DNA of 64,000 nucleotides from a virus (taxonomy: Duplodnaviria > Caudoviricetes). Under the pieces are notes generated by a model. It had not been told where the DNA came from. It did not search any database and saw only the letters and a program-made list of their open reading frames with translations. Below, piece by piece: positions 1 through 64,000 of the stretch. Made by a program: the position numbers and the translations under genes. The stretch covers positions 6,839 through 70,838 of the IMG/VR virus record IMGVR_UViG_2595698635_000001; one strand, given 5' to 3'. How positions within the stretch are numbered: the stretch's first letter is position 1; each line of letters begins with the position of its first letter.

Positions 1-304
1 GGACCTGGTGCTGGCCGAGCGGTTCCTGACGAACCGCGTGCTGGAGGTGACGAACAAGCGCCGCGTGCGGGGGAACGAGCAGAAGGCCCGGCTGGCGCGC
101 GTCCCCGCCCGCGACTGGCACAAGTACCTCCCACCGCTGCCTCAGTCTGAGCTGCCCAAGGCCATCCGCGAGGTCGACGCCGCCCTGGCCGACGAGGTGG
201 TGGCATCCCTCGGGATCAACACCGAGGGCCTGCGCGCGGCGGTCATCGCCAAGATCACCACCGAGCTGACCCGGCCCATGATCGACCACCAGGAGGCGAG
301 CTGA
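1..304 (+). CDS. C-terminal end of portal protein (truncated by window start)
   Basis: Open frame from the window edge with high-GC3 codons; stop overlaps the next ATG (TGATG); position directly before the MuF/protease gene. Confidence 0.6.
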   Translation, partial: DLVLAERFLTNRVLEVTNKRRVRGNEQKARLARVPARDWHKYLPPLPQSELPKAIREVDAALADEVVASLGINTEGLRAAVIAKITTELTRPMIDHQEAS

Positions 305-2709
305 TGTGGCCCGAGCGTGGCGAGGCCCTGAGCCGGACCATCGAGTGCGAGGCGGCGCTGACCGAGGTCTACGCGCTGGCCCTCAATACCTGGGTCGTCG
401 CGACGGAGCCGTTTGTCGTAAGTAGTTTGGTCGCAGCTAGTTTGCCGCCTGAGCCGGATTCGGTCTCTGAGACCGCCAGTGTCTGGGATCAACTGACGTC
501 TGAGTTGATCCTAGCGTGCCTGTCAAGTCTGTGGGCATTGTCGGTGGTCGAGGCTTCGGAGGGACTGGAAATTGATCTGCCGGAATTAGGTGAGAATGTA
601 ATTACTCCATCCATTTCCGTGAAAGTAGTAAATGCAATTACGTCCACTTCGGAAGTAGCTACTGACGAATTGATGGACGCAATTGCGCGGGTGGAGGCCG
701 ATCCATTCCTGCTCGCGGCGCGCGACGAGTACGTGGCCAGCCAGCGCCCGAGCGTGGCCGCGACCCCGACCCTGATGCGGGACCGGGTAGCGGCGGCGGT
801 GAGGGACGCGACCCCGACCGGGGACACCCCCGACGTCGAGGTGGTCATCACCGAGCAGCGCCGGGCAGCGGCTGAGGTGCTGAGCCCTGGCAGCGAGGCG
901 ACCCGCATCGTGGCCCGGCTCCAGGGCTATGGGGCGGCGTCGGTGCAGAACGCGGCGGTGGTGACGGCGGCTCACCGCTCCGAGGACGCGGCGGTGCTGG
1001 AGAAGACCTGGATCGCCACCCTGGACGGCAAGACCCGCCATACCCACTTCGCCGCCGACGGCCAGCGCACACCCCTCACCGGTAAGTTCCAGATCGGGAC
1101 CGCTCAGCTGGAGTACCCGGCTGACCCCGGTGGCCCGCCCGAGGAGACCAAGAACTGCCGGTGCCGCGTCGGCATTCTGGCCAAGGACGAGCCGCTGCCC
1201 GACGAGGTGGACCGGCACACCGAGCGCCTGAACGGGCGCGACAGCGTGCAGATCAACCGGCGCGGGTCTCAGCAGGACGAGATCGAGCGGCGAGAGCGTC
1301 AGGGCACCGTCAGGGCGCGCGACGATGAGAACGGAATCGGGCGCACCGCGTCCGGCGGATGGACCGCCCCGAGTGAGCAGGAGTACGGCATGACCGAGTA
1401 CGTGACCTTCACGGATCAGCCGGTGGCGTTCGTCGGCATCGAGTCCAGCGATGGCCGGATGCTGAGCCCAGACATCGACCTGACCATCCGCCAGACGCCG
1501 CTGCCGGTCATGTGGTGCCAGCAGACCAACTACGGCCACATGGACGCCTACACCGTCGGCGTCACTGAGGCCGCGCGTCTGGAGGGCGACCGCATCCTGG
1601 CGTCGGGGTACATGCTCGATGACGAGCACAGCTCGACGGCGTTCGACCACGCCGCCCGCAAGGTGAGCCGCCCGAGCATCGACCTCGCGGCCACCGAGTG
1701 GATCCTGGTGGACGAGAACGGCAAGGAGATCACCGAGGACGAATGGTGGGATTTGCCGATGGACGCCAAGGTGATCCAGTGCGTGACCAAGGGCGAGCTG
1801 ATCGGGTTCACCCTGGTGGCCACGCCCGCGTTCGGCGAGACGATGCTGGAGTTCAACCCCGAGCCCGAGGAGCGCGAGCTGGGCCTGGTGGCCAGCGCCG
1901 CCGAGCAGTTCCGGCCCCGCGTGTACCCGGCGGCGCAGTTCGTGCGGACGCCGGACCAGTACCTCACCGAGCCGACCGAGATCCAGATGGACCCCGAGAC
2001 CGGGCGCATCTTCGGCCACCTGGCCTGCTTTGGCAGCTGCCACCGGTCGCTCCAGGCTCAGTGCGTGATGGCTCCCAAGAGCCCGTCGAACTACTCGCAG
2101 TTCCACACCAGCCCGAGCGTGCGGCTGGACGACGGCACCCGGCTGGCCGTCGGTCGGCTCACCGTCGGCACCGGCCACGCGGACGAGCGCCTGGGCGGCG
2201 CGGCGGCGATGAGCCACTACGACAACACCGGGACGTGCTTCGCCCTGGTCCGCGCCTACGAGACCCCCATCGGCATCGAGGTCTCGGGCGTGGCCGCGCC
2301 CTGGGCCACCGCCGAGCAGATCGAGATGGGCCTGGCCGCGCCGCTGTCCGGTGACTGGCGCGACTTCGGTCAGGGCCTGGACCTGATCGCCGCCCTGGCC
2401 GTCAACACGCCCGGTTTCGCTGTGCGTGGGCGTGAGGACGCCGACGGGCGTTCTGTGGCGCTGGTGGCCAGCCTGGCCCCCAAGCCGACCGGCCCCCGTG
2501 GCACCTCGGGCACGGCGCTGACGGCCTCGGCCATCAGTGAGATCGTGGCGGCGGCGGTGACCAAGGCGCTGACCGACCGCGACGAGCAGGCCGAGATCGA
2601 CGCGCTGCTGGCCGAGGCCACTCAGCTGGTCGGTGAGCCCGCCCCGGCGCTCACCCCCGAGGAAGAGATCGACGCGATGCTGGCCGAGCTGGCCGGACAG
2701 GAGAACTGA
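304..2709 (+). CDS. MuF-like minor capsid protein / capsid maturation protease fusion
   Basis: MuF motifs KTWIATLDGKTRHTH...DGQ...YPADP...NCRC; C-terminal half resembles a prohead protease (SSDGR, SID, TLVATPAF). Confidence 0.85.
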   Translation: MWPERGEALSRTIECEAALTEVYALALNTWVVATEPFVVSSLVAASLPPEPDSVSETASVWDQLTSELILACLSSLWALSVVEASEGLEIDLPELGENVITPSISVKVVNAITSTSEVATDELMDAIARVEADPFLLAARDEYVASQRPSVAATPTLMRDRVAAAVRDATPTGDTPDVEVVITEQRRAAAEVLSPGSEATRIVARLQGYGAASVQNAAVVTAAHRSEDAAVLEKTWIATLDGKTRHTHFAADGQRTPLTGKFQIGTAQLEYPADPGGPPEETKNCRCRVGILAKDEPLPDEVDRHTERLNGRDSVQINRRGSQQDEIERRERQGTVRARDDENGIGRTASGGWTAPSEQEYGMTEYVTFTDQPVAFVGIESSDGRMLSPDIDLTIRQTPLPVMWCQQTNYGHMDAYTVGVTEAARLEGDRILASGYMLDDEHSSTAFDHAARKVSRPSIDLAATEWILVDENGKEITEDEWWDLPMDAKVIQCVTKGELIGFTLVATPAFGETMLEFNPEPEERELGLVASAAEQFRPRVYPAAQFVRTPDQYLTEPTEIQMDPETGRIFGHLACFGSCHRSLQAQCVMAPKSPSNYSQFHTSPSVRLDDGTRLAVGRLTVGTGHADERLGGAAAMSHYDNTGTCFALVRAYETPIGIEVSGVAAPWATAEQIEMGLAAPLSGDWRDFGQGLDLIAALAVNTPGFAVRGREDADGRSVALVASLAPKPTGPRGTSGTALTASAISEIVAAAVTKALTDRDEQAEIDALLAEATQLVGEPAPALTPEEEIDAMLAELAGQEN

Positions 2710-2710
2710 C

Positions 2711-2950
2711 ATGTGTGGTTGCAACGGCGGCGCTGGCGTCGGCAAGAACAAGGACTCCATGGGCTGGTACGTCCAGCTCCCCGCGTCGGCGGGCGGCGGC
2801 ATCCTCCCCGAGGGCGTCAACCCCGCCGACCCCGAGGCGGGCCAGCCGGGTTACATGCTGGCCGCTGAGGCTCAGCGCCAGGTGACCCTGGCCGGTGGCG
2901 GCACCATCCGCAAGCTGGTCAAGGCCCCCGCCGAGCCCGTCCCGGCATAG
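2711..2950 (+). CDS. Small hypothetical head-region protein (MCGCNGG...)
   Basis: ATG 1 nt after the previous stop, GGAG upstream, good codon usage. Confidence 0.7.
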   Translation: MCGCNGGAGVGKNKDSMGWYVQLPASAGGGILPEGVNPADPEAGQPGYMLAAEAQRQVTLAGGGTIRKLVKAPAEPVPA

Positions 2951-2952
2951 GT

Positions 2953-2974
2953 CTGCACGGTCGCCCGCTAGCTT
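2953..2974 (+). promoter_or_regulatory. Putative late promoter CTGCACGGT-N7-TAGCTT upstream of major capsid
   Basis: Same motif and spacing at 8051 and (CACGGT) 31483. Confidence 0.55.
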
Positions 2975-3062
2975 TCCCATCAGAGAAACCTGCTCCGTGT
3001 TGTGTACCGAGGTTGCTCGCCCAGTACCGATGACGACAGACGAGACTCACAAGGAGTTCGCA

Positions 3063-4892
3063 GTGAACGTCCCCTTCGCTCCACGGCAGCGCGTCGTGAA
3101 CATCCTGGACCGCAAGGTGGGACAGTTCGCGCACCAGACCCCGGCTGAGCTTCCCACCGACGCGGCGGGCCTCCAGGCTCTGCTCGACTCGGCGCAGGCC
3201 GACATCAACCTGATCCAGGCCCGGCGCGCCGCTGGCGAGACCCTGACGGGTGCCGACCGCGACCGCCTCCGCGAGCTGGTCACCGACTACCGGGCCATCG
3301 ACGCCGCGCACAGCGCCGCCGTCGAGGCCGAGGCAGCGGGCCAGCCGGTGGACGACGCCGAGATCGACGGCCTGCTGGCCGAGGTCAACGGCCAGGTCGC
3401 CCAGGGCCAGGAGATCAACGACGAGACCACGCCGCCGGTCGAGGGCACCGAGCCCCCGCCCGCCGGTTCCGACGGCACTCAGCCCCCGGCTGCCTCGGCT
3501 CCCGAGGGCACCCCGGCTGAGCAGCGCGAGGTGGTCACCGCTGGCGCGGGCACGACCGGCGGCAACCGCCCGGTCAACTTCGCCCCGGCGGCGGCGGGCT
3601 CCACCCCGCCCCCGGCCAACGAGGGCGGCGAGCCCGGCTGGCAGCTCCACCCCGGCGCTCCCGGCTACCAGGAGGGCATGGGTCGGGTCGGGTTCGCCCA
3701 GATCGCCCAGTCGCTCGACAGCATCCGCCCCGGTAGCCGCGCTCGGGTCCGCCCGAACCGCAGCAACCGGATGCTCGGCGGTGAGGAGTTCGCGCGCCAG
3801 GTGGTCTCCACCCTCCAGCGCGACGTCCAGGTGGTGGATGACCCGCACGCGCTGGTCGCCGCCATCAACGCCGCGACCAGCCTGGTCAACGGCCAGCGCG
3901 TCACCGCTGACAGCCTGACGGCTGCCGGTGGCTGGTGCGCCCCGTCCGAGCAGCTGTACGACTTCTGCGACGTGCCGGACGCCACCGACCTGCTCTCGAT
4001 GCCCGAGGTCACGATCAACCGGGGCGGCGTCCGCTGGCCCCGCGAGCCTGATCTGTCCGGCATCTTCGAGGACTTCGAGTGGTTCTTCACCGAGCCCGAG
4101 CTGGAGGCCGTCGATCCCGACACCGGCCAGCCGACGGCGGTCAAGCACTGCGTCGAGATCCCGTGCCCCGAGGACTTCGATGAGATCCGCCTGAACGCGG
4201 TCGGGTGGTGCGTCGAGGCGGGCATCCTCCAGGAGCAGGGCTGGCCCGAGCTGATCGAGTGGTTCATGCGCTCGCTCACTCAGGAGCACCTGCGCGCCCT
4301 GTCGCGCCGGTCCATCCTCAACATCGTGGCCGGTTCCGGCCCGGCGAAGATCATCCCGCCGACCTCGGTCATGGGCTCGGTCGCGTCGGTCCTGAACAGC
4401 CTCGCGCTGGTGGCGACGAACATCCGCCTCAAGCGGGGCCTGAGCCGCACCGCCACCATCGAGGGCATCGCGCCGTCGTGGTTCTTCGAGGTGCTGCGCG
4501 CCGACCTGGCGTTCCGCGAGGGCACGGACACCTTCGCGGTGACCGACGCCCAGATCCTGGCGTGGCTGACGGCGCGGAACATCGCGCTCCAGTTCGTCGG
4601 TGACTGGCAGACGCGCTCGGCGGGCCTGCCCGGTCACATGGACACCCTGCGGTGGCCGTCGACCGTCGACATCGTGATGTACCCGGCGGGCACCTGGTTC
4701 CGCTCGATGAGCAACGTCATCGAGCTGGGCGTGATGTACCCGAAGGAGCAGCTCCAGGTCAACCGCTTCACGCGGATGTTCACGGAGGACGCCATCGCCG
4801 TCGGCAAGCGTTGCGGCGAGAGCGCGCTGATCCGCGTGCCGCTCGATGTCAACGGCGCTATCGGTGAGCGCCAGGCCATCACCGCCGCGTAG
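3063..4892 (+). CDS. Major capsid (hexamer) protein with N-terminal scaffold-like region
   Basis: AAGGAG before GTG 3063; helical/acidic N-terminus then TAAGGWCAPSE motif of cluster B-type capsids. Confidence 0.9.
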   Translation: MNVPFAPRQRVVNILDRKVGQFAHQTPAELPTDAAGLQALLDSAQADINLIQARRAAGETLTGADRDRLRELVTDYRAIDAAHSAAVEAEAAGQPVDDAEIDGLLAEVNGQVAQGQEINDETTPPVEGTEPPPAGSDGTQPPAASAPEGTPAEQREVVTAGAGTTGGNRPVNFAPAAAGSTPPPANEGGEPGWQLHPGAPGYQEGMGRVGFAQIAQSLDSIRPGSRARVRPNRSNRMLGGEEFARQVVSTLQRDVQVVDDPHALVAAINAATSLVNGQRVTADSLTAAGGWCAPSEQLYDFCDVPDATDLLSMPEVTINRGGVRWPREPDLSGIFEDFEWFFTEPELEAVDPDTGQPTAVKHCVEIPCPEDFDEIRLNAVGWCVEAGILQEQGWPELIEWFMRSLTQEHLRALSRRSILNIVAGSGPAKIIPPTSVMGSVASVLNSLALVATNIRLKRGLSRTATIEGIAPSWFFEVLRADLAFREGTDTFAVTDAQILAWLTARNIALQFVGDWQTRSAGLPGHMDTLRWPSTVDIVMYPAGTWFRSMSNVIELGVMYPKEQLQVNRFTRMFTEDAIAVGKRCGESALIRVPLDVNGAIGERQAITAA

Positions 4893-4914
4893 GTCACCGC
4901 GCCGACGTCAGACT

Positions 4915-4965
4915 GAGGGCGGGCAAGTAGTGGGCAACCCGAAGCCGTCCACCTTGCCCGCCCTC
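4915..4965 (+). terminator. Stem-loop between the two capsid genes
   Basis: 13-bp inverted repeat GAGGGCGGGCAAG / CTTGCCCGCCCTC. Confidence 0.6.
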
Positions 4966-4988
4966 TCTCGTACTCCCAGGAGGACCAC

Positions 4989-5756
4989 ATGACCACTCCC
5001 ACCGCCCCGGTGCTGAACGCCTGGCGCTTCAAGGCCCCGCCGGTCACGCCGCTGGCTCAGGGCCTGTACGCGGCCACCGACTGGCAGGCCCAGGGCCGAT
5101 TCTTCAACGGCGTCGAGGTCGAGGGGCCGAACTACGGCGGGGAGGACTCGTTCGGCATCTGGGAGGCCGACTGGTGCGACGTCCCGCCCATCGACCAGGC
5201 CGAGCGCAAGGAGGGCCAGCGGCCCGAGCTGCTTCCGCCGTTCGACCGGCTGACCGTCTGGGCGTACGACGAGTGCGACCTGACGCTGCCGAGCCGCGAT
5301 GAGGTCGAGGAGCGCGCCGCCCAGGTGCTGCGACTGGAGGAGCAGACCGCCGTCGAGCGCGAGTTCTCCAATCGGCTGCTGGAGGACGCCGGGACGCCCG
5401 AGGCGGTGACCAGCCTCAAGCTGGCCGTCGGATACCTGGAGGGCGAAGCCGCCAAGGCGAACACGCCCGTCTGGTTCCACGTCGGCGCTCAGTGGGCCAG
5501 CCAGGAGTTCGGTCTGTTCATCAAGACCGGCACCCGCTGGACGTCGCCGCTCGGTCACACCTGGATCGTGGGCGGCGGCTACGTCGATGGCCTGGTCAAC
5601 ACCATCGTCGCCACGTCTCAGCCGTTCGGCTGGCGGGACGCCCCGACCGTGCGGACGGCGATTGACGAGCGCCACAACCTCTACGCTGCCGTGGCAGAGC
5701 GTAGCGTTTGCATCGCGTACGAGGCCGTTATCGCTGCCGCTCAGATCGCCCCGTAG
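4989..5756 (+). CDS. Second capsid protein (probable pentamer protein)
   Basis: AGGAGG RBS; directly follows the major capsid as in cluster B phages; function from synteny. Confidence 0.65.
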   Translation: MTTPTAPVLNAWRFKAPPVTPLAQGLYAATDWQAQGRFFNGVEVEGPNYGGEDSFGIWEADWCDVPPIDQAERKEGQRPELLPPFDRLTVWAYDECDLTLPSRDEVEERAAQVLRLEEQTAVEREFSNRLLEDAGTPEAVTSLKLAVGYLEGEAAKANTPVWFHVGAQWASQEFGLFIKTGTRWTSPLGHTWIVGGGYVDGLVNTIVATSQPFGWRDAPTVRTAIDERHNLYAAVAERSVCIAYEAVIAAAQIAP

Positions 5757-5768
5757 GAGACAGGAATC

Positions 5769-6689
5769 ATGCCCGCTGGAATCATCGCCACCGTTGACGG
5801 CGACTACGCCACCATCGACTTCGTGGATCAGTCGCTCCGAGGCCCGGCCCTGGCGGCGCTGGCCGAGCTGGGCGCACCCATCGAGACCATCACCCGCGAC
5901 GGCCCACGCCGGAAGTACCGCGTGCTGACCAACTTCGCCGAGCAGACCAACCTGCTGGACGGCGACGAGGTGGGCGCGGTGTTCAGCGCCGGTCACGACA
6001 CCGGGGCGGCGGCGGCGCTGGTCGCAGCGGACCCCAACGTCAACGAGGGCGCGGACAAGGCCAACTGGCACACCCCGGTGGCCGAGTACACCAGCGCGAA
6101 CAAGTTCGTCGGCCAGGTGGCCAACGACGTTGTGCTGGACCGCGCCCAGGTCTACACCGGGGATGCGTCGAGCTACGGCGGGTCGGGCCGGGCTCCGCTG
6201 CACACTGAGGTCATCGAGGCGGTGCGGGGCGGCACGATCCAGGCCGTGCAGCGCGTGTCGAGCTTTGGTCACCCCGGTGCTGAGGCGAACCTGGGCCTGG
6301 CCAGCCAGCCCTCGGCGCTGTCCACCGACCCCGGCTCCACGCCGGACGTCGGTGGGTCGTTCGTGGCCGAGGACTACACCAGCGTCCAGGCCACCCGCGA
6401 GGAGCCCCTGGCGAGCCCTGAGGACGTCACGGTGATCGGGGCGGACGGTCAGCCCGAGAACACCGAGAACGCCGCGCAGAGCGGCGCTGAGCCAGTCACC
6501 GATGGCACTCAGGTCGCGCCGGTCACCGAGGCCGAGGGCGCGCCGCGTCCCGAGGGCCTGCCCGAGGGTGAGCCGAACGCCGACTGGCTGCGCCCGCAGC
6601 TGGAGAGCTACGCCACCTGGAAGGGCATCGAGAACCCGGCGGGGTACCCGAACAAGGCCGAGCTTCTGACGGCCATCCAGAACCTGTGA
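5769..6689 (+). CDS. Head-associated protein with C-terminal HeH/LEM-like motif
   Basis: RBS; C-terminus PNADWLRPQLESYATWKGI...NKAELLTAI. Confidence 0.65.
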   Translation: MPAGIIATVDGDYATIDFVDQSLRGPALAALAELGAPIETITRDGPRRKYRVLTNFAEQTNLLDGDEVGAVFSAGHDTGAAAALVAADPNVNEGADKANWHTPVAEYTSANKFVGQVANDVVLDRAQVYTGDASSYGGSGRAPLHTEVIEAVRGGTIQAVQRVSSFGHPGAEANLGLASQPSALSTDPGSTPDVGGSFVAEDYTSVQATREEPLASPEDVTVIGADGQPENTENAAQSGAEPVTDGTQVAPVTEAEGAPRPEGLPEGEPNADWLRPQLESYATWKGIENPAGYPNKAELLTAIQNL

Positions 6690-6709
6690 TGACCAGTCAT
6701 CACTAGGGG

Positions 6710-7210
6710 ATGAACATGTCTCAGGCCGAGCGGCTGATCCTGGCCGACCAACTGGCAGCCGAGCACACTCGGTTGCTGGACTTCGTGCGAACTGCGACGG
6801 TCCTGCTCGGCCTCCTACCGCTGCTGTATGGAGGTCTGACGTGGCTATACGGGGACGCCCTGTGGGCGGGGAACATCGTCTACGGAACGGCGCTGGCCGT
6901 CCCGTGGGCACCTCAGAGCTGGGGCCTGGCGATGATCGTGCTGGGTCTGGGCGTCATCGTTTCCGAACGGATGGATCGGCGGCGCTGCGTCTGTATCTTC
7001 ACGATGCTGACGGCGCTGATGCTCTCGATGTTCATGGTGACGTTCCTGGTCGAGGTGATCGCCAACGAGAACGTGAGTGCCCTCCCGCCCGCCCTGGTGT
7101 ACGGCGTGGTCTCGCTCTTGTTCATGGCGCGAGCCCGGCTGGCATGGACCGGTCGGGCCGGGCGACGTCGGCGGTGGGCCTTCCCCCGCTGGAAGGGATC
7201 AGGTGGCTGA
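6710..7210 (+). CDS. Membrane protein (about 4 TM segments)
   Basis: Four hydrophobic stretches, basic C-terminus. Confidence 0.75.
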   Translation: MNMSQAERLILADQLAAEHTRLLDFVRTATVLLGLLPLLYGGLTWLYGDALWAGNIVYGTALAVPWAPQSWGLAMIVLGLGVIVSERMDRRRCVCIFTMLTALMLSMFMVTFLVEVIANENVSALPPALVYGVVSLLFMARARLAWTGRAGRRRRWAFPRWKGSGG

Positions 7211-7719
7211 TGTCGACGCTTACCGCGCGGGTGGGCCGATGGCTGGCGCACACGCGGTTCGTTCCCACGCCGCTGTACCGGCTGGTCTTGATCGCCGCCG
7301 GGATCAGCGCGGTGCTCCAGCTGATCAACGGCGCGCCCGCCTCGGTCACCGCCACCGCAGACACGGGCTGGTTCGACTGGGCGTTCGTCGGGTTTCAGCT
7401 GATCGGCGCGGTGTGCGCGCTCTGGGGCCTGTATCTGGTCGAGGGTGACACTCCGACGCCCTGGGCGGCATGGGCGGCAACCGTCACCGGCGAGGTACCC
7501 GAGATCGACCCCGAGAAGCTACAGCGGTCACTGACCCTTGAGCTGGTCGGGCTCATCGCGCTCCAGACGTGCATGGCTATCCAGATCGTCTCGACCGTGG
7601 CCTACTACGGGCGCGTCCCCTCGGCCCTGTGGACCTGGATGGGGATCGTGTTTTGGCTCTGGTCGTTCTTCCGAGACCGCGACATCATCCGCGCCATTCG
7701 ACGGCTGACCCGCCCATGA
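7210..7719 (+). CDS. Membrane protein (about 4 TM segments)
   Basis: TGATG coupling at 7208-7212; hydrophobic segments. Confidence 0.75.
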   Translation: MSTLTARVGRWLAHTRFVPTPLYRLVLIAAGISAVLQLINGAPASVTATADTGWFDWAFVGFQLIGAVCALWGLYLVEGDTPTPWAAWAATVTGEVPEIDPEKLQRSLTLELVGLIALQTCMAIQIVSTVAYYGRVPSALWTWMGIVFWLWSFFRDRDIIRAIRRLTRP

Positions 7720-8048
7720 CGGCGGCGCTCGTCCTCCAGATGATTGGAGGGGCCGGGTTCCTGGCGGGCGTGGCGGCGCTGCTGCATTTCCTGAACACCC
7801 GCAAGTCCACCAAGACCAAGGGCAGCGCCGAGGCGTACCAGGCGTACCGGACGTTCGTCGCCGGGGCCTTCGAGGACGCCGCCGGGGTCACCAGCCGAGT
7901 GACCGCCGACCGCGACAAGCTCGGCGTCATCCGCGTGGCGCTGATCGAGCTGGTCCAGGACGTCATGGGCCTGGCCCGACGGAAGGGTGCCACGCCCGAG
8001 GAGCTGGAGCCCTACCAGGACCGGCTGGACGAGGTTCGATCCCGGTAG
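7716..8048 (+). CDS. Membrane protein, one N-terminal TM plus helical cytoplasmic part
   Basis: ATGA overlap; MTAALVLQMIGGAGFLAGVAALLHFL. Confidence 0.75.
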   Translation: MTAALVLQMIGGAGFLAGVAALLHFLNTRKSTKTKGSAEAYQAYRTFVAGAFEDAAGVTSRVTADRDKLGVIRVALIELVQDVMGLARRKGATPEELEPYQDRLDEVRSR

Positions 8049-8050
8049 AC

Positions 8051-8072
8051 CTGCACGGTGCTGGCCTAATGT
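8051..8072 (+). promoter_or_regulatory. Putative late promoter CTGCACGGT-N7-TAATGT upstream of major tail
   Basis: 9-mer and spacing identical to the capsid upstream motif. Confidence 0.55.
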
Positions 8073-8132
8073 CTGAACCAGCTTCGGAGACCGACTCGGC
8101 ACGATGTGCCTGACCCAGGAGGAATGACCAGA

Positions 8133-8939
8133 ATGCCTGGCATCCAGCCCGTCAAGGGCACGCGACTCCGTGCGACCAAGATCGACGCATGTGGCCGACC
8201 GATTGCCGGTCCACGCAACCGCATCGTCACCAGCGGCTACGTCAGCGCCACGCTGACCGCTGTGATGAAGGAGGCGGTGGACCTCACCCAGGACAACGCC
8301 GAGGGCAAGGAGTGCTTCACCGACCGCACGCCGCCTCAGCGCCGCTGGTACACCCCGGCCATCGAGCTGTGCAACGTGAACACCGGCCTGGTGTCCATGT
8401 TCACCGGCTGGGAGACGCTGCTGGACCTGGGCGCGACCCCGGCCCCCATCGGCTTCCGCGACCAGCGCGACATCGAGACCGAGTACGGCATCGCCATCGA
8501 GCTGTGGACCGCCGGTCGCATGGACGACGACTGCGACGAGCCGCCGACCACGGACGAGTACCTGGATGCGCCGGGCTCGGGCCGGTCCTACGGGTATTTC
8601 CTGTTCGGCGCGACCGAGTGGATCCCCGGCGACCTGTCCATCGGCGCGACGGTCTCCACGTTCACGCTCACCGGTCGGACCATCGCGATGCCCGCCTGGG
8701 GCATGGGGCCGTACAACGTCGCCCCGGCGGCGGATGGCAGCCCGCGCCGCCTGATCAACCCGACCACCAAGAAGGAGCACCTGACGGCGTTCCGCACGCC
8801 CATCGCCCCGCCCGAGGTCACCCCCGGCACCGAGCCGGTGGCCCTGGCGACCAGCACCATCTTCACCGGCACCGATTACTACTACGGTGGCCCGGCTGGT
8901 GCCGAGCCCATCGACGTCGCCCCGGCCCAGGCCGCGTAG
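8133..8939 (+). CDS. Major tail protein
   Basis: AGGAGG RBS; KGTRLRATKIDACG...NAEGKEC...IELCNVN pattern; followed by terminator. Confidence 0.85.
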   Translation: MPGIQPVKGTRLRATKIDACGRPIAGPRNRIVTSGYVSATLTAVMKEAVDLTQDNAEGKECFTDRTPPQRRWYTPAIELCNVNTGLVSMFTGWETLLDLGATPAPIGFRDQRDIETEYGIAIELWTAGRMDDDCDEPPTTDEYLDAPGSGRSYGYFLFGATEWIPGDLSIGATVSTFTLTGRTIAMPAWGMGPYNVAPAADGSPRRLINPTTKKEHLTAFRTPIAPPEVTPGTEPVALATSTIFTGTDYYYGGPAGAEPIDVAPAQAA

Positions 8940-8963
8940 TCTGGTCCCATCAGCGAAGCAGTT

Positions 8964-8993
8964 CGGCCCCGGTCATGTTGACCGGGGCCGTTC
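8964..8993. terminator. Terminator between convergent genes
   Basis: 12-bp stem CGGCCCCGGTCA-TGT-TGACCGGGGCCG followed by TTCT. Confidence 0.8.
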
Positions 8994-9005
8994 TGGTTGT
9001 CGGGG

Positions 9006-9269
9006 TCAGCGGGCGGCGGCAACCGCCTCGGTCACCAGGTCGTACATGTTGCCGCCGTTGCCGTACAGGCGGCGCACCTGGCTCGGCATCAGGCCGTAGG
9101 CCACCAGGCGGGCGGCGGCGCTGAGCGCGTCCCCAACGGTGTCGGGGCGGGCGTCGAGGGCGTGGACGTCGAACAGCGCGCGGGCCATGCGGACCTCGGC
9201 GGTGCTGGCCTCGGTGTGGGCGATGGCCACGCGGAACTCACGGTCAATCTCGACGGCGGTGGTGATCAT
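9006..9269 (-). CDS. Small hypothetical protein in a reverse-oriented cassette inside the structural region
   Basis: Own promoter-operator-hairpin-RBS module upstream (9270-9345). Confidence 0.75.
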   Translation of the reverse strand: MITTAVEIDREFRVAIAHTEASTAEVRMARALFDVHALDARPDTVGDALSAAARLVAYGLMPSQVRRLYGNGGNMYDLVTEAVAAAR

Positions 9270-9287
9270 GGTCGGGCCTCTCTGTCT

Positions 9288-9345
9288 GGCGGGCCGGTCC
9301 CGCGCTGACAAGATTTAAGTTACCCGAGTCAGTCGGGTAAGTCAA
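9288..9345 (-). promoter_or_regulatory. Module 1: TTGACT-N17-TAACTT promoter, operator 9320-9340, hairpin 9288-9303
   Basis: TTACCCGA-GTCAG-TCGGGTAA palindrome between -35 and -10. Confidence 0.85.
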
Positions 9346-9384
9346 GTCCTACTGTCGCTCACCGCCTCGGGCTACCCTGGCCTG

Positions 9385-10128
9385 GTGAGCATCCACTGGC
9401 CCATCGACCGCGTGACGGACCCGCTGCCCGACCGCCCCGACCCGGTGACGCCCGAGTGGATCAAGGCGGCGCTGGAGCGCAACGGGGCCGAGACCATGGC
9501 CACCGCGATCATCCACTACCTGAGCGGTCGGCAGTTCGGCTACGAGACCGTGACCGTTCGACCGTGCCCTCAGGGCGTCCGCCACCGCCTCCGCGAGACC
9601 GAGGTGACCTCCTACCTGGTGAGCTGGGAGGGCTACGGCTGGGTCGGCGTCCCGTGCGGCTGTGGCCCGCGCTGCTCGGTCAGCGGGCCACGGGTGATCC
9701 ACCTGCCCGGCCCGGCGGCTGAGATCGAGAGCGTGGTGATCGAGGGCGTGACCATCCCCGAGGTCGGCTACCGGCTGGAGGGCAACGCGCTCTACCGCGT
9801 CGGCGGCAACTGGCCCGCCCAGGATCTGGGCAAGCCGCTCGGTGAGTCGAACACCTGGTCCGTGACCTACCACCGGGGTCAGCCGGTGCCGGGCGGCGTC
9901 GGCGCGCTGACCGGCCTGCTGGCCAAGGAGATCGAGACCGCCATCCACGACGACGGCGAGTGCCGCCTGCCGCGCACCGTCACCACCGTGAGCCGCCAGG
10001 GCGTCACGTACCGCGCCTACGACCCGGCGGTGATCTACAAGACCGGCAAGACCGGCCTCCCCGAGGTCGATCTGTGGCTGGCCTCGGTCAACCCGAACGC
10101 GCTGATGGCCGCGCCGAGCGTGCGATGA
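9385..10128 (+). CDS. Head-to-tail adaptor
   Basis: LSGRQFG...VRPC, CRLP...SRQGV, KTGLPEVDLWLASVNP motifs; synteny. Confidence 0.75.
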   Translation: MSIHWPIDRVTDPLPDRPDPVTPEWIKAALERNGAETMATAIIHYLSGRQFGYETVTVRPCPQGVRHRLRETEVTSYLVSWEGYGWVGVPCGCGPRCSVSGPRVIHLPGPAAEIESVVIEGVTIPEVGYRLEGNALYRVGGNWPAQDLGKPLGESNTWSVTYHRGQPVPGGVGALTGLLAKEIETAIHDDGECRLPRTVTTVSRQGVTYRAYDPAVIYKTGKTGLPEVDLWLASVNPNALMAAPSVR

Positions 10129-10673
10129 CCGCGCCCGGCTGCCGGGTAGACCCGGCCATGGAAGTGATCGGCGCGGCGTCGGCGGCGCTGGCGTCACAGT
10201 TCGCCGATCACCCTCAGTGCCCGCCGCTGGTCGGCGCGACCGAGAACGTGCGGTTCCTGGCCGGTGACGGCGCGCCTCTCGCCGCCTGGGACAGTCACGC
10301 CAAGGGCGGTAAGCGCGGGTGCGCTGAGCCGTTCGTCTGGGTGCGGGCCATGCGCCGGTTCCGCTCGGCCACCTTCCCCCGCGAGACCCTGGACCAGAAC
10401 CCGTGCTCGCTGCCCAAGGTGCTGGCGGTGGAGCTGGGCGTGGCGTGGTGCGCGGTGATCGCTGACCGGCCCGACCGCGCGCCCAAGTTCGAGGATCTGG
10501 CCCGCGAGGCCGAGGTCAGCATGGACACCGCCTGGCGGCTGGAGAACGCGATGTGCGCGGCGGCGAAGACGCTGACCGGCCAGGAGCGACAGGTCGGGAC
10601 GGACACCGTGGTCCCGTATGGTCCTGAGGGAGGGATCATCGCCTGGTCGGGCGTGATCTACGCGAGCTACTGA
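10125..10673 (+). CDS. Virion joining protein (tail terminator-like)
   Basis: ATGA overlap; C-terminal PYGPEGG motif; synteny. Confidence 0.55.
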   Translation: MTAPGCRVDPAMEVIGAASAALASQFADHPQCPPLVGATENVRFLAGDGAPLAAWDSHAKGGKRGCAEPFVWVRAMRRFRSATFPRETLDQNPCSLPKVLAVELGVAWCAVIADRPDRAPKFEDLAREAEVSMDTAWRLENAMCAAAKTLTGQERQVGTDTVVPYGPEGGIIAWSGVIYASY

Positions 10674-10683
10674 GGAGCGAGTC

Positions 10684-11001
10684 ATGGCCAAGATCACCGT
10701 CGAGGGAAGCATCCTGCCGAGCGCGTTCCTGGCGCGCGGTGACCGCGCCGAGGTCAACGACAGCGACCCCACCGTGCAGTACCTGATCGACCAGGGCTAC
10801 GTGAACGTGGTCGACACCGAGACCGGCCAGCTGGAGCCGCCCCCGGTCCCCGAGGCCCCGAGCCCGAACGCCAGCACCAAGGACTGGCAGGCGTTCCTCA
10901 CCAGCCAGGGCGTCGACTACCCGACCGAGGGCGACGGCTCCGGTCGCAACGAGCTGGTCGCGCTCTGGGAGCGGACGATCAATCCGCCCCCGGCTGAGTG
11001 A
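10684..11001 (+). CDS. Hypothetical protein with C-terminal HeH/LEM-like motif
   Basis: GAGGAG RBS; PSPNASTKDWQAFL...RNELVAL. Confidence 0.65.
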   Translation: MAKITVEGSILPSAFLARGDRAEVNDSDPTVQYLIDQGYVNVVDTETGQLEPPPVPEAPSPNASTKDWQAFLTSQGVDYPTEGDGSGRNELVALWERTINPPPAE

Positions 11002-11411
11002 CCGCGCGCATCCGCGCCCGCGTCGAGATTGACGAGGCGGCGCTGGAGCGGGAGTCGGGGCGTGATCTGCGCGCGTTCCACCGGTCGCTCACCCGGCGCA
11101 TCGCCAATCAGGCCCGCGCCGACGTCCCCGTGCGTACCGGCAACCTCGGGCGCACCATCGGTGAGATGCCTCAGGTCTACACCCCGTTCCATGTGAGCGG
11201 CGGCGTCGAGGCCACCGCCGACTACGCGGCTGCCGTGCATGAGGGGTCGCGGCCACACCGCATCGCCGCCCGCAGCGCCGACGCGCTGCGCTTCGTCTGG
11301 CACGGGCGCGTGATGTTCCGCAAGTCCGTCTGGCACCCCGGCACCCGAGCCCGCCCGTTCCTGCGCAACGCCGCCCGCCGGGTCGTCGGCGCTGACCCGC
11401 GCGTCCACTGA
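10998..11411 (+). CDS. HK97 gp10-like tail/neck component
   Basis: PVRTGNL, YAAAVHEG, HPGTRARPFLRNA motifs. Confidence 0.75.
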   Translation: MTARIRARVEIDEAALERESGRDLRAFHRSLTRRIANQARADVPVRTGNLGRTIGEMPQVYTPFHVSGGVEATADYAAAVHEGSRPHRIAARSADALRFVWHGRVMFRKSVWHPGTRARPFLRNAARRVVGADPRVH

Positions 11412-11526
11412 GTTATCCGACTCGGTGCTACCCTCGGGCGTGAGGTGAGTGTTCCAGCGAGGCCGGAACTTAAAGTCGGAGGCGACCGGCGCTCACCGTG
11501 ACCTCAGGGCTTCGGGAAGGAACCAC

Positions 11527-12204
11527 ATGGCTACGTTCGGTGCTGGCGGCAAGAAGATCGAGGACGACGCGGATCAGCTGATGCCGCCCGCCGACCTCAC
11601 CGAGCGCGACCCCGACCCCTACGGCGACAACGAGCCCGGTGAGCCGGTCATCGTGGGCGAGGTGACCCCGGTCGAGGACCAGGTGGCCCAGGTCAACGAC
11701 GACGAGTACCCGGCCCGCCCGTTCCGCGAGGACGAGCCCCGCTCCGAGGGCGCGGTGGCCCGAGTCGCGCCGGACCCCGAGACCGCCGACGAGAAGCAGG
11801 CCCGGCTGGCCCGGCTCCGCGCCGAGCTGGCGGCGGCTGAGGCCGAGGACGCGCCGGACACCGGCACCGCCGTGGCCCTGGTCGAGAAGTGGGACGTCAC
11901 CAAGGACACGGACGAGACCTGGCCGTATGACTTCCTGGAGTTCGAGGGCGACAAGCTCGGCGTCCGGCTGCCGCAGAAGCAGGCCCTGGCGGCGTTCTCG
12001 CTGGCCAGCTCCAAGTACGTCAGCCTCGGGGTCAAGAATGACCTGACCGGCCTGTTCATCGCGCGCCACCTGAGCCCCGAGAGCTACGGGCGCGTGTTCT
12101 CCCGCCTGATGGACCCCGACGACTCGGCCTACACCGTCGAGACCGTGGGCGAGCTGTTCAACGCCATCGTGACGGCCAGTGTCGAGGCCGACAAGTCCGA
12201 GTAG
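11527..12204 (+). CDS. Tail assembly chaperone
   Basis: GAAGGA RBS; acidic protein immediately before tape measure; no second frameshift ORF follows. Confidence 0.7.
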   Translation: MATFGAGGKKIEDDADQLMPPADLTERDPDPYGDNEPGEPVIVGEVTPVEDQVAQVNDDEYPARPFREDEPRSEGAVARVAPDPETADEKQARLARLRAELAAAEAEDAPDTGTAVALVEKWDVTKDTDETWPYDFLEFEGDKLGVRLPQKQALAAFSLASSKYVSLGVKNDLTGLFIARHLSPESYGRVFSRLMDPDDSAYTVETVGELFNAIVTASVEADKSE

Positions 12205-12231
12205 CGGTCATCCATCGGATAGCCTGACCAG

Positions 12232-15200
12232 GTGACCGATGTAGGGAAGATCAGTCTTGGCGTCGAACTCGACGCCGACGACCTGGCCTCCCGCCTCGGT
12301 GAGGCCGTGCGGCGGGCCATCGCCCCGGCGCTGGCCAAGGTCCAGGCCGAGCTGAACAAGGTCCAGCGCGAGTATGACCAGACCGCGCGGGCCAGCGAGA
12401 AGGCGAACACCGCCCAGGCTGCCGGTGCCAAGGCGGTGGCCGAGGCCGTCGAGCAGATCGGCAACGAGCAGACCAAGACCGCCGCCAAGACTTCGGCGGC
12501 GGGCGCGGTGACCACGCGCCAGCTGAACGCGATCACCCGCGCCTACGAGCGGCAGACCGCCGCGATCATCAAGAACACCGCCGCCCGAGCGGCGAACGCG
12601 GCTACGCCCGTCGGCGCGGCTCCAGCGACCGGCGGGTTCGGCGGCGGTGGTGGTGGCGCTCCACCCCGGCGCACGGCCACCGGTGACCTGTTCACCGGCC
12701 AGGGCGGCGGCGGGCGGTTCATCACCTCTCCGGTGGGCGTCAACGCCATTGCCCTGGGTATCGGGTCTCTCCCGGCGGCGTCAGCCGCGCTCATCCAGGT
12801 GGTCGGCGGCGTCCAGCAGCTGGCCCAGGCGGGCCTCGCGCTGCCCGGCATCTACGGCGGCGTGGCGGCGTCCATCGGTACCGCCGTGCTCGGGTTCAAG
12901 GGCCTCGGGGAGGCCACCGAGGCGCTGTCCGAGGCGATGAAGACCGGAGACCCCAAGGATCTGGAGAAGGCCAAGGAGGTCATGCAGGATCTCCACCCGG
13001 CCACCGTGGCCGTCGCGGAGACCCTGGCCAAGCTCAACCGAGGCCCGCTGCTGGAGTTCCGCAAGAACATCGCCGGGCAGATGCTTGACGGGTTCGACCA
13101 GTCTCTCCAGGGCCTGGCGGACAAGGCGCTCCCGCGCGTCGAGAGCGGGATGGGCAAGGTCGCCACCGCCTGGAACGGCACCCTCAAGACCCTGACCACG
13201 GCGGCGGGCCGGGACAGCAACCTCAACCTCATGGATCGGATCTTCGGCAACACCGCCGAGGGTCAGACCCGAGCGAACGCGGCCATCGAGCCGCTGGTCC
13301 ACGCGCTCGGCACGCTCACCGCCGCCGGTACCGACGTGCTGCCGCGCCTCGGTGACGGCCTGACCGACGTCGCCCATCGGTTCGACGCATGGATCACTCG
13401 GGTGGACGGCGACGGGCGGCTGGCCAAGTGGATCGACCAGGGCCTGACCGGCCTGCGCCAGCTGGGCGAGACCGGGCTGAACCTGATCAAGATCGTGACG
13501 AACCTGACCCAGGCGGCGGGCGCTGACCAGGGCGGGTTCCTCACCTGGCTGGAGTCGGCCACCTCCAAGCTGCGCGACCTGACCGGCTCGGCGTCGGGCC
13601 AGGCGTCCATCGCGCGGTTCTTCCGTGAGGGGCGCGAGCAGGCCGCTCAGTGGCTCCCGATCCTCCAGAACTTCGCCGAGCTGCTGGGCGACGTCTACGA
13701 GGCCAGCAAGACCTGGACGTCCGTGCTGCTGCCGGTGCTCCGTGGCATCACCGAGGCGCTGACGGCCATCCCCGGCCTGACGCAGGCCGTACTGGTGGGG
13801 TTCCTGGCGTGGAAGTCCATCACCCTGATCACCACGCTGACCTCGGGCCTGAGCCGGATGAGCGGCGTGCTGGACGCGCTGCCCGGCAAGGCTCAGCGTG
13901 CCGGGCGCGGGCTCGGGGCCATCGGTGGGGCGCTGGGCAGCACCCGAGGCACCACCGGGCTGGGTCTGCTCGCGGCGGGCTCGATCACGTCGCTGACGTC
14001 CGATCAGGGGGACGTGGCGGGCCAGCTCATGGGCGCGCTGTCCACGGTGGGCGGCGGCGCGCTGACCGGCGCGGCCATCGGCTCGGTCATCCCCGGCCTG
14101 GGTACCGGCATCGGCGCGCTGATCGGCGGCGGCGTCGGCACCGCGCTGGCCGGGATCAACTACCTGCTCGCGGACAACAAGGCGGCGACGGACGCGGCGG
14201 CTGCCGCTGCCGAGGCGCACGCGGCGGCGCTGGACCGGTCCCGAACGGCCATGGAGCTGACCAACCAGGCTACGAAGTCGGCCAACGACTCCCTCCTGGC
14301 GTCGGGTGGCGCGTTCGACGCGGCCAGCTTGGGCGCGGTCGGTGACATGATCAGCCAGATTCCCGACCGCCTGGCCGGGGCCTACGACGAGTCGACGCTT
14401 AAGGGCATCGCGTCGGCGCTCGGTGACGTCAACATGACCACCGAGCAGCTGAGTCAGACCGTGACCGGCGCGGGACCGCAGTTCGACGCGCTGACCGCCC
14501 GGCTGACCGCTATGGGGCCGAACGGGGCCATCGCCGCTACTCAGCTCCAGAACATCCGCGACCAGGTGCTGGGCACGGCGGCGAACGCCCAGACCGCCGC
14601 GCCCCTGCTCCAGGGCCTGGCCGACCGCCTCGGGGTCGACATTCCGACGGCGGCTGTGAACGTCCAGAACGCGCTGGCGGCGGTGCCCAAGGACGTTCCG
14701 ATCAACCTCAGCGCCCCTGGCGGTGAGGCGGTGTTCCAGCTGCTGACGGACATCGGCGTCAAGGTCACCACCGACAACGCCAAGAACATCCTGGTGGAGG
14801 CCCCGCTGGCCCCGGCGGTCCTGGAGCAGCTGCGCGCGCTCGGATACGAGGTCACTCAGAACAACGACAAGACGATCAACGTCTCGGTGAACCAGGCCCA
14901 GTACGAGGACACCTTCCGCAAGCTCGGAACCCTCGGGGACATGTACCGCCAGCTGCTCGGGCCGGGCCTGGGCCTGCCGAATGTGCCTGCTCCCGCCCCT
15001 CAGCCGCAGACCGTCACCGACCTGCTGTTGCCGCCGCCTCGGCCTGGCGGCGCGGACGGCATGGTGATCCCCGGCTACGCGCCCGGTCACGACGTGGTGA
15101 ACGCGGTGCTGGCCCCCGGTGAGGGCGTCCTGATCCCCGAGGCCGTGCGCGGCCTCGGCGGGGCGGCGGCGGTGTACGCCATCAACAGCCGGTTCCGCTC

Positions 15201-18200
15201 GGGCCTGTCCAAGCGGTACTACGCCGACGGCGGCGTGGAGCCGCACCTGGGCACCGGGGCGCTCCCCGGCCCGCCGCCGGTCATCGGGCCGGACACCGAG
15301 CTGAGCGTGCTCATCCAGATCCGCGACCTCCTCAGCGGTAAGGGCGGCGCGGCCAGCAACCCGCTCGCGGCGACGGCGGCGAACACGGCCACGGTGGCCT
15401 CGGCGGCTGACGCCAGCGGCACCACCATGGGGCCGTTCGGCACGCCGCTCAAGAAGCGCGGCAACCCCGGCTACGAGATGGCCGCAGCGGCGCTCCAGGC
15501 GCTCGGGGCCGACCCCGAGAAGTGGATCGGCGCTGACCCGTCGACCTACGTTCCGCCGGGCGTCGGCCAGCTGCCGGGCGTGACCGGCGCGGGTCTGCCG
15601 GTCAACTACGCCGCCCAGGCGGCGGCGCTGGCGGCGTTCGCGCGCTCGGGTGACCTCGCGGATGTCGCGGGTCTCGGGCTGAACGCGAACGACCCCGTGA
15701 TCACCGCGCTGACCTCGGCGCGGAACAAGAAGAAGGGCGGTCTGGACGACGACCAGATCGCGGGCCTGGTAGACCAGGTGCTCGGCCAGGGCGGCTACGG
15801 CGGCGTGCTGGACGAGACGAACACCTCGCTGATCAAGTCGCTGACGCGCTACCGCGAGCAGCTGATGAAGCAGCAGGGTCTGGACCCGAACGCGGTCGGT
15901 ACCACCTCCAGCACGCCGACCTCGGTCGCCACGGCCATGCCGACCTCGGGGACCGGCGCTCAGGCGGTCATCGACCTGGCCATGCGTTCCAGCGGCGGGC
16001 AGTACAAGTGGGGCGGCTCCGACCTGGCCAAGGGCCTGTCCGACTGCTCGGGCGCGGTCTCGGACCTGGTGGAGCTGATCACCAAGGGCCAGGCCGATCC
16101 CGGTCGACTGTTCGCCACCAGCAACGCCCGCGACGTGCTGACCAAGCTCGGCGCGGTCGAGGGCGCTATCCCCGGCGCGCTCCAGATCGGCTGGAGCGAC
16201 ACTCACATGCGCTCGACGCTGCCCAACGGCGTGGCATTCGAGTCGGGCGGCGGCACCGGCCAGGGCGCGACCTACGGCGGCAACGCCAAGGGTGCCGAGG
16301 GAATGCCGAACATCATGTCGCTGCCCGTCGGCGCGCTCCCGCCCGGCTACGGGCTCGGCGGAATGACCGGCGCGAGCGGCGGCGTGAACGCGCTCGGATA
16401 CTCGGGCGGCGGGCCGGTCCCGGTCTACATCGTGGCTGGTCCGAACGGCGGGCTGCCGCCGGGCATGGACCAGATTCTCGGCGCGGGCCTCGGCGCGGCG
16501 GGCGGCGCGGCTGGTGACGTCGCCAGCGACATCGTGGGCGCGGTCGGCGGGCTCGGGCAGGAGGCGTGGCGGAAGCGCGCCCCGGCGGCGGGCCTGGACC
16601 AGCTGCTGGACGAGCGCAACCCGCTGGCCCTGGCCGAGGCCATGGGCTTCGACGTCCAGGACTTCACTCGGGCGGGCGGCGCGTTCGACCAGGACCAGGT
16701 GCAGAAGTCCGACCAGCAGTACGACGCCTCGGGGCGGCTGTTCTCCGACACCGCCGGGCTGATGGACCGCACGTTCTCCAGCCTCCAGGCCCAGCTGAGC
16801 GCCATGCGCGAGCAGCTGGTGGACGTCATCGAGCAGACGAATCAGCGCCTGGCCGAGTCGGCGCTGGAGCCGGTCATCAAGGCCGGTATGCAGTCGGCGC
16901 TCGAAGGGCTCAAGGACTCGGTGTCCACGGCCATCGGCTCGGCGCTCGGCAACGCCGCCGCACCGCCCATCGCTGACGCGGTGAGCAGCGCGGTGTCCAG
17001 CCTGCCCATCGACCAGTCCGGCGCGGGGAACGTCGGCAACGGCCTGGCCGGTGTGGTGGCCCAGGGCTTCGCAGGCGGCGGGCCGGTCAGCGGCGGCACC
17101 CCCGGCAAGGACTCGGTTCCCGCCCTGCTCATGCCCGGCGAGTACGTGCTGAACACGGCCCAGGTGGCCCGCATGGGCGGGTTCGCGGCGGTGGACACCA
17201 TCGCCAGCCGAGGGATGCGCCGGTACGCCACGGGCGGCGGTGTGATCGGCAACGACTCGGTGGGCGCGGAGTTCTTCGGGGTCTCCGAGGTGCCGATCCT
17301 CGGGGCCATCGTCAACCTGATCATCCGCACGCTGCTCCAGGTGATCGGCGTGGAGATCGAGAGCCGCGACACTCTCAACGAGATGACCGACGAGTTCCGT
17401 GGGTTCCGTGGGGATGCGTTCAAGGCGTTCGACGCTCAGGGCCGACTGCTGAACGACACCTCGGGCCTGATCGAGCGCACTCAGTCCAGCACCGAGACCG
17501 CCGCCGAGGAGCGCATCCGCATCCTCAAGATCGTCATCCAGGCCATCATCAAGTACATCATCGAGAAGGTCATCGTCCCGATCACCAAGGCCGTCGCCAA
17601 CGCTGCGATCCAGGCCGGGGCGTCGGCGGCGGGCGCGGCGGTCAACACCCAGGCCCCCGGCGCTGGCGGCATCGTGTCCAGCCTGATCAGCTCGGCGGGC
17701 CAGGCGGGCGTGGAGATCGCCGCCGAGGTCGGCACGGACTTCGCGCTGGCCATGTCCGAGCAGCTGATCAACGTGGTGGCCGAGGGCCTGCAATCAGCCG
17801 CGCCCGACCTGGTGAACAACGTGTTCGGCGGTGGTCTGCTGGCGGGCCTGTTCGACCCGGCGGGCGGGTTCCTGACGACGCTGGTCGGCGGGTTGTTCGG
17901 TGCGTTCGCGGGCCTGTTCGGCGGGCTGTTCGGCGGGGCGTCGACCCTCATCCCCGGCATCCCGTTCGACCAGGGCGGCATGGCCACCGGCAAGGGCCTC
18001 ATGCTCAAGGACGTGGACGACGACGAACTGGTGCTCAAGCCGGTGGAGACCGACCTGTTCACCCGGTTCGTCAAGGCGCTGGAGAACGGCGGGTTCGGCG
18101 GCGGTCGGACCAATCACGTATCCGCACCCATTACTGTTATCGGTGGTGGCCGCGAGACCGCCGAGCAGGTCAGTGACCGACTGGTCCGCTTGATGTCGTA

Positions 18201-18201
18201 G
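12232..18201 (+). CDS. Tape measure protein (1989 aa) with embedded NlpC/P60-like domain
   Basis: Longest ORF, Ala/Gly-rich, repeated (F/Y)AxGG...PGExVL motifs, YKWGG...DCSG...H. Confidence 0.95.
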   Translation: MTDVGKISLGVELDADDLASRLGEAVRRAIAPALAKVQAELNKVQREYDQTARASEKANTAQAAGAKAVAEAVEQIGNEQTKTAAKTSAAGAVTTRQLNAITRAYERQTAAIIKNTAARAANAATPVGAAPATGGFGGGGGGAPPRRTATGDLFTGQGGGGRFITSPVGVNAIALGIGSLPAASAALIQVVGGVQQLAQAGLALPGIYGGVAASIGTAVLGFKGLGEATEALSEAMKTGDPKDLEKAKEVMQDLHPATVAVAETLAKLNRGPLLEFRKNIAGQMLDGFDQSLQGLADKALPRVESGMGKVATAWNGTLKTLTTAAGRDSNLNLMDRIFGNTAEGQTRANAAIEPLVHALGTLTAAGTDVLPRLGDGLTDVAHRFDAWITRVDGDGRLAKWIDQGLTGLRQLGETGLNLIKIVTNLTQAAGADQGGFLTWLESATSKLRDLTGSASGQASIARFFREGREQAAQWLPILQNFAELLGDVYEASKTWTSVLLPVLRGITEALTAIPGLTQAVLVGFLAWKSITLITTLTSGLSRMSGVLDALPGKAQRAGRGLGAIGGALGSTRGTTGLGLLAAGSITSLTSDQGDVAGQLMGALSTVGGGALTGAAIGSVIPGLGTGIGALIGGGVGTALAGINYLLADNKAATDAAAAAAEAHAAALDRSRTAMELTNQATKSANDSLLASGGAFDAASLGAVGDMISQIPDRLAGAYDESTLKGIASALGDVNMTTEQLSQTVTGAGPQFDALTARLTAMGPNGAIAATQLQNIRDQVLGTAANAQTAAPLLQGLADRLGVDIPTAAVNVQNALAAVPKDVPINLSAPGGEAVFQLLTDIGVKVTTDNAKNILVEAPLAPAVLEQLRALGYEVTQNNDKTINVSVNQAQYEDTFRKLGTLGDMYRQLLGPGLGLPNVPAPAPQPQTVTDLLLPPPRPGGADGMVIPGYAPGHDVVNAVLAPGEGVLIPEAVRGLGGAAAVYAINSRFRSGLSKRYYADGGVEPHLGTGALPGPPPVIGPDTELSVLIQIRDLLSGKGGAASNPLAATAANTATVASAADASGTTMGPFGTPLKKRGNPGYEMAAAALQALGADPEKWIGADPSTYVPPGVGQLPGVTGAGLPVNYAAQAAALAAFARSGDLADVAGLGLNANDPVITALTSARNKKKGGLDDDQIAGLVDQVLGQGGYGGVLDETNTSLIKSLTRYREQLMKQQGLDPNAVGTTSSTPTSVATAMPTSGTGAQAVIDLAMRSSGGQYKWGGSDLAKGLSDCSGAVSDLVELITKGQADPGRLFATSNARDVLTKLGAVEGAIPGALQIGWSDTHMRSTLPNGVAFESGGGTGQGATYGGNAKGAEGMPNIMSLPVGALPPGYGLGGMTGASGGVNALGYSGGGPVPVYIVAGPNGGLPPGMDQILGAGLGAAGGAAGDVASDIVGAVGGLGQEAWRKRAPAAGLDQLLDERNPLALAEAMGFDVQDFTRAGGAFDQDQVQKSDQQYDASGRLFSDTAGLMDRTFSSLQAQLSAMREQLVDVIEQTNQRLAESALEPVIKAGMQSALEGLKDSVSTAIGSALGNAAAPPIADAVSSAVSSLPIDQSGAGNVGNGLAGVVAQGFAGGGPVSGGTPGKDSVPALLMPGEYVLNTAQVARMGGFAAVDTIASRGMRRYATGGGVIGNDSVGAEFFGVSEVPILGAIVNLIIRTLLQVIGVEIESRDTLNEMTDEFRGFRGDAFKAFDAQGRLLNDTSGLIERTQSSTETAAEERIRILKIVIQAIIKYIIEKVIVPITKAVANAAIQAGASAAGAAVNTQAPGAGGIVSSLISSAGQAGVEIAAEVGTDFALAMSEQLINVVAEGLQSAAPDLVNNVFGGGLLAGLFDPAGGFLTTLVGGLFGAFAGLFGGLFGGASTLIPGIPFDQGGMATGKGLMLKDVDDDELVLKPVETDLFTRFVKALENGGFGGGRTNHVSAPITVIGGGRETAEQVSDRLVRLMS

Positions 18202-18209
18202 GAGGCAAG

Positions 18210-19643
18210 GTGGCGTTCCGAGGCTACTTCGCCCTGAACGGTGTCGAGATCGCGAACTCCAGCCGGGTGGCGACACACCTCGGGATGGACCCGCCGACCA
18301 ACGACCTGGGCCTCCTCGGCCAGGCGGTGGACTGCGCGCTGGTGCCCATCGCGCCGGGGCGGCTGCTGGCTGAGCTGGCCCCGAGTCAGGAGCTGATCGG
18401 CCCCGGTCGGCTGCTGGCCACGCCGCCCGACGGGTCGCGGCTCTACAGCCCTCTCCTCGCGCTGGTCGGTGACTGCTGGAGCCCCGAGAACATGTGCTTC
18501 GGGTGCCGGGGCCAGATCACCTACGACGACAGCTGGCCGGGCCTCCAGACCATGCTGGGCGACACCATCTACCGCCCCGAGCTGGCCCCGTGGTACTCGC
18601 TCCAGGTGCCCGAGTCCGCCGAGTTCGGCGGCATCTGGGTCATGGACGTGAAGGGCCTGGACGGCGCGCCCGGTGGCCGTGAGGTCACGGAGATGGCCGG
18701 GAGCGGCGGCGCGCCAGGGCCTCACCGTGACGGCAGCCGCCGCGTCCAGTTCGACGCGCTGCTGGTGGCCTGCACGAACGCGGGCCTGACTCACGGGCTC
18801 CAGTGGCTCAAGACTCAGCTGCGCGCCACCATCAACCGGAACGACTCACGGCTCCGCTACCTGGCCGCTCACCCCGGCGACTCGGCGGCTGACCCCGAGA
18901 CCCTGATCCGCGAGCTGCACGGCGTCGTGATGACTCAGGAGGTTCAGGTCACCCAGGCGGTGAACGCCAGCCGAGGCGAACACCAGCAGGCCACCATGTA
19001 CCGCGTCCAGTGGGAGCTGACGGCCACCCGGCCCTACGCCTACAGCGCGCCGGTCACCCTGCCGGTGGAGTGGGACGAGATCGAGGTGACGCCGATCAGC
19101 TGGGTCCACGCCGCCGACTGCCGCGAGACCTACAGCTGCGCGCCGATGCCCGCCCTGTTCGCTGAGGACTGCGCCATCGAGCGCGTGGACGCGGTGGTCA
19201 CGCCGCCCCCGACGTGCGGTGGCTGTATGCCGGTGAGCGGCATCGACACCTACGTCTACGAGGTGCCGACGTTCGACCGGCCATTCCGCACCGCCGAGAC
19301 CTCGGTGACCACGCGCATCAAGAACACCGGGGCCGACAACCTGACTCTCCAGGCGTTCTGGCGGCGCTGCAACGCCCGCGACGACTGCGATACCGACCAG
19401 TGGCCGCTCCAGGTGACCAGCCTCCCGCCGGACGCCGAGCTGATCCTGGACGGGATCAGCAAGAGCTACCACGTGTACCTCGGCGGTCGGAAGCGCCGCC
19501 CCTACGGCATGGTGGCCACGCCCAAGGGCGCGCCGTGGCGTCCGCCGGTCATCGACCGCTCGGACTGCTGGGAGTTCGTGGTGATCGCGCCCGATGATGG
19601 GCACTTCGACGTCACCCTGTCGCTGACCGACCGGGAGGCGTAA
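18210..19643 (+). CDS. Minor tail protein (distal tail-like)
   Basis: AGGAGG RBS; first gene after tape measure; GYFALNGVEIANSSR start. Confidence 0.8.
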   Translation: MAFRGYFALNGVEIANSSRVATHLGMDPPTNDLGLLGQAVDCALVPIAPGRLLAELAPSQELIGPGRLLATPPDGSRLYSPLLALVGDCWSPENMCFGCRGQITYDDSWPGLQTMLGDTIYRPELAPWYSLQVPESAEFGGIWVMDVKGLDGAPGGREVTEMAGSGGAPGPHRDGSRRVQFDALLVACTNAGLTHGLQWLKTQLRATINRNDSRLRYLAAHPGDSAADPETLIRELHGVVMTQEVQVTQAVNASRGEHQQATMYRVQWELTATRPYAYSAPVTLPVEWDEIEVTPISWVHAADCRETYSCAPMPALFAEDCAIERVDAVVTPPPTCGGCMPVSGIDTYVYEVPTFDRPFRTAETSVTTRIKNTGADNLTLQAFWRRCNARDDCDTDQWPLQVTSLPPDAELILDGISKSYHVYLGGRKRRPYGMVATPKGAPWRPPVIDRSDCWEFVVIAPDDGHFDVTLSLTDREA

Positions 19644-20731
19644 TGGCGCTCGGTGACGAGCAGCACCGCGTGATCACCGACGACCAGGTGGTCAGCATCC
19701 ACACCGCGCGGGGCACCCAGCTGCTCCAGTTCGACCCCGACGAGTACACGTCGATCAGCTGGGGCCGGGTCGGGCGTGACGCCAGTCGGTTTGACCTGAC
19801 CGCGCCGCCGGACGCCGATATTGACCGGCTGGCCGAGATCGAGACGTGGCGCGACTGGGCCTCGGTCTGGGACGGGTCGAACAATCAGCTGCTCTGGACT
19901 GGCCCGGTGATGACCGCCAAGGACAACCGGGGCGGGCTCACCATCAGCGCCAAGGACCACGCCGCGTACCTCAGCCGGACACGCGCGCCGATCACCCGGC
20001 GGTGGGACGCCGCGCCCCCGGCCAGGATCGCCGGGGAGCTGTGGACCCGCATGGCCGAGGCCCAGGGCATCAACGCTCGGCCCATCGTGCGGCCTGACCC
20101 CGAGGGGAAGACCTACGACTTCCAGACCGTGGCCGACGAGCAGATGCTGGACCGGACGTTCACCGAGCTGACCGACCTCGGGCTCCGGTACGCGGTGGTG
20201 TGCGGCACGCCGATTATCGGGCCGGTGAGCCGCGAGCCGGTGGCCACGCTCAGCGAGGACGACTTCGAGGGTGACGGCATCACGTTCGTGAAGGACGGCT
20301 CGGCCACCTACAACGACGTGCTGGTGCGCGGGGCCGACAACCTGGCCCGAGCGCGCACCGACTACTTCGGGCAGAACCTCCAGACCATCGTCAACCTGGA
20401 CTCGATGTTCGGCGTGAGCAACGTCAAGGGCGCGGCGCAGGACTACATCCGCGAGACCGGCAAGCCCCGTGTCCGGCTGGAGCTGCCGCCGAACACCGTG
20501 CTCAAGGCCACCGCGCCGGTCAGCATCGAGGATCTGATGCCCAGCGCCCGGTTCGTCATCGAGGCGCGGGGGATCCGCCAGCTCTTTGAACTCAAGGCGG
20601 TCGACGTCGAGCGGCGTCAGGGCGCGGCGTCGGTACGGGTCACAATGGAGAGCGTGGAGCCTGAGCTGGAGCTGACCGACACCAAGGCCGGGCCGTCGGT
20701 GACGCTGGGCAGTGGGGCGAGCGCCCGGTGA
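19643..20731 (+). CDS. Minor tail protein (baseplate hub-like)
   Basis: TAATG coupling; synteny. Confidence 0.8.
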   Translation: MALGDEQHRVITDDQVVSIHTARGTQLLQFDPDEYTSISWGRVGRDASRFDLTAPPDADIDRLAEIETWRDWASVWDGSNNQLLWTGPVMTAKDNRGGLTISAKDHAAYLSRTRAPITRRWDAAPPARIAGELWTRMAEAQGINARPIVRPDPEGKTYDFQTVADEQMLDRTFTELTDLGLRYAVVCGTPIIGPVSREPVATLSEDDFEGDGITFVKDGSATYNDVLVRGADNLARARTDYFGQNLQTIVNLDSMFGVSNVKGAAQDYIRETGKPRVRLELPPNTVLKATAPVSIEDLMPSARFVIEARGIRQLFELKAVDVERRQGAASVRVTMESVEPELELTDTKAGPSVTLGSGASAR

Positions 20732-23223
20732 CCGCCGCGCTGCCGGGCCTGGCCCCGGCCAACGACGATGAGCTGATCCGCGACATGCACCTCCGTCTCC
20801 GCAAGCTGGAGACGACGAACACGTTGCGCGTCGGCCCCTGGGTCATCAGCACCGACCCGATCAGCGGCAACCTGAGGGCCACGCGCCCCGGCCACTCGGT
20901 GCTGATTGACGAGACCGGCGCGACCGAGGAGTCACTGGGCGCGGCGGCAACGCCCGTCGAGGTCGACCTGACCGGCTACGTGACGAACGCCCAGCTCGAC
21001 GCCGCTATCGACGGCCTGCCGGACATCCCGACGCTTCCCGATGTCCCCGGCATGATCACCTCGGCGTTCACCGACCTCTACCACAAGCTCACCGGCATCC
21101 TGAGCAACCCGGTGGACGCGCTGGCCAGCCTGGCCAACTTCTTCCGCGTGGAGCTGGGCGGGCTGATCAGCTCGGCCCGGCTGCCGATCATCCCGCTGAG
21201 CCACATCCGCGACGTCAACCCCAACCTGCTCACGGACGGGTCGTTCGATGACGAGCTGAGCCTGGCCGGGTTCCCTGACTGGGACTACGACGAGGAGGAC
21301 GGGCGTAGCCGCCCCGGCGCGGCGTACACCGTGGCCGACGGCAACACGCACATCATCCACTCCAACCCCATCGAGGTGGAGACCGGCCCCGACGGCGACA
21401 AGCTGGCCATCGAGGTCTACACGCGGTGGCTGAGCCTCACGGCCACCGCCGGGTCGATCCAGCTGGCCGTGAGCAGCTACACCGCCGCCGACGAGCGGAT
21501 CGGCACTGAGCCGACCGTGCTCGCCAGCACCAGCGGCGCGGGCACCAAGGCCGGATGGGACACGAAGCTGGCCGTGGCCGAGTGGACGCCACCGGCCACC
21601 GCCGCCTACGTGGTCATCGAGCTGATCGTGACCGCCGGGGCCACCGCTGGCGTCGTGAAGTTCGATGACGCGAGCGTGCGCAAGGTCGGCGCGTTCCCGC
21701 AGTCGTTCGTCTCGGGCCTGGTCGGCGCGCTGCAAACGGCGGCGCAGAACCTCCAGAACATGATCAACAGCGTCTGGACCGGCATCACGCGCTCGGTGCT
21801 CGACGCTCCCAAGACCCTGGCCGACATGTTCGACGCGCTCCAGGCCATCAACCCGCTGAACGTGCTCGGCCTGGGCGGTATGCCGAACATCTTCGAGACC
21901 ATCGCGGAGACGTGGAATCAGCTGTGGGGCGGGTTCGCGCGGCAGATCGGCGTCGGCGGCAAGAGCATCGCGGACGCGGCGAACGCCGCCCAGAACATCG
22001 CTGAGACCGCCGACACGGCGGCGCAGATCGGTGAGTGGAACAACGCCATCCTGGGCATCCGTGACGCCAACGGGTTCGACTCGGGCATGGACCCGACCGT
22101 GACCAGCATGTACCAGATCCCGTTCGCGGGCGGCGCGGGCGCTGACCCGCCCATCGTCCCGGCCACGGCCAGCTCGGTGCCGGTGGTGTTCTGGCTGGCC
22201 GAGCAGGACGACACGCGCGGCTCGGTGACCTGGTTCGGTCGGAACAACGGCACCCTGACCGCGCTGTACGTGGACGTCTACAAGGTCAACAAGACCACGA
22301 ACCAGGCCGTGCTGCTGCACACCAGCTTTGACCTCCTCCCGCAGTCCAGCACCAGCTGGAAGGTCATGCGCTACAACATGGTCACGGCCAACCGGGTACC
22401 GGTGGTCCACGGCGACGTGCTCATGTTCGCCATCCGCGCCCAGGGCACCGGCACCCATGAGATCGCCGGGCACTACGCGAGCTGGCTGCCCGCCGACACG
22501 GCCATGATCCCGCGCCGACCCTCGGGAACGCGCTCGGCGGCGGCGGGCACCATCAGCCTCGGTTCGATCACCTACGCCGGGGACATCCCCTGGATCGGCG
22601 TCGGCATCGTGGAGGGCGACATCGCGCCGCCGTTCTACGCGCCGCGCACCACCGAGTTCGCCACGCCCGGCGCGGGCCAGGTCTACAACATCCCGACGTG
22701 GGCCAACTACATCGACGTCATCGGCATCAGTGGCGCGGCTGGTGGCCACGGCGGCAGCGGCGGCACCAGCCTCCACGGCTACTCGGGTCTGCCGGGCGAG
22801 TGGTTCACGGAGACGCTGGTGCGCGGCGTCGACTTCCCGGTGAACGCCACCCAGATCATCCTGGACATCGGCGCGGGCGGCGCGGGCGGCGCTCGGGAGG
22901 CGAACGGTGGCAACGGCGGCGCGACCACGCGCCGGGCCATCAGCGGCGGCAAGGCGGCGCTCAGCGCGCCCGGCGGTCTCGCCCGCAACGGCTACAACAC
23001 CAACGACGCCCAGGGGCGCAGCCCCGGCAACATGACGTACCGAGGGATCACCTACGCGGGCGGTCAGGGCGGCGTCAGCACCTCGGCGCAGAACGGCCAG
23101 CCGGGCAGCGCGCCGGGCGGCTCGGGTGCGGGCGGCGCGGGCGGGTTCTGCACGGTGGCCTGGGCCGGTGGCGCGGGTGCGCGCGGCGGGGCCTGGGTCG
23201 TGGCGCGGCAGAACAACAGCTGA
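20728..23223 (+). CDS. Minor tail protein with carbohydrate-binding-like and Gly-rich domains
   Basis: NPNLLTDGSFD...VKFDDA beta-sandwich pattern; Gly-rich C-terminus. Confidence 0.8.
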   Translation: MTAALPGLAPANDDELIRDMHLRLRKLETTNTLRVGPWVISTDPISGNLRATRPGHSVLIDETGATEESLGAAATPVEVDLTGYVTNAQLDAAIDGLPDIPTLPDVPGMITSAFTDLYHKLTGILSNPVDALASLANFFRVELGGLISSARLPIIPLSHIRDVNPNLLTDGSFDDELSLAGFPDWDYDEEDGRSRPGAAYTVADGNTHIIHSNPIEVETGPDGDKLAIEVYTRWLSLTATAGSIQLAVSSYTAADERIGTEPTVLASTSGAGTKAGWDTKLAVAEWTPPATAAYVVIELIVTAGATAGVVKFDDASVRKVGAFPQSFVSGLVGALQTAAQNLQNMINSVWTGITRSVLDAPKTLADMFDALQAINPLNVLGLGGMPNIFETIAETWNQLWGGFARQIGVGGKSIADAANAAQNIAETADTAAQIGEWNNAILGIRDANGFDSGMDPTVTSMYQIPFAGGAGADPPIVPATASSVPVVFWLAEQDDTRGSVTWFGRNNGTLTALYVDVYKVNKTTNQAVLLHTSFDLLPQSSTSWKVMRYNMVTANRVPVVHGDVLMFAIRAQGTGTHEIAGHYASWLPADTAMIPRRPSGTRSAAAGTISLGSITYAGDIPWIGVGIVEGDIAPPFYAPRTTEFATPGAGQVYNIPTWANYIDVIGISGAAGGHGGSGGTSLHGYSGLPGEWFTETLVRGVDFPVNATQIILDIGAGGAGGAREANGGNGGATTRRAISGGKAALSAPGGLARNGYNTNDAQGRSPGNMTYRGITYAGGQGGVSTSAQNGQPGSAPGGSGAGGAGGFCTVAWAGGAGARGGAWVVARQNNS

Positions 23224-24431
23224 TGGCCGGGTGGTTCGACGCGCCGCCCGCCCCGATCACGGTGGGCGCGCCTGGCTGGACTGACGAGGAGCCGACGCCC
23301 GGCGCTGACCCGGCGGTGGAGGTCGGCTGGTGGGCCGTGCTCACCATCGACGTGCGCGAGACGGCCACGCCGAGCCAGGCCATGGCGCTGCGGGCGGTGA
23401 AGACCTGGGCGCTGACTCAGCTGGCCGGGCGCAGCCAGTCACTGACGCTGCGGAAGATCGCCATGGTGGCGCTCACCGAGACCGCCGAGGCCGTCGAGTC
23501 GGCCACCCTCCAGAAGATCGCCATGATGGCCCTCAGCCGGACGGCCCCGGCCTATCAGGCCCTCGGCCTCGTCAAGGTGATGAACATGGCTGTGGCGACC
23601 AGCCAGGCGGGATCTAGCGAGGCCCTGGTGCTGGCGCGCATCGGCACGCTGGCGCTGACGCGCTCGGCACCGGCCACCGAGGCGCTGGAGCTGGAGCGCG
23701 TGGTGACCGCCGCGCTGGCGTCCACCGCCGACTCGACCGAGGCGCTGGCCATGGTTCGGATCTACCTGATGGACCTGTTCGCCTACGGAATCATCAACGG
23801 CCAGTATTACTCGGGGTATGCGCTCGGTGCGATCAGCCTGAACAGCATCAGCTCCATGGCCCCGTTCTCCAGCGGGGCCGGGTCCGGCGAGACGCTGGCG
23901 CTCGGCTTCCGACCGACCGCCGCTGCGACGACCATCCTCACCGCCTCGGGGAACTACACGATCGCTCGATGGGCCGACTGGATCGACGTCGTGACGCTCG
24001 GCGCGGGCGAGGCCGGTACGGGCATCGTTTGGGGCAACGGCTCGGGCGGGCGGGCCGGTGAGTGGAACGCCCAGCGGTACTACCGGGGCAGCGACATTGC
24101 GTGGTCTCAGACCGTGATGCAGGCGACCGTCGGCGCGGGCGGCACCGGCAACGGTGGCCCCGGCGGTCAGACCTACGTGTTCCCTGGCTCGGGCCTGGCC
24201 ACGCTGCTGTCCAACGGCGGCACCGGCAACATGGGCGTGACCAACCCGCAGGGCGAGGGCGCGGGCAGCTTCACGTTCAACGGCGTGACCTACGTCGGTG
24301 GCGGCGCTCAGGGCTCGCTCGGCAACGCGGGCCAAGCGCCGGGCGGCGGCGGCGCTGGTGGCGGGTTCGGGGCCAGCTCGGGCGGCGCGGGCGCACGCGG
24401 TCAGGTCTGGTTCCGCGCGGGCCAGGGATAG
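23223..24431 (+). CDS. Minor tail protein, Gly-rich C-terminus
   Basis: TGATG coupling; C-terminal domain paralogous to the previous gene (WAxxIDV...G.W...TYxGG...PGGxGAGG...GARG). Confidence 0.8.
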   Translation: MAGWFDAPPAPITVGAPGWTDEEPTPGADPAVEVGWWAVLTIDVRETATPSQAMALRAVKTWALTQLAGRSQSLTLRKIAMVALTETAEAVESATLQKIAMMALSRTAPAYQALGLVKVMNMAVATSQAGSSEALVLARIGTLALTRSAPATEALELERVVTAALASTADSTEALAMVRIYLMDLFAYGIINGQYYSGYALGAISLNSISSMAPFSSGAGSGETLALGFRPTAAATTILTASGNYTIARWADWIDVVTLGAGEAGTGIVWGNGSGGRAGEWNAQRYYRGSDIAWSQTVMQATVGAGGTGNGGPGGQTYVFPGSGLATLLSNGGTGNMGVTNPQGEGAGSFTFNGVTYVGGGAQGSLGNAGQAPGGGGAGGGFGASSGGAGARGQVWFRAGQG

Positions 24432-24440
24432 ACTCGGGCC

Positions 24441-24827
24441 ATGGCCGTCGGACCTACCGCGTATCTGGTGAACAAGCTGCTGGATCACACCTTCCGTTCC
24501 GGCGTGACCTGGACGCCGCCGACGACGGTGTACTTCAAGGCCCATATCGGTGATCCCGGCGCAACCGGCGCGGCCAACGCCAGCGCCCAGGCGACCCGCC
24601 TGGCGACCACCTGGGCGGCGGCGGCGTCGGGCCTGATCACCATGACGGGCACCCCCGAGCTGACCCTGAACGCGACCGAGACCATCACGCACGGCTCGAT
24701 CTGGGACGCGCTGACCGGCGGTAACTGCCTCTGGACGGCGCAGGCGTCGGTGGCCAAGGGCGGTATCTCTGGCGACATCATCCGACTCACGGGCATCACG
24801 CTCGGCATCACCGGCCTGGCCGCGTAA
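24441..24827 (+). CDS. Minor tail protein
   Basis: NKLLDH...HIGDPGATG...ETITHGSIWDALTGGN pattern. Confidence 0.75.
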   Translation: MAVGPTAYLVNKLLDHTFRSGVTWTPPTTVYFKAHIGDPGATGAANASAQATRLATTWAAAASGLITMTGTPELTLNATETITHGSIWDALTGGNCLWTAQASVAKGGISGDIIRLTGITLGITGLAA

Positions 24828-24835
24828 GGAGACCC

Positions 24836-25216
24836 ATGACTCAGCCGACGACGGTCCAGTGGGGCGTGCGCCAGGAGGTGCCGATCATCCCCGAGGGCGA
24901 GATGCCCGAGCAGATCCCCGCGCCCGCGCCGATCAACTACGAGGGCATGACCGAGGAGCAGGTGGCCGAGGCCGAGGCCCAGCAGGCCATCGACTACGCG
25001 GCCTGGAACGCGGTCATGGCCACCTGGTACCAGGACGTGCTGGCGCTGATCGCTGAGCACGACGAGTGGTGGCAGTACACCGTGGCCACCTTCCCCGACG
25101 AGGCCACCGCCCGCGAGCAGCTGGCGCTGACCCGTGAGGCCAACCGGGACAATGCGTTCGTCCGGTCGGTGGACCTGGTGACCGCCCCGGTGATCACCTG
25201 GACCGTGGTGGAGTGA
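24836..25216 (+). CDS. Hypothetical tail-region protein
   Basis: AAGGAG RBS, good codon usage. Confidence 0.7.
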   Translation: MTQPTTVQWGVRQEVPIIPEGEMPEQIPAPAPINYEGMTEEQVAEAEAQQAIDYAAWNAVMATWYQDVLALIAEHDEWWQYTVATFPDEATAREQLALTREANRDNAFVRSVDLVTAPVITWTVVE

Positions 25217-25857
25217 ACGGGTCGGTCTGCCTCGGGGAGCACCTGGTCACCGACGCCCAGGGGAACCTCCAGCTGGCCCCGTGGTCGGTGCCGCGCAACG
25301 TGGTCGACGTCAAGGCGCAGAGCGGCAACGACACCACGAAGCTGCTCATCACCGACACGCTGCCGGGTCGGCTGCTCATCGACCGGATGGTGGACTACAC
25401 CAACGACACGCCCATCGAGCAGGACATCCGCGTCATGGTCACGCGGCGCTGGCGGCGATGGGTCACGTCGAGCCCGAACGCGGTCCAGTTCCGTGATCGG
25501 TGGTCGTCGGCCATCACCACCGCCGACGCGCTGGAGCCGGTCATCCCGGTGGAGCCGACCGTGGCCAGTCTGTTCAACGGCCAGGTGGGCAGCGCCGGGG
25601 ACATGCAGAGCAACACCGTGGCCGAGCCGAACCCCGGCCTGTTCCATCACTGGTGGGGGACGGGCGTGGCCGAGGAGTGGCTGGGACCACTCAAGCCCGG
25701 CTCCACGATCAGGGTCTGGTACCGCCAGTTCTGCTGGACGCCACCGCCTTTCAGCGACAACGCGAACAAGAACGCGCCCCGTCACGAAGCGGAGGCCGGG
25801 TGGGCGCGGATCCAGCTCCAGACGTTCCCCCGCGCCGGAAGGCTGGTGACCGGGTGA
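25213..25857 (+). CDS. Minor tail protein
   Basis: GTGA overlap; shares YTN/FNN/WTN...V.R pattern with the next two genes. Confidence 0.7.
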   Translation: MNGSVCLGEHLVTDAQGNLQLAPWSVPRNVVDVKAQSGNDTTKLLITDTLPGRLLIDRMVDYTNDTPIEQDIRVMVTRRWRRWVTSSPNAVQFRDRWSSAITTADALEPVIPVEPTVASLFNGQVGSAGDMQSNTVAEPNPGLFHHWWGTGVAEEWLGPLKPGSTIRVWYRQFCWTPPPFSDNANKNAPRHEAEAGWARIQLQTFPRAGRLVTG

Positions 25858-26462
25858 GCCTCAAGATCCAGACCAGCGAGTACCTGATCAGCGACAGCCG
25901 AGGACTCGGCATCGCTGACACCTGGCGTCCGCGCAAGCTCACCGAGGCGTTCCTGGAGAGCACCAAGGACGGGCCGATCAAGCTCAGCCCCGACCCGGTG
26001 ACCATGATCGACGGCGACCTGACGTGGTTCAACAACAGCCGGGACCGTCAGCGCGTGGCCATGGTGGTCAACCGCGCGCCGCGCTCGGTCATCGTCCAGT
26101 CGCCCAGCACCGTGGTCATCCACGATGCGGTCAGCTGGATGATCGGTGAGGAGCCCGAGGCCGACTACCCGAGCGTGGCCCTGGACACGTTCGGCGGTCG
26201 GATGCAGATCGACCGGGCCAGCGTCGACCGCAACGCGATCAAGTTCGGGCGGTTCTTCCTTGACGGGGAGGGCAGCCAGGTGGTCATCGACCTCGGCATG
26301 GTCCAGCCGATGCACAGCTTCCACTTCCGCTACATCGCCAGCGTCCAGACGCCCGGCACCTGGGTCACGCCCGGCCCCGACGCCGACGTGGAGCCGCGCT
26401 GGGAGGCTTACGCTCGGTGGACGCGCCTGGTGGCGCTCGGCTCACCGATGGGATCACTATGA
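25854..26462 (+). CDS. Minor tail protein
   Basis: GTGA overlap at 25854; good codon usage. Confidence 0.7.
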   Translation: MSLKIQTSEYLISDSRGLGIADTWRPRKLTEAFLESTKDGPIKLSPDPVTMIDGDLTWFNNSRDRQRVAMVVNRAPRSVIVQSPSTVVIHDAVSWMIGEEPEADYPSVALDTFGGRMQIDRASVDRNAIKFGRFFLDGEGSQVVIDLGMVQPMHSFHFRYIASVQTPGTWVTPGPDADVEPRWEAYARWTRLVALGSPMGSL

Positions 26463-27661
26463 CCGCGCCAGTATCGGCCCCGATTGACGAGAACCACTTC
26501 CAGGTTATTGACGGAGTGGTCACACCTCAGCCGTGGATGCAGTGGCGGCACGTCGGCGGGATCAAGGCCCCGAGCCGGTCGGCGCAGTACGGCGTCACCC
26601 TGACCTCGGGCGCGACCGGGGCCAACGTGTTCGGCACCCTCGGCACCCTGTTCGGATCGCTGTTCTCCAGCCTGGCCACGGTGTTCGGGGCCAGCTCGAT
26701 CCTGGCCGGGCTCGCGCCGTCGGTGAGCGCGGCGGGCAACAAGAACCAGCTGATCCACAAGCTCCAGCGCAGCTGGACGAACAACAGCCCCGTCGACCAG
26801 TGGGTCTACGGGATGATCACGCGCGGCGGCTGCCGGGTGAGCCTCCAGGCCCGGTCACGCGGTGGCCTGGTGGTGCGCTCGGGTCAGGCCATGCAGGCCG
26901 AGGTGCTGCGCGACGACTTCGAGGACGCCTCGGTCTGGCCGCTCACCACGGGCGCGTCCATCAGCGGGTTCGGTGATGACGGAAAGACTCTGCTGCTCGC
27001 GGGCGGCAACGCGATCTCGTTCACCCGCGCCGGGATCTTCCCCGTCACGCCCGGCGAGACCGTGGTCCTCAGCGCCCGAGCCCGGCGCGACAACGCCTAC
27101 AACGGCAACGACACCACCTCCACCACGGGCTACCTCGTCGTGAGGAACCAGGCCAACACCAGCTCGCCGTTCGGCGGCGACTCGACGTTGAAGTTCCCGC
27201 TGGCGGCGCTGCCCGCGAACGGCACCTGGTACACCCTGTCCAAGACGTTCGTCGTTCCGGCGGGCGTGACCGGCCTCCGCGTGGCCGTCGGCGGCAACCA
27301 CACCGCCGGGGCGCTGCGGCTGGACGACATCGTGATCACTCGGGGCACGCTGGAGCCGGTGCTGGTCGACGCCAGCATGTTCGGCATCGGCGGTGACATC
27401 GGTCGCGGCGGCACCCTGGCCATCGGCACCGAGTTCGGCGTGATGGAGCAGCGGATGAACAGCGTCACCTTCCCGCTCGCGCCCGAGCGCGTCGGCTGGA
27501 CCCGCGTCCCGCCGGGCGGCACGTTCGTCGGCCAGGTGGAGCTGCGGTTCATCAGTGAGTTCTGGGAGAACACCAGCATCGACGGCGGCGACTCGGGCAC
27601 GGAGTCCAGCTTCGACTCGGGCGAGACCCGGCTGGACCTGTTCGCGGTGCCGGTAATCTGA
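26459..27661 (+). CDS. Minor tail protein with inserted carbohydrate-binding-like module
   Basis: ATGA overlap; DDFED...VTPGETVVLSA...WYTLSKTFVVPAG...LDDIVI. Confidence 0.75.
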   Translation: MTAPVSAPIDENHFQVIDGVVTPQPWMQWRHVGGIKAPSRSAQYGVTLTSGATGANVFGTLGTLFGSLFSSLATVFGASSILAGLAPSVSAAGNKNQLIHKLQRSWTNNSPVDQWVYGMITRGGCRVSLQARSRGGLVVRSGQAMQAEVLRDDFEDASVWPLTTGASISGFGDDGKTLLLAGGNAISFTRAGIFPVTPGETVVLSARARRDNAYNGNDTTSTTGYLVVRNQANTSSPFGGDSTLKFPLAALPANGTWYTLSKTFVVPAGVTGLRVAVGGNHTAGALRLDDIVITRGTLEPVLVDASMFGIGGDIGRGGTLAIGTEFGVMEQRMNSVTFPLAPERVGWTRVPPGGTFVGQVELRFISEFWENTSIDGGDSGTESSFDSGETRLDLFAVPVI

Positions 27662-27688
27662 CCTCATCCAACGGCTTCGGGAGCTGAC

Positions 27689-28060
27689 TTGTACGATCCA
27701 CCGCCTGGGTATGACGACTGCGAGTCAGACGCCGAGGACCATCCGACACCGCCCGGCCATCCGTACCGTGAGCTGGTGGTCGACGGGATCGGCATGACGC
27801 TCCACGCGCGTAAGCCTCTCCCGAACGCCATCCCCGCGCTGGCCGGGGCGGCGAACAGCAAGGTCGGGCCTCAGATGAGGATTGACCAGCTCGACATCTT
27901 CGTCCAGAACCACCTGGCCGAAGGCGAGTTCGAGCAGCTGCTGGCCAAGATGATGGACCCCGACCAAGACATGCCGCCGGACACCATGCTGAGGGTGAGC
28001 CGGGCGATTGCAACGGCGGGTACCGCCCGCCCTACACGGCGGTCATCTACCTCGCGTTGA
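27689..28060 (+). CDS. Tail assembly chaperone paralog (G-like)
   Basis: Aligns by eye with the C-terminal domain of 11527-12204; GGGAG before TTG start. Confidence 0.65.
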   Translation: MYDPPPGYDDCESDAEDHPTPPGHPYRELVVDGIGMTLHARKPLPNAIPALAGAANSKVGPQMRIDQLDIFVQNHLAEGEFEQLLAKMMDPDQDMPPDTMLRVSRAIATAGTARPTRRSSTSR

Positions 28061-28374
28061 TGACCGCTCACAACTGGCGGGCTGTCCGCGCCCGGTACGC
28101 GGACAAGGGGATCGCTGACCCCATGGGCCAGGTGACCACGATGCACGCGGTGCTCGACGTCATGGAGCAGATCGGCGCGGAGTCCAGCACGAACGGGGCC
28201 AAGACCGCCGCCGAGGCGAAGTCCGAGATCACGCGGTACTTCGACAAGCTCTACAAGCCGGACATCACCACGCGCGTGATCGACGGCGACGGGTACATGC
28301 CGCCGCCACCTGGGTTCTCCGAGGAGGAGATGGAGGCCAGCTTCGATGCGTTCCTGGCGGGCGGTCATCACTAG
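28033..28374 (+). CDS. T-like chaperone ORF, probably reached by -1 frameshift (alternative start 28057/28060)
   Basis: -1 frame has typical GC3 codons from 28033; no RBS before 28057. Confidence 0.55.
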   Translation, partial: YTAVIYLALMTAHNWRAVRARYADKGIADPMGQVTTMHAVLDVMEQIGAESSTNGAKTAAEAKSEITRYFDKLYKPDITTRVIDGDGYMPPPPGFSEEEMEASFDAFLAGGHH

Positions 28375-28393
28375 CTGAGCTACCCTGATCAGC

Positions 28394-28801
28394 ATGGCCA
28401 TTGTCAACGTGCTGATGGACACCGCCGCCGAGCGTGGGTCCAAGTTCGATGACGAGACCCGCGCCGAGATCGAGTTCTTGAGCCCCGACCTGGAGGCCGG
28501 ACAGGTCGGTGAGGTCGAGCTTGCCGCCCAGGCGGTCAGCAGGGCCAAGATCAAGCTAGGGGCGGTGGACTCACCTCAGATCGCCGAGAACGGCGTGCAG
28601 GCGGTGAATGTGGCCCCGCTGGCGGTCGGCACCGCCGCGCTCCAGCCCGACTCAGTGACCGGTGAGAAGGCCGGGCCGGGCGTGGTGAGCGCGGTCGACG
28701 CCTCGGGCGCGTACATCGAGAGCAAGGAGTGGCACGGGACCGCCGCTGAGTTCCAGCAGATCGCCCAGCCCGACCCGAACACCAACTACTACGTCCGGTG
28801 A
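28394..28801 (+). CDS. Fibre-like structural protein
   Basis: About 10-residue AV..K.I-type repeats; C-terminal WHGTAAEF...DPNTNYYV. Confidence 0.65.
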   Translation: MAIVNVLMDTAAERGSKFDDETRAEIEFLSPDLEAGQVGEVELAAQAVSRAKIKLGAVDSPQIAENGVQAVNVAPLAVGTAALQPDSVTGEKAGPGVVSAVDASGAYIESKEWHGTAAEFQQIAQPDPNTNYYVR

Positions 28802-29925
28802 GCCTGTACCGAGGCGGGACCGCCGTCAGCCAGCTCTACCGGGGCGGCGTGCCCATCAGCGCCGTCTACCGTGGCTCGACGCTGGTCTGGACGCGCTCGG
28901 CCATCCGCGACGACTTCAACGTGGACGGCTGGCTCACCGGCTGGATCAACGAGCTGTGGAACGGTGACCTCGGCGTCCTGTTCTCCGACGGGCTCGGGCG
29001 GCTGGTCGACGGCCTCGGCAACTTCGTGGGCCAGACCGTGGCGTTCGTGGAGAGCGGCGTCAACGGCCTGGGCAAGCTGGTGGCCAACACCGGGCAGGGC
29101 CTGGTGGACGCCTACTGCGGGGCCTGGGGCGGCACCTCGGCCCCTGACGGCCTGGTCGGCATGGTCAACGACATCCCGATCATCGGCCCCGGCCTGGCCG
29201 ACTGGCTGGAGGGTGACCTGGACATCCAGAAGCTGGTCGGGCAGATCCCGATTATCGGCCAGCTCGGCCAGATGATCGGCCTTATCCCCGACGCCATCAC
29301 CGGCCTGCTCCGCGACCCCATCAACTGGATCGTGAACGCGGTGGGAGACGTCATCGGCACGCTGACGTGCGGGGCGTTCCACCCGACCGCCGAGACCGAG
29401 GAGGCGGTGGGCTACGTCATCGGCAAGAGCGGCGGCATGGCGCGGCTGCTGGTTCCCGACGGCCTCCTGAGCCTGAACGCTCAGACCAGCCGGATGCGCT
29501 TCCCGACCCAGCACCCTCAGGACGACGGTTGGCTGGACATCCGCGTCGGCCAGATGGGCAGCCCCGGCTACAGCACCCAGGTGTTCCGCCGGTACCAGAA
29601 CAACGGCCAGGCGCAGACCGGGGTCGGTCTCGACCTCAGGGACAACCGCGTGGGCATCGTGCGCCGTACCGGCGGGTCGAACACCATCGTCAAGCCCGGC
29701 CTGACCGAGTTCGGCCCCGGCACGCGGCTGCGGCTCCACCAGGCGGGCAACGTCCACACCCTGTACCGAGACGGCATCCCCGTCGGTGAGCCCTGGAACG
29801 ACTCGACCGGCACCGCCGCCAAGGGCAGCGGTAACCGGTCGGTCGCCATGGTGATGTCCGGCTCCAAGGAACTGTTCGGCGTCCGGCGGTTCAGCCCGTC
29901 GCTGGACTACCTGGAGGCGGCGTAG
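28798..29925 (+). CDS. Minor tail / structural protein
   Basis: N-terminal LYRG repeats; C-terminal beta-rich domain. Confidence 0.7.
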   Translation: MSLYRGGTAVSQLYRGGVPISAVYRGSTLVWTRSAIRDDFNVDGWLTGWINELWNGDLGVLFSDGLGRLVDGLGNFVGQTVAFVESGVNGLGKLVANTGQGLVDAYCGAWGGTSAPDGLVGMVNDIPIIGPGLADWLEGDLDIQKLVGQIPIIGQLGQMIGLIPDAITGLLRDPINWIVNAVGDVIGTLTCGAFHPTAETEEAVGYVIGKSGGMARLLVPDGLLSLNAQTSRMRFPTQHPQDDGWLDIRVGQMGSPGYSTQVFRRYQNNGQAQTGVGLDLRDNRVGIVRRTGGSNTIVKPGLTEFGPGTRLRLHQAGNVHTLYRDGIPVGEPWNDSTGTAAKGSGNRSVAMVMSGSKELFGVRRFSPSLDYLEAA

Positions 29926-29927
29926 GC

Positions 29928-30128
29928 TCAGCGCCCGCCCCACCAGCCCCGGCCTGGGCGCTCGGCGTGCCAGGCGTCGATGGTGGCGGGGAGCCAGCCG
30001 ACCGTCCCGCCGATACGGGCGTCGGGCTCGGGCAGAGGAACCTTGTTCAGCGACCGGACAGACTTCATGCCCAGGCGCTCGGCCACCTCGGTCTTGCTGA
30101 GGTAGACGGCCATGTTGGCGGCGCTCAT
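29928..30128 (-). CDS. AlpA/excisionase-like HTH DNA-binding protein
   Basis: YLSKTEVAERLG...LPEPDARIG...GWLPATIDAW. Confidence 0.8.
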   Translation of the reverse strand: MSAANMAVYLSKTEVAERLGMKSVRSLNKVPLPEPDARIGGTVGWLPATIDAWHAERPGRGWWGGR

Positions 30129-30553
30129 CGTGGGCTCCTGATGTCGACGGGGTTCTGCTTGGACGTGAGCGTAATGCGTGGCTGATCCTCAGCCGTCAGC
30201 GCGAACATCGCCGCGCGCCCGGCCACGTTCCGCTCCCACTCCCAGCGCGGATCGGTGTCGATCAGGATGGTGACGCCACCGGCCTTGCGGGCCTGGTCCA
30301 CCAGGGCGTCGGCGGTGGCGTCGAACAGGTCCACCAGCTCGGTCACCTTGGTCAGGAACCCGACGGGGCACATGTTGCGCCCGTTCTCGATGCGCTGGTA
30401 GTCGCGCCGGTCGAACTCCAGCCGCGCCGCCATGGCGCGCTGGCTGATGCCCATGTAGGTCCGGTGGGCGTAGATCAGCTCACCGAGGCCGTAGCACCGC
30501 TCGGTGGGCTGGACGGGTGCCGAGCGAACCTGAGGTTCGTCGGCGGCAGTAAT
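30125..30553 (-). CDS. XRE-family HTH protein (start approximate)
   Basis: HRTYMGISQRAMAARL...YQRIENG. Confidence 0.75.
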   Translation of the reverse strand: MTAADEPQVRSAPVQPTERCYGLGELIYAHRTYMGISQRAMAARLEFDRRDYQRIENGRNMCPVGFLTKVTELVDLFDATADALVDQARKAGGVTILIDTDPRWEWERNVAGRAAMFALTAEDQPRITLTSKQNPVDIRSPR

Positions 30554-30580
30554 GGTCATCTGCGTGCCTTTCGTGGTGGT

Positions 30581-30606
30581 GGCCCCGGCTCGGGTGAGCC
30601 GGGGCC
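30581..30606 (-). terminator. Stem-loop after the DUF6011-like gene
   Basis: GGCCCCGGCTC-GGGT-GAGCCGGGGCC. Confidence 0.6.
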
Positions 30607-30623
30607 GGTGGAGCGGGCGGTGG

Positions 30624-31397
30624 TTACCAGCCCGCCTTGGACGCGCACTTGGGTCCGATGCCTCGGGCGCGGCTCTCGTCGTTGGTCAGCGTCCGCCCGC
30701 ACAGCCCGCACTCACCGATGTGATGGCCGTAGGCGGCGCTCGCGGCCTCAGCGCCGACCGCCGCGATCTTGCGGAGGATGGCGTCACCAGCGGCGCGGCT
30801 CAGCCGCACCTCCTCGTCGGACTGCATCAGCTTGACGAACACGAACCCGGCCCACTTGCCCGAGTCGGGCCGGTCGACCTTGTAGAAGGCCAGCTCGTTG
30901 GTCGCGCCCGCCTCGGTGGCCACCGCGTACCGACCGGCGGGCACCACCTCGGCGCTCGGGCGGTCACCCGTCACGGGCAGCTCGGCGTCGGCCTTGGGCG
31001 CGCCGGGCGTCAGGTCGAACAGCCAGGTGATCAGCTTGGACGCGCCCTCCTTGGTCAGCGGCGCGTACAGCCACCGGTCCTCAGCGCGGAGGTCACCGTT
31101 GGCCTCGTTGAGGTAGGCCAGGATGGCGTTCACGCGCTCGCCGTAGGCGGCACCGCGCCCGACCGCGTTGTGGATGGCGCGGCTGACCTCGGCGGGCGTG
31201 GCGTCGGCCATCGGGGCCAGCGCCCAGCTGATGACCAGGTTGAGCACGGTGCAACGCTGGATGTACTTGTCGGCGTTCTCGGCGTCACGCCAGTAGCCGC
31301 GCTCCAGGGCCGGAACGATGGCCCGCTGGATCTGGGCGTCGGTGGCCGGGCGGACGTCGGTGGCGGCGGCGGCGGTGGACTTGAACGGTGAACCCAT
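30624..31397 (-). CDS. DUF6011-like Zn-finger protein
   Basis: C-terminal CGLCGRTLTNDESRARGIGPKCA. Confidence 0.75.
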   Translation of the reverse strand: MGSPFKSTAAAATDVRPATDAQIQRAIVPALERGYWRDAENADKYIQRCTVLNLVISWALAPMADATPAEVSRAIHNAVGRGAAYGERVNAILAYLNEANGDLRAEDRWLYAPLTKEGASKLITWLFDLTPGAPKADAELPVTGDRPSAEVVPAGRYAVATEAGATNELAFYKVDRPDSGKWAGFVFVKLMQSDEEVRLSRAAGDAILRKIAAVGAEAASAAYGHHIGECGLCGRTLTNDESRARGIGPKCASKAGW

Positions 31398-31417
31398 GGT
31401 CTTGACCTCTCACTCTC

Positions 31418-31475
31418 GGCGGGCCGGTCCCGCCTTGATGAGACCACACTAACCCGAGTGAGTCGGGTATGTCAA
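31418..31475 (-). promoter_or_regulatory. Module 2: TTGACA-N18-TAGTGT, operator 31450-31470, hairpin 31418-31434
   Basis: Repeat motif match. Confidence 0.85.
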
Positions 31476-31508
31476 CCGGGCTCACGGTGGCGGTCTACTC
31501 TGGGGGAC

Positions 31509-32984
31509 ATGGCTTTGGGAGCACCGATGGAGAACGGCTGGCCCGAGTGCGACCTGTCGGACACCGAGCGCCTGACGATCCCCGGCACGCCGCTGAGTCT
31601 GCCCATCCGTGAGGGCCAGCCGCACGCCATCCTCCAAGCGTTCTTCCGCGACGTCAACGAGTTCATCGAGCCCGCCAACAACGGCAGCGGCTACAAGGAC
31701 GAGGGCAGCTGGACCGAGAACAACAGCGTCTACACGTCGAACCACAAGGGCGGCACCGCCGTCGACTGGAACTGGAACGATCACCCGCTGCACGTCAAGG
31801 ACGGCGGCTGGGGCGGCTCGGTGCTCATCAACGGCTCCCAGGTACCCGCGATGCGCGAGCTGCTGGCCTGGTACGAGGGCATGGTGTTCTGGGGCAACGA
31901 CTGGAGCAGCCCCGTCGACTCGATGCACTTCCAGATGGGCTACAACACGTTTGGCTCGGCCAACTTCGCCAGGGTCGACAGCTTCATCCAGCGGAAGATC
32001 CGCGCCGACGGGTTCTCCACGTACCGGCGCGGCGGCACGCCTCGGGGCGGCGGGTTCGCCGAGGTGCCCGCTGCCCCGGTCCACCCGATCAAGCCGACGT
32101 CCGGCCTCACGCCTGAGGTGCTATGGCGGATCGCTGGCGGCGTGGCGTCCGAGCTGCCGGTGAGCCACTTCGAGCGATGGTTCGATGAGCTGGTCGAGTG
32201 CCAGGCGGCGTGCGGCGTGCTGGGCAACATCGACCGCTCGGCCATGTGGTACGCCCAGGTGTTCCATGAGTCGGGCAACCTGGTCCACACTGAGGAGATC
32301 GCCAGCGGCGCGGCCTACGAGGGCCGGTGCGAGGGCCTGGGCAACTGCCAGCCCGGTGACGGCGTGCGGTTCAAGGGCCGGTCGTTTATCCAGGTCACGG
32401 GCCGATCCAACTACACCAAGCTGTCCGGCTGGGCTCACGGCAAGGGCTACGTCCCGACGCCTGACTACTTCGTGATCCACCCCGATCAGCTCGATGATGA
32501 TCAGTACGCCATGCTCGGCGTCACCTGGTACTGGACCACTCAGCGCCCGATGAACGACGCCGCCGACGCCCGCAACCTGGAGCTGGCCACCCGCTACGTG
32601 AACGGCGGAACCAACGGCCTGGCCCACCGCCGGGAAATCTACAACCGCGCCCTCGCTGAGAACGCGAACCTGCTGCTGACCAACCCCGTGGAGCCCTGGG
32701 AGGAACTGATGGCCACCGCCGTCCCGTCGCTGTCGATCTATGCCAACCCCGGTGAGGAGGACGTGCCGCTGGCGGTGATGCTGGCCGCGCTCGACGCTCA
32801 CGGCCCGCATGAGCCCTACGTGGAGCGCCAGGCCATCGAGTTCGGTGACGCCGACTCCATCCGCCGCATCGCCCGCACCGCCAACGGTCAGGGCCGAGTG
32901 AAGACCCCGGCTGCCATCAAGCAGGCCACCGACGCCTTCCGCCTGATTCCCGCCGAGTTCATCCGCGCCGCCATCCCCGCCTAA
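31509..32984 (+). CDS. lysA: Endolysin (M15 peptidase + GH19 glycoside hydrolase)
   Basis: ENGWP, SNHKGGTAVD, DSMHFQ (M15); FHES, DGVRFKGRSFIQVTGRSNY, VNGGTNGLAHR (GH19). Confidence 0.93.
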   Translation: MALGAPMENGWPECDLSDTERLTIPGTPLSLPIREGQPHAILQAFFRDVNEFIEPANNGSGYKDEGSWTENNSVYTSNHKGGTAVDWNWNDHPLHVKDGGWGGSVLINGSQVPAMRELLAWYEGMVFWGNDWSSPVDSMHFQMGYNTFGSANFARVDSFIQRKIRADGFSTYRRGGTPRGGGFAEVPAAPVHPIKPTSGLTPEVLWRIAGGVASELPVSHFERWFDELVECQAACGVLGNIDRSAMWYAQVFHESGNLVHTEEIASGAAYEGRCEGLGNCQPGDGVRFKGRSFIQVTGRSNYTKLSGWAHGKGYVPTPDYFVIHPDQLDDDQYAMLGVTWYWTTQRPMNDAADARNLELATRYVNGGTNGLAHRREIYNRALAENANLLLTNPVEPWEELMATAVPSLSIYANPGEEDVPLAVMLAALDAHGPHEPYVERQAIEFGDADSIRRIARTANGQGRVKTPAAIKQATDAFRLIPAEFIRAAIPA

Positions 32985-32993
32985 GGAGACCCG

Positions 32994-33515
32994 ATGTCTG
33001 ACCAGACCCTGTACGTGAACCCCGACGGCACGACCGCTCGGGTGAGCCCCAACTTCGTCCCCGGTGGCCCCGCCGACCCCAAGGCCCCGCTCGTCCAGAA
33101 GTTCTACGCCGCGCTCACCGCCGTGGCCGGTCTCGTCGGCCTGGCGTCGGCGCTCGGCATGATCACCGGGGAGCAGGCCGCGAGCCTGGGCCAGGTGTCC
33201 ACCACCGGCACCGCGTTCGTGGCGGCGGTCGGCACGGCGGTGGCCGCGTTCCGCACCAAGAAGCAGATCGACAACGGCACGTTCACTCAGGCCCCGCCGC
33301 CCGCTGAGCTGCCCGTGGTGCCCGCCCTGGAACAGCTCAAGATCATCCGCGACGTGGCCGATCAGGAGCTGAACCGAGGCGTGGACCGGGCCAAGGACGC
33401 CGCCGACGTGATCGGCGGGGTGCTCGGGTCCATCCCGGTGGTCGGCAAGCCGCTGGCCGGGGCCGTGGACACCTTCGAGGACGTCACCGACTATCTCGGC
33501 GCGTTCCGGCGGTGA
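32994..33515 (+). CDS. Holin / lysis membrane protein
   Basis: Two hydrophobic segments; lies between lysA and lysB. Confidence 0.7.
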   Translation: MSDQTLYVNPDGTTARVSPNFVPGGPADPKAPLVQKFYAALTAVAGLVGLASALGMITGEQAASLGQVSTTGTAFVAAVGTAVAAFRTKKQIDNGTFTQAPPPAELPVVPALEQLKIIRDVADQELNRGVDRAKDAADVIGGVLGSIPVVGKPLAGAVDTFEDVTDYLGAFRR

Positions 33516-34522
33516 GCCTCGCCCTGGGCTCGTCGGGCCTGATGACCGCCGCCTGGACCGCCATGATGCGGCTCAGGTACCCGAGCTATGCCCTGGGCCG
33601 TGACGGCAACCCGATCAAGGTCGATGGGTACTTCGGGTACGACGAGGAGGGCGTGGCGGCTCAGTACCAGTCACGCACCGGCCAGCTGCCCACCGGCCAC
33701 GTCAGCGACCGAGACCTCCACCAGCTCGGTCTGCTGCCCACGCTGATCAGCACGCACGGCTCGGGCCAGCCTGACCCGTTCGGCATCGGCTACCCGGCGG
33801 ACATCGCGCGCCGCCTGCTGCACCTGTACTGGTGGCAGCCGACCGGCAACTACCCGGCCACCTCGGTGCCGATGCGGGACAGCGCCGACCAGGGCTACCG
33901 GGAGATCCTGCGGTTCCTCGGTGACCCGGTGATCGTGCCGGGTGACGCGGCGTTCGTGGACTACAGCCAGGGCTCCATCTGCGGTGGCCGGGCGCGGAAC
34001 GACATCCGCGCCGGGAAGATCATCCGCCCGAAGGGCTCGGCCCCGGTGAAGCTGCTTGGCGGCGTCACGCTCGGCAACCCCATGCGCCCCGAGGGCGCTT
34101 ACGCGGGCAACGTCGACCCCGGCGGCTCGGGCCTGGACCCGACGCTGGAGACGGCCAGTGAGCCGGGGATGCTGCACCTGGCGCACCCCGGCGACATCTA
34201 CACCGCCTGGGAGGACGACGGCTCCAAGGAGATGGCTCGGGCGGTGTTCAACGGGGTGTTCCTGCGGTTCACCGGGCGCGACTCGATCATCGAGCAGTTC
34301 ATGGAGCTACTGAGTGGTAACCCGCTGGAGATCCTGTGGGCCGGGCGGGCCATCTTGCGCGGTGGCATGTTCGTCATCAAGGGCACCGGCCCTCACGTCC
34401 AGTACCACACCCAGCAGTGCCCCGGCACCGGTCAGACCTACTACGAGCACGGCGTCACTCACCTGGAGCGCCTGGCCACCGCCCGGCTGGAGGCGATTGT
34501 GGCCCGAGGCCGAGCGGCGTAA
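33512..34522 (+). CDS. lysB: Lysin B (cutinase-like mycolylarabinogalactan esterase)
   Basis: GNYPAT, DYSQG, LGNPMR, GDIY, HVQY motifs. Confidence 0.9.
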   Translation: MSLALGSSGLMTAAWTAMMRLRYPSYALGRDGNPIKVDGYFGYDEEGVAAQYQSRTGQLPTGHVSDRDLHQLGLLPTLISTHGSGQPDPFGIGYPADIARRLLHLYWWQPTGNYPATSVPMRDSADQGYREILRFLGDPVIVPGDAAFVDYSQGSICGGRARNDIRAGKIIRPKGSAPVKLLGGVTLGNPMRPEGAYAGNVDPGGSGLDPTLETASEPGMLHLAHPGDIYTAWEDDGSKEMARAVFNGVFLRFTGRDSIIEQFMELLSGNPLEILWAGRAILRGGMFVIKGTGPHVQYHTQQCPGTGQTYYEHGVTHLERLATARLEAIVARGRAA

Positions 34523-34562
34523 TCTGGGCGGCGTCGGTCTTGGTTGTGGTGGCCAAAACGAA

Positions 34563-34596
34563 CAACGGCCCCGGTGAGTGATCACCGGGGCCGTTG
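34563..34596. terminator. Bidirectional terminator between lysis and replication blocks
   Basis: 15-bp perfect stem CAACGGCCCCGGTGA / TCACCGGGGCCGTTG. Confidence 0.85.
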
Positions 34597-34608
34597 CCGT
34601 TGGGGTCG

Positions 34609-35244
34609 CTACGCCCGAGCGCGAGCCGCCTCCAGGCCCGCGTTGTAAATCTCGATGTCGTCCTCCTCCAGGGCCTTGAGGATGTACGGGGCCGACTGAC
34701 CGGGCTTCTTGTTGCCCTTGACGATCCACCCGCGCTTCCAGGTGATCCCCTTCTCCAGCGCGCCCTTGGCCTCACGGATCAGCGGCGCGTTGAACAGCAG
34801 CACGTCCTCCAGCCGCTCGCCCAGCTCGTAGGCCTCGAACGTCTGGACATCGCCGTCCTTGTCGAGAATCTGGATCAGACCCTCGTCGTTCAGCGTGGCC
34901 GTCTGGCCGTTGACCGCGCCCGGCTGAGGCACGGTCAGCGGGATGATGTCGCAGCGGGCGAACGGGCTCGGCTTCCCGTCCTCGCGCTTGACCGAGGTGG
35001 ACATCTCCCCGGTCTCCTTCGCGTGCATCAGCACCATCTGGCCGAGGAACGCCGAGGACTTGAGCCCCGAGATACCGGTGGCGTCCTGGACGTTGCCGAA
35101 CGGGTCGGACTTGGCCCCGGTGGACTTGGGCGAGCCGTCGCCCTTGCCCTCGGGGGCGGGGAGGCCGGGGGCCTCAGCGGGGGCCGACGCCGGGGCGGCG
35201 GCGGTAGCGGTGGAACCGGACTTCTTGTCGAACGGGCTGGGCAC
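34609..35244 (-). CDS. Hypothetical protein, possibly SSB-like
   Basis: AGGAG before GTG 35244; beta-rich core next to the exonuclease; function is inference. Confidence 0.6.
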   Translation of the reverse strand: MPSPFDKKSGSTATAAAPASAPAEAPGLPAPEGKGDGSPKSTGAKSDPFGNVQDATGISGLKSSAFLGQMVLMHAKETGEMSTSVKREDGKPSPFARCDIIPLTVPQPGAVNGQTATLNDEGLIQILDKDGDVQTFEAYELGERLEDVLLFNAPLIREAKGALEKGITWKRGWIVKGNKKPGQSAPYILKALEEDDIEIYNAGLEAARARA

Positions 35245-35287
35245 TTTGTTACTCCTGGTGTTGGTGTTGTTGCTGGTGCTGAGGTGG

Positions 35288-36715
35288 TTACAGCAGCCCG
35301 GCGATGGTTTCGCCGAACTCCCCCAGGGCGTCATCCCAGACGTCCTGGTAGGTCTCGTAGACGGCCTGGCCGTCCTCGGCGCTGGTGATCGCACTCAGCG
35401 CCAGTCGGGCCTCCGCGTACCGGATTGCCTCCTTGCTCGGGGTCGGGATGGCGTGACGGGGCACCACCTTGGGTGCCTCCTTCCGCCGGGCTCGGGCGCT
35501 CAGGCTCTCCACCAGCACCTCACCGGCCCACCACATGTCGATGGTGATCGCCGCCGCCTTCTCGGGCTGGTTGCTCGGGACGTGGAGCAGGATCGCGTAG
35601 TCGTGGCGGATCTCGGGCATGGGCTCCCAGCCCTTCCCGTCGACCGTGAGCATCTTGGTGGCCCACCCGTACACGCCGCCGATCTGGACGCCGTAGGTGA
35701 GCCAGCTGTAGTCCAGGCCCTTGCTGGTCTTGATGTCGCCCAGCACCAGGTCGCCCGTGGTGATCACGCGGAAAATGCAGTCGAGCTTGCCCGCCACGGT
35801 CTCCTCGCCCTGGTCGTTGAGGACGGTGCGCTCGCAATACTCGGGGAGCATGATCAGGCCCCGGTGAGCGATGACCCGGTGAGCGTGCTTGACGTGAGGC
35901 CGGACCACCTCGGGGACGTCGCGCATCAGCACCAGCCCCTGGCACAGGGCCTCCAGCCAGGCGTGAGCGCACTCGCCCAGCTCGCGGGCCTCAGCGCCGC
36001 CCATCACGTTGTCGATCATCTCCAGCGTGTTGTCGATGGCGTAGACCTTGCCGGACTTCATGGCGTCATCGAGCGCGCCGAGGGCGTCGGCGGCGGTGGT
36101 CGGCCCGGTCGGGTCGGTGTAGATCACCGTGGCCGGGTCCATCCGGCTGAGCTGGAGCACCTGCATGGCGCGCTCGCGGATCTTCCACTTGGTGAGGTTG
36201 CTCTGCTCCTCCAGGGTCTTGGCGATGGTGGTGGCGCGCGGGTAGATCGCGCCGCGCCCGGTCTCGGGGTTCGGCAGCTTGTACCAGCCCCATTGCCCGT
36301 ACTCACTCGGGGCGCGCGGTGACTCGGGCGGCAGCGGGTAGTGCATGTACTGGGTCACGCGCTGGACGGCGACCGGCTCGAAATTCTCGTCCAGCCCCTC
36401 GGGCTGCTTTCGTCGGGCCACGATGATCTCCTCGGTGTTGTGTGGTGGCGGGCTGGGCTCGGGCGTGAACGTCACGCTGACGATCTCGGGCATGGTGACC
36501 CCGGCGGGGGCCTGTTCGTGGCTGAGCGTGGCGCACAGCGGCTCGGGCGCGCCCTCCGCGCGGTAGTCGGGGTGAGCCAGGGCCAGGTTCGTGGTCCAGC
36601 CGTCCCCGAGCCGCCCGTGAGCGCCTTCGTGGGCGTCGAACGCCCGGTAGTAGACCCGACCGTCGGGCTGGCGGCGGGCCGGGAACGCCTCGGCCACGTT
36701 GAACCGCTCGGTCAT
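35288..36715 (-). CDS. Cas4/RecB-like PD-(D/E)XK exonuclease with N-terminal extension
   Basis: RATTI, GECAH, AGKLD, GDIKT, QIGGVY motifs; second candidate start at 36421. Confidence 0.8.
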   Translation of the reverse strand: MTERFNVAEAFPARRQPDGRVYYRAFDAHEGAHGRLGDGWTTNLALAHPDYRAEGAPEPLCATLSHEQAPAGVTMPEIVSVTFTPEPSPPPHNTEEIIVARRKQPEGLDENFEPVAVQRVTQYMHYPLPPESPRAPSEYGQWGWYKLPNPETGRGAIYPRATTIAKTLEEQSNLTKWKIRERAMQVLQLSRMDPATVIYTDPTGPTTAADALGALDDAMKSGKVYAIDNTLEMIDNVMGGAEARELGECAHAWLEALCQGLVLMRDVPEVVRPHVKHAHRVIAHRGLIMLPEYCERTVLNDQGEETVAGKLDCIFRVITTGDLVLGDIKTSKGLDYSWLTYGVQIGGVYGWATKMLTVDGKGWEPMPEIRHDYAILLHVPSNQPEKAAAITIDMWWAGEVLVESLSARARRKEAPKVVPRHAIPTPSKEAIRYAEARLALSAITSAEDGQAVYETYQDVWDDALGEFGETIAGLL

Positions 36716-38460
36716 CCGAGCCACTTGTCCAGGACGCGGCTGGTGATCTTGACGCTGATCTCGTCGGACAGCTGGGCCTTGGTCATGTCCTCGGCCAGGG
36801 GGATGCCGAGACCACGCGCGTAGCTGATCTGAGCCTCGCTCGGCTTCTGCTTCCGACGCCAGCTGGCAGACTTCTCGGGCAGCTGCTGGTCGGACTCCAC
36901 GATCCAGGTCTCCGCGCCGTCGATGGCCTGGGCCAGGCTGACGTACTCCTCGGTCTCGGTCTGGTACCGGCCCGAGCCGGTCACGCTGATCACGATGGAC
37001 CGGCCCCGCGTGCTGGCCTGGCCGATGGCCCAGCGCACCGACTCGGCCTCACCGACCGGCGGCATGATCCCGCCCTCGGGCCACAGGAACACCACGGTGT
37101 TGTTCATCAGCGGGATGAACGGCACGCGCCCGGTGGTCTCCATCCAGAGGTTGTCCGAGCTGGCCAGCAGGTCGATGCTCATCAGCTCGACCGGCCCCTG
37201 GCGGACCTCCTTGATGGCCTCGCCGCCGTCGCCGGGCTCATCGAGCGGCGGGATCTCGGCGCAGGCGTAGCACTCGGCCTGGCCCATCAGCAGCGCGCCG
37301 CAGTTCGGGCAGAGCGCGTTGCCGTCCTCGTCCACCTCCTTGGCGTCGACGCCGGGCAGCAGCTGAGTCAGGCTGACGAGCTTCATGTGGCGCGCCGACC
37401 CGGCCAGGTCCAGCACCAGGGCGTCGTCCTTGCCGGGGTAGAGCCGCAGCGCCCGGCCCACCATCTGGCTGTAGAGGTTCTTGGAGCGCGTCGGGCGGGC
37501 CAGGACCACCGTGTCGCACATGGGGAAGTCAGCGCCCTCGGTGAGCACCTGGACGGTCACCAGGGCGCGGGACTCACCCGAGCGGAACCGGTCGTACACC
37601 GGCTGGCGCTCGGCATAGCTCATCGCGCCGGTCACGGCCTCGGCGGTGTACCCGACCGCGCTCAGGCTGTCCGCGATGTGGTGAGCCGCGTCCACGGACG
37701 CCGCGAAGATGATCGGCTGGCGGTCCTTGGCGTGCAGCTCGATGGCGTCGACCACGTAGCTGGTCGCGGCCTCCATCACCTCGGCCAGCTCGGCCTGATG
37801 GAAGTCACCGGCCACGTTGCGAACGTCATCGAGCGCGTCCAGGCCCTTGATCTTCACGGTGAGCCCGCGCGGGTTGACGAGGAACCCCATCTTGATCGCC
37901 CAGGCGATGTCCTTCTCGTAGCTGACCTTCTCGATGACGTCACCGAGGCCGATCACGCCGCGCCCGTCGCGGTACATGGTGGCGGTGAACCCGGCCATCA
38001 GCGCGGCGTCGTAGCCGCCCAGCTCGGAGAACGTGGTGTGGAACCCCTCAGCGCCCGCGTGGTGTACCTCGTCCCAGAAGATGCGCCCGCGCGGGCCGAG
38101 GGCCTGGCGGCGGTGGGCCGTGGCCAACGTCTGGAGCGTGGCGAACACGATGGGGCAGTGTGAGTCATCCTCCTCGGCGCGGACGATGCCGATGTCGGAG
38201 ACGGGGATGGTGGGATCGACGGCCAGGAGGTCGCGCTTCATCTGGTCGAGCAGTTCGCCACGGTGGGCCAGGGTGACCGAGGGGACGCCCGAGCGGTAGG
38301 CCCGGCGGATCAGCTCACCGATCACGGTTGACTTGCCTGCGCCGGTCGGGAGGACCACGCCGCAACGGCGGCGACCGGCTGCCCAATCGCGCTCTACGGC
38401 ATCGGCGGCGGCGAGCTGGTAAGAGCGCAGCTCACGCGGGGCGGGAAGCGTGGATGTCAT
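36712..38460 (-). CDS. Superfamily 2 DNA helicase
   Basis: PTGAGKS, DEVH, TAT, LTEGAD, QMVGRALR motifs. Confidence 0.93.
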   Translation of the reverse strand: MTSTLPAPRELRSYQLAAADAVERDWAAGRRRCGVVLPTGAGKSTVIGELIRRAYRSGVPSVTLAHRGELLDQMKRDLLAVDPTIPVSDIGIVRAEEDDSHCPIVFATLQTLATAHRRQALGPRGRIFWDEVHHAGAEGFHTTFSELGGYDAALMAGFTATMYRDGRGVIGLGDVIEKVSYEKDIAWAIKMGFLVNPRGLTVKIKGLDALDDVRNVAGDFHQAELAEVMEAATSYVVDAIELHAKDRQPIIFAASVDAAHHIADSLSAVGYTAEAVTGAMSYAERQPVYDRFRSGESRALVTVQVLTEGADFPMCDTVVLARPTRSKNLYSQMVGRALRLYPGKDDALVLDLAGSARHMKLVSLTQLLPGVDAKEVDEDGNALCPNCGALLMGQAECYACAEIPPLDEPGDGGEAIKEVRQGPVELMSIDLLASSDNLWMETTGRVPFIPLMNNTVVFLWPEGGIMPPVGEAESVRWAIGQASTRGRSIVISVTGSGRYQTETEEYVSLAQAIDGAETWIVESDQQLPEKSASWRRKQKPSEAQISYARGLGIPLAEDMTKAQLSDEISVKITSRVLDKWLG

Positions 38461-38520
38461 GTGGTGGAGGCCTTAGCTGGTGTGGTGGTGGGAGTGGAGG
38501 CAGAGGCGGGGGAGGGTGTT

Positions 38521-38593
38521 GGTGGTCGGGTCACTCGGGGTCTCCGTGTGACCCGACCACCTGACACTAGCCCGAGTCAGTCGGGTGAGTCAA
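38521..38593 (-). promoter_or_regulatory. Module 3: TTGACT-N18-TAGTGT, operator 38568-38588, followed by a 14-bp hairpin
   Basis: Repeat motif plus GGTGGTCGGGTCAC / GTGACCCGACCACC. Confidence 0.8.
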
Positions 38594-38754
38594 GACCAGC
38601 GCCGCGTGATGCAGACCTGCATCTCGTTGCGCCTGGCGGCACGGTAGGCCCGCCAGACCGCGAGCACCGAGTCACCCTCGTAGAGCAGCTGGTCGTGGTA
38701 GCCGTCGGGCGTCATGTCCCGACCCTCCACGCGCCAGCGCGCGGACTTGCTCAT
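38590..38754 (-). CDS. 54-aa hypothetical protein (MSKSARWRVEG...), not in the ORF track
   Basis: ATGA overlap with the upstream gene; GC3 codons. Confidence 0.6.
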   Translation of the reverse strand: MSKSARWRVEGRDMTPDGYHDQLLYEGDSVLAVWRAYRAARRNEMQVCITRRWS

Positions 38755-39221
38755 TTGACGAGGGCGACTTCGCCAGCCGCCGCCTGGAACACGTGGGACA
38801 GCCGGGTGAGCCCGAGCAGCTTCAACTCGTTGGCGCTGATCACGTCGCCCGACGCCGCCTCCAGCACCTGGAGCAGCGCGCGGGTCTCGGTCACCTGGGC
38901 CGGGCTCAGCAGCGCGTCGGGCCGACTGACCCCGTTGCGGATCTCGTAGTCCTGAGGGGCGGTGTAGAACACGTACTCCACGTCGCTGACGCCCAGCACC
39001 TTCCGCGCCTCGGCGCGGGTGAGCGTCGGGTTCCCCGCCCGGCGCAGGTGCTTGGTGATCAGATCACGGAGCCGTCCCAGCTTCTCGGGCGACCACTCGG
39101 CGGCGTGGTTGAGCTTCCACGCCTCGACCGCCTTCTTGTACTCGGCCTGGGACTTGTCGTGGTTGGCCAGCGCGGCCTTCGCGGCCTTGATCAGCGCGGC
39201 GCGGTTGAACGAAACAGCCAT
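38751..39221 (-). CDS. Hypothetical protein
   Basis: GAAGGAG RBS; good codon usage. Confidence 0.75.
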   Translation of the reverse strand: MAVSFNRAALIKAAKAALANHDKSQAEYKKAVEAWKLNHAAEWSPEKLGRLRDLITKHLRRAGNPTLTRAEARKVLGVSDVEYVFYTAPQDYEIRNGVSRPDALLSPAQVTETRALLQVLEAASGDVISANELKLLGLTRLSHVFQAAAGEVALVK

Positions 39222-39257
39222 CGGTGTATCTCCTTCGGTGGTGGTGGCCGACGCCGG

Positions 39258-42185
39258 TCAGTCGGCGTCGTTGATCTCGGCGGCGGCAGCCGCGCGAGCC
39301 TGGTCCCGAGTGTTGGTGCTCGGGATGTACCTGGAGCCGGACGCGGTGCCGGTCAGGGTCTCGATCAGCGAGTACCGCAGGCCACGGTCGACGGCCTCGG
39401 CAATCCGCTGCTTCCAGTAGGCGGCGGTGTCGTTCCGCGACCTGGCGTAGCCGTCGGGCAGGACGGCGGTCATAATCTCGGCGCGGGTAGCGCCCTGCTG
39501 AGTCAGCCGGTCCACGTAGTCGCGGATGCGGATGGCGGTCTCCACCACCGGCTCGGGCAGCGGTCGGGCCAGCACAGGCTCCCCCTCCATCGGGTCGACG
39601 GTCCCGTTCGGGCTGGTGATCAGCGGCGCGGTGACGCCCTCGCCCAGGTCGTGGCTGATCATCAGCAGCGGGATCGGGTGCTCCAGCTGCTCGGCGTTCT
39701 TCTGCTTGGTGGTGACCAGCTCGATGGGTTTGCCCGGCAGCCGCCCGTCGGCCCCGGTGACCTGGGTCGTGTCCCAGTTCCCGTGCCTCACCAGCAGCTC
39801 GGAGTCGAGCGCGCCGTTCAGCGCCGACGACCCGCGCCCGGTGTTCGGGTCGGCCTTCCCGGTGTGGTGGACCACGCACACGCCCGCGTTCGTCAGCTCC
39901 TTGAGCTTGTCGAACCGGCGGACGGCCTTGCCCACGTCGGTGGCCGAGTTCTCCTCCAGCCCGGCGCTCATGCGGGCGAACGTGTCGAAGATGACCAGGC
40001 CGATGCCCTTCCGCGCGATGTAGGCCGCGATCTCGCCCCACGCCTCGTTCATCGCGTTGACCAGGATGATCCCGTTGCCCAGCAGCAGGTCGTCACCGAG
40101 GTCCATCTGGTGGGCGTCCTCCCAGGCCCTGATGCGCTGGACCGCGCCGCTCAGGCCCTCACCGGGGAGGTACAGGACCGGGGTCTTGAACGTGACCCGG
40201 CCCTGCCACCGCTTCCCGGTGGCGATGTGACAGGCCATGTCCAGCGCCACGGTGGACTTCCCCGCGCCGGGCGTCCCGATGATCGACGTGAGCCCGCCGT
40301 GCTCCAGCAGGCCGTCGATGATGAACTCGGGCGGCGGCATGTCCCGCCAGTGGGAGAACGGCGCGATGCGCGGCACCCCGTTGTGCGGACTGTCGAACAC
40401 GTCGGGGTCGGGGTCACTCACGTCATCGCGGTACGGAGTGTCGGCCTTGGGCCGGGCCGTCCCGAAGTCAGCCGGGAGGTCCGCCGGGTCGGTCGGCAGC
40501 GGCGTCGGCAGATCGTCGGCGTAGGTCTCGGCCTCACCGATCTGAGCGTCCGGCAGCGGGGTGCTGGTGCGCGGGTCGGTGGCCACGCCATCGGCGCGGT
40601 GCCCGCCGGTCTCGGCGGCGTCGTCGGCGTCGGCGGCGTGCCAGAGCAGCCCGTCGTCGGGGTCGACCACGAACAGGCCGTCGTGGGTGCGGCACGACAC
40701 GCACACGCGCTGACCGCAGTCGTAGTCCACGATCTGGCCGGTCTGGCTGTTCACCGTGCAGTCGCACTTGGCCTGGTCGAACGGCGGATCGGTCTCGGGC
40801 TCCCCGGCCTGGTCGCCGTACTCCTCACGGGCGGCGTCCATGTTGGCGTAGTCCTCAGCCGTCGGCATCGAGAAGTCACCATCACCCGAGGTGTCCAGAT
40901 CACGGTCGACGCCCTTGGCGTCCAGGCCGGGCTCGACGCTCAGATCGGGCGTGACCTCCAGCGCGTCCATGGCCGCGCCGACCTTGCCGCCGAAGCTCAC
41001 CAGCGCCACGGCCTGGAGCTTGGAGAACGTCGGCGTCCAGCCGGGCTCGTCCATGTGGTCGGTGAACGGGGCGGCGTCGTGATCGGTCCACAGATGCAGC
41101 GGCGCGTTCGTCTCGGTGTACCGGCCAGCGGTGCAGCCGGTGTCGTGGGCGGTGGCCGACTTGGGGGAGGCGTGGATGCCCGGCGCGGTCCACACGGCAC
41201 AGCCGCAGCTGTCGGCGCGGGGCGCGGGCGTCCACCCGAGGGGTTCCAGGATCGACGCCCAGCTGACCGACTCGGCCCACTTGTCGACGGCGGTGGCCAG
41301 CTCGGTGTTATCGGTGCGGTGGCCCTCGGCGCGCTGCACGCGGTGCTGACCCTGCTTGATGATGGCCTCGGCCAGCCAGTCCGGCAGCTCGTAGACGTGG
41401 CCCAGCTGCTCGTACGCGCCCTCGGGCCGGGTCGACGGCGGGATGAGCACGTAGCGGCGGTCCCAGAGCACCGCGAACCCGTTGTCGCCGCCCCAGGTCA
41501 TCGCGCCGAGGTGGCGCGGCAGCACCGGCATGTACCGGTCGGGCACCGTGAACCAGAAGTGACCGCCGTCGGAGTGAGCCCAGGTGGACGGGTCGTTCGG
41601 GTCGCCGTCGGCCATCTGGCCGGGCGTGAGCACGGTCGGCGCGGGCCGGGCGTCCTCGGGGATCTCGGCCACCTCGAACCAGCGGTCCACCTGGGCCTCG
41701 GTGTCACAGTCCACGACCACCACGCCCGAGCCGCCGACCTCCACGGCCAGGTTCACCCCGACCGGCTCAGTCATCACGATGGCCCCGGTGTCCTCCAGCT
41801 TCTTGGCCCAGGTGGCGGCGGTGCCGTTGCCCTCGGGTGAGGCCCCGTCGTCGGTGTACTCCCACTTGCTGAACTGCTGGATGTAGGCCTTGAGGTACCG
41901 GTCCAGGGTGGCCTTGTCGTCGGTGGCCAGCGCCAGGCCCGCCGGGCTCTTGACCGTGGCCCAATCGCGCCGACCGCCCTGCTGAGCGGCCTCCTGCGCC
42001 GCCTTGTCGTCGGAGCGGCGCTTGGCCGGGGTCCGCATGTCGGCGGGCACCTTGGAGTTCGGATAGATGAACAGGATGTTGAGACCGAGGTCCGCCGCCT
42101 GGCGGATGAACGCGCGCACGGCGGTGTGGTCGGTGTTGTCGATGCCAGCGCCGAGAACGGCTTCCAGCGGGGCGGATCCGAGCAT
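39258..42185 (-). CDS. DNA primase/polymerase-helicase (Prim-Pol N-terminus, RepA/AAA_25-like C-terminus)
   Basis: VVVDCD, GGHFWF, YVLIPPS; GTPGAGKS, VIFDT, VVHHTGK, RGSSAL. Confidence 0.9.
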   Translation of the reverse strand: MLGSAPLEAVLGAGIDNTDHTAVRAFIRQAADLGLNILFIYPNSKVPADMRTPAKRRSDDKAAQEAAQQGGRRDWATVKSPAGLALATDDKATLDRYLKAYIQQFSKWEYTDDGASPEGNGTAATWAKKLEDTGAIVMTEPVGVNLAVEVGGSGVVVVDCDTEAQVDRWFEVAEIPEDARPAPTVLTPGQMADGDPNDPSTWAHSDGGHFWFTVPDRYMPVLPRHLGAMTWGGDNGFAVLWDRRYVLIPPSTRPEGAYEQLGHVYELPDWLAEAIIKQGQHRVQRAEGHRTDNTELATAVDKWAESVSWASILEPLGWTPAPRADSCGCAVWTAPGIHASPKSATAHDTGCTAGRYTETNAPLHLWTDHDAAPFTDHMDEPGWTPTFSKLQAVALVSFGGKVGAAMDALEVTPDLSVEPGLDAKGVDRDLDTSGDGDFSMPTAEDYANMDAAREEYGDQAGEPETDPPFDQAKCDCTVNSQTGQIVDYDCGQRVCVSCRTHDGLFVVDPDDGLLWHAADADDAAETGGHRADGVATDPRTSTPLPDAQIGEAETYADDLPTPLPTDPADLPADFGTARPKADTPYRDDVSDPDPDVFDSPHNGVPRIAPFSHWRDMPPPEFIIDGLLEHGGLTSIIGTPGAGKSTVALDMACHIATGKRWQGRVTFKTPVLYLPGEGLSGAVQRIRAWEDAHQMDLGDDLLLGNGIILVNAMNEAWGEIAAYIARKGIGLVIFDTFARMSAGLEENSATDVGKAVRRFDKLKELTNAGVCVVHHTGKADPNTGRGSSALNGALDSELLVRHGNWDTTQVTGADGRLPGKPIELVTTKQKNAEQLEHPIPLLMISHDLGEGVTAPLITSPNGTVDPMEGEPVLARPLPEPVVETAIRIRDYVDRLTQQGATRAEIMTAVLPDGYARSRNDTAAYWKQRIAEAVDRGLRYSLIETLTGTASGSRYIPSTNTRDQARAAAAAEINDAD

Positions 42186-42222
42186 GAGTCAGTGAGTCCT
42201 TCGGTTGTGGTGGTGGTGAGGT

Positions 42223-43158
42223 CTACGGGGTCTCGGCGGCGGTGTCGGCGGCGATGTCACCGCCCAGGGCGGCGTAGCCGATCAGGTCGACCCAGCTGTC
42301 CCGGTGGCCGGTGTTCTGGGCGAGACGGCTGATCTTGAGCGCGGCCAGGATGAGCGCCACCTGCTCGGCGGTCACCACGTCCAGGTCGAGGATCGCGGCG
42401 ATGAGCTGGCCGGTGCGGGTGAACCCGTCACGGGCCGAGCCGTAGTCGCGCTCACGGTCGCCGCTGATGGCAGCGCCCGCCTCGGCCAGCAGGCGGTCCC
42501 GCTCGCGCTCGACGCGGGTCACCTCGGGCAAGGTGACCGGCTCCAGGTCGGGCCAGACCTTGGTCGCCGCGTAGTACAGCGACTCACCGGTCACGCCGAC
42601 CGAGGCCCAGCCGCGCATGTACTCGGCCAGATCACCGAGCGTCGGCACCTCGGGCGCGGGGATCTCGACCATGGTCTTGACGAGCGGCGTCACGGTGTCG
42701 GCGGTGCGGCGCGGGCACACGGGCGGGTCCGCCGGGAAGTCAGGGCAGTCGTCGTCATGGTCACCAGCCACGGGCGCGCCGCAGCACTCGGTGACCTCCA
42801 CGTCCGCGCCCATCAGCACCGGCCCGCCGAGGTGGCACTGGCAGTGGCCGACGTGGTTCTGATCGGGGCACTCCGAGCCCGGCTCAGGTGAGCGGTAGGC
42901 GCATCCCTCGGCCTGATCGCAGGGGACACCCTGGTCCAGCGGGCACTTGAAGCAGTGATCGAGCGGCGTCGGCGTGCTCGGGTCACGGAGCCACGGATGG
43001 CGGTGGGCCTCAGCGCCGTGCTGAGGGCACTCGGGGTTCCACCCGGCGGCGCTGGCCGAGGGGTCGCCGGGGCAGATGCAGCGGGTCGTCTGAAGGGCGC
43101 GCTGGCGTCGGGCGGCGTCGGTCTCATCGACCTCGCCATAGCGGGGAATGTCAGTCAT
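42223..43158 (-). CDS. DUF6378-like protein with Cys-rich N-terminus
   Basis: GDRERDYG...LKISR...HRDSWVDLIGYAAL. Confidence 0.75.
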   Translation of the reverse strand: MTDIPRYGEVDETDAARRQRALQTTRCICPGDPSASAAGWNPECPQHGAEAHRHPWLRDPSTPTPLDHCFKCPLDQGVPCDQAEGCAYRSPEPGSECPDQNHVGHCQCHLGGPVLMGADVEVTECCGAPVAGDHDDDCPDFPADPPVCPRRTADTVTPLVKTMVEIPAPEVPTLGDLAEYMRGWASVGVTGESLYYAATKVWPDLEPVTLPEVTRVERERDRLLAEAGAAISGDRERDYGSARDGFTRTGQLIAAILDLDVVTAEQVALILAALKISRLAQNTGHRDSWVDLIGYAALGGDIAADTAAETP

Positions 43159-43239
43159 CGGTGTCCTGTCGGTGGTGGTGTGGTGGTGGCCGGGCACGCC
43201 AGCCTAGACCCTGATCAGGGCCGTTGTAACCAGGCACAA

Positions 43240-43275
43240 GATGTTGGGGCGCAAGGGATCTCACGCCCCAACATC
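43240..43275 (-). terminator. Stem-loop after the lipoprotein gene
   Basis: GATGTTGGGGCG / CGCCCCAACATC. Confidence 0.6.
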
Positions 43276-43281
43276 CTGGGT

Positions 43282-43665
43282 CTACTTGGCGCTGATGTCG
43301 GGGATGAGCACCGAGGGGTTCCAGTAGACGCGGTACTGCTCCTGGCTCACGCGGGCCGGGTCCAGCTGCTCCACGAAGTACGTCATGTTGTCGGACAGGT
43401 GGAGGAAGTGCTTGAGGTCACCCATGGGCGTCCGGCACGTCACCTCCAGCTGAGACTCGGCCTCGTCCACGTCGATGTTGCACCGGCCCTCGACGGTCAT
43501 CGTCAGCTTGTCGGTGATGCCGTTCACGTAGTTGATCTTGCGGGCGATGCCGAAGTTCTCAGCCTCCTTGCTGATGTTCTCCGACACGACGTCCGAGGGC
43601 GACGAGCAGCTGGCCAGCGTGAGCGCGGCGAGCCCAGCGGCGGCGACGGCGGCGATCTTGTTCAT
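43282..43665 (-). CDS. Lipoprotein
   Basis: Signal peptide with LASC lipobox; strong RBS. Confidence 0.85.
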   Translation of the reverse strand: MNKIAAVAAAGLAALTLASCSSPSDVVSENISKEAENFGIARKINYVNGITDKLTMTVEGRCNIDVDEAESQLEVTCRTPMGDLKHFLHLSDNMTYFVEQLDPARVSQEQYRVYWNPSVLIPDISAK

Positions 43666-43706
43666 GCGGTGGTGTCTCCTTCTGTGGTGGTGGCCGGACC
43701 GGACGG

Positions 43707-45548
43707 TCAGACCTTGGCCCAGGCGTGACCCATGTCAGCCCGGTCAGTGCGGAGGACCGGCGTGCGCTCGGCCCACTTGATGAGGAACGGCGGCGGCGTC
43801 AGCATGATCTGCTGGACCTCCTCGGCCACCTCGGTGTCCACCACCACCTCGTCGTGCATGGCGAGCTGGAGGTGGTGGCTGATGCCGCGCCGGTCCATCT
43901 CCACGATGGTCGCCGCGAGCACGTCATAGGCCGAGCCCTGGACGGTGTAGTTGACCGCCTTGAACACGCCGCCCAGGTCCACGGGCAGGATGCGCCCGCC
44001 CGCCGTGATCACCTTGCCGTGCGTCTCGGCGATCTCCTGGACCATGGTCATCCACCGGCTTGACCGGCGCATCGCGTTGAACATCTGGCGGCGGATCTGG
44101 GCGGCGCTCTCCTCGGTGTGGCCGATGGTCTGGGCCAGCTTGATCACGCCCGAGCCGTACATCGTCTGGAGCAGAACCACCTTGGCCACCGGGCGCTCCA
44201 CACCGCACGCGCGCATGATCGGCTCGTAGAGGTCTTCGCCCTGCTCGAAGGGCAGCAGGAACTCAGTGTCCCGAGCCATCAGGCCCATGCACACCGGCTC
44301 GATCTGAGACCAGTCGATGGACGTCAGGCCCTGGCCGTCGTCGGTGATGATCGGGCGGGCGTCGGCGGGGAACTGTTGCAGCTCGGGTGAGCCGATGGAC
44401 ATGCGCCCGGTGGCCGAGGCCCCGAGGGTCGCCACCTGAGGATGGCACCGCCCCGTCACGCTGGCCTGGCGGTCCACCTTGGCCAGGTAGCCCATCGTCT
44501 TCTCGATCACGGCCAGCTTCCGCTGAGCGGCGGCGAGCGGGTTGACCTCGGCCAGGATCTCCATGTCGGCCTTGGTCGCCCGCAGCGCGCCCTTCGGGGT
44601 GCGCGGCCACGGCTGAGGCAGCTCACCACGCTCGTCCAGGTACTTGACCAGCGCCGCGCCCTTGCCGGTACCGCCCTCCAGCCCGTGGACGGCCAGCTCG
44701 GCCACGGCCAGGTTCCGCTCGACGTCGACCTGCTCGGCGTACCGGTCCAGGTACTCACGGTCGACGGCCAGGCCGAGGGCCGACCGCTTGAGCATCACCC
44801 GGTGAACCGTCTCCTGCTCGGTGATCTTCTCGATGGCCTCGGCCTCGGTGGTGGCCCCGTAGGTGACGAACGGGTGATCCAGCGTCCACTCGATGGCCAG
44901 GCGGCGGATGAGTGGTTCCAGCCTCAGCGTGGCCACGGTGTCCGCCATGGCCCCGTACCGGTAGACCGGCGAGCCGATGTCCATGCCCTCGAAGCCCGCC
45001 GTCTGGGTCTTGTACCCCGCCGCCTTGAACGCGCGCTCCAGCCCGCCCTTGTCGTCGGCCAGCCCGAGGTGCCTCACGCTGAGCGCGGTCAGGTTCTTGG
45101 GCACCATCACGTCGGGCACCGCGAACCGGGCCAGCAGCAGCGTGTCGATCACGCGCCCGACGTCGCCCATGGTCATCAGACCGTTGTGGTACAGGCTCGG
45201 GATGTCGAACGGCGCATTGTGGAACACGATGTGGCGGGCGTGGCCCATCATCTGGAACACGATGTGGCGGTGATCGGGGTCGCGCGCCGGGTCCAGGATC
45301 ACGGTCTGAACGCCCTGGGTGCCGCCCGGCCAGCGCCAGGCGAACGTGACGCAGTTGATCGTGAAGCTGTTCTCCAGGCCGGGCGTCTCGATGTCGGCGG
45401 CGATCAGCTGGGAGCCGACCTCGGTGTGCGTCAGGAACTCCGCACAGGTGTCGCGGGCGTCGGTGCCGGTGGCCATGTAGGCGTCGAGCACCGGGTCATA
45501 CCAGGATCGGCTCGGGACGCGCGGGCTGGCGGTGGTGGCCGTGGTCAT
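43707..45548 (-). CDS. Family A DNA polymerase with 3'-5' exonuclease
   Basis: DIET, HNAPFD, TGRMS, DWSQIE, RxxxKxxxxxxxYG, NYTVQGSA, HDE. Confidence 0.95.
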   Translation of the reverse strand: MTTATTASPRVPSRSWYDPVLDAYMATGTDARDTCAEFLTHTEVGSQLIAADIETPGLENSFTINCVTFAWRWPGGTQGVQTVILDPARDPDHRHIVFQMMGHARHIVFHNAPFDIPSLYHNGLMTMGDVGRVIDTLLLARFAVPDVMVPKNLTALSVRHLGLADDKGGLERAFKAAGYKTQTAGFEGMDIGSPVYRYGAMADTVATLRLEPLIRRLAIEWTLDHPFVTYGATTEAEAIEKITEQETVHRVMLKRSALGLAVDREYLDRYAEQVDVERNLAVAELAVHGLEGGTGKGAALVKYLDERGELPQPWPRTPKGALRATKADMEILAEVNPLAAAQRKLAVIEKTMGYLAKVDRQASVTGRCHPQVATLGASATGRMSIGSPELQQFPADARPIITDDGQGLTSIDWSQIEPVCMGLMARDTEFLLPFEQGEDLYEPIMRACGVERPVAKVVLLQTMYGSGVIKLAQTIGHTEESAAQIRRQMFNAMRRSSRWMTMVQEIAETHGKVITAGGRILPVDLGGVFKAVNYTVQGSAYDVLAATIVEMDRRGISHHLQLAMHDEVVVDTEVAEEVQQIMLTPPPFLIKWAERTPVLRTDRADMGHAWAKV

Positions 45549-45910
45549 GCCAGACGCTCCCAGGTCCAGTCGTTGGGATGGTCGGCGGGGTCGGTGACAA
45601 TCACCGAGTAGATCCCCTCCTCCAGCGGTGACCGACCGGCCTCCGCGATCTTGGTGTGGACGTCGCACTGGAACAGCCCGCCGTCCAGCCGCTCGCGCAG
45701 CGGGTGCTGGAGGGTGAACCCGTCACGGCTCAGCGCCACGATGTGATCGGTGTGCGGGTCGGCCAGGATCGACCTGACCGCCCTCGGGTTCGGGCACTCG
45801 GTGTTGGAACACGTCACCGCCCCGTCAGGGGTCAGGGTCAGCGTGGCCCCGCACCCCATGGGGCAGAACCCCGCGACGGTCGGGTAGATGGGCGGATCGG
45901 CGGCGGTCAC
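45545..45910 (-). CDS. Zn-ribbon hypothetical protein
   Basis: CPMGCG...CSNTECP; 4-nt overlaps on both sides. Confidence 0.7.
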   Translation of the reverse strand: MTAADPPIYPTVAGFCPMGCGATLTLTPDGAVTCSNTECPNPRAVRSILADPHTDHIVALSRDGFTLQHPLRERLDGGLFQCDVHTKIAEAGRSPLEEGIYSVIVTDPADHPNDWTWERLA

Positions 45911-46521
45911 TCGGTCTCCTTGCGTCGGGTCCAGCCTCGGCGGGTGAGCGCCAGGGCCAGGGCGGCGATGTTCTGCTTCTCACTGGTCACGATGCCGATC
46001 AGCTCGCGGAGGTCGAAGTCCATGGCCACCTCGGCGTCGTCGGCGTCCAGGGTCTCAGGCTCGGGCGTCGGCGGCGCGGGAACGGGCGGCTCACCGGCCA
46101 GCCAGTCGGCGAACACGGCGGCGTCGGTCAGCACGGCCTCAGCGCCGACCCACTCGCGGGAGTTGACCGCGTTGCCAGCGGCCACCTGAGCGGCAGCGGC
46201 CAGCGCCGCCTCACGGGGCCAGGTGCCGCCCGTGATCAGCGGGAAGGTCTCGACCTCGGCCTCAGCCTCGGCGTATGGGCTCGGGTCGGTGAAAGCCACG
46301 CACGGGAAGTTGACCCCGGCGTCCTCGACCGACTTCGGATCCCAGCCGCCAGGGCTGATCCAGGTGACCCGGCGCATCCCGCGCACGCCCGGCCCCATGG
46401 ACTCGTACTCGGCGCGGACGAACGCCACGGCCTCACTGGTGCGGTCACCGGGGATGCGCAGCCAGGTGATGATCGTGCCGTCGGGCAGCTGCTCCAGCTC
46501 GGCGGCGCTATTGACGATCAC
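45907..46521 (-). CDS. Hypothetical protein
   Basis: GTGA overlap; codon usage. Confidence 0.7.
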   Translation of the reverse strand: MIVNSAAELEQLPDGTIITWLRIPGDRTSEAVAFVRAEYESMGPGVRGMRRVTWISPGGWDPKSVEDAGVNFPCVAFTDPSPYAEAEAEVETFPLITGGTWPREAALAAAAQVAAGNAVNSREWVGAEAVLTDAAVFADWLAGEPPVPAPPTPEPETLDADDAEVAMDFDLRELIGIVTSEKQNIAALALALTRRGWTRRKETE

Positions 46522-46973
46522 AGGAACGGAGCCGTCGGTGAGCTGGACGCCACGACCACGCGCTTCTCGTACAGCGCGATCATGTCCGCGATGGGCGCGG
46601 GCAGCTCGGAGCGCACGAAGTCAGGCGTGACCTCCTCACCGAACCGGCGGTACGGACGCCGCCACTCGTTGTCGCCGCCCTGGGTGCTGGACAGCCCGGC
46701 CTTGAGCACGCGCGGGCCGGTCACCCTGACCTCGGCCAGCGCGCCGTCGCGCCAGGTGACCTGGAGCCAGTTGGGTCGGAAGATCCAGGTGCCGTACCGG
46801 CGCGTCATGTCCTCCACCGCGCCGGGCTCGACCGCGAACCGGGCGACGTGAACCACCTCGGTGTCGGTGTCGCCGTCGGACTCGATGTCGGTGGTGGTCG
46901 TGGTGGTCGACCTCAGGAACGTGATGGCCCGGCGGTCGGGCACCTGGTCCAGGTCGGTGGGCTGATCGGTCAT
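46518..46973 (-). CDS. Hypothetical protein
   Basis: GAAGGAG before ATG 46973. Confidence 0.7.
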   Translation of the reverse strand: MTDQPTDLDQVPDRRAITFLRSTTTTTTDIESDGDTDTEVVHVARFAVEPGAVEDMTRRYGTWIFRPNWLQVTWRDGALAEVRVTGPRVLKAGLSSTQGGDNEWRRPYRRFGEEVTPDFVRSELPAPIADMIALYEKRVVVASSSPTAPFL

Positions 46974-47041
46974 CGGATCTCCTTCGTGGTGGTTCGCCGG
47001 GTGGCGATGGCCAGGGTGGCCGGTCGTGGGGTAGCGGGGCA

Positions 47042-47269
47042 TCAGCACTCAGGCCCGCCGGTCGAGAACTCCACGGGATCGGTGGCGCTGACGGCCACGG
47101 TCCCGTCCTCGTTGACGTCCAGGCTGACGATCTGCATGTTGTCGGTGGTGCCGAACACGCCCAGGGCGGCGGTGCCCTCGTCGTTGACGAACCACTCGGT
47201 CGGCACCCCGAGGCCGTCCCAGAAGTCCATCTCCACCTGGAGCGCCGCCTTGGGCGCGGGCCTGGTCAC
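47042..47269 (-). CDS. Small acidic hypothetical protein
   Basis: GTGA overlap with the upstream gene. Confidence 0.6.
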   Translation of the reverse strand: MTRPAPKAALQVEMDFWDGLGVPTEWFVNDEGTAALGVFGTTDNMQIVSLDVNEDGTVAVSATDPVEFSTGGPEC

Positions 47270-47427
47270 GCGCACCAGCCGGGGTTGCTCGCGTGGTAGG
47301 CGGCGGTGATCTCGGGGTCCGCCAGGTAGTCGAGCAGCGCGGCGTCGGCCTCCGAGTGAGCCTTCTCGCCGTCGGTCTCCTTGGCCAGCTCACCGAGGGT
47401 TCGGAGCAGGCGCGCCTTGGTCATCAT
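47266..47427 (-). CDS. 53-aa hypothetical protein (MMTKARLL...AHSEADAALL), not in the ORF track
   Basis: ATGA and GTGA overlaps; GC3 codons. Confidence 0.65.
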   Translation of the reverse strand: MMTKARLLRTLGELAKETDGEKAHSEADAALLDYLADPEITAAYHASNPGWCA

Positions 47428-47759
47428 CGCTTGGCCTGCTGGGCGTACTCGGGGTCACGGCCCAGGTGAACCTCCACGTCACCGTAGTGCTCGGCGGGGC
47501 GGATGATCACCGGCTCGTCGTGCTCCAGGGTGTACTCCTCCTCGGCCCCGTTGCCGATCAGCACCGCGACGTGGCGGGCGTCGATGGACAGCTGGCGCAG
47601 CTCACCGGTCACGATGGCCACGGTCTCGCGGTCGTCACGGGTGACGCGGAAGCGGATCAGCGTTCCGATGTAGTCGGCGCTGAGCTGACTCGCGTGACGG
47701 ACGTCGGGCTGCTGAGCGTCGGCCCGGCCCGGCATGAACGAACTGGAAGCGCCCATCAC
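47424..47759 (-). CDS. Hypothetical protein (start uncertain)
   Basis: Good codons from about 47715; overlaps the upstream gene. Confidence 0.55.
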   Translation of the reverse strand: MMGASSSFMPGRADAQQPDVRHASQLSADYIGTLIRFRVTRDDRETVAIVTGELRQLSIDARHVAVLIGNGAEEEYTLEHDEPVIIRPAEHYGDVEVHLGRDPEYAQQAKR

Positions 47760-48096
47760 CGACCGCGAGGTGGACGTGCTTGGGGTCGACGTAGCGCACC
47801 GTGCAGGTGGTGTCCCAGGGCGCGAGGAACGGCGCGGCGCACTCGCTGATGGTCGGCCATGGGCTCACCAGCTGGCCCGCCGAGTACAGGCCCGGCGCGG
47901 CCCCGTTGCTGTTGCCGGGTCCACAGACCCGATCACCGTTGACGCGGCAGTCCCAGGCCGGATCGTCCTCCTGGATCGGGGCGCTCGGGGCCGGTGGCGC
48001 GGCCTCGGCCACGCCTGCACCCCAGGCCACGCCCAGGGCCAGCACAGCGCCGGTCACGACGCCGCCCGCGAACGCACGGATGGTGGATGGTCTCAT
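47635..48096 (-). CDS. Secreted/membrane protein with EDDPxWDC...CG motif
   Basis: Signal peptide ending AEA; GGAGG RBS. Confidence 0.7.
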   Translation of the reverse strand: MRPSTIRAFAGGVVTGAVLALGVAWGAGVAEAAPPAPSAPIQEDDPAWDCRVNGDRVCGPGNSNGAAPGLYSAGQLVSPWPTISECAAPFLAPWDTTCTVRYVDPKHVHLAVGDGRFQFVHAGPGRRSAARRPSRESAQRRLHRNADPLPRHP

Positions 48097-48124
48097 GTGG
48101 TGTTCCTCCAGGTCAGGAGTGTAA

Positions 48125-48202
48125 GCGGGCCGGTCCCGCCTGACTTATTAGGTTATATCTTAGTCGGCTCGCCGCCGTCAAGTTACCCGAGTGAGTCGGT
48201 AT
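48125..48202 (-). promoter_or_regulatory. Module 4: operator 48183-48202 upstream of TTGACG-N18-TATAAC, hairpin 48125-48140
   Basis: Variant arrangement of the repeat. Confidence 0.7.
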
Positions 48203-48212
48203 TCACCGGTAC

Positions 48213-48554
48213 TCACGCATCACGCCGCCCCGTCGCCGCCCACCGCTGCCCGCGCTGAGCCTGGTACAGCAGCGTGATCTGGCGGGCCATGTCGGGCGGC
48301 AGCGTGGCCAGCAGCTGACCCAGCTCGGTGCGCGGATCCCACTGACCGAGGGAGCCGGGCGTCACCTCGGCGTCGGTGGCGCGCACGCTCAACTCCTCCA
48401 CCAGGGCGCAAAACGGGCCGAACTGATTGGCGCTCACCGGGCGCGCGGCGGCGTACCCGAGGGCGAACGCCAGCGCGGCGGTCGGGGCCTGGCTGAGCGG
48501 GATGGAGGCGGTGCCGGTGGCGAACTCACGGCGGGCGGGCGGTGTGGCGGTCAT
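48213..48554 (-). CDS. Hypothetical protein (probably leaderless)
   Basis: TAGTGT 6 nt before ATG; operator upstream. Confidence 0.7.
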   Translation of the reverse strand: MTATPPARREFATGTASIPLSQAPTAALAFALGYAAARPVSANQFGPFCALVEELSVRATDAEVTPGSLGQWDPRTELGQLLATLPPDMARQITLLYQAQRGQRWAATGRRDA

Positions 48555-48560
48555 GGCAAC

Positions 48561-48590
48561 ACACTAGCCCGAGTCAGTCGGGTGAGTCTC
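48561..48590 (-). promoter_or_regulatory. Operator copy 5 (48565-48585) with TAGTGT -10
   Basis: TAGCCCGA-GTCAG-TCGGGTGA. Confidence 0.75.
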
Positions 48591-48643
48591 ACGCGCGTGT
48601 ACGCGCACGCGCGCATGTACGCGGGCGCACGCGCGTGCGCGCG
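48590..48643. repeat. Alternating purine-pyrimidine tract
   Basis: CACGCGCGTGTACGCGCACGCGCGCATGTACGCG(G)GCGCACGCGCGTGCGCGCG. Confidence 0.85.
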
Positions 48644-48900
48644 ACATCTAACCAGATCGGCCCCTGTTTTGTCAAGCGGTTGACAATCTCCTTGACAAGG
48701 GCGGTAGGGTCAGCCTGAGAACTCGCTGACCCACCGAGCCAGGGTCAATGTCAGGGTGGTTCTGAGTGAGAGTGATACTCCTCCTGCCCGTGGCCCCGCC
48801 ATCGTGATCCGAACGCGCCGCACCCTTCGGGCGCGTTCGCACACTGGCCCCGCCCTCGGCCATCTAGCGCGCCGGGGAGATATGGGGTTATCTTTAATCC

Positions 48901-49668
48901 ATGACCACCACCACACGTAAGACCAAGGCCAAGGCCCCGAAGGGTGACGTGAGGCCCGAGACCCTGGCCCAGTTCGCCGCCATCCTGAATGACATCGCGG
49001 AGCGTGATGTCGGGTTCGACCGGATCGTCAACCGGCTGTACGTGGCCAGGGCGCAGCTCGCCCAGGTGACGGCGGCGCGGAAGGCGGTGTTCGTCCACGT
49101 CAAGCGCGCCTACGAGATCGGTCACCGGGCCATCGGTGATACCCCGTACGACTTGCGCGAGACCGCGCCGGGGCCGGTCACCCAGTACAGGGCGGTGGAC
49201 TCGGCGGTGGCCAAGAAGGCGGACGCGGCGGCGTGGCGGCGGGCGCATGTCGTGGCCCCGTTCGTCCAGGTGAAGGCCCCGGCGGCGGTGGCCTTGGCCG
49301 TGCCGCCGGTCGACGTCCCGGCGGACAGGGAGTTCATCAGCCCGCCCGAGGCGGTGGTGCTGCACCGTGAGCACCCCGCCTGGGCCGAGGGCAAGAAGCT
49401 GCGTGAGGCCGAGCGGTGGGCGCTGACCCAGCTGGAGGAGATCGGGCGGCAGTTCGACTGGCCGGGTGACCTCAAGGTGTTCGCCGACGGGTGGAGCGTG
49501 CAGCTGACCCGTGAGCAGTACAGCAGCGATGCCCTGGCCGAGCGAGACCCGGCGCTGTTCGATCAGCTGGCGGTGCTCAAGACCAAGCAGGCCGCGCCAC
49601 GGATCTACATCGCCAGGCGTGACGGCGATGACCCCGAGGGCGACATGGCCGAGTACGAGGGCGACTGA
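48901..49668 (+). CDS. Hypothetical protein (probably leaderless)
   Basis: TATCTT 6 nt before ATG; GC3 codons. Confidence 0.75.
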   Translation: MTTTTRKTKAKAPKGDVRPETLAQFAAILNDIAERDVGFDRIVNRLYVARAQLAQVTAARKAVFVHVKRAYEIGHRAIGDTPYDLRETAPGPVTQYRAVDSAVAKKADAAAWRRAHVVAPFVQVKAPAAVALAVPPVDVPADREFISPPEAVVLHREHPAWAEGKKLREAERWALTQLEEIGRQFDWPGDLKVFADGWSVQLTREQYSSDALAERDPALFDQLAVLKTKQAAPRIYIARRDGDDPEGDMAEYEGD

Positions 49669-49693
49669 GACCACCAGGTTATAGTGAATATCT

Positions 49694-49945
49694 ATGGCTA
49701 CTGTTATCCCCTCCAGACGGGGCCGACCGAGGGGTCCGGCCAAGGTGATGTTGCCCGTCAAAATGACGCCTGACCAGCGCAAACGCTTCAAGACCGCGTG
49801 CGCCGAGGAGGGCCTGACCTACGGCGAGTTCATCATCAAGTGGTTGGACGCCCGAGACGTCACGAAGCGGCGTCAGCAGCGCGCCCAGGCCCATCCGCTC
49901 CACCAACCGACCCGCAAGAGCCACTACCCAGGAGGAGGCGTCTGA
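49694..49945 (+). CDS. Ribbon-helix-helix DNA-binding protein
   Basis: RRGRP then MLPVKMTPDQRKRFKTACAEEGLTYGEFI. Confidence 0.75.
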   Translation: MATVIPSRRGRPRGPAKVMLPVKMTPDQRKRFKTACAEEGLTYGEFIIKWLDARDVTKRRQQRAQAHPLHQPTRKSHYPGGGV

Positions 49946-50169
49946 TGGCCCTCGGTGACCCTGAGCCCATGACCGCCCGCGAGGTGGCCGAGGCCCTGCT
50001 GGCGCTGCCCGACCCCGACGCGCCGCTGGAGCTGTGGTGCGGCGGTGACTACGGCCAGTTCTCCGTGACCAAGGTCGAGAGTCCGGTCGTGCTGAACCCG
50101 GCCAATCCGGCCAGCCGCCGCACCGTGGCCCCCGAGGCCGAGGGCGCGGTGGTGGTGAGGCTGATCTGA
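49945..50169 (+). CDS. Hypothetical protein
   Basis: GGAGG RBS, TGATG coupling. Confidence 0.65.
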   Translation: MALGDPEPMTAREVAEALLALPDPDAPLELWCGGDYGQFSVTKVESPVVLNPANPASRRTVAPEAEGAVVVRLI

Positions 50170-50351
50170 TGCCCGACCTCAACGACATGCACGACGACGA
50201 GGTGCGCGCCCGGCTCGGCCTGCCCGCCCTGGGTCGGCCCATGACCATGGAGGAGCGCATCGAGTACAACGCGCTGCGGGCGTTCCCCGAGCCGTTCGAC
50301 CCTGAGACCGAGGCGGCGCTGGACGTGGCCGACATGCTGGAGGGCCAGTGA
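50169..50351 (+). CDS. Hypothetical protein
   Basis: TGATG coupling. Confidence 0.65.
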   Translation: MPDLNDMHDDEVRARLGLPALGRPMTMEERIEYNALRAFPEPFDPETEAALDVADMLEGQ

Positions 50352-50806
50352 GCACGCGCGGCGACTGCCCTCACGGGTGGGAGCCCGCCCTGTGCTGGCG
50401 GTGTCCGTGGCCCGAGCTGAGCGTCCCCGAGCCGACTCAGCCCGAGATCGAGGCGCTGCGTCGGGCGCTGGCGGCGTTCGATGACTGGCCCCCGTCAGGG
50501 CCTCAGGCCGACCGCGCCGAGGCCCAGGCGGTCGCTGAGGCGGCGAGGGCGGTGGTGGCGCTGTATGACGCCCAGGTGATGGCCATGCGCCAGGCGGCGG
50601 CTCAGCAGATCAGCCAGGCCCAGATCGAGCAGCTGATGGCCCGGCCCGAGCCCACCAGCAAGACCGTCCAGTGTCCACGGTGTGGCCACGTCCAGGAGAT
50701 CCCCAGCCAGGTGTTCACGCCGAGCTGCCCGAGGTGCTTCCAGACCTGGAACACCATCCGACCGCGAGAGGAGAGCGGAGGTGACCGTCCGCGTGATCGA
50801 CGTTGA
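50348..50806 (+). CDS. Zn-ribbon protein
   Basis: CPRCG...CPRC. Confidence 0.65.
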   Translation: MSTRGDCPHGWEPALCWRCPWPELSVPEPTQPEIEALRRALAAFDDWPPSGPQADRAEAQAVAEAARAVVALYDAQVMAMRQAAAQQISQAQIEQLMARPEPTSKTVQCPRCGHVQEIPSQVFTPSCPRCFQTWNTIRPREESGGDRPRDRR

Positions 50807-51065
50807 TAACAGCCAGGTGGTGCGCGCCCAGGTGGACCGGGCCACCGCGTGCTTCTACCCCGGCAACAAGAACCGGGTCGTGGTGGTGGCCGATGCCGCC
50901 GACTTCGGCGCGGCCATCGCCGCCCTGGAGGAGCTGCGCGCTCACGCCGAGCCCGGCGAGTACCTAGGCTGCATGGACTGTGGCGGACGCACCTGGAGCC
51001 CTGACCCGCCCGAGGAGACCGAGGGCGAGCACTACAACCGGATGAACGGGCTCGGCCCCGAGTGA
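50781..51065 (+). CDS. Hypothetical protein
   Basis: GAGGAG before GTG 50781. Confidence 0.6.
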   Translation: MTVRVIDVDNSQVVRAQVDRATACFYPGNKNRVVVVADAADFGAAIAALEELRAHAEPGEYLGCMDCGGRTWSPDPPEETEGEHYNRMNGLGPE

Positions 51066-51098
51066 GTCGGGTAACTGTTGCACCGCGTCGCGTAGGCT
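51054..51098 (+). promoter_or_regulatory. Operator copy 6 (51054-51074) upstream of TAGGCT -10
   Basis: CCCGA-GTGAG-TCGGGTAA. Confidence 0.65.
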
Positions 51099-51104
51099 CT
51101 GACC

Positions 51105-51785
51105 ATGACCGTTAGCGATGACGACCTCAGCAGCTTGATCAACGAGGAGCTGCTGGCCCGACGGACCAAGGTGATGTACCTCAAGAACGCCGGGGCCACC
51201 TGGGCTCAGATCGCCCAGCAGGTCGGCGTGTCCATCGCCACCTGTCGCAAGGACATGGCCATCGTCCAGCGCGACATCAACAACGAGCAGCCGAGCCAGG
51301 TCGTGGCCCGTCACCGCGCCGTCATCTTCGACATCCAGCGGGCCAACTACCCGGCCATGATGCGCGGCGACAAGGACGCCGCCATGGTGATCCTCCGCGC
51401 CCTCCACCGTGAGGCCAACCTGCTCGGGCTCGACAGCCCGACCCGAGTGCTGGCGGCGGTCAGCGCGGAGGACTTCGCCAACGAGGCCGCGCGCCTCATC
51501 GAGAGCATTACATCCAAGGACGCCGACACCCTCAAGGAGCTGACCAGTGCGAACCGACCGATCACTGTCGAGGAAGTCCCCCTCCCCGAGCCCGAGGTGG
51601 CTGGACCAGATCAAGGCCAGCCTCCCGCCGTGGCAGGGGAGCCTGATGGACCGGCTGCTCAGCCGCCCGGCGGGTCAGCCGCTGATGGTCGCGCCCCCAC
51701 CGACGCACCCGAGCGCGAGTCCCGCGTACCTGGACAGGCTGGCCTCCCCGACCTTCCCGACGACGACGGATGGTCCAATCTCTGA
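51105..51785 (+). CDS. HTH DNA-binding protein (terminase small subunit-like)
   Basis: GATWAQIAQQVGVSIAT HTH; REANLLGLDSP motif. Confidence 0.7.
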   Translation: MTVSDDDLSSLINEELLARRTKVMYLKNAGATWAQIAQQVGVSIATCRKDMAIVQRDINNEQPSQVVARHRAVIFDIQRANYPAMMRGDKDAAMVILRALHREANLLGLDSPTRVLAAVSAEDFANEAARLIESITSKDADTLKELTSANRPITVEEVPLPEPEVAGPDQGQPPAVAGEPDGPAAQPPGGSAADGRAPTDAPERESRVPGQAGLPDLPDDDGWSNL

Positions 51786-52443
51786 GCCCGAGCCCCGCGT
51801 GACGCACACCTCGGAGCTGGTGGAGCGTCACCGCGTGACGATGCCGGTCGGGGCCACGGGCGACAACGTGGCCGTCGCCAGGCTCCACGCCGAGGCATGG
51901 GCCGAGTGGAACGGGCTGGAGATCAGGCCCGAGTCCTTCGAGGTGCTGGCGTCGTCCAGCTTCGACGCCGACCACGGCGAGTACATCGGCGTGGCGTTCG
52001 ACGTCGTGATCGGCAAGGGCGACCTGTCCACCGATCACCGCGAGCGCGGTGAGGCCGACGCCTGGACCTGGAGCGCCCGCTTCCAGCACTGGCGCAACGT
52101 GTTCAACGGCATGGGCCGTCAGGGCCGACTGATCGCGCGCCGGGAGGACGGGCTGGCCAGCGTGACCCGCATCGGTGACCCGACCCGCCAGCCCGGCACC
52201 CTCCGCGAGCGCCTGGGCGTGCCGCCCGAGGGCTCCATCGGGATCAAGCGCGGCGGTCTGCGGATGACCGAGGACATTCACCCGGCCTGGAGCGACCCCG
52301 ACCATCCGGTCAGCCGCGAGCTGCGCGAGACCTACGCGCCGCCGGTCCCGCCCGCCGATCAGCGCCCGCCGTGGCTGCGCCGGGCCGACGGCTGGGACGA
52401 GGACGATGCCGGGGAGGGCGTTCCGCCCGGCCTGGTCGACTGA
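51547..52443 (+). CDS. Hypothetical protein (long overlap with the previous gene)
   Basis: AAGGAG before GTG 51547; GC3 codons through the overlap. Confidence 0.6.
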   Translation: MRTDRSLSRKSPSPSPRWLDQIKASLPPWQGSLMDRLLSRPAGQPLMVAPPPTHPSASPAYLDRLASPTFPTTTDGPISEPEPRVTHTSELVERHRVTMPVGATGDNVAVARLHAEAWAEWNGLEIRPESFEVLASSSFDADHGEYIGVAFDVVIGKGDLSTDHRERGEADAWTWSARFQHWRNVFNGMGRQGRLIARREDGLASVTRIGDPTRQPGTLRERLGVPPEGSIGIKRGGLRMTEDIHPAWSDPDHPVSRELRETYAPPVPPADQRPPWLRRADGWDEDDAGEGVPPGLVD

Positions 52444-52475
52444 GGCTCCACCTGTAAGGCGCTACCCTGGGCGGC

Positions 52476-52754
52476 ATGGCTTCGACTAGCGGCGCGTCCG
52501 CCCAGCACCCGTCCACCCTGGCTCTACTCGACCACCTCAAGCGCGACGACGTGACCGAGGCCAGTCCCGAGCTTGAATGGGCGGTGGTGCGCTCGGTGAG
52601 CTACACCGGCCAGGAGGTGGCCGACCGGCTGCCGAACGGCGGGCCTGAGCTGACCGCCGGGCTCCGTAAGCTGCTGGAGGCCCAGGACTGTTTCCTCCGC
52701 GCCGCCCGTGAGCACCGCCGCCTGGCCGAGCGCCCCGCCGTCGGGGAGGCCTGA
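52476..52754 (+). CDS. Helical-hairpin protein with PELTAGLRKLLEAxDCFxRAA motif
   Basis: Recognised phage-associated motif; TACCCT 7 nt before ATG. Confidence 0.7.
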   Translation: MASTSGASAQHPSTLALLDHLKRDDVTEASPELEWAVVRSVSYTGQEVADRLPNGGPELTAGLRKLLEAQDCFLRAAREHRRLAERPAVGEA

Positions 52755-52756
52755 CC

Positions 52757-53071
52757 ATGGGCGACGTGATCGACATCCGCACGGGGCGTCCGGCTGAGCC
52801 CGTCACCATCGTGGACAAGCGCCGCGCCCGCACCAAGGCCGACGCGCTGGCTGAGAACGGCCTGGCGGCGCTGACCGGCTCGGTGGCCCCGCCCCCGGCC
52901 CAGGCTCAGGACCGCGCCCAGCTGGCCAAGAACGTCACCAACCTGGCGGGCAATCTCTGGTGGCACGCCCAGGGCGCGACTCAGCGCGGCGACCACCTCG
53001 GGGCCAGCCGTCACCACATCGCTCGGACGCGCGTGCTGGCTCAGGCGCGCCGGGAGGGCGTCATCGAGTGA
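52757..53071 (+). CDS. Hypothetical protein
   Basis: GGAGG RBS. Confidence 0.7.
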   Translation: MGDVIDIRTGRPAEPVTIVDKRRARTKADALAENGLAALTGSVAPPPAQAQDRAQLAKNVTNLAGNLWWHAQGATQRGDHLGASRHHIARTRVLAQARREGVIE

Positions 53072-53748
53072 CCCAGCCCGAGGATGGTGACTTCGTAACG
53101 CCGTCGGACGACGCGCCCCGCTGGGCACCGGACGACCAGCTGCTTCCGGCCCTGCTGGCCGGATCGACCACCATCCGCTACGCCGATCTGGCCCGAGGCG
53201 ACCGAGCCTGGGCCATCGCGGGCCTACGCCTGAACGGGGTCACCGCCGAGGCCATCGCGGACCAGCTGACGTGCTCACTGCGCCAGGTCAGGGCCGTCGC
53301 CGCCGAGCCCGCCGCCATCCTGGCCCGGTTCTACATGGTCGAGTCCGAGGCGTTCGCCGACACGCTGAGGATGCTCCAGGGTGATCTGGCCCGGCTGACC
53401 CGTGAGCTGGCCGAGACCGCCGCCGAGCGTGACCGGTACAAGGGCCACCTTGGCCGGATGATCGACGCCGCCCTGGTCGGTGACCTCGGGCCGACGTTCG
53501 CCAAGTGCGGCCACCCGAAGACCCGCTACAACAGCTACACCGCGCCCAAGACGGGCAAGGTGTCCTGCCGGATGTGTCACGCCGAGGCCCAGGCCGAGTA
53601 CCGCGCCCGGCTCAAGGCCGCGTCCGACGCCGCCCCCGTGGGTACCCTGAGCCCATGGCCAAGGGCAACCGATCACGCGGGACGCGCGCCAGCCTGCGCC
53701 GAGGGCGGGCCACCGTCGCCCGACGCGGGCACGGCGGGCCTCACCTGA
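53068..53748 (+). CDS. HTH + coiled coil + Zn-ribbon DNA-binding protein
   Basis: GVTAEAIADQLTCSLRQV; CGH...CRMC. Confidence 0.7.
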   Translation: MTQPEDGDFVTPSDDAPRWAPDDQLLPALLAGSTTIRYADLARGDRAWAIAGLRLNGVTAEAIADQLTCSLRQVRAVAAEPAAILARFYMVESEAFADTLRMLQGDLARLTRELAETAAERDRYKGHLGRMIDAALVGDLGPTFAKCGHPKTRYNSYTAPKTGKVSCRMCHAEAQAEYRARLKAASDAAPVGTLSPWPRATDHAGRAPACAEGGPPSPDAGTAGLT

Positions 53749-53933
53749 GCCGCCGGGGCGGCGGCAACCTCACGTTCGGGCGTCACGGCCCCAGCGTCAA
53801 GAAGGACAACACCTACGAGGCGCTGCGTCGCAAGGGCTACTCCAAGGAGAAGGCCGCGCGCATCGCGAACGCCCAGCACAACGGCACGATCAATCACCGC
53901 CGGGGTCGGCGCGGGCCTCACCAGAAGCGCTGA
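53655..53933 (+). CDS. Very basic small protein with DUF7218-like motif
   Basis: GPSVKKDNTYEALRRKGYSKEKAARIAN; TACCCT 6 nt before ATG. Confidence 0.7.
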   Translation: MAKGNRSRGTRASLRRGRATVARRGHGGPHLSRRGGGNLTFGRHGPSVKKDNTYEALRRKGYSKEKAARIANAQHNGTINHRRGRRGPHQKR

Positions 53934-54116
53934 AAGGCCCGAGTTAGCGGGTAGTGATGACCGGTCAATCACGGTCTCGCGTACGCTGGCCAGTGCCCGA
54001 CCCTCCGCGCCCGGCAGCTTGATCACTCGCCAGGCCAGACGGCCAACCGTTGGACCCGAGCGGACGCGCTCACCGGTCTTGATCGGCTCTGATCTGAGGA
54101 GGGCGGGCGCTATATC

Positions 54117-54695
54117 TCAGCCGGTCACTGTCCGGCTGGAGCCCCAGTCCTCGGGCTCGGCGTCACAGCACATCGCGCACACGATCATCGGGTCACCGTG
54201 GTTGCCGCGCGTCCCGTCGCACGCCGGGCGCTCGGGCTCGACGTGGTGAGGACAGTCGAACCCCATCGGGTCGGGCTCGCACGTACACGGCTCGACGCGC
54301 CGGACCACCACGCCACCGCCGCCCTTGGGCGGGCGTGGAGGCGGGTTCTGGAGGCCGGTCGGCGGCTCACCTCGGCACGTCCGGCACCGGTACAGGCCGC
54401 TCTCCGTCCAGCCCATCAGCCGCCGGATCGGGATGTTCCCGCACCCCTGGCACCAGTCCCGCGTCGTGGTGTCGACGCTGGGCCTCGGCTGGCGTCCTGC
54501 CACGGGTACCTCCTCGGTGACCTGGTAGTCGCGCCCGTCGATGGCCGTCTCGATGAACGTCCGGTAGGCGCGGTACGCCTCGGCGCTGGCCTGGGCTCGG
54601 CCACCTCGGCGGGCGTTCACGTAGTGGAGCAACCCGGCAACACCGCTGAGCACGCCCGCGCTGCTCAGCATCTGGATGATCAGGTCGGCGGTCAT
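54117..54695 (-). CDS. Membrane-anchored Cys-rich protein
   Basis: ATGA overlap with HNH; N-terminus paralogous to 7716-8048. Confidence 0.65.
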   Translation of the reverse strand: MTADLIIQMLSSAGVLSGVAGLLHYVNARRGGRAQASAEAYRAYRTFIETAIDGRDYQVTEEVPVAGRQPRPSVDTTTRDWCQGCGNIPIRRLMGWTESGLYRCRTCRGEPPTGLQNPPPRPPKGGGGVVVRRVEPCTCEPDPMGFDCPHHVEPERPACDGTRGNHGDPMIVCAMCCDAEPEDWGSSRTVTG

Positions 54696-55060
54696 ACCAG
54701 GCCCGCCGCCAGGTTGGCGCAGTCGGCGGCGTGCGTGGCCAGCCAGTGGACTCCGCAGGCGCGGCACAGGTCGTCGTCACCGTACGGGCTCGCCGCCTGG
54801 GCCAGCGCCCACTTCACCCGAGCGCCCTCACGGTGTGAGCACGTCGGGCAGTGTGGCCTGATGTTCGACCGGATGTACCGCCCGCCTTCGTGGGCGGGGA
54901 CGATCCGGTCGACGTGGATGGTCTTGTCGTTGACCATGGCCCCGCACTCCCAGCAGGGCACCTTGACGCCATCACCGCCGAACCCCGAGGCCGGGCTGAG
55001 TAGCCAGGCCCGCCGGGCGCGCCGGTCGTAGCTGGACCCTCGGTCGTTCCCGTTAGGCAT
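54692..55060 (-). CDS. HNH endonuclease
   Basis: CWECG...VDRIVP...GGRY...NIRPHCPTC. Confidence 0.85.
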   Translation of the reverse strand: MPNGNDRGSSYDRRARRAWLLSPASGFGGDGVKVPCWECGAMVNDKTIHVDRIVPAHEGGRYIRSNIRPHCPTCSHREGARVKWALAQAASPYGDDDLCRACGVHWLATHAADCANLAAGLV

Positions 55061-55268
55061 CGAACTCCTCCTCGTACCAGGGCAGCCACTCACTGGCCGG
55101 GCGCGGTTGACCGGCCTCCACGCTGGCGTCGAACAGGCTCAGCAGGTACTCCAGGTACTGGACGTGCGGGTTAGGCCCGAGCCCGCCGACGTCGGGCGCG
55201 TCGACAATCCGCTGGATGAACTTCCGGCGCTGCTTGGCCACGTCCATCCCGTGGCTGACGGTCTTCAC
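55053..55268 (-). CDS. Hypothetical protein
   Basis: GTGA overlap chain. Confidence 0.65.
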   Translation of the reverse strand: MKTVSHGMDVAKQRRKFIQRIVDAPDVGGLGPNPHVQYLEYLLSLFDASVEAGQPRPASEWLPWYEEEFDA

Positions 55269-55423
55269 CGCGCCGCCCGGCTCGGCGGGTCGAACACCAG
55301 CCGCCAGCGCCCCTGAGGCGGGCACCAGACCAGCACCCAGGCCGACCGCCCGGCGAGGCCGCGCTGAGCGGCGTCAGCGTCATTCAGGCGGGCAACGTCG
55401 GCCCGCGTGGGCACCGGGGTCAC
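55265..55423 (-). CDS. Small hypothetical protein
   Basis: GTGA overlap chain. Confidence 0.5.
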   Translation of the reverse strand: MTPVPTRADVARLNDADAAQRGLAGRSAWVLVWCPPQGRWRLVFDPPSRAAR

Positions 55424-55626
55424 CGCCTGTGCCGCCCTCGGTAGCGCCAGCGCCCGTCCAGGCGCACCAGCAGCCGTCGGCACCCGCCCGCCCCGGCGCA
55501 CTCGACGCCGTTGGCGTACATGAACCAGGCGTGGAAGTGGCGGCAACCAGGGGCACGCCCTGGGCTGGCGACGAACGTCGGCTGGCGGTGGACCGGCACC
55601 GTCGGGTCGATCCGCTGGCCCCTCAC
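55420..55626 (-). CDS. Small hypothetical protein
   Basis: GTGA overlap chain. Confidence 0.5.
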   Translation of the reverse strand: MRGQRIDPTVPVHRQPTFVASPGRAPGCRHFHAWFMYANGVECAGAGGCRRLLVRLDGRWRYRGRHRR

Positions 55627-55853
55627 GGCGCGGGGAACGGGCTCAGGCCGCGCTTCACGCGAGCGTCGACACTCTGGCAGTTGAACGCGTGGTCGGTGGT
55701 CTCGGCGGTCTGGCAACAGGCCCTCACGCCATGGGCGCACGGCCTGACCGAGAAGTCGGCGGTGTCCACGCTGACCGGCTTGCCGCAGATGACGCACTTC
55801 GGCCAGTCGAACCCGCCCGAGCGGTCGGCGTAGTAGTGCTGGTGGTCGGCCAT
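55623..55853 (-). CDS. Small Cys-rich protein
   Basis: TGATG coupling; CVICG. Confidence 0.6.
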   Translation of the reverse strand: MADHQHYYADRSGGFDWPKCVICGKPVSVDTADFSVRPCAHGVRACCQTAETTDHAFNCQSVDARVKRGLSPFPAP

Positions 55854-55999
55854 CAGATCCTCGGCAGGGGGATGCCGCCGGGGTAGGCGATGTCCTTGAG
55901 CCGGTGAAGCTCGGCCTCCTGGGCCTCGGTGAGCTTGTCCCACGGCTTGACGTCGGCCAGCAGAGCGGCGATCTGGCGCTTGGCCTCGGACTTGAACAT
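55853..55999 (-). CDS. Small protein, first gene of module 7
   Basis: GAGGAG RBS after the hairpin. Confidence 0.7.
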   Translation of the reverse strand: MFKSEAKRQIAALLADVKPWDKLTEAQEAELHRLKDIAYPGGIPLPRI

Positions 56000-56018
56000 G
56001 TCGGTCTCCTCGATCAGT

Positions 56019-56074
56019 GGCGGTCGGCCCCGCCTCACACCCATTAAGTTACCCGAGTCAGTCGGGTAAGTCAA
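56019..56074 (-). promoter_or_regulatory. Module 7: TTGACT-N17-TAACTT, operator 56049-56069, hairpin 56019-56034
   Basis: Repeat motif match. Confidence 0.85.
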
Positions 56075-56080
56075 GCTGAC

Positions 56081-56362
56081 TCACGGGCACTCCGTCCCAG
56101 GTCGGTGGACCAGGCGGCATTCCGCGCAGATTGACTCACTCGGGGCCAGCTCGATGTCGCGGAGCCTGAGCCCGTCGCCCTGGCCGTTGGGCCGGTACCA
56201 GTCGGGCGCGTCCATCTCCAGGACGTCGGGCACGCTGTAGGCGCTGTCGTTGTCGCACCCGCCCACCTCGTCGCACCGGTCGCACACCACGGTCAGGTCG
56301 CCCGCGAGCTGGTGATCGGTCCAGGCGTGGCCACACCGGCACACGCGCCCTGGCCGCGTCAT
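56081..56362 (-). CDS. Small Cys-rich protein
   Basis: GGAGG RBS; CRCGH, CAEC. Confidence 0.6.
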   Translation of the reverse strand: MTRPGRVCRCGHAWTDHQLAGDLTVVCDRCDEVGGCDNDSAYSVPDVLEMDAPDWYRPNGQGDGLRLRDIELAPSESICAECRLVHRPGTECP

Positions 56363-56700
56363 CGCCGGGCCTCCTCGGTCTGCTGGCGGGCGTGGCTCGG
56401 GTCGACGCGGAACCACCAGGTCTCGCCCTCGGGTGAGGCCCCGGTCCAGTCGTCGCAGTCGAGCAGGATGAACCCCTCACGCGGGGCCATCGGGTGGTCG
56501 CGCAGTTCGTGGTGCGTGTTGCCCAGGCCATGGGCGTACCGAGGCCGACCGCCCTCGCGGAACGTCAGCCGGGCGGGCAGGTTGACCACCACCGCGCGCC
56601 GATCACCGAGCACGTAGTGGAGCAGGGGCGGATCCTCGATCACCTTGGCCCCGGCGGCGAACAGGGCGAACACCGCCTCCACGCGGCGACGGGCGCTCAC
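56359..56700 (-). CDS. Hypothetical protein
   Basis: Overlap chain. Confidence 0.6.
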   Translation of the reverse strand: MSARRRVEAVFALFAAGAKVIEDPPLLHYVLGDRRAVVVNLPARLTFREGGRPRYAHGLGNTHHELRDHPMAPREGFILLDCDDWTGASPEGETWWFRVDPSHARQQTEEARR

Positions 56701-57182
56701 GCGGACACCTGCTCGATCAGCACGCCGACGCTCATGCGCGGGCCGACGCGGTGCTCAGGGTTGGCGGCGCTCAGGATGAACCGCCCGTACTCGTCGTGGA
56801 CGGTCACCAGGTCGTGCGTGACGCGGAGCTTCATTCGGCCCGGCGGCTCGGTGATGAACGCCATGGACAGCGGGCCGGTCACCGAGTCGGCCCCGAACAG
56901 GTGCTCGACGTACCCGATAATCGACACGCGGGCCTCAGCGCCGGGGTCCAGGTCCACGGTGGGGATCGTGGTCTCGCGGACGTCGAAGTGACGGCGGTCG
57001 GTCGGCCTGGTCGACTTCCACCAGTCCCATAACAGCAGCGCCCCGGCCACCGCGAACGCTTCGGTCCAGCTCCAGTCGGTCACGTCATCCGGCAGGCCGA
57101 ACACGTACTCGGCCACGCGGAGGAACAGCCACATGCCGATCCACCAGGCCGCGATCCGGCCCAGCTCCCAGCGCGCGGTCAC
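56697..57182 (-). CDS. Membrane protein (2 TM)
   Basis: Trp-rich hydrophobic segments; GTGA overlap. Confidence 0.6.
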   Translation of the reverse strand: MTARWELGRIAAWWIGMWLFLRVAEYVFGLPDDVTDWSWTEAFAVAGALLLWDWWKSTRPTDRRHFDVRETTIPTVDLDPGAEARVSIIGYVEHLFGADSVTGPLSMAFITEPPGRMKLRVTHDLVTVHDEYGRFILSAANPEHRVGPRMSVGVLIEQVSA

Positions 57183-57442
57183 CGGGTCTGGTCCAGGGTC
57201 GGGCGGGGCTTCGGGCCGTGATCGGGGCAGAGCAGCCGTCCGATCTGGTCGCACGCGCCGCACACCGGGGCGGCGTCGGCAGCCTGGCGGCGGTCGGTGG
57301 CCCGCGCCAGCCGGTCGGCGCTGGCGGCGTCCCGCTGGAGGTCGATCAGCGTGTCGAGCTTCTGGTTCATGTCCTTGAGCAGGGTCAGGAACTCGTTCAC
57401 GGTGTGCGCGATGTCAAGGTCGATCTTGGGCAGGAGGCCCAT
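57179..57442 (-). CDS. Hypothetical protein
   Basis: GAAAGG RBS. Confidence 0.65.
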   Translation of the reverse strand: MGLLPKIDLDIAHTVNEFLTLLKDMNQKLDTLIDLQRDAASADRLARATDRRQAADAAPVCGACDQIGRLLCPDHGPKPRPTLDQTR

Positions 57443-57710
57443 CGTAGGTGCCTTTCGTGGTGATCGGGAGACCGTTACGCCTCAGCTTGGCGATCTCGTT
57501 CTTGCGGGTGCGGTGGTCTGACGGCGTGCCGCTCAGGCCCCCGATGAATCGTCCGTTCAGCCTCACTTTCCAATGGCCAGGGCGGGTCCGCCCGTGGGGC
57601 TCCAGCTCACCGCCCGCCGCCTCGATGGCGGCGAGCAGTGTCTTGAGTTCCTTGTGCCCGTTGCAGCGCCGTGACTTGCCGGACCCCGGTTGGGGCGGCG
57701 TGACCGTCAC
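57414..57710 (-). CDS. HicA-like protein
   Basis: KELKTLL...GG...GHWKV...GTPSDHR...IAKLRRNG. Confidence 0.65.
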   Translation of the reverse strand: MTVTPPQPGSGKSRRCNGHKELKTLLAAIEAAGGELEPHGRTRPGHWKVRLNGRFIGGLSGTPSDHRTRKNEIAKLRRNGLPITTKGTYDGPPAQDRP

Positions 57711-57928
57711 CGGCCCGCCGCCATTTCCTCGGCGCGCATGTGCTGGCCCATGAAGAACCCGGCGGTGCGCTGAGCGTGCGTGTAGCTGGTGGCGATGGCC
57801 TTGCCGAACCACACTCCGTGGTGCGCCACCTCTACGCGGAACCGACCGTCGAGCAGGTCGGTGATGATCCACTCGAAGTCACCGTCGTACTCGGTGGTGG
57901 AGGTGGTGGTGATCTCGATGGTGACCAT
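57707..57928 (-). CDS. Small protein, first gene of module 8
   Basis: GAGGAG RBS. Confidence 0.7.
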   Translation of the reverse strand: MVTIEITTTSTTEYDGDFEWIITDLLDGRFRVEVAHHGVWFGKAIATSYTHAQRTAGFFMGQHMRAEEMAAGR

Positions 57929-57947
57929 GACGGTCTCCTCTCTGTCT

Positions 57948-58005
57948 GGCGGGCCGGTCCCGCGCTGACCTGATCTAAGTTACCCGAGTCAGTCGGGTAT
58001 GTCAA
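57948..58005 (-). promoter_or_regulatory. Module 8: TTGACA-N17-TAACTT, operator 57980-58000, hairpin 57948-57963
   Basis: Repeat motif match. Confidence 0.85.
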
Positions 58006-58195
58006 CAACCCTGACCGGCAAATATCGGGGCGCAGCCGGGTGACGGCGGACGCGCCCGTCCAGCTTGGGCGCGAACCGCTTCCCGCACACCTGGCACTCG
58101 GCCCGGCCCTTGAAGTTCCGGTGCGGCCACTCGCCCGAGCCTGGGCAGCGCGGCGGTCGGCGCAGCTCCAGCGGCAGCAGAAGCTCGCGGCTCAT
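57989..58195 (-). CDS. Small Zn-finger protein
   Basis: CPGSG...CQVCG...H. Confidence 0.6.
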   Translation of the reverse strand: MSRELLLPLELRRPPRCPGSGEWPHRNFKGRAECQVCGKRFAPKLDGRVRRHPAAPRYLPVRVVDIPD

Positions 58196-58389
58196 CGTGG
58201 CGGGCTGATCACGCCGTCGGCGTCGAGGTAGCTCCAGTCGGTCGGCAAGAAGCCGTCCCGGCACAGCCACTCATCGAGCGCGGTGAACAGCTCAGCGCCG
58301 CGCTCTACGTCGGCCTGGCTGAGGCGCTGATCGGCGCTCACGCGAGCGCACAGGGCGCGTAGCTCGTTCAGTGTGGCGTTGGGGTCCAT
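58192..58389 (-). CDS. Hypothetical protein (MDPNATL...ALDEWL...GFLP)
   Basis: AGGAG RBS. Confidence 0.75.
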   Translation of the reverse strand: MDPNATLNELRALCARVSADQRLSQADVERGAELFTALDEWLCRDGFLPTDWSYLDADGVISPPR

Positions 58390-58444
58390 CTTGGTCTCCT
58401 ATCGGTGAGGGCGGGCCAGCCTGAGCCAGCCCGCCCTCAGTCGG

Positions 58445-58663
58445 TCATCGGACGGTGATCCACCGCATGGTCGTGGCCAGCAGGTCGTCGTAGTCCCCGT
58501 CGGTGGCCTCGTTGACGTAGGCGGTCACCTCGTCGGCGGGCACCCCGGCCTGGCGCAGGGCGCGCTGGACCTTGGACACGATCAGGAACCCGTTTCCGTC
58601 CTGGCCGATCAGCTCCACCTCCACCTCGGGGTACTTCGGCCCGTCGGCCTCGGCGGCGCTCAC
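58445..58663 (-). CDS. Hypothetical protein (LIGQDGNGF...GDYDDLL)
   Basis: Conserved-looking small phage protein; GTGA overlap. Confidence 0.75.
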   Translation of the reverse strand: MSAAEADGPKYPEVEVELIGQDGNGFLIVSKVQRALRQAGVPADEVTAYVNEATDGDYDDLLATTMRWITVR

Positions 58664-59316
58664 CAGCGGTTCGGCTCGGACTCGGGGTGGACGTAGCCAC
58701 CGCCCGCGAACGGGCCACCGCCCCGGCCACCTCGGCCACCGCCGGGCGCAGCGCTGCCGCCCCCGCCCAGGCCGACGATGAGCATCCCCGAGAACGGGTC
58801 ACCATGGTCCACCGCGCCGACGGTCTCAGACCGCTCCACGCGCCCGAACCGGCCCATCACCTCGGCGGTGGGCGGCTCCGCGCCGGGCGGGGGACCGAGG
58901 TGGTCGCCGCCGGTCATGTGGACCAGGCTCGGCCAGTTGGCCTCCCCGATGAACTCCAGCAGGCCCGGCCAGTTGAACCGGCGGGTCTCCGAGCCCGTCA
59001 CGACCCAGCGCACCGACCGGCCCTCACGCCAGCCGAGGGCGGCGTAGCTGTACTCGCGCCCGGCCTGGTACTTGGTGAAGTAGACCACCGGGCGGTCGTC
59101 GGCCCCGACCTCGGGCATCTTGGGCCGAGCCGCCTCGCGGGCCATCAGCAGCGCGCGGGCCTCGGCGCGCTCGCGCTCACCGGCCAGCTCCAGCAGGCGC
59201 GCGGCCTCCTGGCGCAGGTACGCGGCGCTGGGCGGCTGAGCGGTCACGCCCTCCGAGGGCGCGGTGGCGCGCTCACCCTCGGGCAGGCTGACGCTCTCGT
59301 TCGCGTAGTCAGTCAT
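58660..59316 (-). CDS. Hypothetical protein
   Basis: AAGGAG RBS. Confidence 0.7.
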   Translation of the reverse strand: MTDYANESVSLPEGERATAPSEGVTAQPPSAAYLRQEAARLLELAGERERAEARALLMAREAARPKMPEVGADDRPVVYFTKYQAGREYSYAALGWREGRSVRWVVTGSETRRFNWPGLLEFIGEANWPSLVHMTGGDHLGPPPGAEPPTAEVMGRFGRVERSETVGAVDHGDPFSGMLIVGLGGGGSAAPGGGRGGRGGGPFAGGGYVHPESEPNRW

Positions 59317-60229
59317 CGGTCTTGCTCTCCTTCTTGGTGTCGCGAGCCTCGGCCCGGTCGGCCTTGGTCTCCTTGGTGGTGGCGTCCTTGGCGGGCTTGT
59401 CGTCCGCGTCGGTCTTGGTGGTGGGCTTCCGGTCGTTGCGCGACCAGCCAGCGTCCACGGCGGGCTTGAGGTGGCGTTCCACCTCGTCGGTGAGCCGGTC
59501 GTTACCGGTCAGGGTGCGCTCGGTGTCGCGCATCGGCTTGAGGATGGACAGCTCGCGCACCGGGATCACGCGCTTGGTGAACGTGGTGCCGTTGGGGTTC
59601 TTGGTCACGGTCACCTCGGCCTCGTCCAGCCGGGTCAGCGGGTCGTCAGCGCCGCCGTTGCCGTACTGCGGGTGGACCACGGCCCAGCTGGCCAACGATT
59701 CAGCCGTCGCCAGGAGATTCCACGGGCGGTCGGGGAAATCGCCCACAGCGTCTCGCTCAGCCACGATCTCCTCCCAGTCGTGGGTCTTCACGGTCTGGGC
59801 CGGACTCAGCCCGAACGCCCGGCTGATGCCGTGGTCCGAGTCGGGGTCACCGATCACGACGTAGCGCGTGTCGGTGCGCGTGTCCTGGGCCTCCACGCCA
59901 TGGGTCACCTGAGCGCCCTTGCTGAGGCCGATCACCACGGCAGGGTCGTCGGTCTGGGCCACCACGGCGGCGACCTGAGGCACCGACGCCTGAGGGTTGG
60001 CCCAGGGCGCGCCGTCGTAGATCGGCACCTCCAGCTGGTCGCGGTCGGTGACGAACGGGTCGGTGAGCCCGGTCGGGCTGCCGCCCGTACCGAACACCTC
60101 GGTGAGCTTCATGCCGGTACCGGTGCCGCCGATGAACACGACGTCGGTCTTGGCCGCAGCGAGCGCGGTGGGCGTCACCAGGGCGGCGACAGTGGCCGCG
60201 CAGGCGGCGGTGGTGAGCAGGGTCTTCAT
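59309..60229 (-). CDS. Secreted PE-PPE-domain serine hydrolase-like protein
   Basis: Signal peptide; GGTG, IGLSKGA (GxSxG), IGDP, D.VGDFPDRPWNLLA...VHPQY. Confidence 0.8.
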   Translation of the reverse strand: MKTLLTTAACAATVAALVTPTALAAAKTDVVFIGGTGTGMKLTEVFGTGGSPTGLTDPFVTDRDQLEVPIYDGAPWANPQASVPQVAAVVAQTDDPAVVIGLSKGAQVTHGVEAQDTRTDTRYVVIGDPDSDHGISRAFGLSPAQTVKTHDWEEIVAERDAVGDFPDRPWNLLATAESLASWAVVHPQYGNGGADDPLTRLDEAEVTVTKNPNGTTFTKRVIPVRELSILKPMRDTERTLTGNDRLTDEVERHLKPAVDAGWSRNDRKPTTKTDADDKPAKDATTKETKADRAEARDTKKESKTDD

Positions 60230-60326
60230 GGTCTGGTCTCTCTGGGTAGGTGCTGGCGGGGTATCTGGTGGCGGTAGGTGGCCCGCCGGGCTCGGTGCTG
60301 AACCCGGCGGGCCGGTCTTGGTGAGG

Positions 60327-60617
60327 TCAGCCGACCTCGGGGCGGTCGTCGGTGTGGCCGTTGACGTAGTTGGTCACGCGGATGACGTCCATGCCGTTGG
60401 CGGTGTCCAGGTCGAACACGGCCACGCGGGCCTCGGTGCCGGTCTCGCCGTCGGCGTAGGTGCCGATCAGGACGTTCCAGGTCACGGTGGTCCAGGTGAT
60501 CTGAGCGCCGGTCAGCTCGACCAGCTCCATCATCGCGCCGAACATGGTGGTCACGCCGTGATCTTCGCTCAGCGCTTCGACGGCCCCGGCGGTGACGGCG
60601 ACGATGTTGTTGGCCAT
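60327..60617 (-). CDS. Hypothetical protein, first gene of module 9
   Basis: AAGGAGAG RBS. Confidence 0.75.
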   Translation of the reverse strand: MANNIVAVTAGAVEALSEDHGVTTMFGAMMELVELTGAQITWTTVTWNVLIGTYADGETGTEARVAVFDLDTANGMDVIRVTNYVNGHTDDRPEVG

Positions 60618-60638
60618 GGTGTCTCTCCTTTGTCTGTC

Positions 60639-60695
60639 GGCGGGACGGCCCCGCCTCACACCCATTAAGTTACCCGAGTCAGTCGGGTATGTCAA
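60639..60695 (-). promoter_or_regulatory. Module 9: TTGACA-N17-TAACTT, operator 60670-60690, hairpin 60639-60655
   Basis: Repeat motif match. Confidence 0.85.
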
Positions 60696-60718
60696 CAACA
60701 ACTAGCAGCAAATTGTGA

Positions 60719-60751
60719 TGGCCCGCCCTGGCCGATCACCAGGGCGGGCCA
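60719..60751 (-). terminator. Stem-loop after the DUF932 gene
   Basis: TGGCCCGCCCTGG / CCAGGGCGGGCCA. Confidence 0.7.
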
Positions 60752-60760
60752 CGCTCCCCG

Positions 60761-61822
60761 CTAGGCGGGCAGCAGCGCCGTGAACAGCTGGCCCTTGAGC
60801 TGGCCCAGGCTGTCCGACATCAGCGTCCGCTGAGCCCGGCGGATGGCGCGCTCCTCGTCGGTGGCGTCAGCGCCGAGGCTGACCGGGGCCACATGGTCGA
60901 GGTAGCGGGTGCCCGCGTTGTAGGCCCCGAACGCCGTGCCCTTGAACGCGGCCACGGTGGCGTCGCTGGCGTAGACCTCGAAGACCTCCAGCGCCTTGGC
61001 CTTGCGGGCCTCGGCCTGCTTCTCGGTGGTGGCCCCGCCGACGCCCCAGACGGCCTCCAGGCTCTCCAGAACCTCGGCGTCGGACATCTCCCGCGCGATC
61101 AGCCGCTCGCACTGCTCCACGAACGTGTCGCGGTAGGCGAACGTCAGCCCGAGCAGCGCCCGCACCTCGGCCAGACGGGCCTTCGGGGAGCCGGTGTGGC
61201 GCAGCGCCACCTGGGACCGCGCCGAGCCCTCGGCCATCCGCTGAGTGTTGGCGCACACGATCCGCACCGGGCTGATCAGCGCCCGCAGGCTGGCCTCGCC
61301 CGAGTGGTTGTTCAGGACGGAGATATACAGGTCGGTGGTGTCCAGCTCGCCCGTGACCGGGCTGCGAAACTCCATGTGGGCGGGCATCTTCATCGTGACG
61401 AAGGTGTCCCGGCCACCGCGCAGCGCGCCGATGGTCTCGATGTGTGCGCCGCCCTCGTCCACGATCTCGCTCAGCAGCTCGGTGGTCTCCTCGTTCTGGA
61501 ACGGGGTCCACCGGTCACCGACCACGCCCAGCGCCTCGGTGCCGCCGTTGATCGGGTTGGTCCGCACCACCGCGTAGCGGTCGGGAACGATCAGGCTGAG
61601 GGTCGCGCCCTCCACGCCCGACTGGTCCGGCACCTCGGCGGTCAGCGGCACCTTGCGGACGTCCCAGCCGCGCATGTGGGCGGCGTCCAGGGCCTCGTCG
61701 GTGGTCATGGCGTGGCCGACGGCCTGGCCGAGGCGGTGCCAGGCGCTGACTGTGCCGTCGGCGCGGGCCTCGGAGTCGGCGAAGCTGGTCACGCCGTCGG
61801 TGGTGTCGAGTTCGTGGGCCAT
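60761..61822 (-). CDS. DUF932-family protein
   Basis: AWHRLG, LGVVG.RW.PFQN, ETIGALRGG, NNHSG, SPVRIVCANT. Confidence 0.85.
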   Translation of the reverse strand: MAHELDTTDGVTSFADSEARADGTVSAWHRLGQAVGHAMTTDEALDAAHMRGWDVRKVPLTAEVPDQSGVEGATLSLIVPDRYAVVRTNPINGGTEALGVVGDRWTPFQNEETTELLSEIVDEGGAHIETIGALRGGRDTFVTMKMPAHMEFRSPVTGELDTTDLYISVLNNHSGEASLRALISPVRIVCANTQRMAEGSARSQVALRHTGSPKARLAEVRALLGLTFAYRDTFVEQCERLIAREMSDAEVLESLEAVWGVGGATTEKQAEARKAKALEVFEVYASDATVAAFKGTAFGAYNAGTRYLDHVAPVSLGADATDEERAIRRAQRTLMSDSLGQLKGQLFTALLPA

Positions 61823-61847
61823 GGTGGTCTCCTCTGGGTCGGTGTCA

Positions 61848-61903
61848 GCGGGCCGGTCCCGCCTGACAAGAACTAAGTTACCCGAGTGAGTCGGGTATGT
61901 CAA
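61848..61903 (-). promoter_or_regulatory. Module 10: TTGACA-N17-TAACTT, operator 61878-61898, hairpin 61848-61863
   Basis: Repeat motif match. Confidence 0.85.
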
Positions 61904-61921
61904 GCTCTGCTAGCAGGCAAT

Positions 61922-62074
61922 TTAGACGGAAATTAGGCCGAGCCCGAGGAACACGGGGATGGCCAGGAACCCGCCCAGGGCCATCACGGCCCCGGCGTAG
62001 CTCCATGCGGAGCGGTCGGGCGCGCCCGCCACCAGGAAGCACCCGGCCAGGGCGATGACGACGAGCACGATCAC
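61922..62074 (-). CDS. Small membrane protein (2 TM)
   Basis: Hydrophobic; GTGA overlap. Confidence 0.6.
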   Translation of the reverse strand: MIVLVVIALAGCFLVAGAPDRSAWSYAGAVMALGGFLAIPVFLGLGLISV

Positions 62075-62433
62075 GGCATGACCACCTTGAACTCGGAGCG
62101 GAGCAGGCACTGGCGCTTGCCCCTCGGTTTGACCAAGCAGTACAGCGGCTGGCCGTCGTTGGTGGCCATCACCGCGCTGATGCGGCACCTGAGCCCGGCG
62201 TACTCGGCCACGTCGCCCACAATGGGCACCACTGCCGTCTCATCGTCGCCCAGGCGGTTCAGCGCGGCGTCCTCGGCCTCGGCCTGGGCGTCGTCCTTGG
62301 TGGCGTGCCAGCCGATCTCCACGCCCGGCCCGTCCACGAACCAGGGCGTGCCCGAGCCCTTGGCGCTCATCCACCTGGTGATCTTGTACGGCCCGGCGGT
62401 GTACTCGCCGGGCTCGGGCCTGGTCCACTTCAC
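62071..62433 (-). CDS. Hypothetical protein
   Basis: GGAGG RBS; GTGA overlap. Confidence 0.65.
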   Translation of the reverse strand: MKWTRPEPGEYTAGPYKITRWMSAKGSGTPWFVDGPGVEIGWHATKDDAQAEAEDAALNRLGDDETAVVPIVGDVAEYAGLRCRISAVMATNDGQPLYCLVKPRGKRQCLLRSEFKVVMP

Positions 62434-62720
62434 TCGGGGCCTCCCGTCAGGAGGCGGCTGACGCCGCTGGGCACCTGGGCCGAGCCACCGCACCCGCAGA
62501 GCGTGCGGGCGGCGTAGATGGCGTCGGGGCAGCAGGCGTTCGCGTGGAACTCGTCCCACCACTCCGACCAGGTGAGCGCGTGGTCGAAGGTCTCGCCCAG
62601 GTTGGCGGGCTGGTCACCCTCGGGCGCTGGCGCGCTGGCGGGCCGGTGAGACCGGACGAACGTGGCGTAGCCGCCGTCACCGACCCGGCTCGGGGCGGTC
62701 TCGCGGGACTGGAACTTCAT
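62430..62720 (-). CDS. Hypothetical protein
   Basis: GAGGGA RBS. Confidence 0.65.
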   Translation of the reverse strand: MKFQSRETAPSRVGDGGYATFVRSHRPASAPAPEGDQPANLGETFDHALTWSEWWDEFHANACCPDAIYAARTLCGCGGSAQVPSGVSRLLTGGPE

Positions 62721-62733
62721 CGGGCGGTCCCTC

Positions 62734-63051
62734 TCAGTAACCGGCAGCCGCGAGGGCTGCCTTGGCGTCGGCGGCGGCGGGGATCGACTTCACGTAGACG
62801 ATGGACGAGTCGGGCCGGTGGTCGATGTCGTACCCGGCGGCGGTCATGGCCTCGGCCAGCTGGCCAGCCTTGCGGACGTTGGCCGAGTCGAGGTCGCTGA
62901 CGCTGACCCAGACTTGCGCCGGGACCGTCCGACCGTTGCCGCGCCGGGCGCAGTAGCCGGGCTTCGGGAACGGCTGAGTGATGATTCCGAAGTCGCGCTT
63001 GAGGGCGCGGCTGATGTGCGGGGCGGTCGGCAGGCCGTTGGTCACGGTCAT
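62734..63051 (-). CDS. Hypothetical protein, first gene of module 11
   Basis: GAGGAG RBS. Confidence 0.75.
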   Translation of the reverse strand: MTVTNGLPTAPHISRALKRDFGIITQPFPKPGYCARRGNGRTVPAQVWVSVSDLDSANVRKAGQLAEAMTAAGYDIDHRPDSSIVYVKSIPAAADAKAALAAAGY

Positions 63052-63071
63052 GGTGGTCTCCTCGGGGTCTC

Positions 63072-63128
63072 GGCGGGTCGGCCCCGCCTCACACGAACTA
63101 AGTTACCCGACTGACTCGGGTATGTCAA
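63072..63128 (-). promoter_or_regulatory. Module 11: TTGACA-N17-TAACTT, operator 63103-63123 (core inverted), hairpin 63072-63088
   Basis: Repeat motif match. Confidence 0.85.
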
Positions 63129-63169
63129 GCGCCCCGACCAGGCTATTCACCTGGCCGGGGCGCTCGGGC

Positions 63170-63772
63170 TCACTCAGACGCAGCGGCCTTGCGGGCGGCG
63201 CGGCGCTCACGGCGGGCCTGGAGGCGCTTGGCCTTGTCCTCGGGGGACTCGGCGGCGCGCTTGGCCAGCCGACGCTCGGCCCGGCGGGCGCGGCGAGCGG
63301 CCTTCTTGGCGTCGGCGTCGTCGGCCACCGGGGCGGGCTCGGCCACCGCGCCCTCGGTCTCGGCCTCGGCCTGAACCTCGGTCTCCTCGGCGTCGGCCTC
63401 GGTGACGATCTCGGTCTCGGGCTCGGCGGCGGGCTCGACCTCGGTCGGCAGTTCGATCTGGGCCTCGGCCTTCGGGGCCTTCTTGGCCAGCTTGGCCGCG
63501 ACCAGCTCGGTGAACGCCTCGGCGGGGATCTCGCCCCAGCCGTCCAGGAACTCGGTGCCGTCGATCTTGCCGTTGATGGCGGTCGGGACCACCGGGTAGA
63601 CCTTGGCGTCGGCTCCGTGGAGACGGCCCTTGGCTGCCTTGTAGGCGGCGGCGAACGTCTTGTGCCAGGTGGCACCGTCGACCGTGGCGACGTAGGGCAT
63701 GGTGCCTGAGGTGCGGGTGACGGGGGCGTTCTCGGTGCCGGGGATCTGGGCGGTGAAGGTGATGGTGGCCAT
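63170..63772 (-). CDS. Hypothetical protein with acidic linker and basic C-terminal tail
   Basis: AAGGAGAG RBS; GC3 codons. Confidence 0.75.
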   Translation of the reverse strand: MATITFTAQIPGTENAPVTRTSGTMPYVATVDGATWHKTFAAAYKAAKGRLHGADAKVYPVVPTAINGKIDGTEFLDGWGEIPAEAFTELVAAKLAKKAPKAEAQIELPTEVEPAAEPETEIVTEADAEETEVQAEAETEGAVAEPAPVADDADAKKAARRARRAERRLAKRAAESPEDKAKRLQARRERRAARKAAASE

Positions 63773-63796
63773 GGTGTCTCTCCTTGGGTTGTTGTC

Positions 63797-63853
63797 GGCG
63801 GGTCGGCCCCGCCTCACATCAACTAAGTTACCCGAGTCAGTCGGGTAAGTCAA
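63797..63853 (-). promoter_or_regulatory. Module 12: TTGACT-N17-TAACTT, operator 63828-63848, hairpin 63797-63813
   Basis: Repeat motif match. Confidence 0.85.
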
Positions 63854-63950
63854 GCGAACCGTGGAGGAAATTGTGAACCAGGTTCTCCCTGGTCAGCGCC
63901 AGGAGAAACGTCCACCCCCGGTACCGCCCCCGTCACCGGCTCCGAGCACC

Positions 63951-63979
63951 AAGTTACCCGACTCACTCGGGTAAGTCAA
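63951..63979 (-). promoter_or_regulatory. Module 13: TTGACT-N17-TAACTT, operator 63954-63974 (core inverted)
   Basis: Repeat motif match; tandem with module 12. Confidence 0.8.
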
Positions 63980-64000
63980 CCCTCCTGGTATCCTGCGCCC

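Follow-up and report, generated by a model that had tools for sequence, protein, structure and literature searches.

A 21-base dyad element in or beside fifteen promoters of a lytic-type Cluster B mycobacteriophage

Dyad sites and promoter anatomy

The analyzed window (64,000 nucleotides) covers bases 6839-70838 of the 70,838-bp record of a Cluster B, Julieunavirus-like phage, in which no tyrosine or serine integrase was found, in agreement with the earlier note. The window contains 13 copies of a 21-bp dyad of the form TTACCCGA-(S T S A S)-TCGGGTAA (Table 1). A search with TTACCCGANNNNNTCGGGTAA allowing up to 3 mismatches gave 12 matches in the window (all sites in Table 1 except 48183) versus 0.08 expected, and 0 of 100 shuffles reached 12. 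The 13th site has a degenerate right arm (TCGGTATT) and was recovered with the core pattern CCGA-STSAS-TCGG, whose window matches were exactly the 13 sites; both searches thus confirmed the palindrome positions reported in the earlier note. Two further sites were found outside the window, in the first 6.8 kb (genome positions 1772 and 4732), giving 15 genome-wide, and a reversed-pattern control had 0 matches across the 70,838-bp genome. Each of the 15 sites is inside or immediately next to a promoter-like element; sites occur in both orientations and also in divergent intergenic regions.

Table 1. Dyad-bearing promoters of the window and genes of the two candidate readers (window positions; Nx, spacer length)
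Feature	Coordinates	Strand	Promoter and dyad	Leader and start	Downstream genes and remarks
Cassette 1	9267..9345	-	-35 TTGACT 9340-9345, N17, dyad 9320-9340, -10 TAACTT 9317-9322	GC hairpin 9288-9304, ATG at 9269	DUF7185 gene (Pfam), backwards within virion gene row
Cassette 2	31395..31475	-	N18, dyad 31450-31470, -10 TAGTGT 31446-31451	Hairpin 31418-31434, ATG at 31397	DUF6011, XRE HTH and AlpA-like genes (Pfam)
38568 promoter	38520..38593	-	TTGACT, N18, TAGTGT; dyad 38568-38588	Different, longer leader hairpin	Helicase/replication genes
48183 site	48094..48203	-	Half-degenerate dyad 48183-48203 directly upstream of TTGACG -35, then A/T-rich -10 region	GC hairpin 48125-48140, ATG at 48096	Leftward replication block starts at this ATG; orthologous arrangement in Vincenzo
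48565 site	48552..48590	-	Weak promoter GAGACT, N18, TAGTGT; dyad 48565-48585 in spacer	ATG 6 nt past -10 (leaderless layout)	DUF7423 protein gene
51054 site	51054..51107	+	Stand-alone dyad 51054-51074, 18 nt, TAGGCT; rightward	6 nt, ATG 51105 (leaderless type)	TerS-like HTH gene
Cassette 56049	55997..56074	-	-35 56069-56074, N17, dyad 56049-56069, -10 TAACTT 56046-56051	Hairpin 56019-56034, ATG at 55999	
Cassette 57980	57926..58005	-	-35 58000-58005, N17, dyad 57980-58000, -10 TAACTT 57977-57982	Hairpin 57948-57964, ATG at 57928	
Cassette 60670	60615..60695	-	-35 60690-60695, N17, dyad 60670-60690, -10 TAACTT 60667-60672	Hairpin 60639-60655, ATG at 60617	DUF7280 and PE-PPE-domain proteins among the cargo
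Cassette 61878	61820..61903	-	-35 61898-61903, N17, dyad 61878-61898, -10 TAACTT 61875-61880	Hairpin 61848-61863, ATG at 61822	DUF932 protein
Cassette 63103	63049..63128	-	-35 63123-63128, N17, dyad 63103-63123, -10 TAACTT 63100-63105	Hairpin 63072-63088, ATG at 63051	Centre flipped, CTGAC on + strand
Cassette 63828	63770..63853	-	-35 63848-63853, N17, dyad 63828-63848, -10 TAACTT 63825-63830	Hairpin 63797-63813, ATG at 63772	
63954 promoter	63951..63979	-	N17, TAACTT; dyad 63954-63974	Without GC hairpin and RBS	Right end of record; ~100 non-coding bases ending in hairpin and T-run just before next cassette
XRE-family HTH protein	30125-30559	-			144 aa; favoured candidate reader
AlpA/excisionase-like small DNA-binding protein	29928..30128	-			66 aa; second candidate reader

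Ten of the 13 window sites fill the 17- or 18-bp spacer of leftward TTGAC(A/T) promoters with a TA(ACT/GTG)T box, as had been described, and the remaining three (48565, 48183 and 51054) have other promoter contexts. The attribution of these promoters to the SigA type held for the sigma-70-type -35 box and spacer (16-19 bp), found at 10/13 window sites; at the -10 box, TAACTT and TAGTGT both match TATAAT at 3/6 positions and fit only the looser mycobacterial rule TANNNT. Since TAACTT shares only three of six positions with TATAAT, a generic E. coli-style promoter scan of 54000-64000 returned 0 promoters. These -10 results count against the operator reading given below. In the full cassette, a GC hairpin is located a few bases past the predicted RNA start and is followed by the ribosome site. 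The hairpin was found in 8/10 spacer-type promoters, upstream of the RBS, and had no Rfam match; its stem (GGCGGG/CCCGCC) reads as CCCGCC, a half-site found in several lineages. Its simplest role would be to guard the 5' end of the message.

Of the proteins encoded behind the right-arm cassettes, 10 were analyzed using Pfam: DUF932, PE-PPE and DUF7280 were each assigned to one protein, one showed a weak sub-threshold Ig-like match, and 6 had no family. PADLOC, whose models cover defence and not anti-defence, was run on 9 cargo proteins and the XRE protein and gave no cargo match.

Of the 15 genome sites, five are found without the TTGAC(A/T) -35 box or without the cassette. They are located upstream of genes encoding RuvC, a P-loop protein, a DUF7423 protein and a TerS-like protein, and one abuts a TTGACG box. 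In five stand-alone promoters, TANNNT is placed exactly 6 nt upstream of ATG, an arrangement of the leaderless kind. The spacing between the 51054 dyad and TAGGCT places this dyad over the -35 region of the TerS-like HTH gene promoter, and 48565 is the only site that is also downstream of another promoter. The earlier note had limited the regulon to "all early promoters", but the set is wider, as dyads also precede the genes for a RuvC-like resolvase, a P-loop protein (annotated as small terminase) and a TerS-like protein. Sites upstream of RuvC and packaging-type genes are at odds with a purely "early" regulon.

It is very improbable that the palindrome acts as RNA, namely as a hairpin at which transcripts arriving from the upstream unit are terminated or processed. 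The dyad as RNA folds at -10.0 kcal/mol, and a terminator scan flagged the dyad at 61879-61897 with a ACTTAGTTCT tail; however, this was the only dyad flagged in 54000-64000, versus a shuffle mean of 2.8. The presence of sites in both orientations and between divergent genes also argues against an RNA function, and separate stronger hairpins already lie upstream of several cassettes (-45.5 kcal/mol, z = -5.4 at 60670; -42.9 kcal/mol, z = -3.2 at 63103). In addition, compensatory changes are absent: the degenerate arms at 38568, 48183 and 51054 are left unpaired, and therefore it is the sequence rather than the structure that appears to be read at the dyad.

Conservation and lineage-specific variants

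The genome was compared with those of the phages 39HC, Julie1 and Hosp, and 14 of its 15 sites were found to have orthologues in all three. In these 14 orthologous sites, 0/140 columns of the dyad core arms vary versus 215/901 flank columns (Fisher p = 7e-16), which indicates purifying selection on the dyad core. At 51054, both flanks differ among the genomes while the dyad persists. In 8 of the 14 orthologous groups, the asymmetric centre is found in both orientations, which fits a reader indifferent to orientation. In 58/58 sites, the half-sites differ at one position (x1 = x2); this is not predicted by a simple homodimer model and counts against it.

The promoter cassette was found in every sampled Cluster B lineage, with a lineage-specific spacer word. 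A search for CCCGCC-N3-GTCGGG gave the following counts, all above those of the shuffles: 11 versus 0-5 for Zemanar, 20 versus 2-8 for Vincenzo, 14 versus 1-3 for Baee, 17 versus 0-8 for LilMcDreamy, 15 versus 2-4 for PDRPxv and 17 versus 0-10 for CRB2. The leaderless promoter of RuvC carries the spacer word of its own lineage in 13/13 genomes, including FrenchFry, where it shares DNA with a divergent cassette, and the P-loop gene promoter does so in 8/10 genomes. In Pipefish (B3), FrenchFry (B2) and Gordonia phage NHagos, the spacer word is conserved without a clear dyad, and therefore "a dimer on a palindrome" fails as a description of the whole group.

The view that the palindrome is an independent cis element, beyond promoter filler, is supported because five of the 15 sites stand apart from a consensus -35 or a cassette, because the core does not change among orthologous sites as the flanks drift, and because both cassette and stand-alone promoters in other Cluster B lineages carry the variant of their own lineage. 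The spacer word might instead have no meaning in trans, the cassette copies being homogenized by duplication or gene conversion with the palindrome hitch-hiking, but we regard this as improbable. The cassettes do have ~70 nt in common, changes of the centre between orthologues are confined to four states already present in each genome, and breakpoints between unrelated upstream sequences coincide with cassettes, which fits frequent recombination between copies. However, the stand-alone sites share just the dyad with the cassettes and yet retain it and follow the lineage variant, and no core column varies versus 24% of the columns in flanks that include other parts of the cassette.

All Cluster B records that name a host give M. 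smegmatis mc2 155. Since the word differs by lineage though the named host is one, and since stand-alone promoters (RuvC) track the word of their own lineage, the reader of the word would seem to be a phage-encoded rather than a host protein, as these patterns point to. Among 185,579 species genomes, the strict B6-type word had only 4 single matches, in unrelated MAGs. That a host (Mycolicibacterium) transcription factor reads the dyad, the phage borrowing a host regulon signal, is highly doubtful: direct support was not found, variation of the word among phages sharing one isolation host speaks against it, and no mycobacterial genome in the species collection contains the strict word, although degenerate host sites would escape this search.

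Candidate reader proteins

The dyad at 31450-31470 fills the spacer of the promoter driving the DUF6011-XRE-AlpA operon, in which the AlpA-like gene is the last. The XRE protein matches HTH_31 (Pfam), and its predicted structure (pLDDT 89) has an Aca2/YdiL/SO3848-type two-domain fold. The only full-length matches in a Foldseek search against PDB were SO3848 (E 2e-3, TMq 0.62), Aca2 (weak, E 0.02-0.05, TMt 0.61-0.63) and YdiL, the set that the available text of PMC8434428 names as the Aca2 fold family. Identity in the fold matches to Aca2 was 13-20%, and none of 21 XRE family members matched Pfam DUF1870 at E up to 10, while 21/21 matched HTH_31. At the fold level only, and with weak E-values, the model thus has an N-terminal HTH and an Aca2-type C-terminal dimerization domain.

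The XRE gene occurs in about 490 Cluster B phage records, and in PDRPxv and Zemanar it again follows a cassette. The 10 genomes with a GTCGGG half-site all retain the XRE recognition helix RRDYQ(R/H)IE, and the 3 genomes without this half-site have an altered helix, but this correlation follows phylogeny and is therefore weak evidence. In NHagos, the central region keeps the B6-type core CCCGAGTGAGTCGGG and the XRE recognition helix differs, which argues against XRE as the reader of that site and fits the AlpA-like protein better. Among the binders listed in the earlier note, the XRE protein stands as a canonical dimer-type HTH protein behind a dyad promoter, whereas the 51105 product appears TerS-like by fold (weak match) and is a poorer candidate. 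Because its predicted fold matches Aca2 and its gene belongs to an operon with a dyad promoter, the XRE protein is favoured as the best candidate reader.

Proposed function and comparison with known systems

From the sites, their promoter anatomy, conservation and covariation among lineages, we infer protein binding, repression, "early" timing and the identity of the reader. On balance, we consider it likely that the dyad is the operator of a phage-encoded sequence-specific protein turning the promoters down jointly, with XRE as the favoured reader; the protein on the dyad would probably be a dimer. As the dyad fills the gap between the consensus -35 and the TANNNT -10, a bound protein should exclude polymerase, so that host SigA RNA polymerase would be kept from ten window promoters. 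The promoters would fire on phage entry and would all be turned down as the protein accumulates. The XRE protein, possibly acting together with the adjacent AlpA-like protein, would be made from the operon starting at a dyad promoter, which would create negative feedback.

A positive or dual-purpose site is conceivable but rather unlikely. A phage factor would then help RNA polymerase where the -35 is poor (promoters of the RuvC, P-loop and TerS-like genes) or switch promoters, shifting transcription off the strong cassettes; lambda CI and phi29 p4 work as such factors. Nearly every recognizable phage promoter carries the word, including those with a poor -35. Counted on the sequence, the centre of the 51054 dyad is at about -41 from the predicted start, and the 48183 and 31450 dyads are centred at about -48/-49 relative to a second promoter, so repression may not be the outcome at every site. 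However, the cassettes combine a consensus -35 with a spacer of optimal length (17/18 bp), and an activator should therefore be unneeded; the RuvC and P-loop dyads occupy a cassette-like spacer position, where a bound protein is expected to block polymerase; and no activator-type protein was identified.

The operator reading is close to the acrIF8-aca2 system of phage ZF40, as far as the available text of PMC6765145, PMC8434428 and PMC13551039 describes it. In both, an inverted repeat covers the -35/-10 region of a strong host-type promoter, an HTH protein is encoded in an operon that the Aca2 dimer represses and the protein here would repress, and the 5' end of the message is structured; the predicted two-domain fold is also the same. 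Aca proteins are predicted in these sources to regulate up to three neighbouring operons. The phage differs in having 15 genome-spread sites versus 1-3, in the lack of a DUF1870 match (0/21) and weak structural E-values of its XRE protein, in a hairpin lying upstream of the ribosome site instead of covering it, and in that no anti-CRISPR or anti-defence gene was recognized among the cargo (Pfam, 10 proteins; PADLOC, 9). By analogy, an Aca2-fold HTH protein might exert dual control throughout Cluster B, binding both the spacer dyad as DNA and the 5' GC hairpin as RNA and throttling, both at transcription and later, some ten units of small genes for host takeover or anti-defence, each insulated separately, in a phage lacking a lysogeny module; we hold this extension to be a speculative one with a small chance of being correct.

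The 17-bp repeat of Cluster O (TGTTCGGNNNCCGAACA), as presented in the available text of PMC4351075, is likewise dyad-symmetric; its inverted repeat is invariant, its centre varies and has no fixed orientation, and it is present in many copies in a mycobacteriophage genome with no reader assigned there. However, its sequence is different, its copies number >30 with many inside genes, and it was mapped separately from 8-9 SigA-like promoters (PMC4351075). The comparisons with Cluster A stoperators and Cluster K SAS made in the earlier note are best taken as analogies only. In the accounts available, Cluster A stoperators are also many dispersed sites per phage protein (up to ~30 per genome), their motifs vary by lineage and track the repressor, and some function as genuine operators within the early lytic promoter. 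They are, however, 13-bp, asymmetric and oriented with transcription, unlike the 21-bp dyad with its freely flipping centre; most lie outside promoters and block elongation, whereas here 15/15 sites are at promoters; and the phages that carry them are temperate and have an immunity repressor, whereas no integrase was found here. Operators of a single phage repressor, dispersed over early promoters across the genome, are also known in phage P1 (C1) and Streptomyces phage phiC31, with conserved inverted repeats in phiC31, and early-promoter shut-off is known for phi29 p4. P1 and phiC31 are temperate, and their site sequences and proteins are unrelated to those of this phage.

No published description of this operator-promoter design was found in the literature. 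The overall interpretation in the earlier note is partly supported. The finding amounts to a real, conserved design, in which a single 21-base mirror-symmetric word is placed in or beside fifteen promoters of a lytic-type mycobacteriophage.

Dyad sites and their promoters in the studied genome

The studied genome, that of a B6-type Cluster B phage, carries a 21-bp mirror-symmetric word (the dyad), a putative operator that the earlier note had placed at 13 positions in the window. The pattern TTACCCGA-N5-TCGGGTAA with up to three mismatches gave 12 matches in the window against 0.08 expected, and the core CCGA-STSAS-TCGG matched exactly these 13 sites and no others there, so the site list held. 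The whole genome contains 15 dyads, and a reversed-pattern control gave none. The ten promoters said to have a dyad-filled spacer were also recovered on the minus strand, eight as TTGAC(A/T)-N17-TAACTT and two as TTGAC(A/T)-N18-TAGTGT; the dyad overlaps the -35 box by one base and the -10 box by two or three. A generic sigma-70 scan of 54000-64000 returned no promoters because TAACTT agrees with TATAAT at three positions only. The -10 boxes fit only the mycobacterial rule, TANNNT.

In eight of the ten spacer-type promoters, these elements form part of a longer cassette. It often begins with a hairpin closing the preceding unit (before 60670, for example, -45.5 kcal/mol, z = -5.4), followed by an A/T-rich AATTTGC-like stretch, the -35 box, dyad and -10 box, 11-12 nt, a hairpin GGCGGG-N5-CCCGCC (-12.5 kcal/mol), an AGGAG-type ribosome site and ATG. 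An RNA start 6-8 nt past the -10 box would place the GC hairpin 3-5 nt from the 5' end. In other bacteria, it is established that a 5'-proximal stem-loop guards a message against 5'-end-dependent decay, and by analogy the GC hairpin may be placed where such decay would be blocked. The five remaining genome sites lie in other contexts, and the constant 6-nt gap to the ATG seen among them is the leaderless layout, which lends separate support to reading the TANNNT boxes as genuine -10 boxes.

Coordinates of the features (window positions unless another genome is named)
Feature	Position	Description
Dyads, starts	9320, 31450, 38568, 48183, 48565, 51054, 56049, 57980, 60670, 61878, 63103, 63828, 63954
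Dyad centres, examples	9328-9332, 63111-63115	xTyAx
XRE gene	30125-30559 (-)	behind promoter of 31450, same operon as DUF6011 gene
AlpA-like gene	29928-30128 (-)	same operon as XRE gene
RHH gene	49694
HTH gene	51105-51785	N-terminal HTH, long helices
HTH gene	53068
RuvC gene promoter		TAACAT, 6 nt, ATG
P-loop "small terminase" gene promoter		TATGAT, 6 nt, ATG
DUF7423 gene promoter		TAGTGT, 6 nt, ATG
Dyad over -35 region	51054	TAGGCT, 6 nt, ATG of gene 51105
Half-degenerate dyad	48183	adjoins TTGACG box at head of replication block
Promoter of dyad 63954	63954	no hairpin or ribosome site
Stretch after 63954 promoter	63854-63950	about 100 non-coding bases ending in hairpin and T-run, just ahead of next cassette; kept in three relatives
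Promoter and CG tract	48590-48675	leftward promoter (TTGACA ~48670-48675), then ~55 nt of alternating CG/CA (Z-DNA-prone), then dyad 48565
Gene start	9006-9311	annotated start of 39HC homologue (= window 9311) at or upstream of predicted transcript start
Right-arm cassette cargo	60761-61822, 59309-60229	DUF932 protein, PE-PPE-domain protein
FrenchFry inverted repeat	~6545-6600 (FrenchFry)	arms ACAATAC / GTATTGT
NHagos B6-type core	~48643-48657 (NHagos)	CCCGAGTGAGTCGGG, central region

Several neighbouring features were observed. The stretch at 63854-63950 may represent a short non-coding transcript, or else the leader of a tandem promoter. Of the 13 genomes scanned, 11 keep the promoter and CG tract ahead of dyad 48565, the Gordonia phage NHagos among them; Baee and LilMcDreamy gave no match. 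For the gene at 9006-9311, the more likely start is ATG 9269, which has a GAGAGG ribosome site; the DUF7185 match starts at residue 13. Six of ten right-arm proteins scanned with Pfam had no family.

The window spans positions 6839-70838 of a virus record of 70,838 bp, with a G+C content of about 70%. Its right arm showed 85-88% identity, over about 60% of the arm length, to the Mycobacterium phages 39HC, 40BC, Julie1 and Hosp, and other Cluster B phages were farther matches. These four belong to the genus Julieunavirus (subfamily Bclasvirinae). The account in PMC3585329 places them in Cluster B; it describes the plaques of 39HC and 40BC as turbid and those of Hosp and Jolie1 as clear, and the ends as circularly permuted. 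Cluster B is among the largest sequenced mycobacteriophage groups, with more than 350 genomes according to PMC9262239. The earlier note had seen no integrase, and a family search of the genome likewise found neither the tyrosine nor the serine type. An Rfam search of the whole window gave no family at the gathering score, and the sequencing runs listed as matches for 55000-64000 were DNA runs only, with shares of 0.07-0.12, and included no RNA run.

Selection on the dyad and the state of its centre

The numbers of sites per genome were 15 in the studied phage, 15 in 39HC, 14 in Julie1 and 14 in Hosp, and for 14 of the 15 sites each of the three relatives has an orthologue. Column variability was counted over these 14 orthologous groups. 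No variable columns were found at the ten core-arm positions (0/140) or at the T/A positions 10 and 12 (0/28), and there were 7/84 in the outer arms and 215/901 in the flanks (-45 to +40). The contrast between core and flanks (Fisher p = 7e-16) is conservative, since the flanks contain other parts of the cassette. Degenerate dyad arms were never compensated, which argues for a constraint on the sequence itself rather than on base pairing. At 51054 and 56049, the dyad or cassette is kept while the flanks are unrelated between genomes. Judged from the sequences, the promoter-embedded regulon of putative operators is real and strongly selected.

At 56049, 60670, 51054 and their orthologues, close relatives have unrelated sequences upstream of the cassette or flanking the dyad on both sides. 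The kept cassettes thus coincide with mosaic breakpoints, and they may act as recombination joints.

The dyad centre, xTyAx, occurs in only four states (GTCAG, GTGAG, CTGAC, CTCAC). The outer bases are identical (G..G or C..C) in 58 of 58 sites of the four genomes and in all 12 sites of an additional relative of 71 kb; the exception, CTGAG, was found in one unrelated 10-kb contig. In the same sites there is always one position at which the half-sites disagree, and none of them forms a perfect 21-bp palindrome. The centre state differs between genomes in eight of the 14 orthologous groups, and its orientation is therefore free. This fits a symmetric reader, the reader being a putative phage protein that recognises the dyad; such symmetry does not by itself explain the constant one-position difference between half-sites. 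Selection against a perfect palindrome is one possible source of the identical outer bases, and copying between sites is another.

Cassettes and lineage words across Cluster B

Comparison of the genomes indicates that the cassette is typical of Cluster B, whereas the word in its spacer is specific to each lineage. The skeleton pattern TTGACWNNCCSNNNNNNNNSGGNTA gave no match in Baee, FrenchFry, Pipefish, CRB2 and NHagos because their -35 boxes or spacers differ; lineage cassettes were located by hairpin-anchored and promoter-anchored scans. The GC hairpin was found in all tabulated lineages. Among 100 cassette hairpins counted in 13 genomes, the loop was 5 nt in 96, and the pair outside the fixed stem was G-C in 75, A-T in 6, G-T in 6 and unpaired in 13. 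NHagos has the same cassette layout with another spacer word; an inverted repeat ACAACACC...GGTGTTGT brackets the -10 box in its cassettes. The promoter of the studied phage was matched (31/35) at the extreme right end of 256 B1-type records. The available text of a B1 preprint (10.1101/2023.05.30.542743) reports at least ten strong, top-scoring promoters in the right-end reverse-strand block and mentions no palindrome.

Cassette promoters and the word at the RuvC promoter, by lineage
Lineage	-35	Cassette spacer	-10	Word at RuvC promoter
Four B6-type genomes				B6 dyad
B1-type (PDRPxv)	TTGACA	CCCGCC-N3-GTCGGG-like, either orientation	TAACTT/TAAGTT	CCCGCC/GTCGGG, either orientation
Zemanar, Vincenzo	TTGACT	CCCGCC-TTA-GTCGGG	TAGTGT or TAACTT	CCCGCC/GTCGGG, either orientation
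Baee, LilMcDreamy	TAGACT	CCCGCC-N3-GTCGGG		CCCGCC/GTCGGG, either orientation
CRB2		CCCTCC-N3-GTCGGG		CCCTCC word
Pipefish (B3)	TTGACA	CCCGAC-N4/5-GTGG, 16 nt	TATTGT; looks like extended -10	B3 word
FrenchFry (B2)	GAGACA	CCGCC/CCGCG...GACG		B2 word, common to the divergent cassette there
NHagos				NHagos word

The leaderless RuvC promoter carries its own lineage's word directly upstream of the -10 box in 13 of 13 genomes. The lineage word was also present at the P-loop gene promoter in eight of the ten genomes with a match, and at central-region sites in Vincenzo, Baee, LilMcDreamy and CRB2. Copying between cassettes cannot easily explain such sites, which have only about 20 nt in common with the cassettes. 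Nor can a host factor account for the words, since they vary by phage lineage on one named host: M. smegmatis mc2 155 is the host in those Cluster B records that give one. Among 185,579 species genomes the strict B6 word had only four isolated matches, all in unrelated MAGs, and it was found in three contigs of IMG/VR. The pattern is best explained by a phage-encoded reader, which would have co-evolved with its sites. In FrenchFry, the arms of the inverted repeat are the -10 boxes of back-to-back promoters (cassette and RuvC), so that this repeat is made of promoter elements themselves.

Candidate readers and the proposed control circuit

The earlier note had proposed five candidate binders. 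Five conserved DNA-binding candidates were compared. The XRE, AlpA-like, gp68-like and gp72-like proteins occurred in each of the 13 genomes, and the RHH protein was found in 12, with no tblastn match in LilMcDreamy; this near-universal presence means that the phyletic pattern cannot separate the five. The XRE and AlpA-like proteins are now favoured, and the 51105 HTH protein is a poorer candidate given its weakly TerS-like fold.

The XRE protein matches HTH_31 (E 9e-7) and phrog_955, and its gene was found, always at the same place in the genome, in 490 phage records. Its operon lies behind a cassette in the studied genome, PDRPxv and Zemanar. An AlphaFold model (pLDDT 89, 21-sequence alignment) had full-length PDB matches only to SO3848 (E 2e-3), Aca2 (E 0.02-0.05; TM 0.53-0.63) and YdiL, three proteins named in PMC8434428 as sharing both Aca2 domains. 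From this likeness of fold, the XRE protein may form a dimer. The ten genomes with a GTCGGG half-site keep the XRE helix RRDYQ(R/H)IE, which is altered in Pipefish, FrenchFry and NHagos; this correlation is confounded by phylogeny. The exact B6-type core in NHagos, where the XRE helix differs, is evidence against XRE as the reader. The AlpA-like KSVRSL segment is common to the studied phage, Zemanar, PDRPxv, CRB2 and NHagos. The chances that the XRE/AlpA operon encodes the reader are about even, with XRE ahead.

The 51105 protein was also considered as an autoregulator of 51054, and this role was demoted; its best fold matches, though weak (E 0.03-0.17, TM 0.2-0.3), are small terminases. It is named "Rnase E" in related records, a label that looks wrong, and some homologues match Sigma70_r4_2. 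The name "LamD-like" of the NHagos homologues gave no lead.

A protein lying over the 21 bp between the -35 and -10 boxes would exclude polymerase, as is described for Aca2 at IR1 (PMC6765145). On this reading, the cassette promoters would be active when the phage enters and would weaken while the regulator builds up. Some dyad positions would also allow activation or a switch: the centre lies at about -41 at 51054, and at about -48/-49 from a second promoter at 48183 and at 31450, where the second promoter is a possible lysin promoter.

Systems in which a single phage regulator serves many dispersed operators are already known, as described for the Cluster A stoperators (PMC6550527); Aca proteins are predicted to control several operons (PMC13551039), and the reader of the Cluster O repeats is given as unknown in PMC4351075. 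The Cluster A stoperators are asymmetric, oriented and mostly outside promoters, and the dyad lacks these defining features. Unlike Aca2, the XRE family is not a sequence member of DUF1870 (0/21), and the set described here differs from acr-aca units in scale, in hairpin placement and in having no recognised anti-defence cargo. The literature search found no description of the dyad in work on mycobacteriophages, subscription reviews and supplements lying outside it, and no published account of gene-expression control in Cluster B.

If true, this would be the first regulatory circuit for Cluster B phages, and it would allow a study of the way in which a phage that lacks lysogeny turns off strong promoters of its own. 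Mycobacterial genetics would also gain promoter/operator/leader modules that are strong, compact and repressible, and whose operators have diverged in nature. The Aca2-like fold predicted for the candidate regulator would make the small cargo genes candidates for anti-defence or host-takeover roles.

Follow-up and report, generated by a model that had tools for sequence, protein, structure and literature searches.

A short G-C stem-loop recurs behind the promoters of a Cluster B mycobacteriophage, holds a fixed position relative to them, is conserved throughout the cluster and has maintained its base pairing. We give about even chances to the reading that this hairpin forms a stem-loop at the 5' terminus of leadered phage mRNAs and protects them from 5'-end-dependent decay by an RppH-like enzyme, RNase E and RNase J. 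Protection from RNase J/E was one option in an original prediction made from the same DNA, and it is the mechanism with the best support.

Hairpins and promoters in the analysed genome

The window, the whole 64,000-nt stretch of DNA that was analysed, represents most of a 70.8-kb Cluster B (B6-like) mycobacteriophage genome. All nine sites of the original prediction lie where it had placed them, and each shows, on the minus strand, GGCGGG-N5-CCCGCC or a closely similar sequence. Coordinates follow plus-strand numbering; genes, promoters and RNA are all on the minus strand. The hairpins are:

9288..9304, minus strand: h1, CGCGGG-ACCGG-CCCGCC (5 bp), upstream of an 87-aa DUF7185 gene (9006-9269)
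31418..31434, minus strand: h2, GGCGGG-ACCGG-CCCGCC (6 bp), upstream of a 257-aa DUF6011 gene (30624-31397)
48124..48140, minus strand: h3, GGCGGG-ACCGG-CCCGCU (outer G-U pair), upstream of a 153-aa gene (47635-48096)
56019..56034, minus strand: h4, GGCGG-GGCCGA-CCGCC (one-base deletion variant), upstream of a 48-aa gene (55853-55999)
57948..57964, minus strand: h5, CGCGGG-ACCGG-CCCGCC (5 bp), upstream of a 73-aa gene (57707-57928)
60639..60655, minus strand: h6, GGCGGG-GCCGU-CCCGCC, upstream of a 96-aa DUF7280 gene (60327-60617)
61847..61863, minus strand: h7, GGCGGG-ACCGG-CCCGCU, upstream of a 353-aa DUF932 gene (60761-61822)
63072..63088, minus strand: h8, GGCGGG-GCCGA-CCCGCC, upstream of a 105-aa gene (62734-63051)
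63797..63813, minus strand: h9, GGCGGG-GCCGA-CCCGCC, upstream of a 200-aa gene (63170-63772)

The loops are as originally described (ACCGG in five copies, GCCGA in three and GCCGT in one). The predicted stem-loop pattern is exact at eight of the nine sites and fails at 56019, where the 3' arm is one base short and the variant GGCGG-GGCCGA-CCGCC has 5 bp and a 6-nt loop. Exact GCGGG-N5-CCCGC occurs nine times in the window against an expectation of 1.14 +/- 1.14, a count reached by none of 100 shuffles; eight of these matches are the predicted sites and the remaining one, at 28016, lies inside coding sequence. Stems at 9288 and 57948 have 5 bp (CGCGGG...CCCGCC), the outer pair is G-U at 48125 and 61848 (GGCGGG...CCCGCT) and, 56019 aside, the remaining four copies have six G-C pairs. 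The h7 stem can be extended to GUCAG...CUGAC. Genes 3' of the hairpins encode DUF proteins or proteins without any family.

Upstream of all nine hairpins are SigA-type promoters with a TANNNT-type -10 element, and one further promoter of the same class carries a different hairpin:

9319..9345, minus strand: h1 promoter, TTGACT, 17-bp palindrome within the spacer, TAACTT
31449..31475, minus strand: h2 promoter, TTGACA, palindrome, TAGTGT
48152..48201, minus strand: h3 promoter region, degenerate palindrome (48185-48201), then TTGACG-N18-TATAAC (counted from the sequence)
56048..56074, minus strand: h4 promoter
57979..58005, minus strand: h5 promoter
60669..60695, minus strand: h6 promoter
61877..61903, minus strand: h7 promoter
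63102..63128, minus strand: h8 promoter
63827..63853, minus strand: h9 promoter
38521..38594, minus strand: same-class promoter (38570) with a different, much longer 5' hairpin (14+3 bp; z = -5.8) at about the same offset

These promoters fit the mycobacterial TANNNT pattern. An E. coli-consensus promoter scan called none of them, because a -10 such as TAACTT matches TATAAT at only three of six positions.

At all nine window sites the hairpin begins 11 nt after the -10 element (12 nt at 9288 and 57948), and its 3' arm lies 18-27 nt from the ATG with a Shine-Dalgarno site between. At 48125 the palindrome stands upstream of a different -35/-10 pair (TTGACG-N18-TATAAC) and the 11-nt offset is retained, as the original prediction had noted; placement of the hairpin independently of operator position is supported.

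In four leaderless genes of this genome the -10 and the ATG are separated by exactly 6 nt, and we therefore placed +1 at the seventh to eighth nucleotide after the -10. For M. smegmatis, an ANNNT motif at -13 to -6 and a +1 of A or G are described in the text available from PMC6448022. Together with the spacing between -10 and hairpin, these distances predict a hairpin start at about +5 of the transcript. The transcript would thus comprise about 4 nt that are unpaired or weakly paired, the 17-nt hairpin, 18-27 nt with the Shine-Dalgarno site, and the ATG. This agrees with the original placement of the hairpin between predicted start site and ribosome site, inside the predicted 5' leader. A single promoter class is in this way predicted to yield both leadered mRNAs with a 5' hairpin and leaderless mRNAs without one.

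Between some units, upstream of h6 and h8, stand strong hairpins that resemble terminators, and hairpins much longer than the leader stem sit 5' of several promoters. Homology with phages 39HC and Julie1 ends exactly at 56074, the edge of the h4 promoter, and the h6 unit (60322-60732) is replaced whole in both. Breakpoints relative to these phages fall at the -35 edge and beyond the gene, and none falls in the hairpin. An "RNase E" label for the phage gene at 51105-51785 (PHROG 645) was unbacked by Pfam, PDB sequences and NCBIfam and was set aside.

Conservation and base pairing across Cluster B

A comparison of nine Cluster B genomes (B1-B6 plus BirdsNest) revealed the canonical hairpin, at the same offset, after 82 of 104 promoter-like sites. 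Each genome carries the standard hairpin on 9-15 units, and the cassette is matched in 354 phage records from a cluster with several hundred sequenced members. The hairpin is kept between subclusters although the -35, the -10 and the internal palindromes are unrelated. In B3 and B5 phages it lies only 12-17 nt from the ATG, and the Shine-Dalgarno site abuts it.

For the alignment, three of 81 pattern hits that lacked promoter context were left out (BirdsNest 11383, 57968 and 51234), and the window copy at 56019 was put in by hand. Because rows were chosen for resembling the consensus stem, stem conservation comes out too high; with this selection, stem columns carry 1.45-2.0 bits and loop columns 0.35-1.71 bits, and 98.9% of 437 stem cells are paired. 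Double changes occur at three of six stem pairs (1, 2 and 4), with observed values that none of 500 shuffles reaches. All six promoter-linked variants with two substitutions are compensatory. A covariance-model search, proposed as a check on the original prediction, added two further compensatory cases at pairs 2 and 6, bringing the stem pairs covered to four of six. G-U pairs in the RNA sense account for three distinct cases, and a single B6-like metagenome copy (n=1) has an A-C mismatch at the outer pair on the sense strand. Since pairing is kept by compensatory and G-U changes while loops vary, the element is, judged from comparative sequence data, an RNA helix under structural selection. 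Stem variation falls mostly on the terminal pair, and loops can be anything from 3 to 6 nt long, both of which fit a stability constraint.

Isolated window hairpins fold with -9.1 to -12.5 kcal/mol, and the hairpin is present in the minimum-energy fold of eight of the nine leaders. Folding energy alone confers no significance on the nine leaders, whose z-scores (-1.96 to +0.84) are uninformative because the sequence is 70% GC. The case for the hairpin rests on position, repetition and comparative data, not on folding energy. The first transcribed nucleotides are predicted to pair with bases immediately 3' of the hairpin in only five of the nine window copies, and an extended helix was rejected as a conserved feature, with 25-62% paired across 73 distinct rows.

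We also rejected uniqueness of the GGCGGG...CCCGCC stem sequence. The pattern GGCGGGA-N4-CCCGCCG occurs at at least 126 loci in viral contigs; among the matches listed, most lie in unrelated contexts (terminators, for example) and 16 show a promoter and ribosome-site context, which marks the stem as generic. An Rfam comparison, likewise proposed for the original prediction, yielded no relevant family: there are no matches at gathering score in the window, and at E <= 1 the region 55800-64000 gives a single weak and unrelated match, RAGATH-10 (E = 0.64). A literature search, covering sources other than subscription mycobacteriophage-genomics reviews, returned no description of this hairpin or of Cluster B promoters.

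Proposed protection of the 5' end and competing readings

If the hairpin stabilises mRNA, host RNA polymerase would transcribe each leadered mRNA from its SigA-type promoter, and a G-C stem-loop of 5-6 bp, usually with a 5-nt loop, would form at the extreme 5' end. Acting by structure alone, it would make that end a poor substrate for pyrophosphate removal and hinder the host's 5'-end-dependent nucleases, RNase E and RNase J. The result would be longer-lived, higher-yield messages for early and accessory genes, with every unit gaining an identical insulated leader. As expected of an element that acts by structure, pairing is kept while sequence can change (98.9% of cells paired; changes at pairs 1, 2, 4 and 6). 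Also in favour of a stabiliser, same-class promoters without this hairpin are predicted to give leaderless mRNAs or carry another 5' hairpin. Mycobacterial precedent comes from the M. tuberculosis sRNA DrrS, whose long life is attributed to a 5' stem-loop that, once transplanted, raises a reporter threefold in M. smegmatis (PMC5360333, in the portion available), and from the association of 5' UTR structure outside the ribosome site with longer half-lives (PMC11532794, likewise).

Several observations weigh against a stabiliser. According to the same text on DrrS, two or more extra 5' nt already lower stability (PMC5360333), whereas a tail of about 4 nt is predicted here. The stem is more constant in sequence than pairing alone would demand, and loop positions 1, 2 and 4 are fairly conserved (A, C and G). 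Pairing of 5' nucleotides beyond the hairpin is poorly conserved, one copy has the A-C mismatch, and leader z-scores are unremarkable.

The alternative that survives best, which we nonetheless think unlikely, is that the hairpin is a tag for a specific phage or host RNA-binding factor acting on all tagged units. One option is antiterminator loading onto RNA polymerase in a nut/boxB-like fashion; another is repression or activation of translation at the nearby ribosome site, which the hairpin abuts in B3 and B5 phages. A near-invariant stem across subclusters with diverged promoters is consistent with a tag, and so is a loose A-C-N-G-N loop consensus (1.42, 1.11 and 1.71 bits at positions 1, 2 and 4), with G at position 4 in 70 of 73 distinct rows. 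This residual consensus leaves room for a binding partner, and the terminator-like hairpins upstream of h6 and h8 would offer substrates for antitermination. Against this, every unit has its own promoter, which makes antitermination unnecessary, and the operator varies between subclusters while the hairpin does not, which speaks against a co-evolving phage partner. The stem tolerates compensatory changes, its sequence recurs as a generic hairpin in viral contigs that are unrelated (among the matches listed), and Rfam offers no relevant match. Loops differ even among copies within one genome: Vortex (B1) combines eight distinct pentaloops with AAA and AGA triloops, Rosebush includes a CACA tetraloop and a 6-nt loop, and relatives together have more than 20 different loops, tri-, tetra- and hexaloops among them.

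The original prediction had taken loop conservation as a sign of boxB-like, sequence-specific recognition. That argument is not supported, as the stem is better conserved than the loop and the loops vary. In phage lambda, boxB has an invariant purine-rich GNRA-like pentaloop that is read by an arginine-rich peptide, and a boxA element adjoins it in nut. The hairpin described here resembles lambda boxB, the site of N action, in its 5-6 bp stem, 5-nt loop and early-leader location. It differs in standing at every promoter, against two sites in lambda, and in having variable loops that are not GNRA-like (ACCGG, GCCGA and GCCGT in the window). Inspection of the nine leaders for the boxA consensus as we know it turned up no boxA-like element. 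Loop-specific, boxB/nut-like recognition is thus weakly supported, and the hairpin is most likely not a lambda-style control signal.

Rather doubtful, too, is the proposal that early phage messages throughout the cluster bear the hairpin as an address label. It would be read by a conserved factor, either a host protein that all Cluster B hosts share or a phage protein that is likewise conserved. Such a factor would read the near-invariant GGCGGG/CCCGCC stem together with the A-C-N-G-N loop and would switch tagged units together, for example through terminator read-through between units, late translation shut-off, or the exemption of phage messages when the phage induces an attack on host mRNA.

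We hold a mainly translational role to be slightly less probable again. The hairpin would insulate the Shine-Dalgarno site from upstream or read-through RNA, or provide a ribosome-adjacent platform, so that each unit is translated equally whatever its context. Its place immediately 5' of the ribosome site, with 18-27 nt to the ATG (12-17 nt in B3 and B5), fits such a role, modular exchange of units between phages favours context-independent leaders, and M. smegmatis 5' UTR structure alters ribosome access (PMC11532794, text available in part). However, the fixed distance is to the -10 and the distance to the start codon varies, which ties the element to the transcript 5' end and not to the ribosome site. 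A translational role is also compatible with a stabiliser and difficult to tell apart from it.

It is improbable that the element acts as DNA, either as an inverted-repeat site for a dimeric roadblock protein (+5 to +21) or as a PeSL-like recombination hot-spot. The inverted repeat is perfect, homology breaks at cassette edges with whole units swapped, and the available text of the PeSL study speculates on a DNA-binding protein for GGGG...CCCC stems (PMC2839356). Yet compensatory changes alter both half-sites together, loops of 3-6 nt make half-site spacing variable, the G-U cases are mismatches in DNA symmetry, and breakpoints fall at the -35 edge and past the gene, outside the hairpin. A terminator or attenuator of transcription from upstream units is scarcely credible: the element is an intergenic G-C hairpin, but it lies downstream of the promoter and not before it, has a stem of only 5-6 bp with no U tract after it on either strand, and coexists with separate, much longer hairpins upstream of several promoters.

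Implications and known systems

If the hairpin is indeed a 5' stabiliser, Cluster B mycobacteriophages possess an expression module that is compact and naturally standardised: a promoter containing its own operator, a hairpin to protect the 5' end, and a ribosome site. Such a module would account for many small accessory genes being expressed as independent, exchangeable units and would be a ready-made part for mycobacterial gene expression. The contrast between leadered messages with the hairpin and leaderless messages without it would further provide a natural system for studying 5'-end-dependent decay in an organism that has RNase E as well as RNase J.

Among phage elements, the SAS and ESAS repeats of Cluster K mycobacteriophages also form a conserved repeat before many non-structural genes. 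As described in the text available from PMC3203893, the 13 bp of SAS form an asymmetric sequence that encompasses the Shine-Dalgarno site and lies 3-7 bp from the start codon, and ESAS consists of 17-bp inverted repeats with variable spacers; the Cluster B hairpin, by contrast, is tied to the -10 and not to the start codon.

The PeSL cassettes of T4-type phages likewise combine a repeated host-type early promoter with a G/C-rich stem-loop, flank small genes without assigned function and differ between relatives by whole-unit swaps (PMC2839356, available in part). Swap edges of this kind are seen here in the break at 56074 and the replaced 60322-60732 unit. The PeSL stem-loop, however, is a terminator upstream of the promoter in that account (PMC2839356), whereas the present hairpin belongs to the transcribed leader, 11-12 nt downstream of the -10 and without a U tract, and separate terminator-like hairpins precede some of the promoters.

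The hairpin also resembles 5' stem-loop stabilisers such as DrrS and the E. coli ompA and B. subtilis aprE and ermC leaders, the latter three cited as such in the accessible part of PMC7148126. These share with the Cluster B element a short stem-loop near the first nucleotide (predicted here) that works through its structure. RNase E, RNase J and an RppH-like enzyme are all present in the host, and the ribosome site follows next, as in aprE. The Cluster B element differs in a predicted 5' tail of about 4 nt, against 0-1 nt, and in the use of one standard hairpin on 9-15 units per genome throughout a phage cluster.

Hairpin-linked promoters in the phage and its relatives

The right arm of the viral record (70,838 bp, 70% G+C; the window is its bases 6839-70838) is 85-88% identical to mycobacteriophages 39HC, 40BC, Julie1 and Hosp across 56-60% of the arm length. 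This identity places it in Cluster B, as a B6-like phage that infects Mycobacterium smegmatis. The original prediction placed a hairpin in nine leaders, and all nine were found in the sequence, with the minus strand as RNA sense.

Leader hairpins in the window
9288 (-), stem of 5 bp
31418 (-)
48125 (-), terminal G-U pair
56019 (-), 3' arm one base short, hence 5 bp with a 6-nt loop
57948 (-), stem of 5 bp
60639 (-)
61848 (-), terminal G-U pair
63072 (-)
63797 (-)

The promoters commonly consist of TTGAC(A/T), a spacer filled by the 17-bp palindrome ACCCGA-sTsAs-TCGGGT, and TAACTT (TAGTGT at 31418). The canonical hairpin, GGCGGG-N5-CCCGCC, follows the -10 by 12 nt at 9288 and 57948 and by 11 nt elsewhere, and 18-27 nt that hold a purine-rich ribosome site separate it from the ATG. 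As originally noted, it is kept at 48125 despite the repositioned operator; a degenerate palindrome there lies upstream of TTGACG-N18-TATAAC, and the offset is still 11 nt. Exact GCGGG-N5-CCCGC matches number nine in the window against 1.14 ± 1.14 expected, a count reached in none of 100 shuffles, and eight are leader sites. The ninth (28016) is inside coding sequence, where GGCGGGTACCGCCCGCC (28015-28031) is shared with 39HC, Julie1 and Acadian and probably reflects mere coincidence in the coding sequence. In isolation the hairpins have folding energies of -9.1 to -12.5 kcal/mol and minimum-energy folds contain the hairpin in eight of nine leaders, while leader folding z-scores (-1.96 to +0.84) are unremarkable at this G+C content.

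Querying with a 93-nt cassette retrieved 354 phage records, every one of them a Mycobacterium or Mycolicibacterium phage, and eight whole relative genomes were compared (39HC, Julie1, BirdsNest, Vortex, Cooper, Rosebush, Phaedrus and Acadian). Subclusters differ in -35, -10 and internal palindrome (GAGACAA...TAATGT in Rosebush, for example), but the canonical hairpin is nonetheless present downstream of diverged promoters, mostly 10-14 nt past the -10. To guard against circularity, we surveyed promoter-like sites in the nine genomes blind to the hairpin (TTGAC, AGACA or AGACT with a TANNNT after 17-19 nt). Among 104 sites, 82 carry the canonical hairpin and 8 another 5' hairpin; 6 have a start codon at leaderless distance and 8 have neither.

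A paired stem with variable loops

We aligned 79 promoter-linked copies (81 regex hits, minus three lacking promoter context, plus the 56019 copy), giving 73 distinct rows. Paired cells make up 98.9% of 437 in the distinct rows, although stem conservation is overstated because rows were chosen by likeness to the consensus stem, a bias that the promoter-first survey of 104 sites partly corrects. Both-sided changes occur at three of six stem pairs in these rows (pair 1, A-U three times; pair 2, C-G and U-A; pair 4, C-G), and all six two-substitution promoter-linked copies are compensatory. The observed pairing values were reached in none of 500 shuffles, and slid controls were only 38-54% paired. 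The covariance model proposed as a check, built from this alignment and run over 624 kb, gave 137 matches at E <= 1. Nineteen matches outside the training set were inspected, among them further promoter-linked variants: GCCGGG...CCCGGC in Phaedrus, GGCGGC-ACGGTA-GCCGCC and a CACA tetraloop in Rosebush, AAA and AGA triloops in Vortex, and a few copies with a single terminal or closing mismatch. The alignment holds three G-U cells, and an A-C mismatch at the outer pair occurs in one B6-like metagenome copy, so this 3-to-1 asymmetry points only weakly to the sense strand.

Information per column is 1.45-2.0 bits in the stem, 1.42, 1.11, 0.54, 1.71 and 0.35 bits across the loop, and 0.04-0.98 bits in the flanks. 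Stem variation falls mostly at the terminal pair and the two middle pairs are invariant, the pattern expected if a very short helix is selected for its stability; a G-C to C-G flip passes through a mismatched intermediate, and A-U pairs lower stability. Loops are fairly uniform inside one genome and differ from subcluster to subcluster, leaving a loose A-C-N-G-N consensus; Vortex by itself has eight different pentaloops.

Loops by subcluster
B6: ACCGG, GCCGA, GCCGT
B2 and B3: ACGGA
B5: ACCGA
B4: ACCGC, ACAGC

The original argument from loop conservation to sequence-specific recognition thus fails at the cluster level, because loops are diverse and the identical stem recurs as an ordinary hairpin, often a terminator, among the unrelated viral contigs listed. 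It is possible that a specific RNA-binding partner reads the hairpin, nut-like or as a translational operator, given a very constant stem, a non-random loop, and long terminator-like hairpins upstream of the 60639 and 63072 promoters. Against this, loops vary within single genomes, compensatory stem changes are tolerated, each unit has its own promoter, GNRA-like loops are lacking, and inspection of the nine leaders showed no boxA. A DNA-level site is unlikely, as loops of 3-6 nt make half-site spacing variable and each compensatory change affects the two half-sites together. A terminator is likewise unlikely for a stem of just 5-6 bp that sits downstream of its promoter and has no U tract.

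Predicted start sites and a putative protective role

Six more palindrome sites in the genome lack the canonical hairpin. Four promoters at three of these sites are predicted to yield leaderless mRNAs, with exactly 6 nt from -10 to ATG.

Predicted leaderless promoters
window 48567-48583 (-)
genome 1774 (+), outside the window
genome 4734 (both strands), outside the window

ORF 48213-48554 is one gene with such a predicted mRNA. Nearby, at about 48584-48650, an alternating purine-pyrimidine (CG/CA) tract of about 55 nt lies where the divergently transcribed arms meet, with a promoter of TTGACA type beside it. BirdsNest, Vortex and Cooper have comparable tracts after TTGAC-N19-TACGCT, and Rosebush and Acadian have them after different -10 hexamers.

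The palindrome-class promoter at 38570 carries, at the same offset, a different and far stronger hairpin (14+3 bp, z = -5.8). Together with the four leaderless promoters, this indicates one promoter class whose leadered mRNAs start with a hairpin and whose leaderless mRNAs do not. In this region (38480-38594, minus strand) the 14+3-bp hairpin comes with a C-rich leader, about 100 nt long, ahead of ORF 36712-38460, and Julie1 and Cooper have other long hairpins in its place. The palindrome promoter at 63956 has about 95 nt without a reading frame downstream. In the region of this rightmost promoter (63856-63979, minus strand), the frame-free stretch, a candidate small RNA, ends in a CCAGG-GAGAA-CCTGG hairpin and TTCACAATTT, directly before the next promoter. 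The palindrome site at 51056 has no clear -35. The gene at 51105-51785 (+) belongs to PHROG 645, a family that carries the label 'Rnase E'. Its product showed no RNase E similarity when searched against Pfam, PDB sequences and NCBIfam, and has only weak sigma-factor region 4-like (helix-turn-helix) matches.

Leaderless genes place the predicted start site at the 7th-8th nt past the -10, in agreement with mapped M. smegmatis promoters, which have ANNNT at -13 to -6 and A or G at +1 (PMC6448022). By this calibration, the hairpin is predicted to start at about +5, preceded by GUGA or GUCA.

By analogy, the best-supported reading is that the leader hairpin would act as a 5'-terminal protective stem-loop. 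M. tuberculosis is reported to have an RppH-type enzyme, MutT4 (PMC12988327). The mycobacterial sRNA DrrS owes its long life to a 5' stem-loop; two or more added 5' nt reduced lifetime, and reporter output in M. smegmatis rose threefold when the stem-loop was put behind a start site (PMC5360333). In that species, 5' UTR structure outside the ribosome site is associated with longer half-lives (PMC11532794). Against the protective reading, the tail is predicted at 4 nt, which is the limit of the range effective for DrrS. The first nucleotide can pair with bases directly 3' of the hairpin in five of nine window copies, a pairing not conserved across relatives. Insulation of the ribosome site is compatible with the protective role and here inseparable from it.

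Exchangeable units and known analogues

All nine hairpins precede small genes of unknown function, which fall into DUF7185, DUF6011, DUF7280, DUF932 or PHROG-only families. Homology to 39HC and Julie1 ends exactly at the -35 edge of the 56019 unit (56074), and the 60639 unit (60322-60732) gives way as a whole, in both, to a different gene that has a cassette of its own. The units thus behave like modules that can be swapped.

Features upstream of the promoters
60712-60748 and 63129-63163 (-), terminator-like G+C-rich 15-bp hairpins directly upstream of the 60639 and 63072 promoters
about 58020, 60705, 61915 and 63865, A/T-rich motif (CACAATTTSC or AAATTGCC) recurring 10-25 nt upstream of the -35 at 57948, 60639, 61848 and 63797

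Since the terminator-like hairpins abut their promoters, some units have a terminator, a promoter and a leader hairpin as their boundary. The A/T-rich motif may act as an UP-like element or provide a second binding site.

The leader hairpin is a real RNA element under strong conservation. It belongs to a known kind, the 5' stem-loops of mRNA leaders; its function is one we infer, and its deployment across units is unusually standardised. No published description of it was found in the literature open to searching. The promoter-early stem-loop (PeSL) cassettes of T4-type phages resemble these units as exchangeable promoter/stem-loop modules, but their stem-loop lies upstream of the promoter and serves as a terminator (PMC2839356). 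The Cluster K SAS/ESAS repeats are start-codon-linked and contain the Shine-Dalgarno site, and are a different element from the leader hairpin (PMC3203893).

Follow-up and report, generated by a model that had tools for sequence, protein, structure and literature searches.

A displaced tail assembly chaperone pair in Cluster B-type actinophages, probably joined by a programmed -1 frameshift at a single proline codon

Gene content of the locus and of the pre-tape-measure region

The DNA analyzed here (the window) is a stretch of 64,000 nucleotides (64 kb) drawn from a 70,838-bp virus record. Over a tested 2 kb it shares 95% identity with Mycobacterium phages 39HC, 40BC, Hosp and Julie1 (Julieunavirus, Bclasvirinae); for many Cluster B phages the figure is ~70%. 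The features discussed below are collected in Table 1. In 39HC the gene order runs from the major tail protein through connectors, two genes labelled ‘tail assembly chaperone’ in RefSeq and the tape measure gene to four minor tail genes; these are followed by five small genes, gp33 and gp34, a ‘tail fiber protein’ and a ‘minor tail protein’. The two open reading frames studied here, ORF1 and ORF2, are the homologues of gp33 and gp34, each labelled ‘hypothetical protein’, and in the window the pair begins 9.5 kb downstream of the end of the tape measure gene.

Table 1. Coordinates of features in the window.
Feature	Coordinates	Strand	Basis
Pre-tape-measure chaperone paralogue	11527..12204	+	phrog_1118, PF23781
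Tape measure protein gene, 1989 aa	12232..18201	+	ORF list; 39HC homologue annotated tail length tape measure protein
ORF1, predicted 123-aa tail assembly chaperone (‘G’ form)	27689..28060	+	Pfam PF23781, phrog_915
Candidate shift motif CGC CCT AC	28028..28035	+	single occurrence in window; 45 other split loci
Predicted ‘T’ part, 113 aa + stop, DUF7240	28033..28374	+, -1 frame	Pfam PF23888, phrog_941
Predicted RNA hairpin	28038..28068	+	RNAalifold, single-sequence folding, covariation

ORF1 starts at a TTG with GGGAG 6 nt upstream and ends at a TGA at 28058-28060. Its protein matched PF23781 (Phage_TAC_16) with 149.9 bits (E-value 3e-44; residues 1-115 on model positions 1-114 of 114; the Pfam gathering cut-off is 27 bits for both PF23781 and PF23888) and, besides its PHROGs family, gave weaker matches to the tail assembly chaperone phrogs 1118 and 21090. 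The conserved domain stops at residue 115, the Pro of GTARP, and the final eight codons (TRRSSTSR) form an out-of-frame tail. ORF2 as annotated could start only at TTG 28057 or ATG 28060, and sequence inspection found no GGAGG-like run ahead of either codon, in agreement with the first-pass annotation of this DNA, which had described the frame as lacking a ribosome-binding site. ORF2 matched PF23888 (DUF7240; E-value 2e-45) with 153.9 bits, and the T part read from the Tyr codon at 28033 matched it with 153.6 bits (model positions 1-101 of 104). Pfam keeps PF23781 and PF23888 as unrelated families and gives no function for DUF7240; phrog_941 (233 positions) covers both halves without a gap, ORF1 on positions 1-117 and the T part on positions 118-225.

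The same annotation regarded ORF1 as a paralogue of the chaperone encoded ahead of the tape measure gene. This was borne out by BLASTP (27% identity over 77 aa, E-value 1e-7) and by the profile comparison that it had proposed, in which PF23781 scored 136.5 bits (E-value 5e-40) against the 251-aa frame at 11449-12201 that contains the pre-tape-measure gene, and 149.9 bits against ORF1. A phrog_1118 ‘tail assembly chaperone’ match begins at residue 27 of the 251-aa frame (position 11527), and the chaperone start is likely ATG 11527, behind GGGAAGGAAC. An acidic low-complexity extension of ~120 aa (11449-11930) precedes the TAC_16 domain; the chaperones of Rhodococcus phage Tonitrus and Gordonia phage Clawz carry a comparable N-terminal extension. 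As had also been noted, the pre-tape-measure gene lacks a T partner: 23 nt beyond its stop, at 12227, the -1 frame is closed, and the gene's end is overlapped by no further + strand frame. A separate observation concerns 10998-11411, the product of which matched phrog_5 (‘tail completion or Neck1 protein’, E-value 3e-19) and no chaperone family. Its 39HC homologue, gp21, carries the RefSeq label ‘tail assembly chaperone’, which on these matches is probably a mislabel.

Coding phase and predicted RNA structure at the junction

The first-pass annotation placed a change of reading frame after GCC CGC CCT at 28025-28033, and these coordinates and codons are exact. Beyond CCT the 0 frame reads ACA CGG CGG TCA TCT ACC TCG CGT TGA, and the -1 frame reads TAC ACG GCG GTC ATC TAC CTC GCG TTG ATG and runs into ORF2. 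The description of the 0-frame codons as atypical held as well, ACA making up 1.1% of Thr codons in 12 long genes of the window; CCT is itself rare among the 439 Pro codons of 12 long genes (23, 5.2%). From the upstream stop in the -1 frame, 49 codons before TAC, to TTG 28057 there is no ATG, GTG or TTG. An open -1 frame is by itself within chance in DNA of 69% GC, and the comparative signals are beyond chance. The frame relation was dropped as evidence, since the common 4-nt and 1-nt gene overlaps both put a downstream gene in the -1 frame and the relation alone therefore proves nothing.

For the comparison we used 15 annotated phage loci (Cluster B subgroups, Gordonia phages, an M. abscessus prophage, Taptic and StAugustine), 29 loci from IMG/VR, and ReqiPine5, Tonitrus, Clawz and Evaa; prophages were represented by M. 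abscessus prophages within the phage collection. CGCCCT(AC) followed by an open -1 frame was kept in all split homologues examined, and the motif is present in 45 split loci other than the window (L001-L010, L012-L036, L038-L044 and L047-L049), a count that overstates independent events because the sampled loci are phylogenetically related and in which some entries are one phage present in two collections. The first 43 split sequences comprise 36 distinct 150-nt junctions. CCT never changes, while the preceding Gly, Thr/Ser and Ala codons vary freely. The two loci in which the halves are fused in frame both lack the motif, StAugustine reading CGC CCA TAC and L037 reading AGG CCC TAC.

The pattern of variation changes phase at the motif. 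Upstream of it, column entropy was highest at codon position three of the 0 frame (1.26, vs 0.77 and 0.64), and downstream it was highest at codon position three of the -1 frame (0.93, vs 0.52 and 0.66). The 0-frame tail after CCT is unconserved, with a length of 8 codons in 27 loci, 6 codons in 5, 1 codon in 5, 3 codons in 4 and 9 codons in 2, and no T-frame stop occurred in 46 split sequences. The T frame begins with Y-x-A-V-[IV]-x-[LI]-[AS], of which Y1, A3 and V4 were invariant in 14 diverse sequences that are 36-67% identical. The first available start in the T frame lies 24 nt after TAC in 33 of 43 split loci, 27 nt after it in 5, 9 nt after it in 4 and 90 nt after it in Taptic; measured from the position of the Tyr codon, it lies at +129 in ReqiPine5, +63 in Tonitrus and +69 in Clawz. 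In these four phages the conserved T-frame residues W15, R19 and G26 are ahead of the first start, so that independent initiation cannot make the conserved part of the protein. The first-pass annotation had staked its proposal on conservation of the -1 frame upstream of 28057, and this stretch is conserved among the split homologues examined.

A hairpin is predicted immediately downstream of the motif. Its stem pairs 28039-28047 with 28059-28067, with inner pairs 28049-28050/28056-28057, and stands 5 nt 3' of CCU. The window sequence folded with a dG of -17.9 kcal/mol (z -4.4; none of 200 shuffles as good), and RNAalifold independently predicted the 9-bp stem and the two inner pairs from 24 diverse split sequences, in which the gap between site and stem is free of indels. 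Three pairs have changed on both sides: pair 14-38, whose two bases both fall at synonymous sites in the -1 frame, is divided evenly between GC (12 sequences) and CG (12) and is never broken; for pair 17-35 the counts are CG 20 and GC 4; and pair 18-34 has gone from AU to GC in Taptic. Across the alignment 98.4% of cells were paired and 17 cells carried double changes. The covariation score of 0.278 was reached by none of 500 shuffles, and sliding the partner by 1-3 columns reduced it to ≤ 0.073. Single-sequence folds were significant for the window, Taptic, Wooper, Rosebush, ReqiPine5, Clawz and Evaa. At the Tonitrus junction the hairpin was not significant (z -0.56; 56 of 200 shuffles folded equally well), and it was absent from the fused StAugustine junction (z -1.4).

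We regard this hairpin as a putative frameshift stimulator, on the basis of its covariation and of its distance from CCU, which is fixed, whereas the positions of stops and starts shift among loci. The annotated ATG of ORF2 lies within the 3' arm and the ORF1 stop at the border of loop and arm; because the 3' arm holds that ATG, the hairpin could instead serve translational coupling or occlusion of the start.

Fused homologues and relatives with the pair ahead of the tape measure gene

Both Pfam domains occur in one frame in StAugustine gene 43 (230 aa) and in L037 (222 aa), which read GTARPYTAV and GTARPYSAV, respectively, and at both loci the DNA is one base longer at the junction than in the split form. 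A search with the L037 fusion returned 65 proteins: 14 clusters with both domains, the query's own included (213-228 aa), 50 proteins with TAC_16 alone and one odd chimera. All 14 fused clusters read GT[A/G]RPY.AV at the junction. The junction predicted in the first-pass annotation for the shifted product, TARP/YTAVIYLAL, is hence encoded in a single frame by these 14 protein clusters and by StAugustine. An earlier search for longer proteins with ORF2 as the query had returned none; it was a false negative, as the clusters that emerged with the L037 query make plain. StAugustine (L011, PV251870; fused gene at 1195-1887) is a 101-kb phage outside Cluster B, and downstream of its fusion lie homologues of the same genes.

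A tblastn search with the StAugustine fusion matched 521 records. All 39 non-self matches listed fell in two pieces across two ‘hypothetical protein’ genes, and the ~520 records derive from phages of Mycobacterium, Gordonia, Rhodococcus, Tsukamurella and other hosts. None of the GenBank records inspected joins the homologues of ORF1 and ORF2; all show two separate genes. Fused forms occur, and a single base at the junction separates them from split forms; this would also fit gene fission in progress, in which an ancestral single gene lost one base, ORF1 stayed functional and ORF2 is a decaying or restarted remnant. We consider this very improbable, since the split form is spread across ~520 phage records from several host genera, no T-frame stop has appeared in the 46 split sequences, and DUF7240 still scores 153.9 bits in the window and 49.6-90.4 bits in the most distant loci scanned (StAugustine, ReqiPine5, Tonitrus and Clawz), against a cut-off of 27; the covarying hairpin likewise argues for maintained function.

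Two relatives carry the pair in the place expected from other long-tailed phages. In Tonitrus and Clawz, a PF23781 protein annotated ‘tail assembly chaperone’ lies immediately ahead of the tape measure gene and ends in SARPT, with CGC CCT AC at that point, and the next ‘hypothetical protein’ is PF23888 DUF7240 in the -1 frame. Since the pair stands directly before the tape measure gene, TAC_16 and DUF7240 would be the canonical G/T pair of these phages, and the pair together with its motif in this position indicates that DUF7240 is the predicted ‘T’ part. The window pair (27689-28374) is displaced, as the first-pass annotation had proposed: it lies after the minor tail genes and not between the major tail protein and tape measure genes, where Tonitrus and Clawz have it. 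The annotations of Tonitrus (L047, 168-970) and Clawz (L048, 129-949) are recent and without a join, and in both the annotated start of the second gene is an ATG further downstream, at a cost of >20 conserved codons.

In Rhodococcus phage ReqiPine5 (L046, GU580943) the homologous codon stands in CGC CCT TTC, which gives the canonical heptamer C_CCU_UUC, with a strong hairpin downstream. Most of the DUF7240 frame of this phage (19012-19347; 101 aa counted from the slip site) carries no annotation, GenBank having just a 56-aa gp35 over its 3' part, 120 nt after gp34.

We weighed these data against the possibility that ORF1 and ORF2 are two independent, translationally coupled genes without a fusion protein, with reinitiation at TTG 28057 or ATG 28060, melting of the hairpin by ribosomes terminating at TGA 28058-28060, and an RNA constraint on the 5' arm as the cause of the conservation upstream of the start. 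Coupled genes classically overlap as TTGA/TGATG does here, the start codon lies within the 3' arm of the hairpin and is kept at +24 or +27 in 38 of 43 split loci, and database annotations uniformly show two genes. Coupling nevertheless leaves unexplained why the rare CCT and the C ahead of it, both 5 nt outside the hairpin, are invariant, and why the -1 frame has a protein-like substitution pattern from TAC onwards. It is also at odds with the 21-43 conserved T-frame codons that precede any start in Taptic, ReqiPine5, Tonitrus and Clawz, with natural fusions that are colinear exactly at the junction, and with a hairpin that keeps its distance from CCU while stops and starts move. Taken together, we judge coupling without a fusion protein to be unlikely, though less so than fission.

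AlphaFold2 modelled the natural fusion with a pLDDT of 89.7 and a pTM of 0.81, using an alignment of fusions, ORF1s and T parts. A helix predicted at residues 115-127 begins at the junction Tyr, so that a start at the TTG or the ATG would remove most of it. Foldseek against BFVD returned the tail assembly chaperones of Arthrobacter phage SilentRX and Gordonia phages Lilbeanie and Phendrix as full-length matches (E-values 2e-4 to 9e-4; 203-207 alignment columns). Against the PDB nothing fell below an E-value of 0.4, and VIA-align comparisons, which covered the solved HK97 chaperone (2ob9) and YqbN (3klu), were weak and in the chance range (2ob9_B, Z 3.6 over 76 residues with an rmsd of 4.2; 3klu_A, Z 3.6; 3fgx_B, Z 5.5).

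Proposed mechanism and comparison with known systems

Xu, Hendrix and Duda reportedly described in 2004 a conserved tail assembly chaperone frameshift of long-tailed phages. In that group the G/GT frameshift is, to our knowledge, considered close to universal. We propose, with a probability of about 0.85, that ORF1 and ORF2 are a G/G-T-type tail assembly chaperone pair expressed through programmed -1 ribosomal frameshifting. Comparison of the loci shows a switch of coding phase at the motif, a naturally occurring fused protein and a covarying hairpin; the predicted function of the pair in tail assembly is well supported by homology and by the relatives with the canonical gene position. The evidence says that DUF7240 is the candidate frameshift extension (T part) of TAC_16 chaperones.

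In the proposed mechanism most ribosomes would finish ORF1 and yield the 123-aa TAC_16 protein (G form). A fraction would slip by -1 when the tRNA-Pro on CCU (28031-28033) re-pairs with the overlapping CCC (28030-28032), a G:U wobble pair giving way to a G:C pair if the tRNA has, as presumed here, a GGG anticodon. The next codon would be UAC (28033-28035), after which translation would continue in the DUF7240 frame. The G-T product would be join(27689..28033, 28033..28374), of 115 + 113 = 228 aa, with the junction GTARP-YTAVIYLALMTAHNWR and the junction-spanning peptide AIATAGTARPYTAVIYLALMTAHNWR; trypsin does not cut Arg-Pro. The conserved GC-rich hairpin 5 nt downstream probably supplies a pause or tension that stimulates the slip. 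We infer the slip itself, the tRNA species, the efficiency and the partner proteins.

The first-pass annotation had called the site non-canonical, and rightly so: the window has C CGC CCU in place of an X_XXY_YYZ heptamer, and re-pairing is by C_CCU only. CGC cannot re-pair in the -1 frame, which makes this a predicted single-codon slip site. Sites at which one tRNA alone re-pairs are usually inefficient. At B. subtilis cdd a -1 shift takes place at CGA_AAG, where only the second codon re-pairs (A_AAG), and at E. coli dnaX (A_AAA_AAG) a stem-loop a few bases downstream stimulates shifting; in both cases the codons are for Lys and a Shine-Dalgarno-like stimulator lies upstream. The window site resembles cdd in its single re-pairing codon and dnaX in its downstream hairpin, and differs from both in using a Pro codon and in that the G-rich run upstream is variable. 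A role for this run, ~10 nt upstream, as a Shine-Dalgarno-like stimulator was considered and not claimed: its sequence is not conserved and changes with the encoded residues (GGCGGG, GGAGGG, TGGGG, AGCAGG). A hungry-codon effect of the rare ACA in the A site was set aside, the codon after CCT varying among ACA, ACC, ACG and ACT as the -1 frame dictates. Recoding by RNA polymerase slippage, a +2 shift or a hop would give an identical protein, and nothing specific speaks for any of them. With no homopolymer longer than CCC at the site, and with C_CCU_UUC of ReqiPine5 being a standard substrate for tandem -1 tRNA slippage, we regard these routes as the least probable of the alternatives considered.

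The pair resembles lambda gpG/gpGT in that a short and a C-terminally extended chaperone would share the N-terminal domain, and in that the extension lies in the -1 frame without a start of its own; as in the lambda-type arrangement, ORF2 overlaps the end of ORF1 and has conserved coding ahead of its starts. The predicted product sizes of 123 and 228 aa are typical of this type. It differs from lambda in its slip site, C_CCU followed by AC with no X_XXY_YYZ heptamer, and in its position, the Cluster B-type phages examined having the pair after the minor tails and an unshifted paralogue in the canonical place. The pre-tape-measure paralogue would have lost, or never had, the T extension, and with that paralogue lacking it, the shifted pair of this lineage would be the one that sits after the minor tail genes.

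Among mycobacteriophages, an annotated -1 chaperone frameshift is given for ORF24/25 of the Cluster A phage First (PMC3585329), which is like the window pair in host range, gene class and shift direction; unlike the window pair, other mycobacteriophage clusters (such as that of First) are annotated with joins, recognized slippery runs and a pre-tape-measure position. Two genome announcements report Cluster B1 phages without a chaperone frameshift (PMC10793310, PMC12352053). The PRFect paper describes, in general terms, many SEA-PHAGES genomes without joined chaperone genes, and the motif list found there contains no single-codon Pro slip site with a hairpin (PMC10274946). The paper on the relative CRB2 mentions neither frameshift nor chaperone, and in that on the B2 phage Vic9 the chaperone appears merely in a list of structural genes. 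In the openly searchable literature neither this frameshift nor DUF7240 was found to be described.

A tentative extension of the main reading is that Cluster B-type phages divide chaperoning between two loci: the pre-tape-measure TAC_16 gene would encode an unshifted, N-terminally extended, G-like protein, and the displaced pair would supply G and G-T through the C_CCU slip and hairpin, maybe for a client other than the tape measure protein. The displaced pair lies directly before the tail-fibre and minor-tail genes and may therefore chaperone a different extended tail component. Were this extension true, it would be the first case in which a frameshift sets the stoichiometry of a second tail assembly line. 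In either case C_CCU_AC with a hairpin would constitute a new class of bacterial -1 shift site, common to hundreds of actinophages and missed by heptamer-based finders. Cluster B, among the largest clusters of mycobacteriophages (~500 genomes in the collection searched), has been treated in genome announcements as an accepted exception to the chaperone frameshift; on the proposed reading the frameshift would be present there, displaced and disguised. DUF7240 and phrog_941 would gain a role as the T extension, and two ‘hypothetical protein’ calls would be corrected in ~520 records, the Tonitrus and Clawz genes ahead of the tape measure gene among them. The gene exists in fused form, in split form with a canonical heptamer (ReqiPine5) and in split form with a non-canonical site; these would serve as natural controls for testing the amount of shifting that a chaperone system requires.

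Two further proteins deserve mention. The best BFVD match of the fusion was A0A7G8LFD8 (236 aa, E-value 5e-8, 227 columns), which may be another single-ORF or joined G-T protein of a sequenced phage. Metagenome protein P0065 (187 aa) combines an unrelated GTPase-like N-terminal part with the last ~60 residues of a Cooper-like DUF7240 and is probably an assembly chimera.
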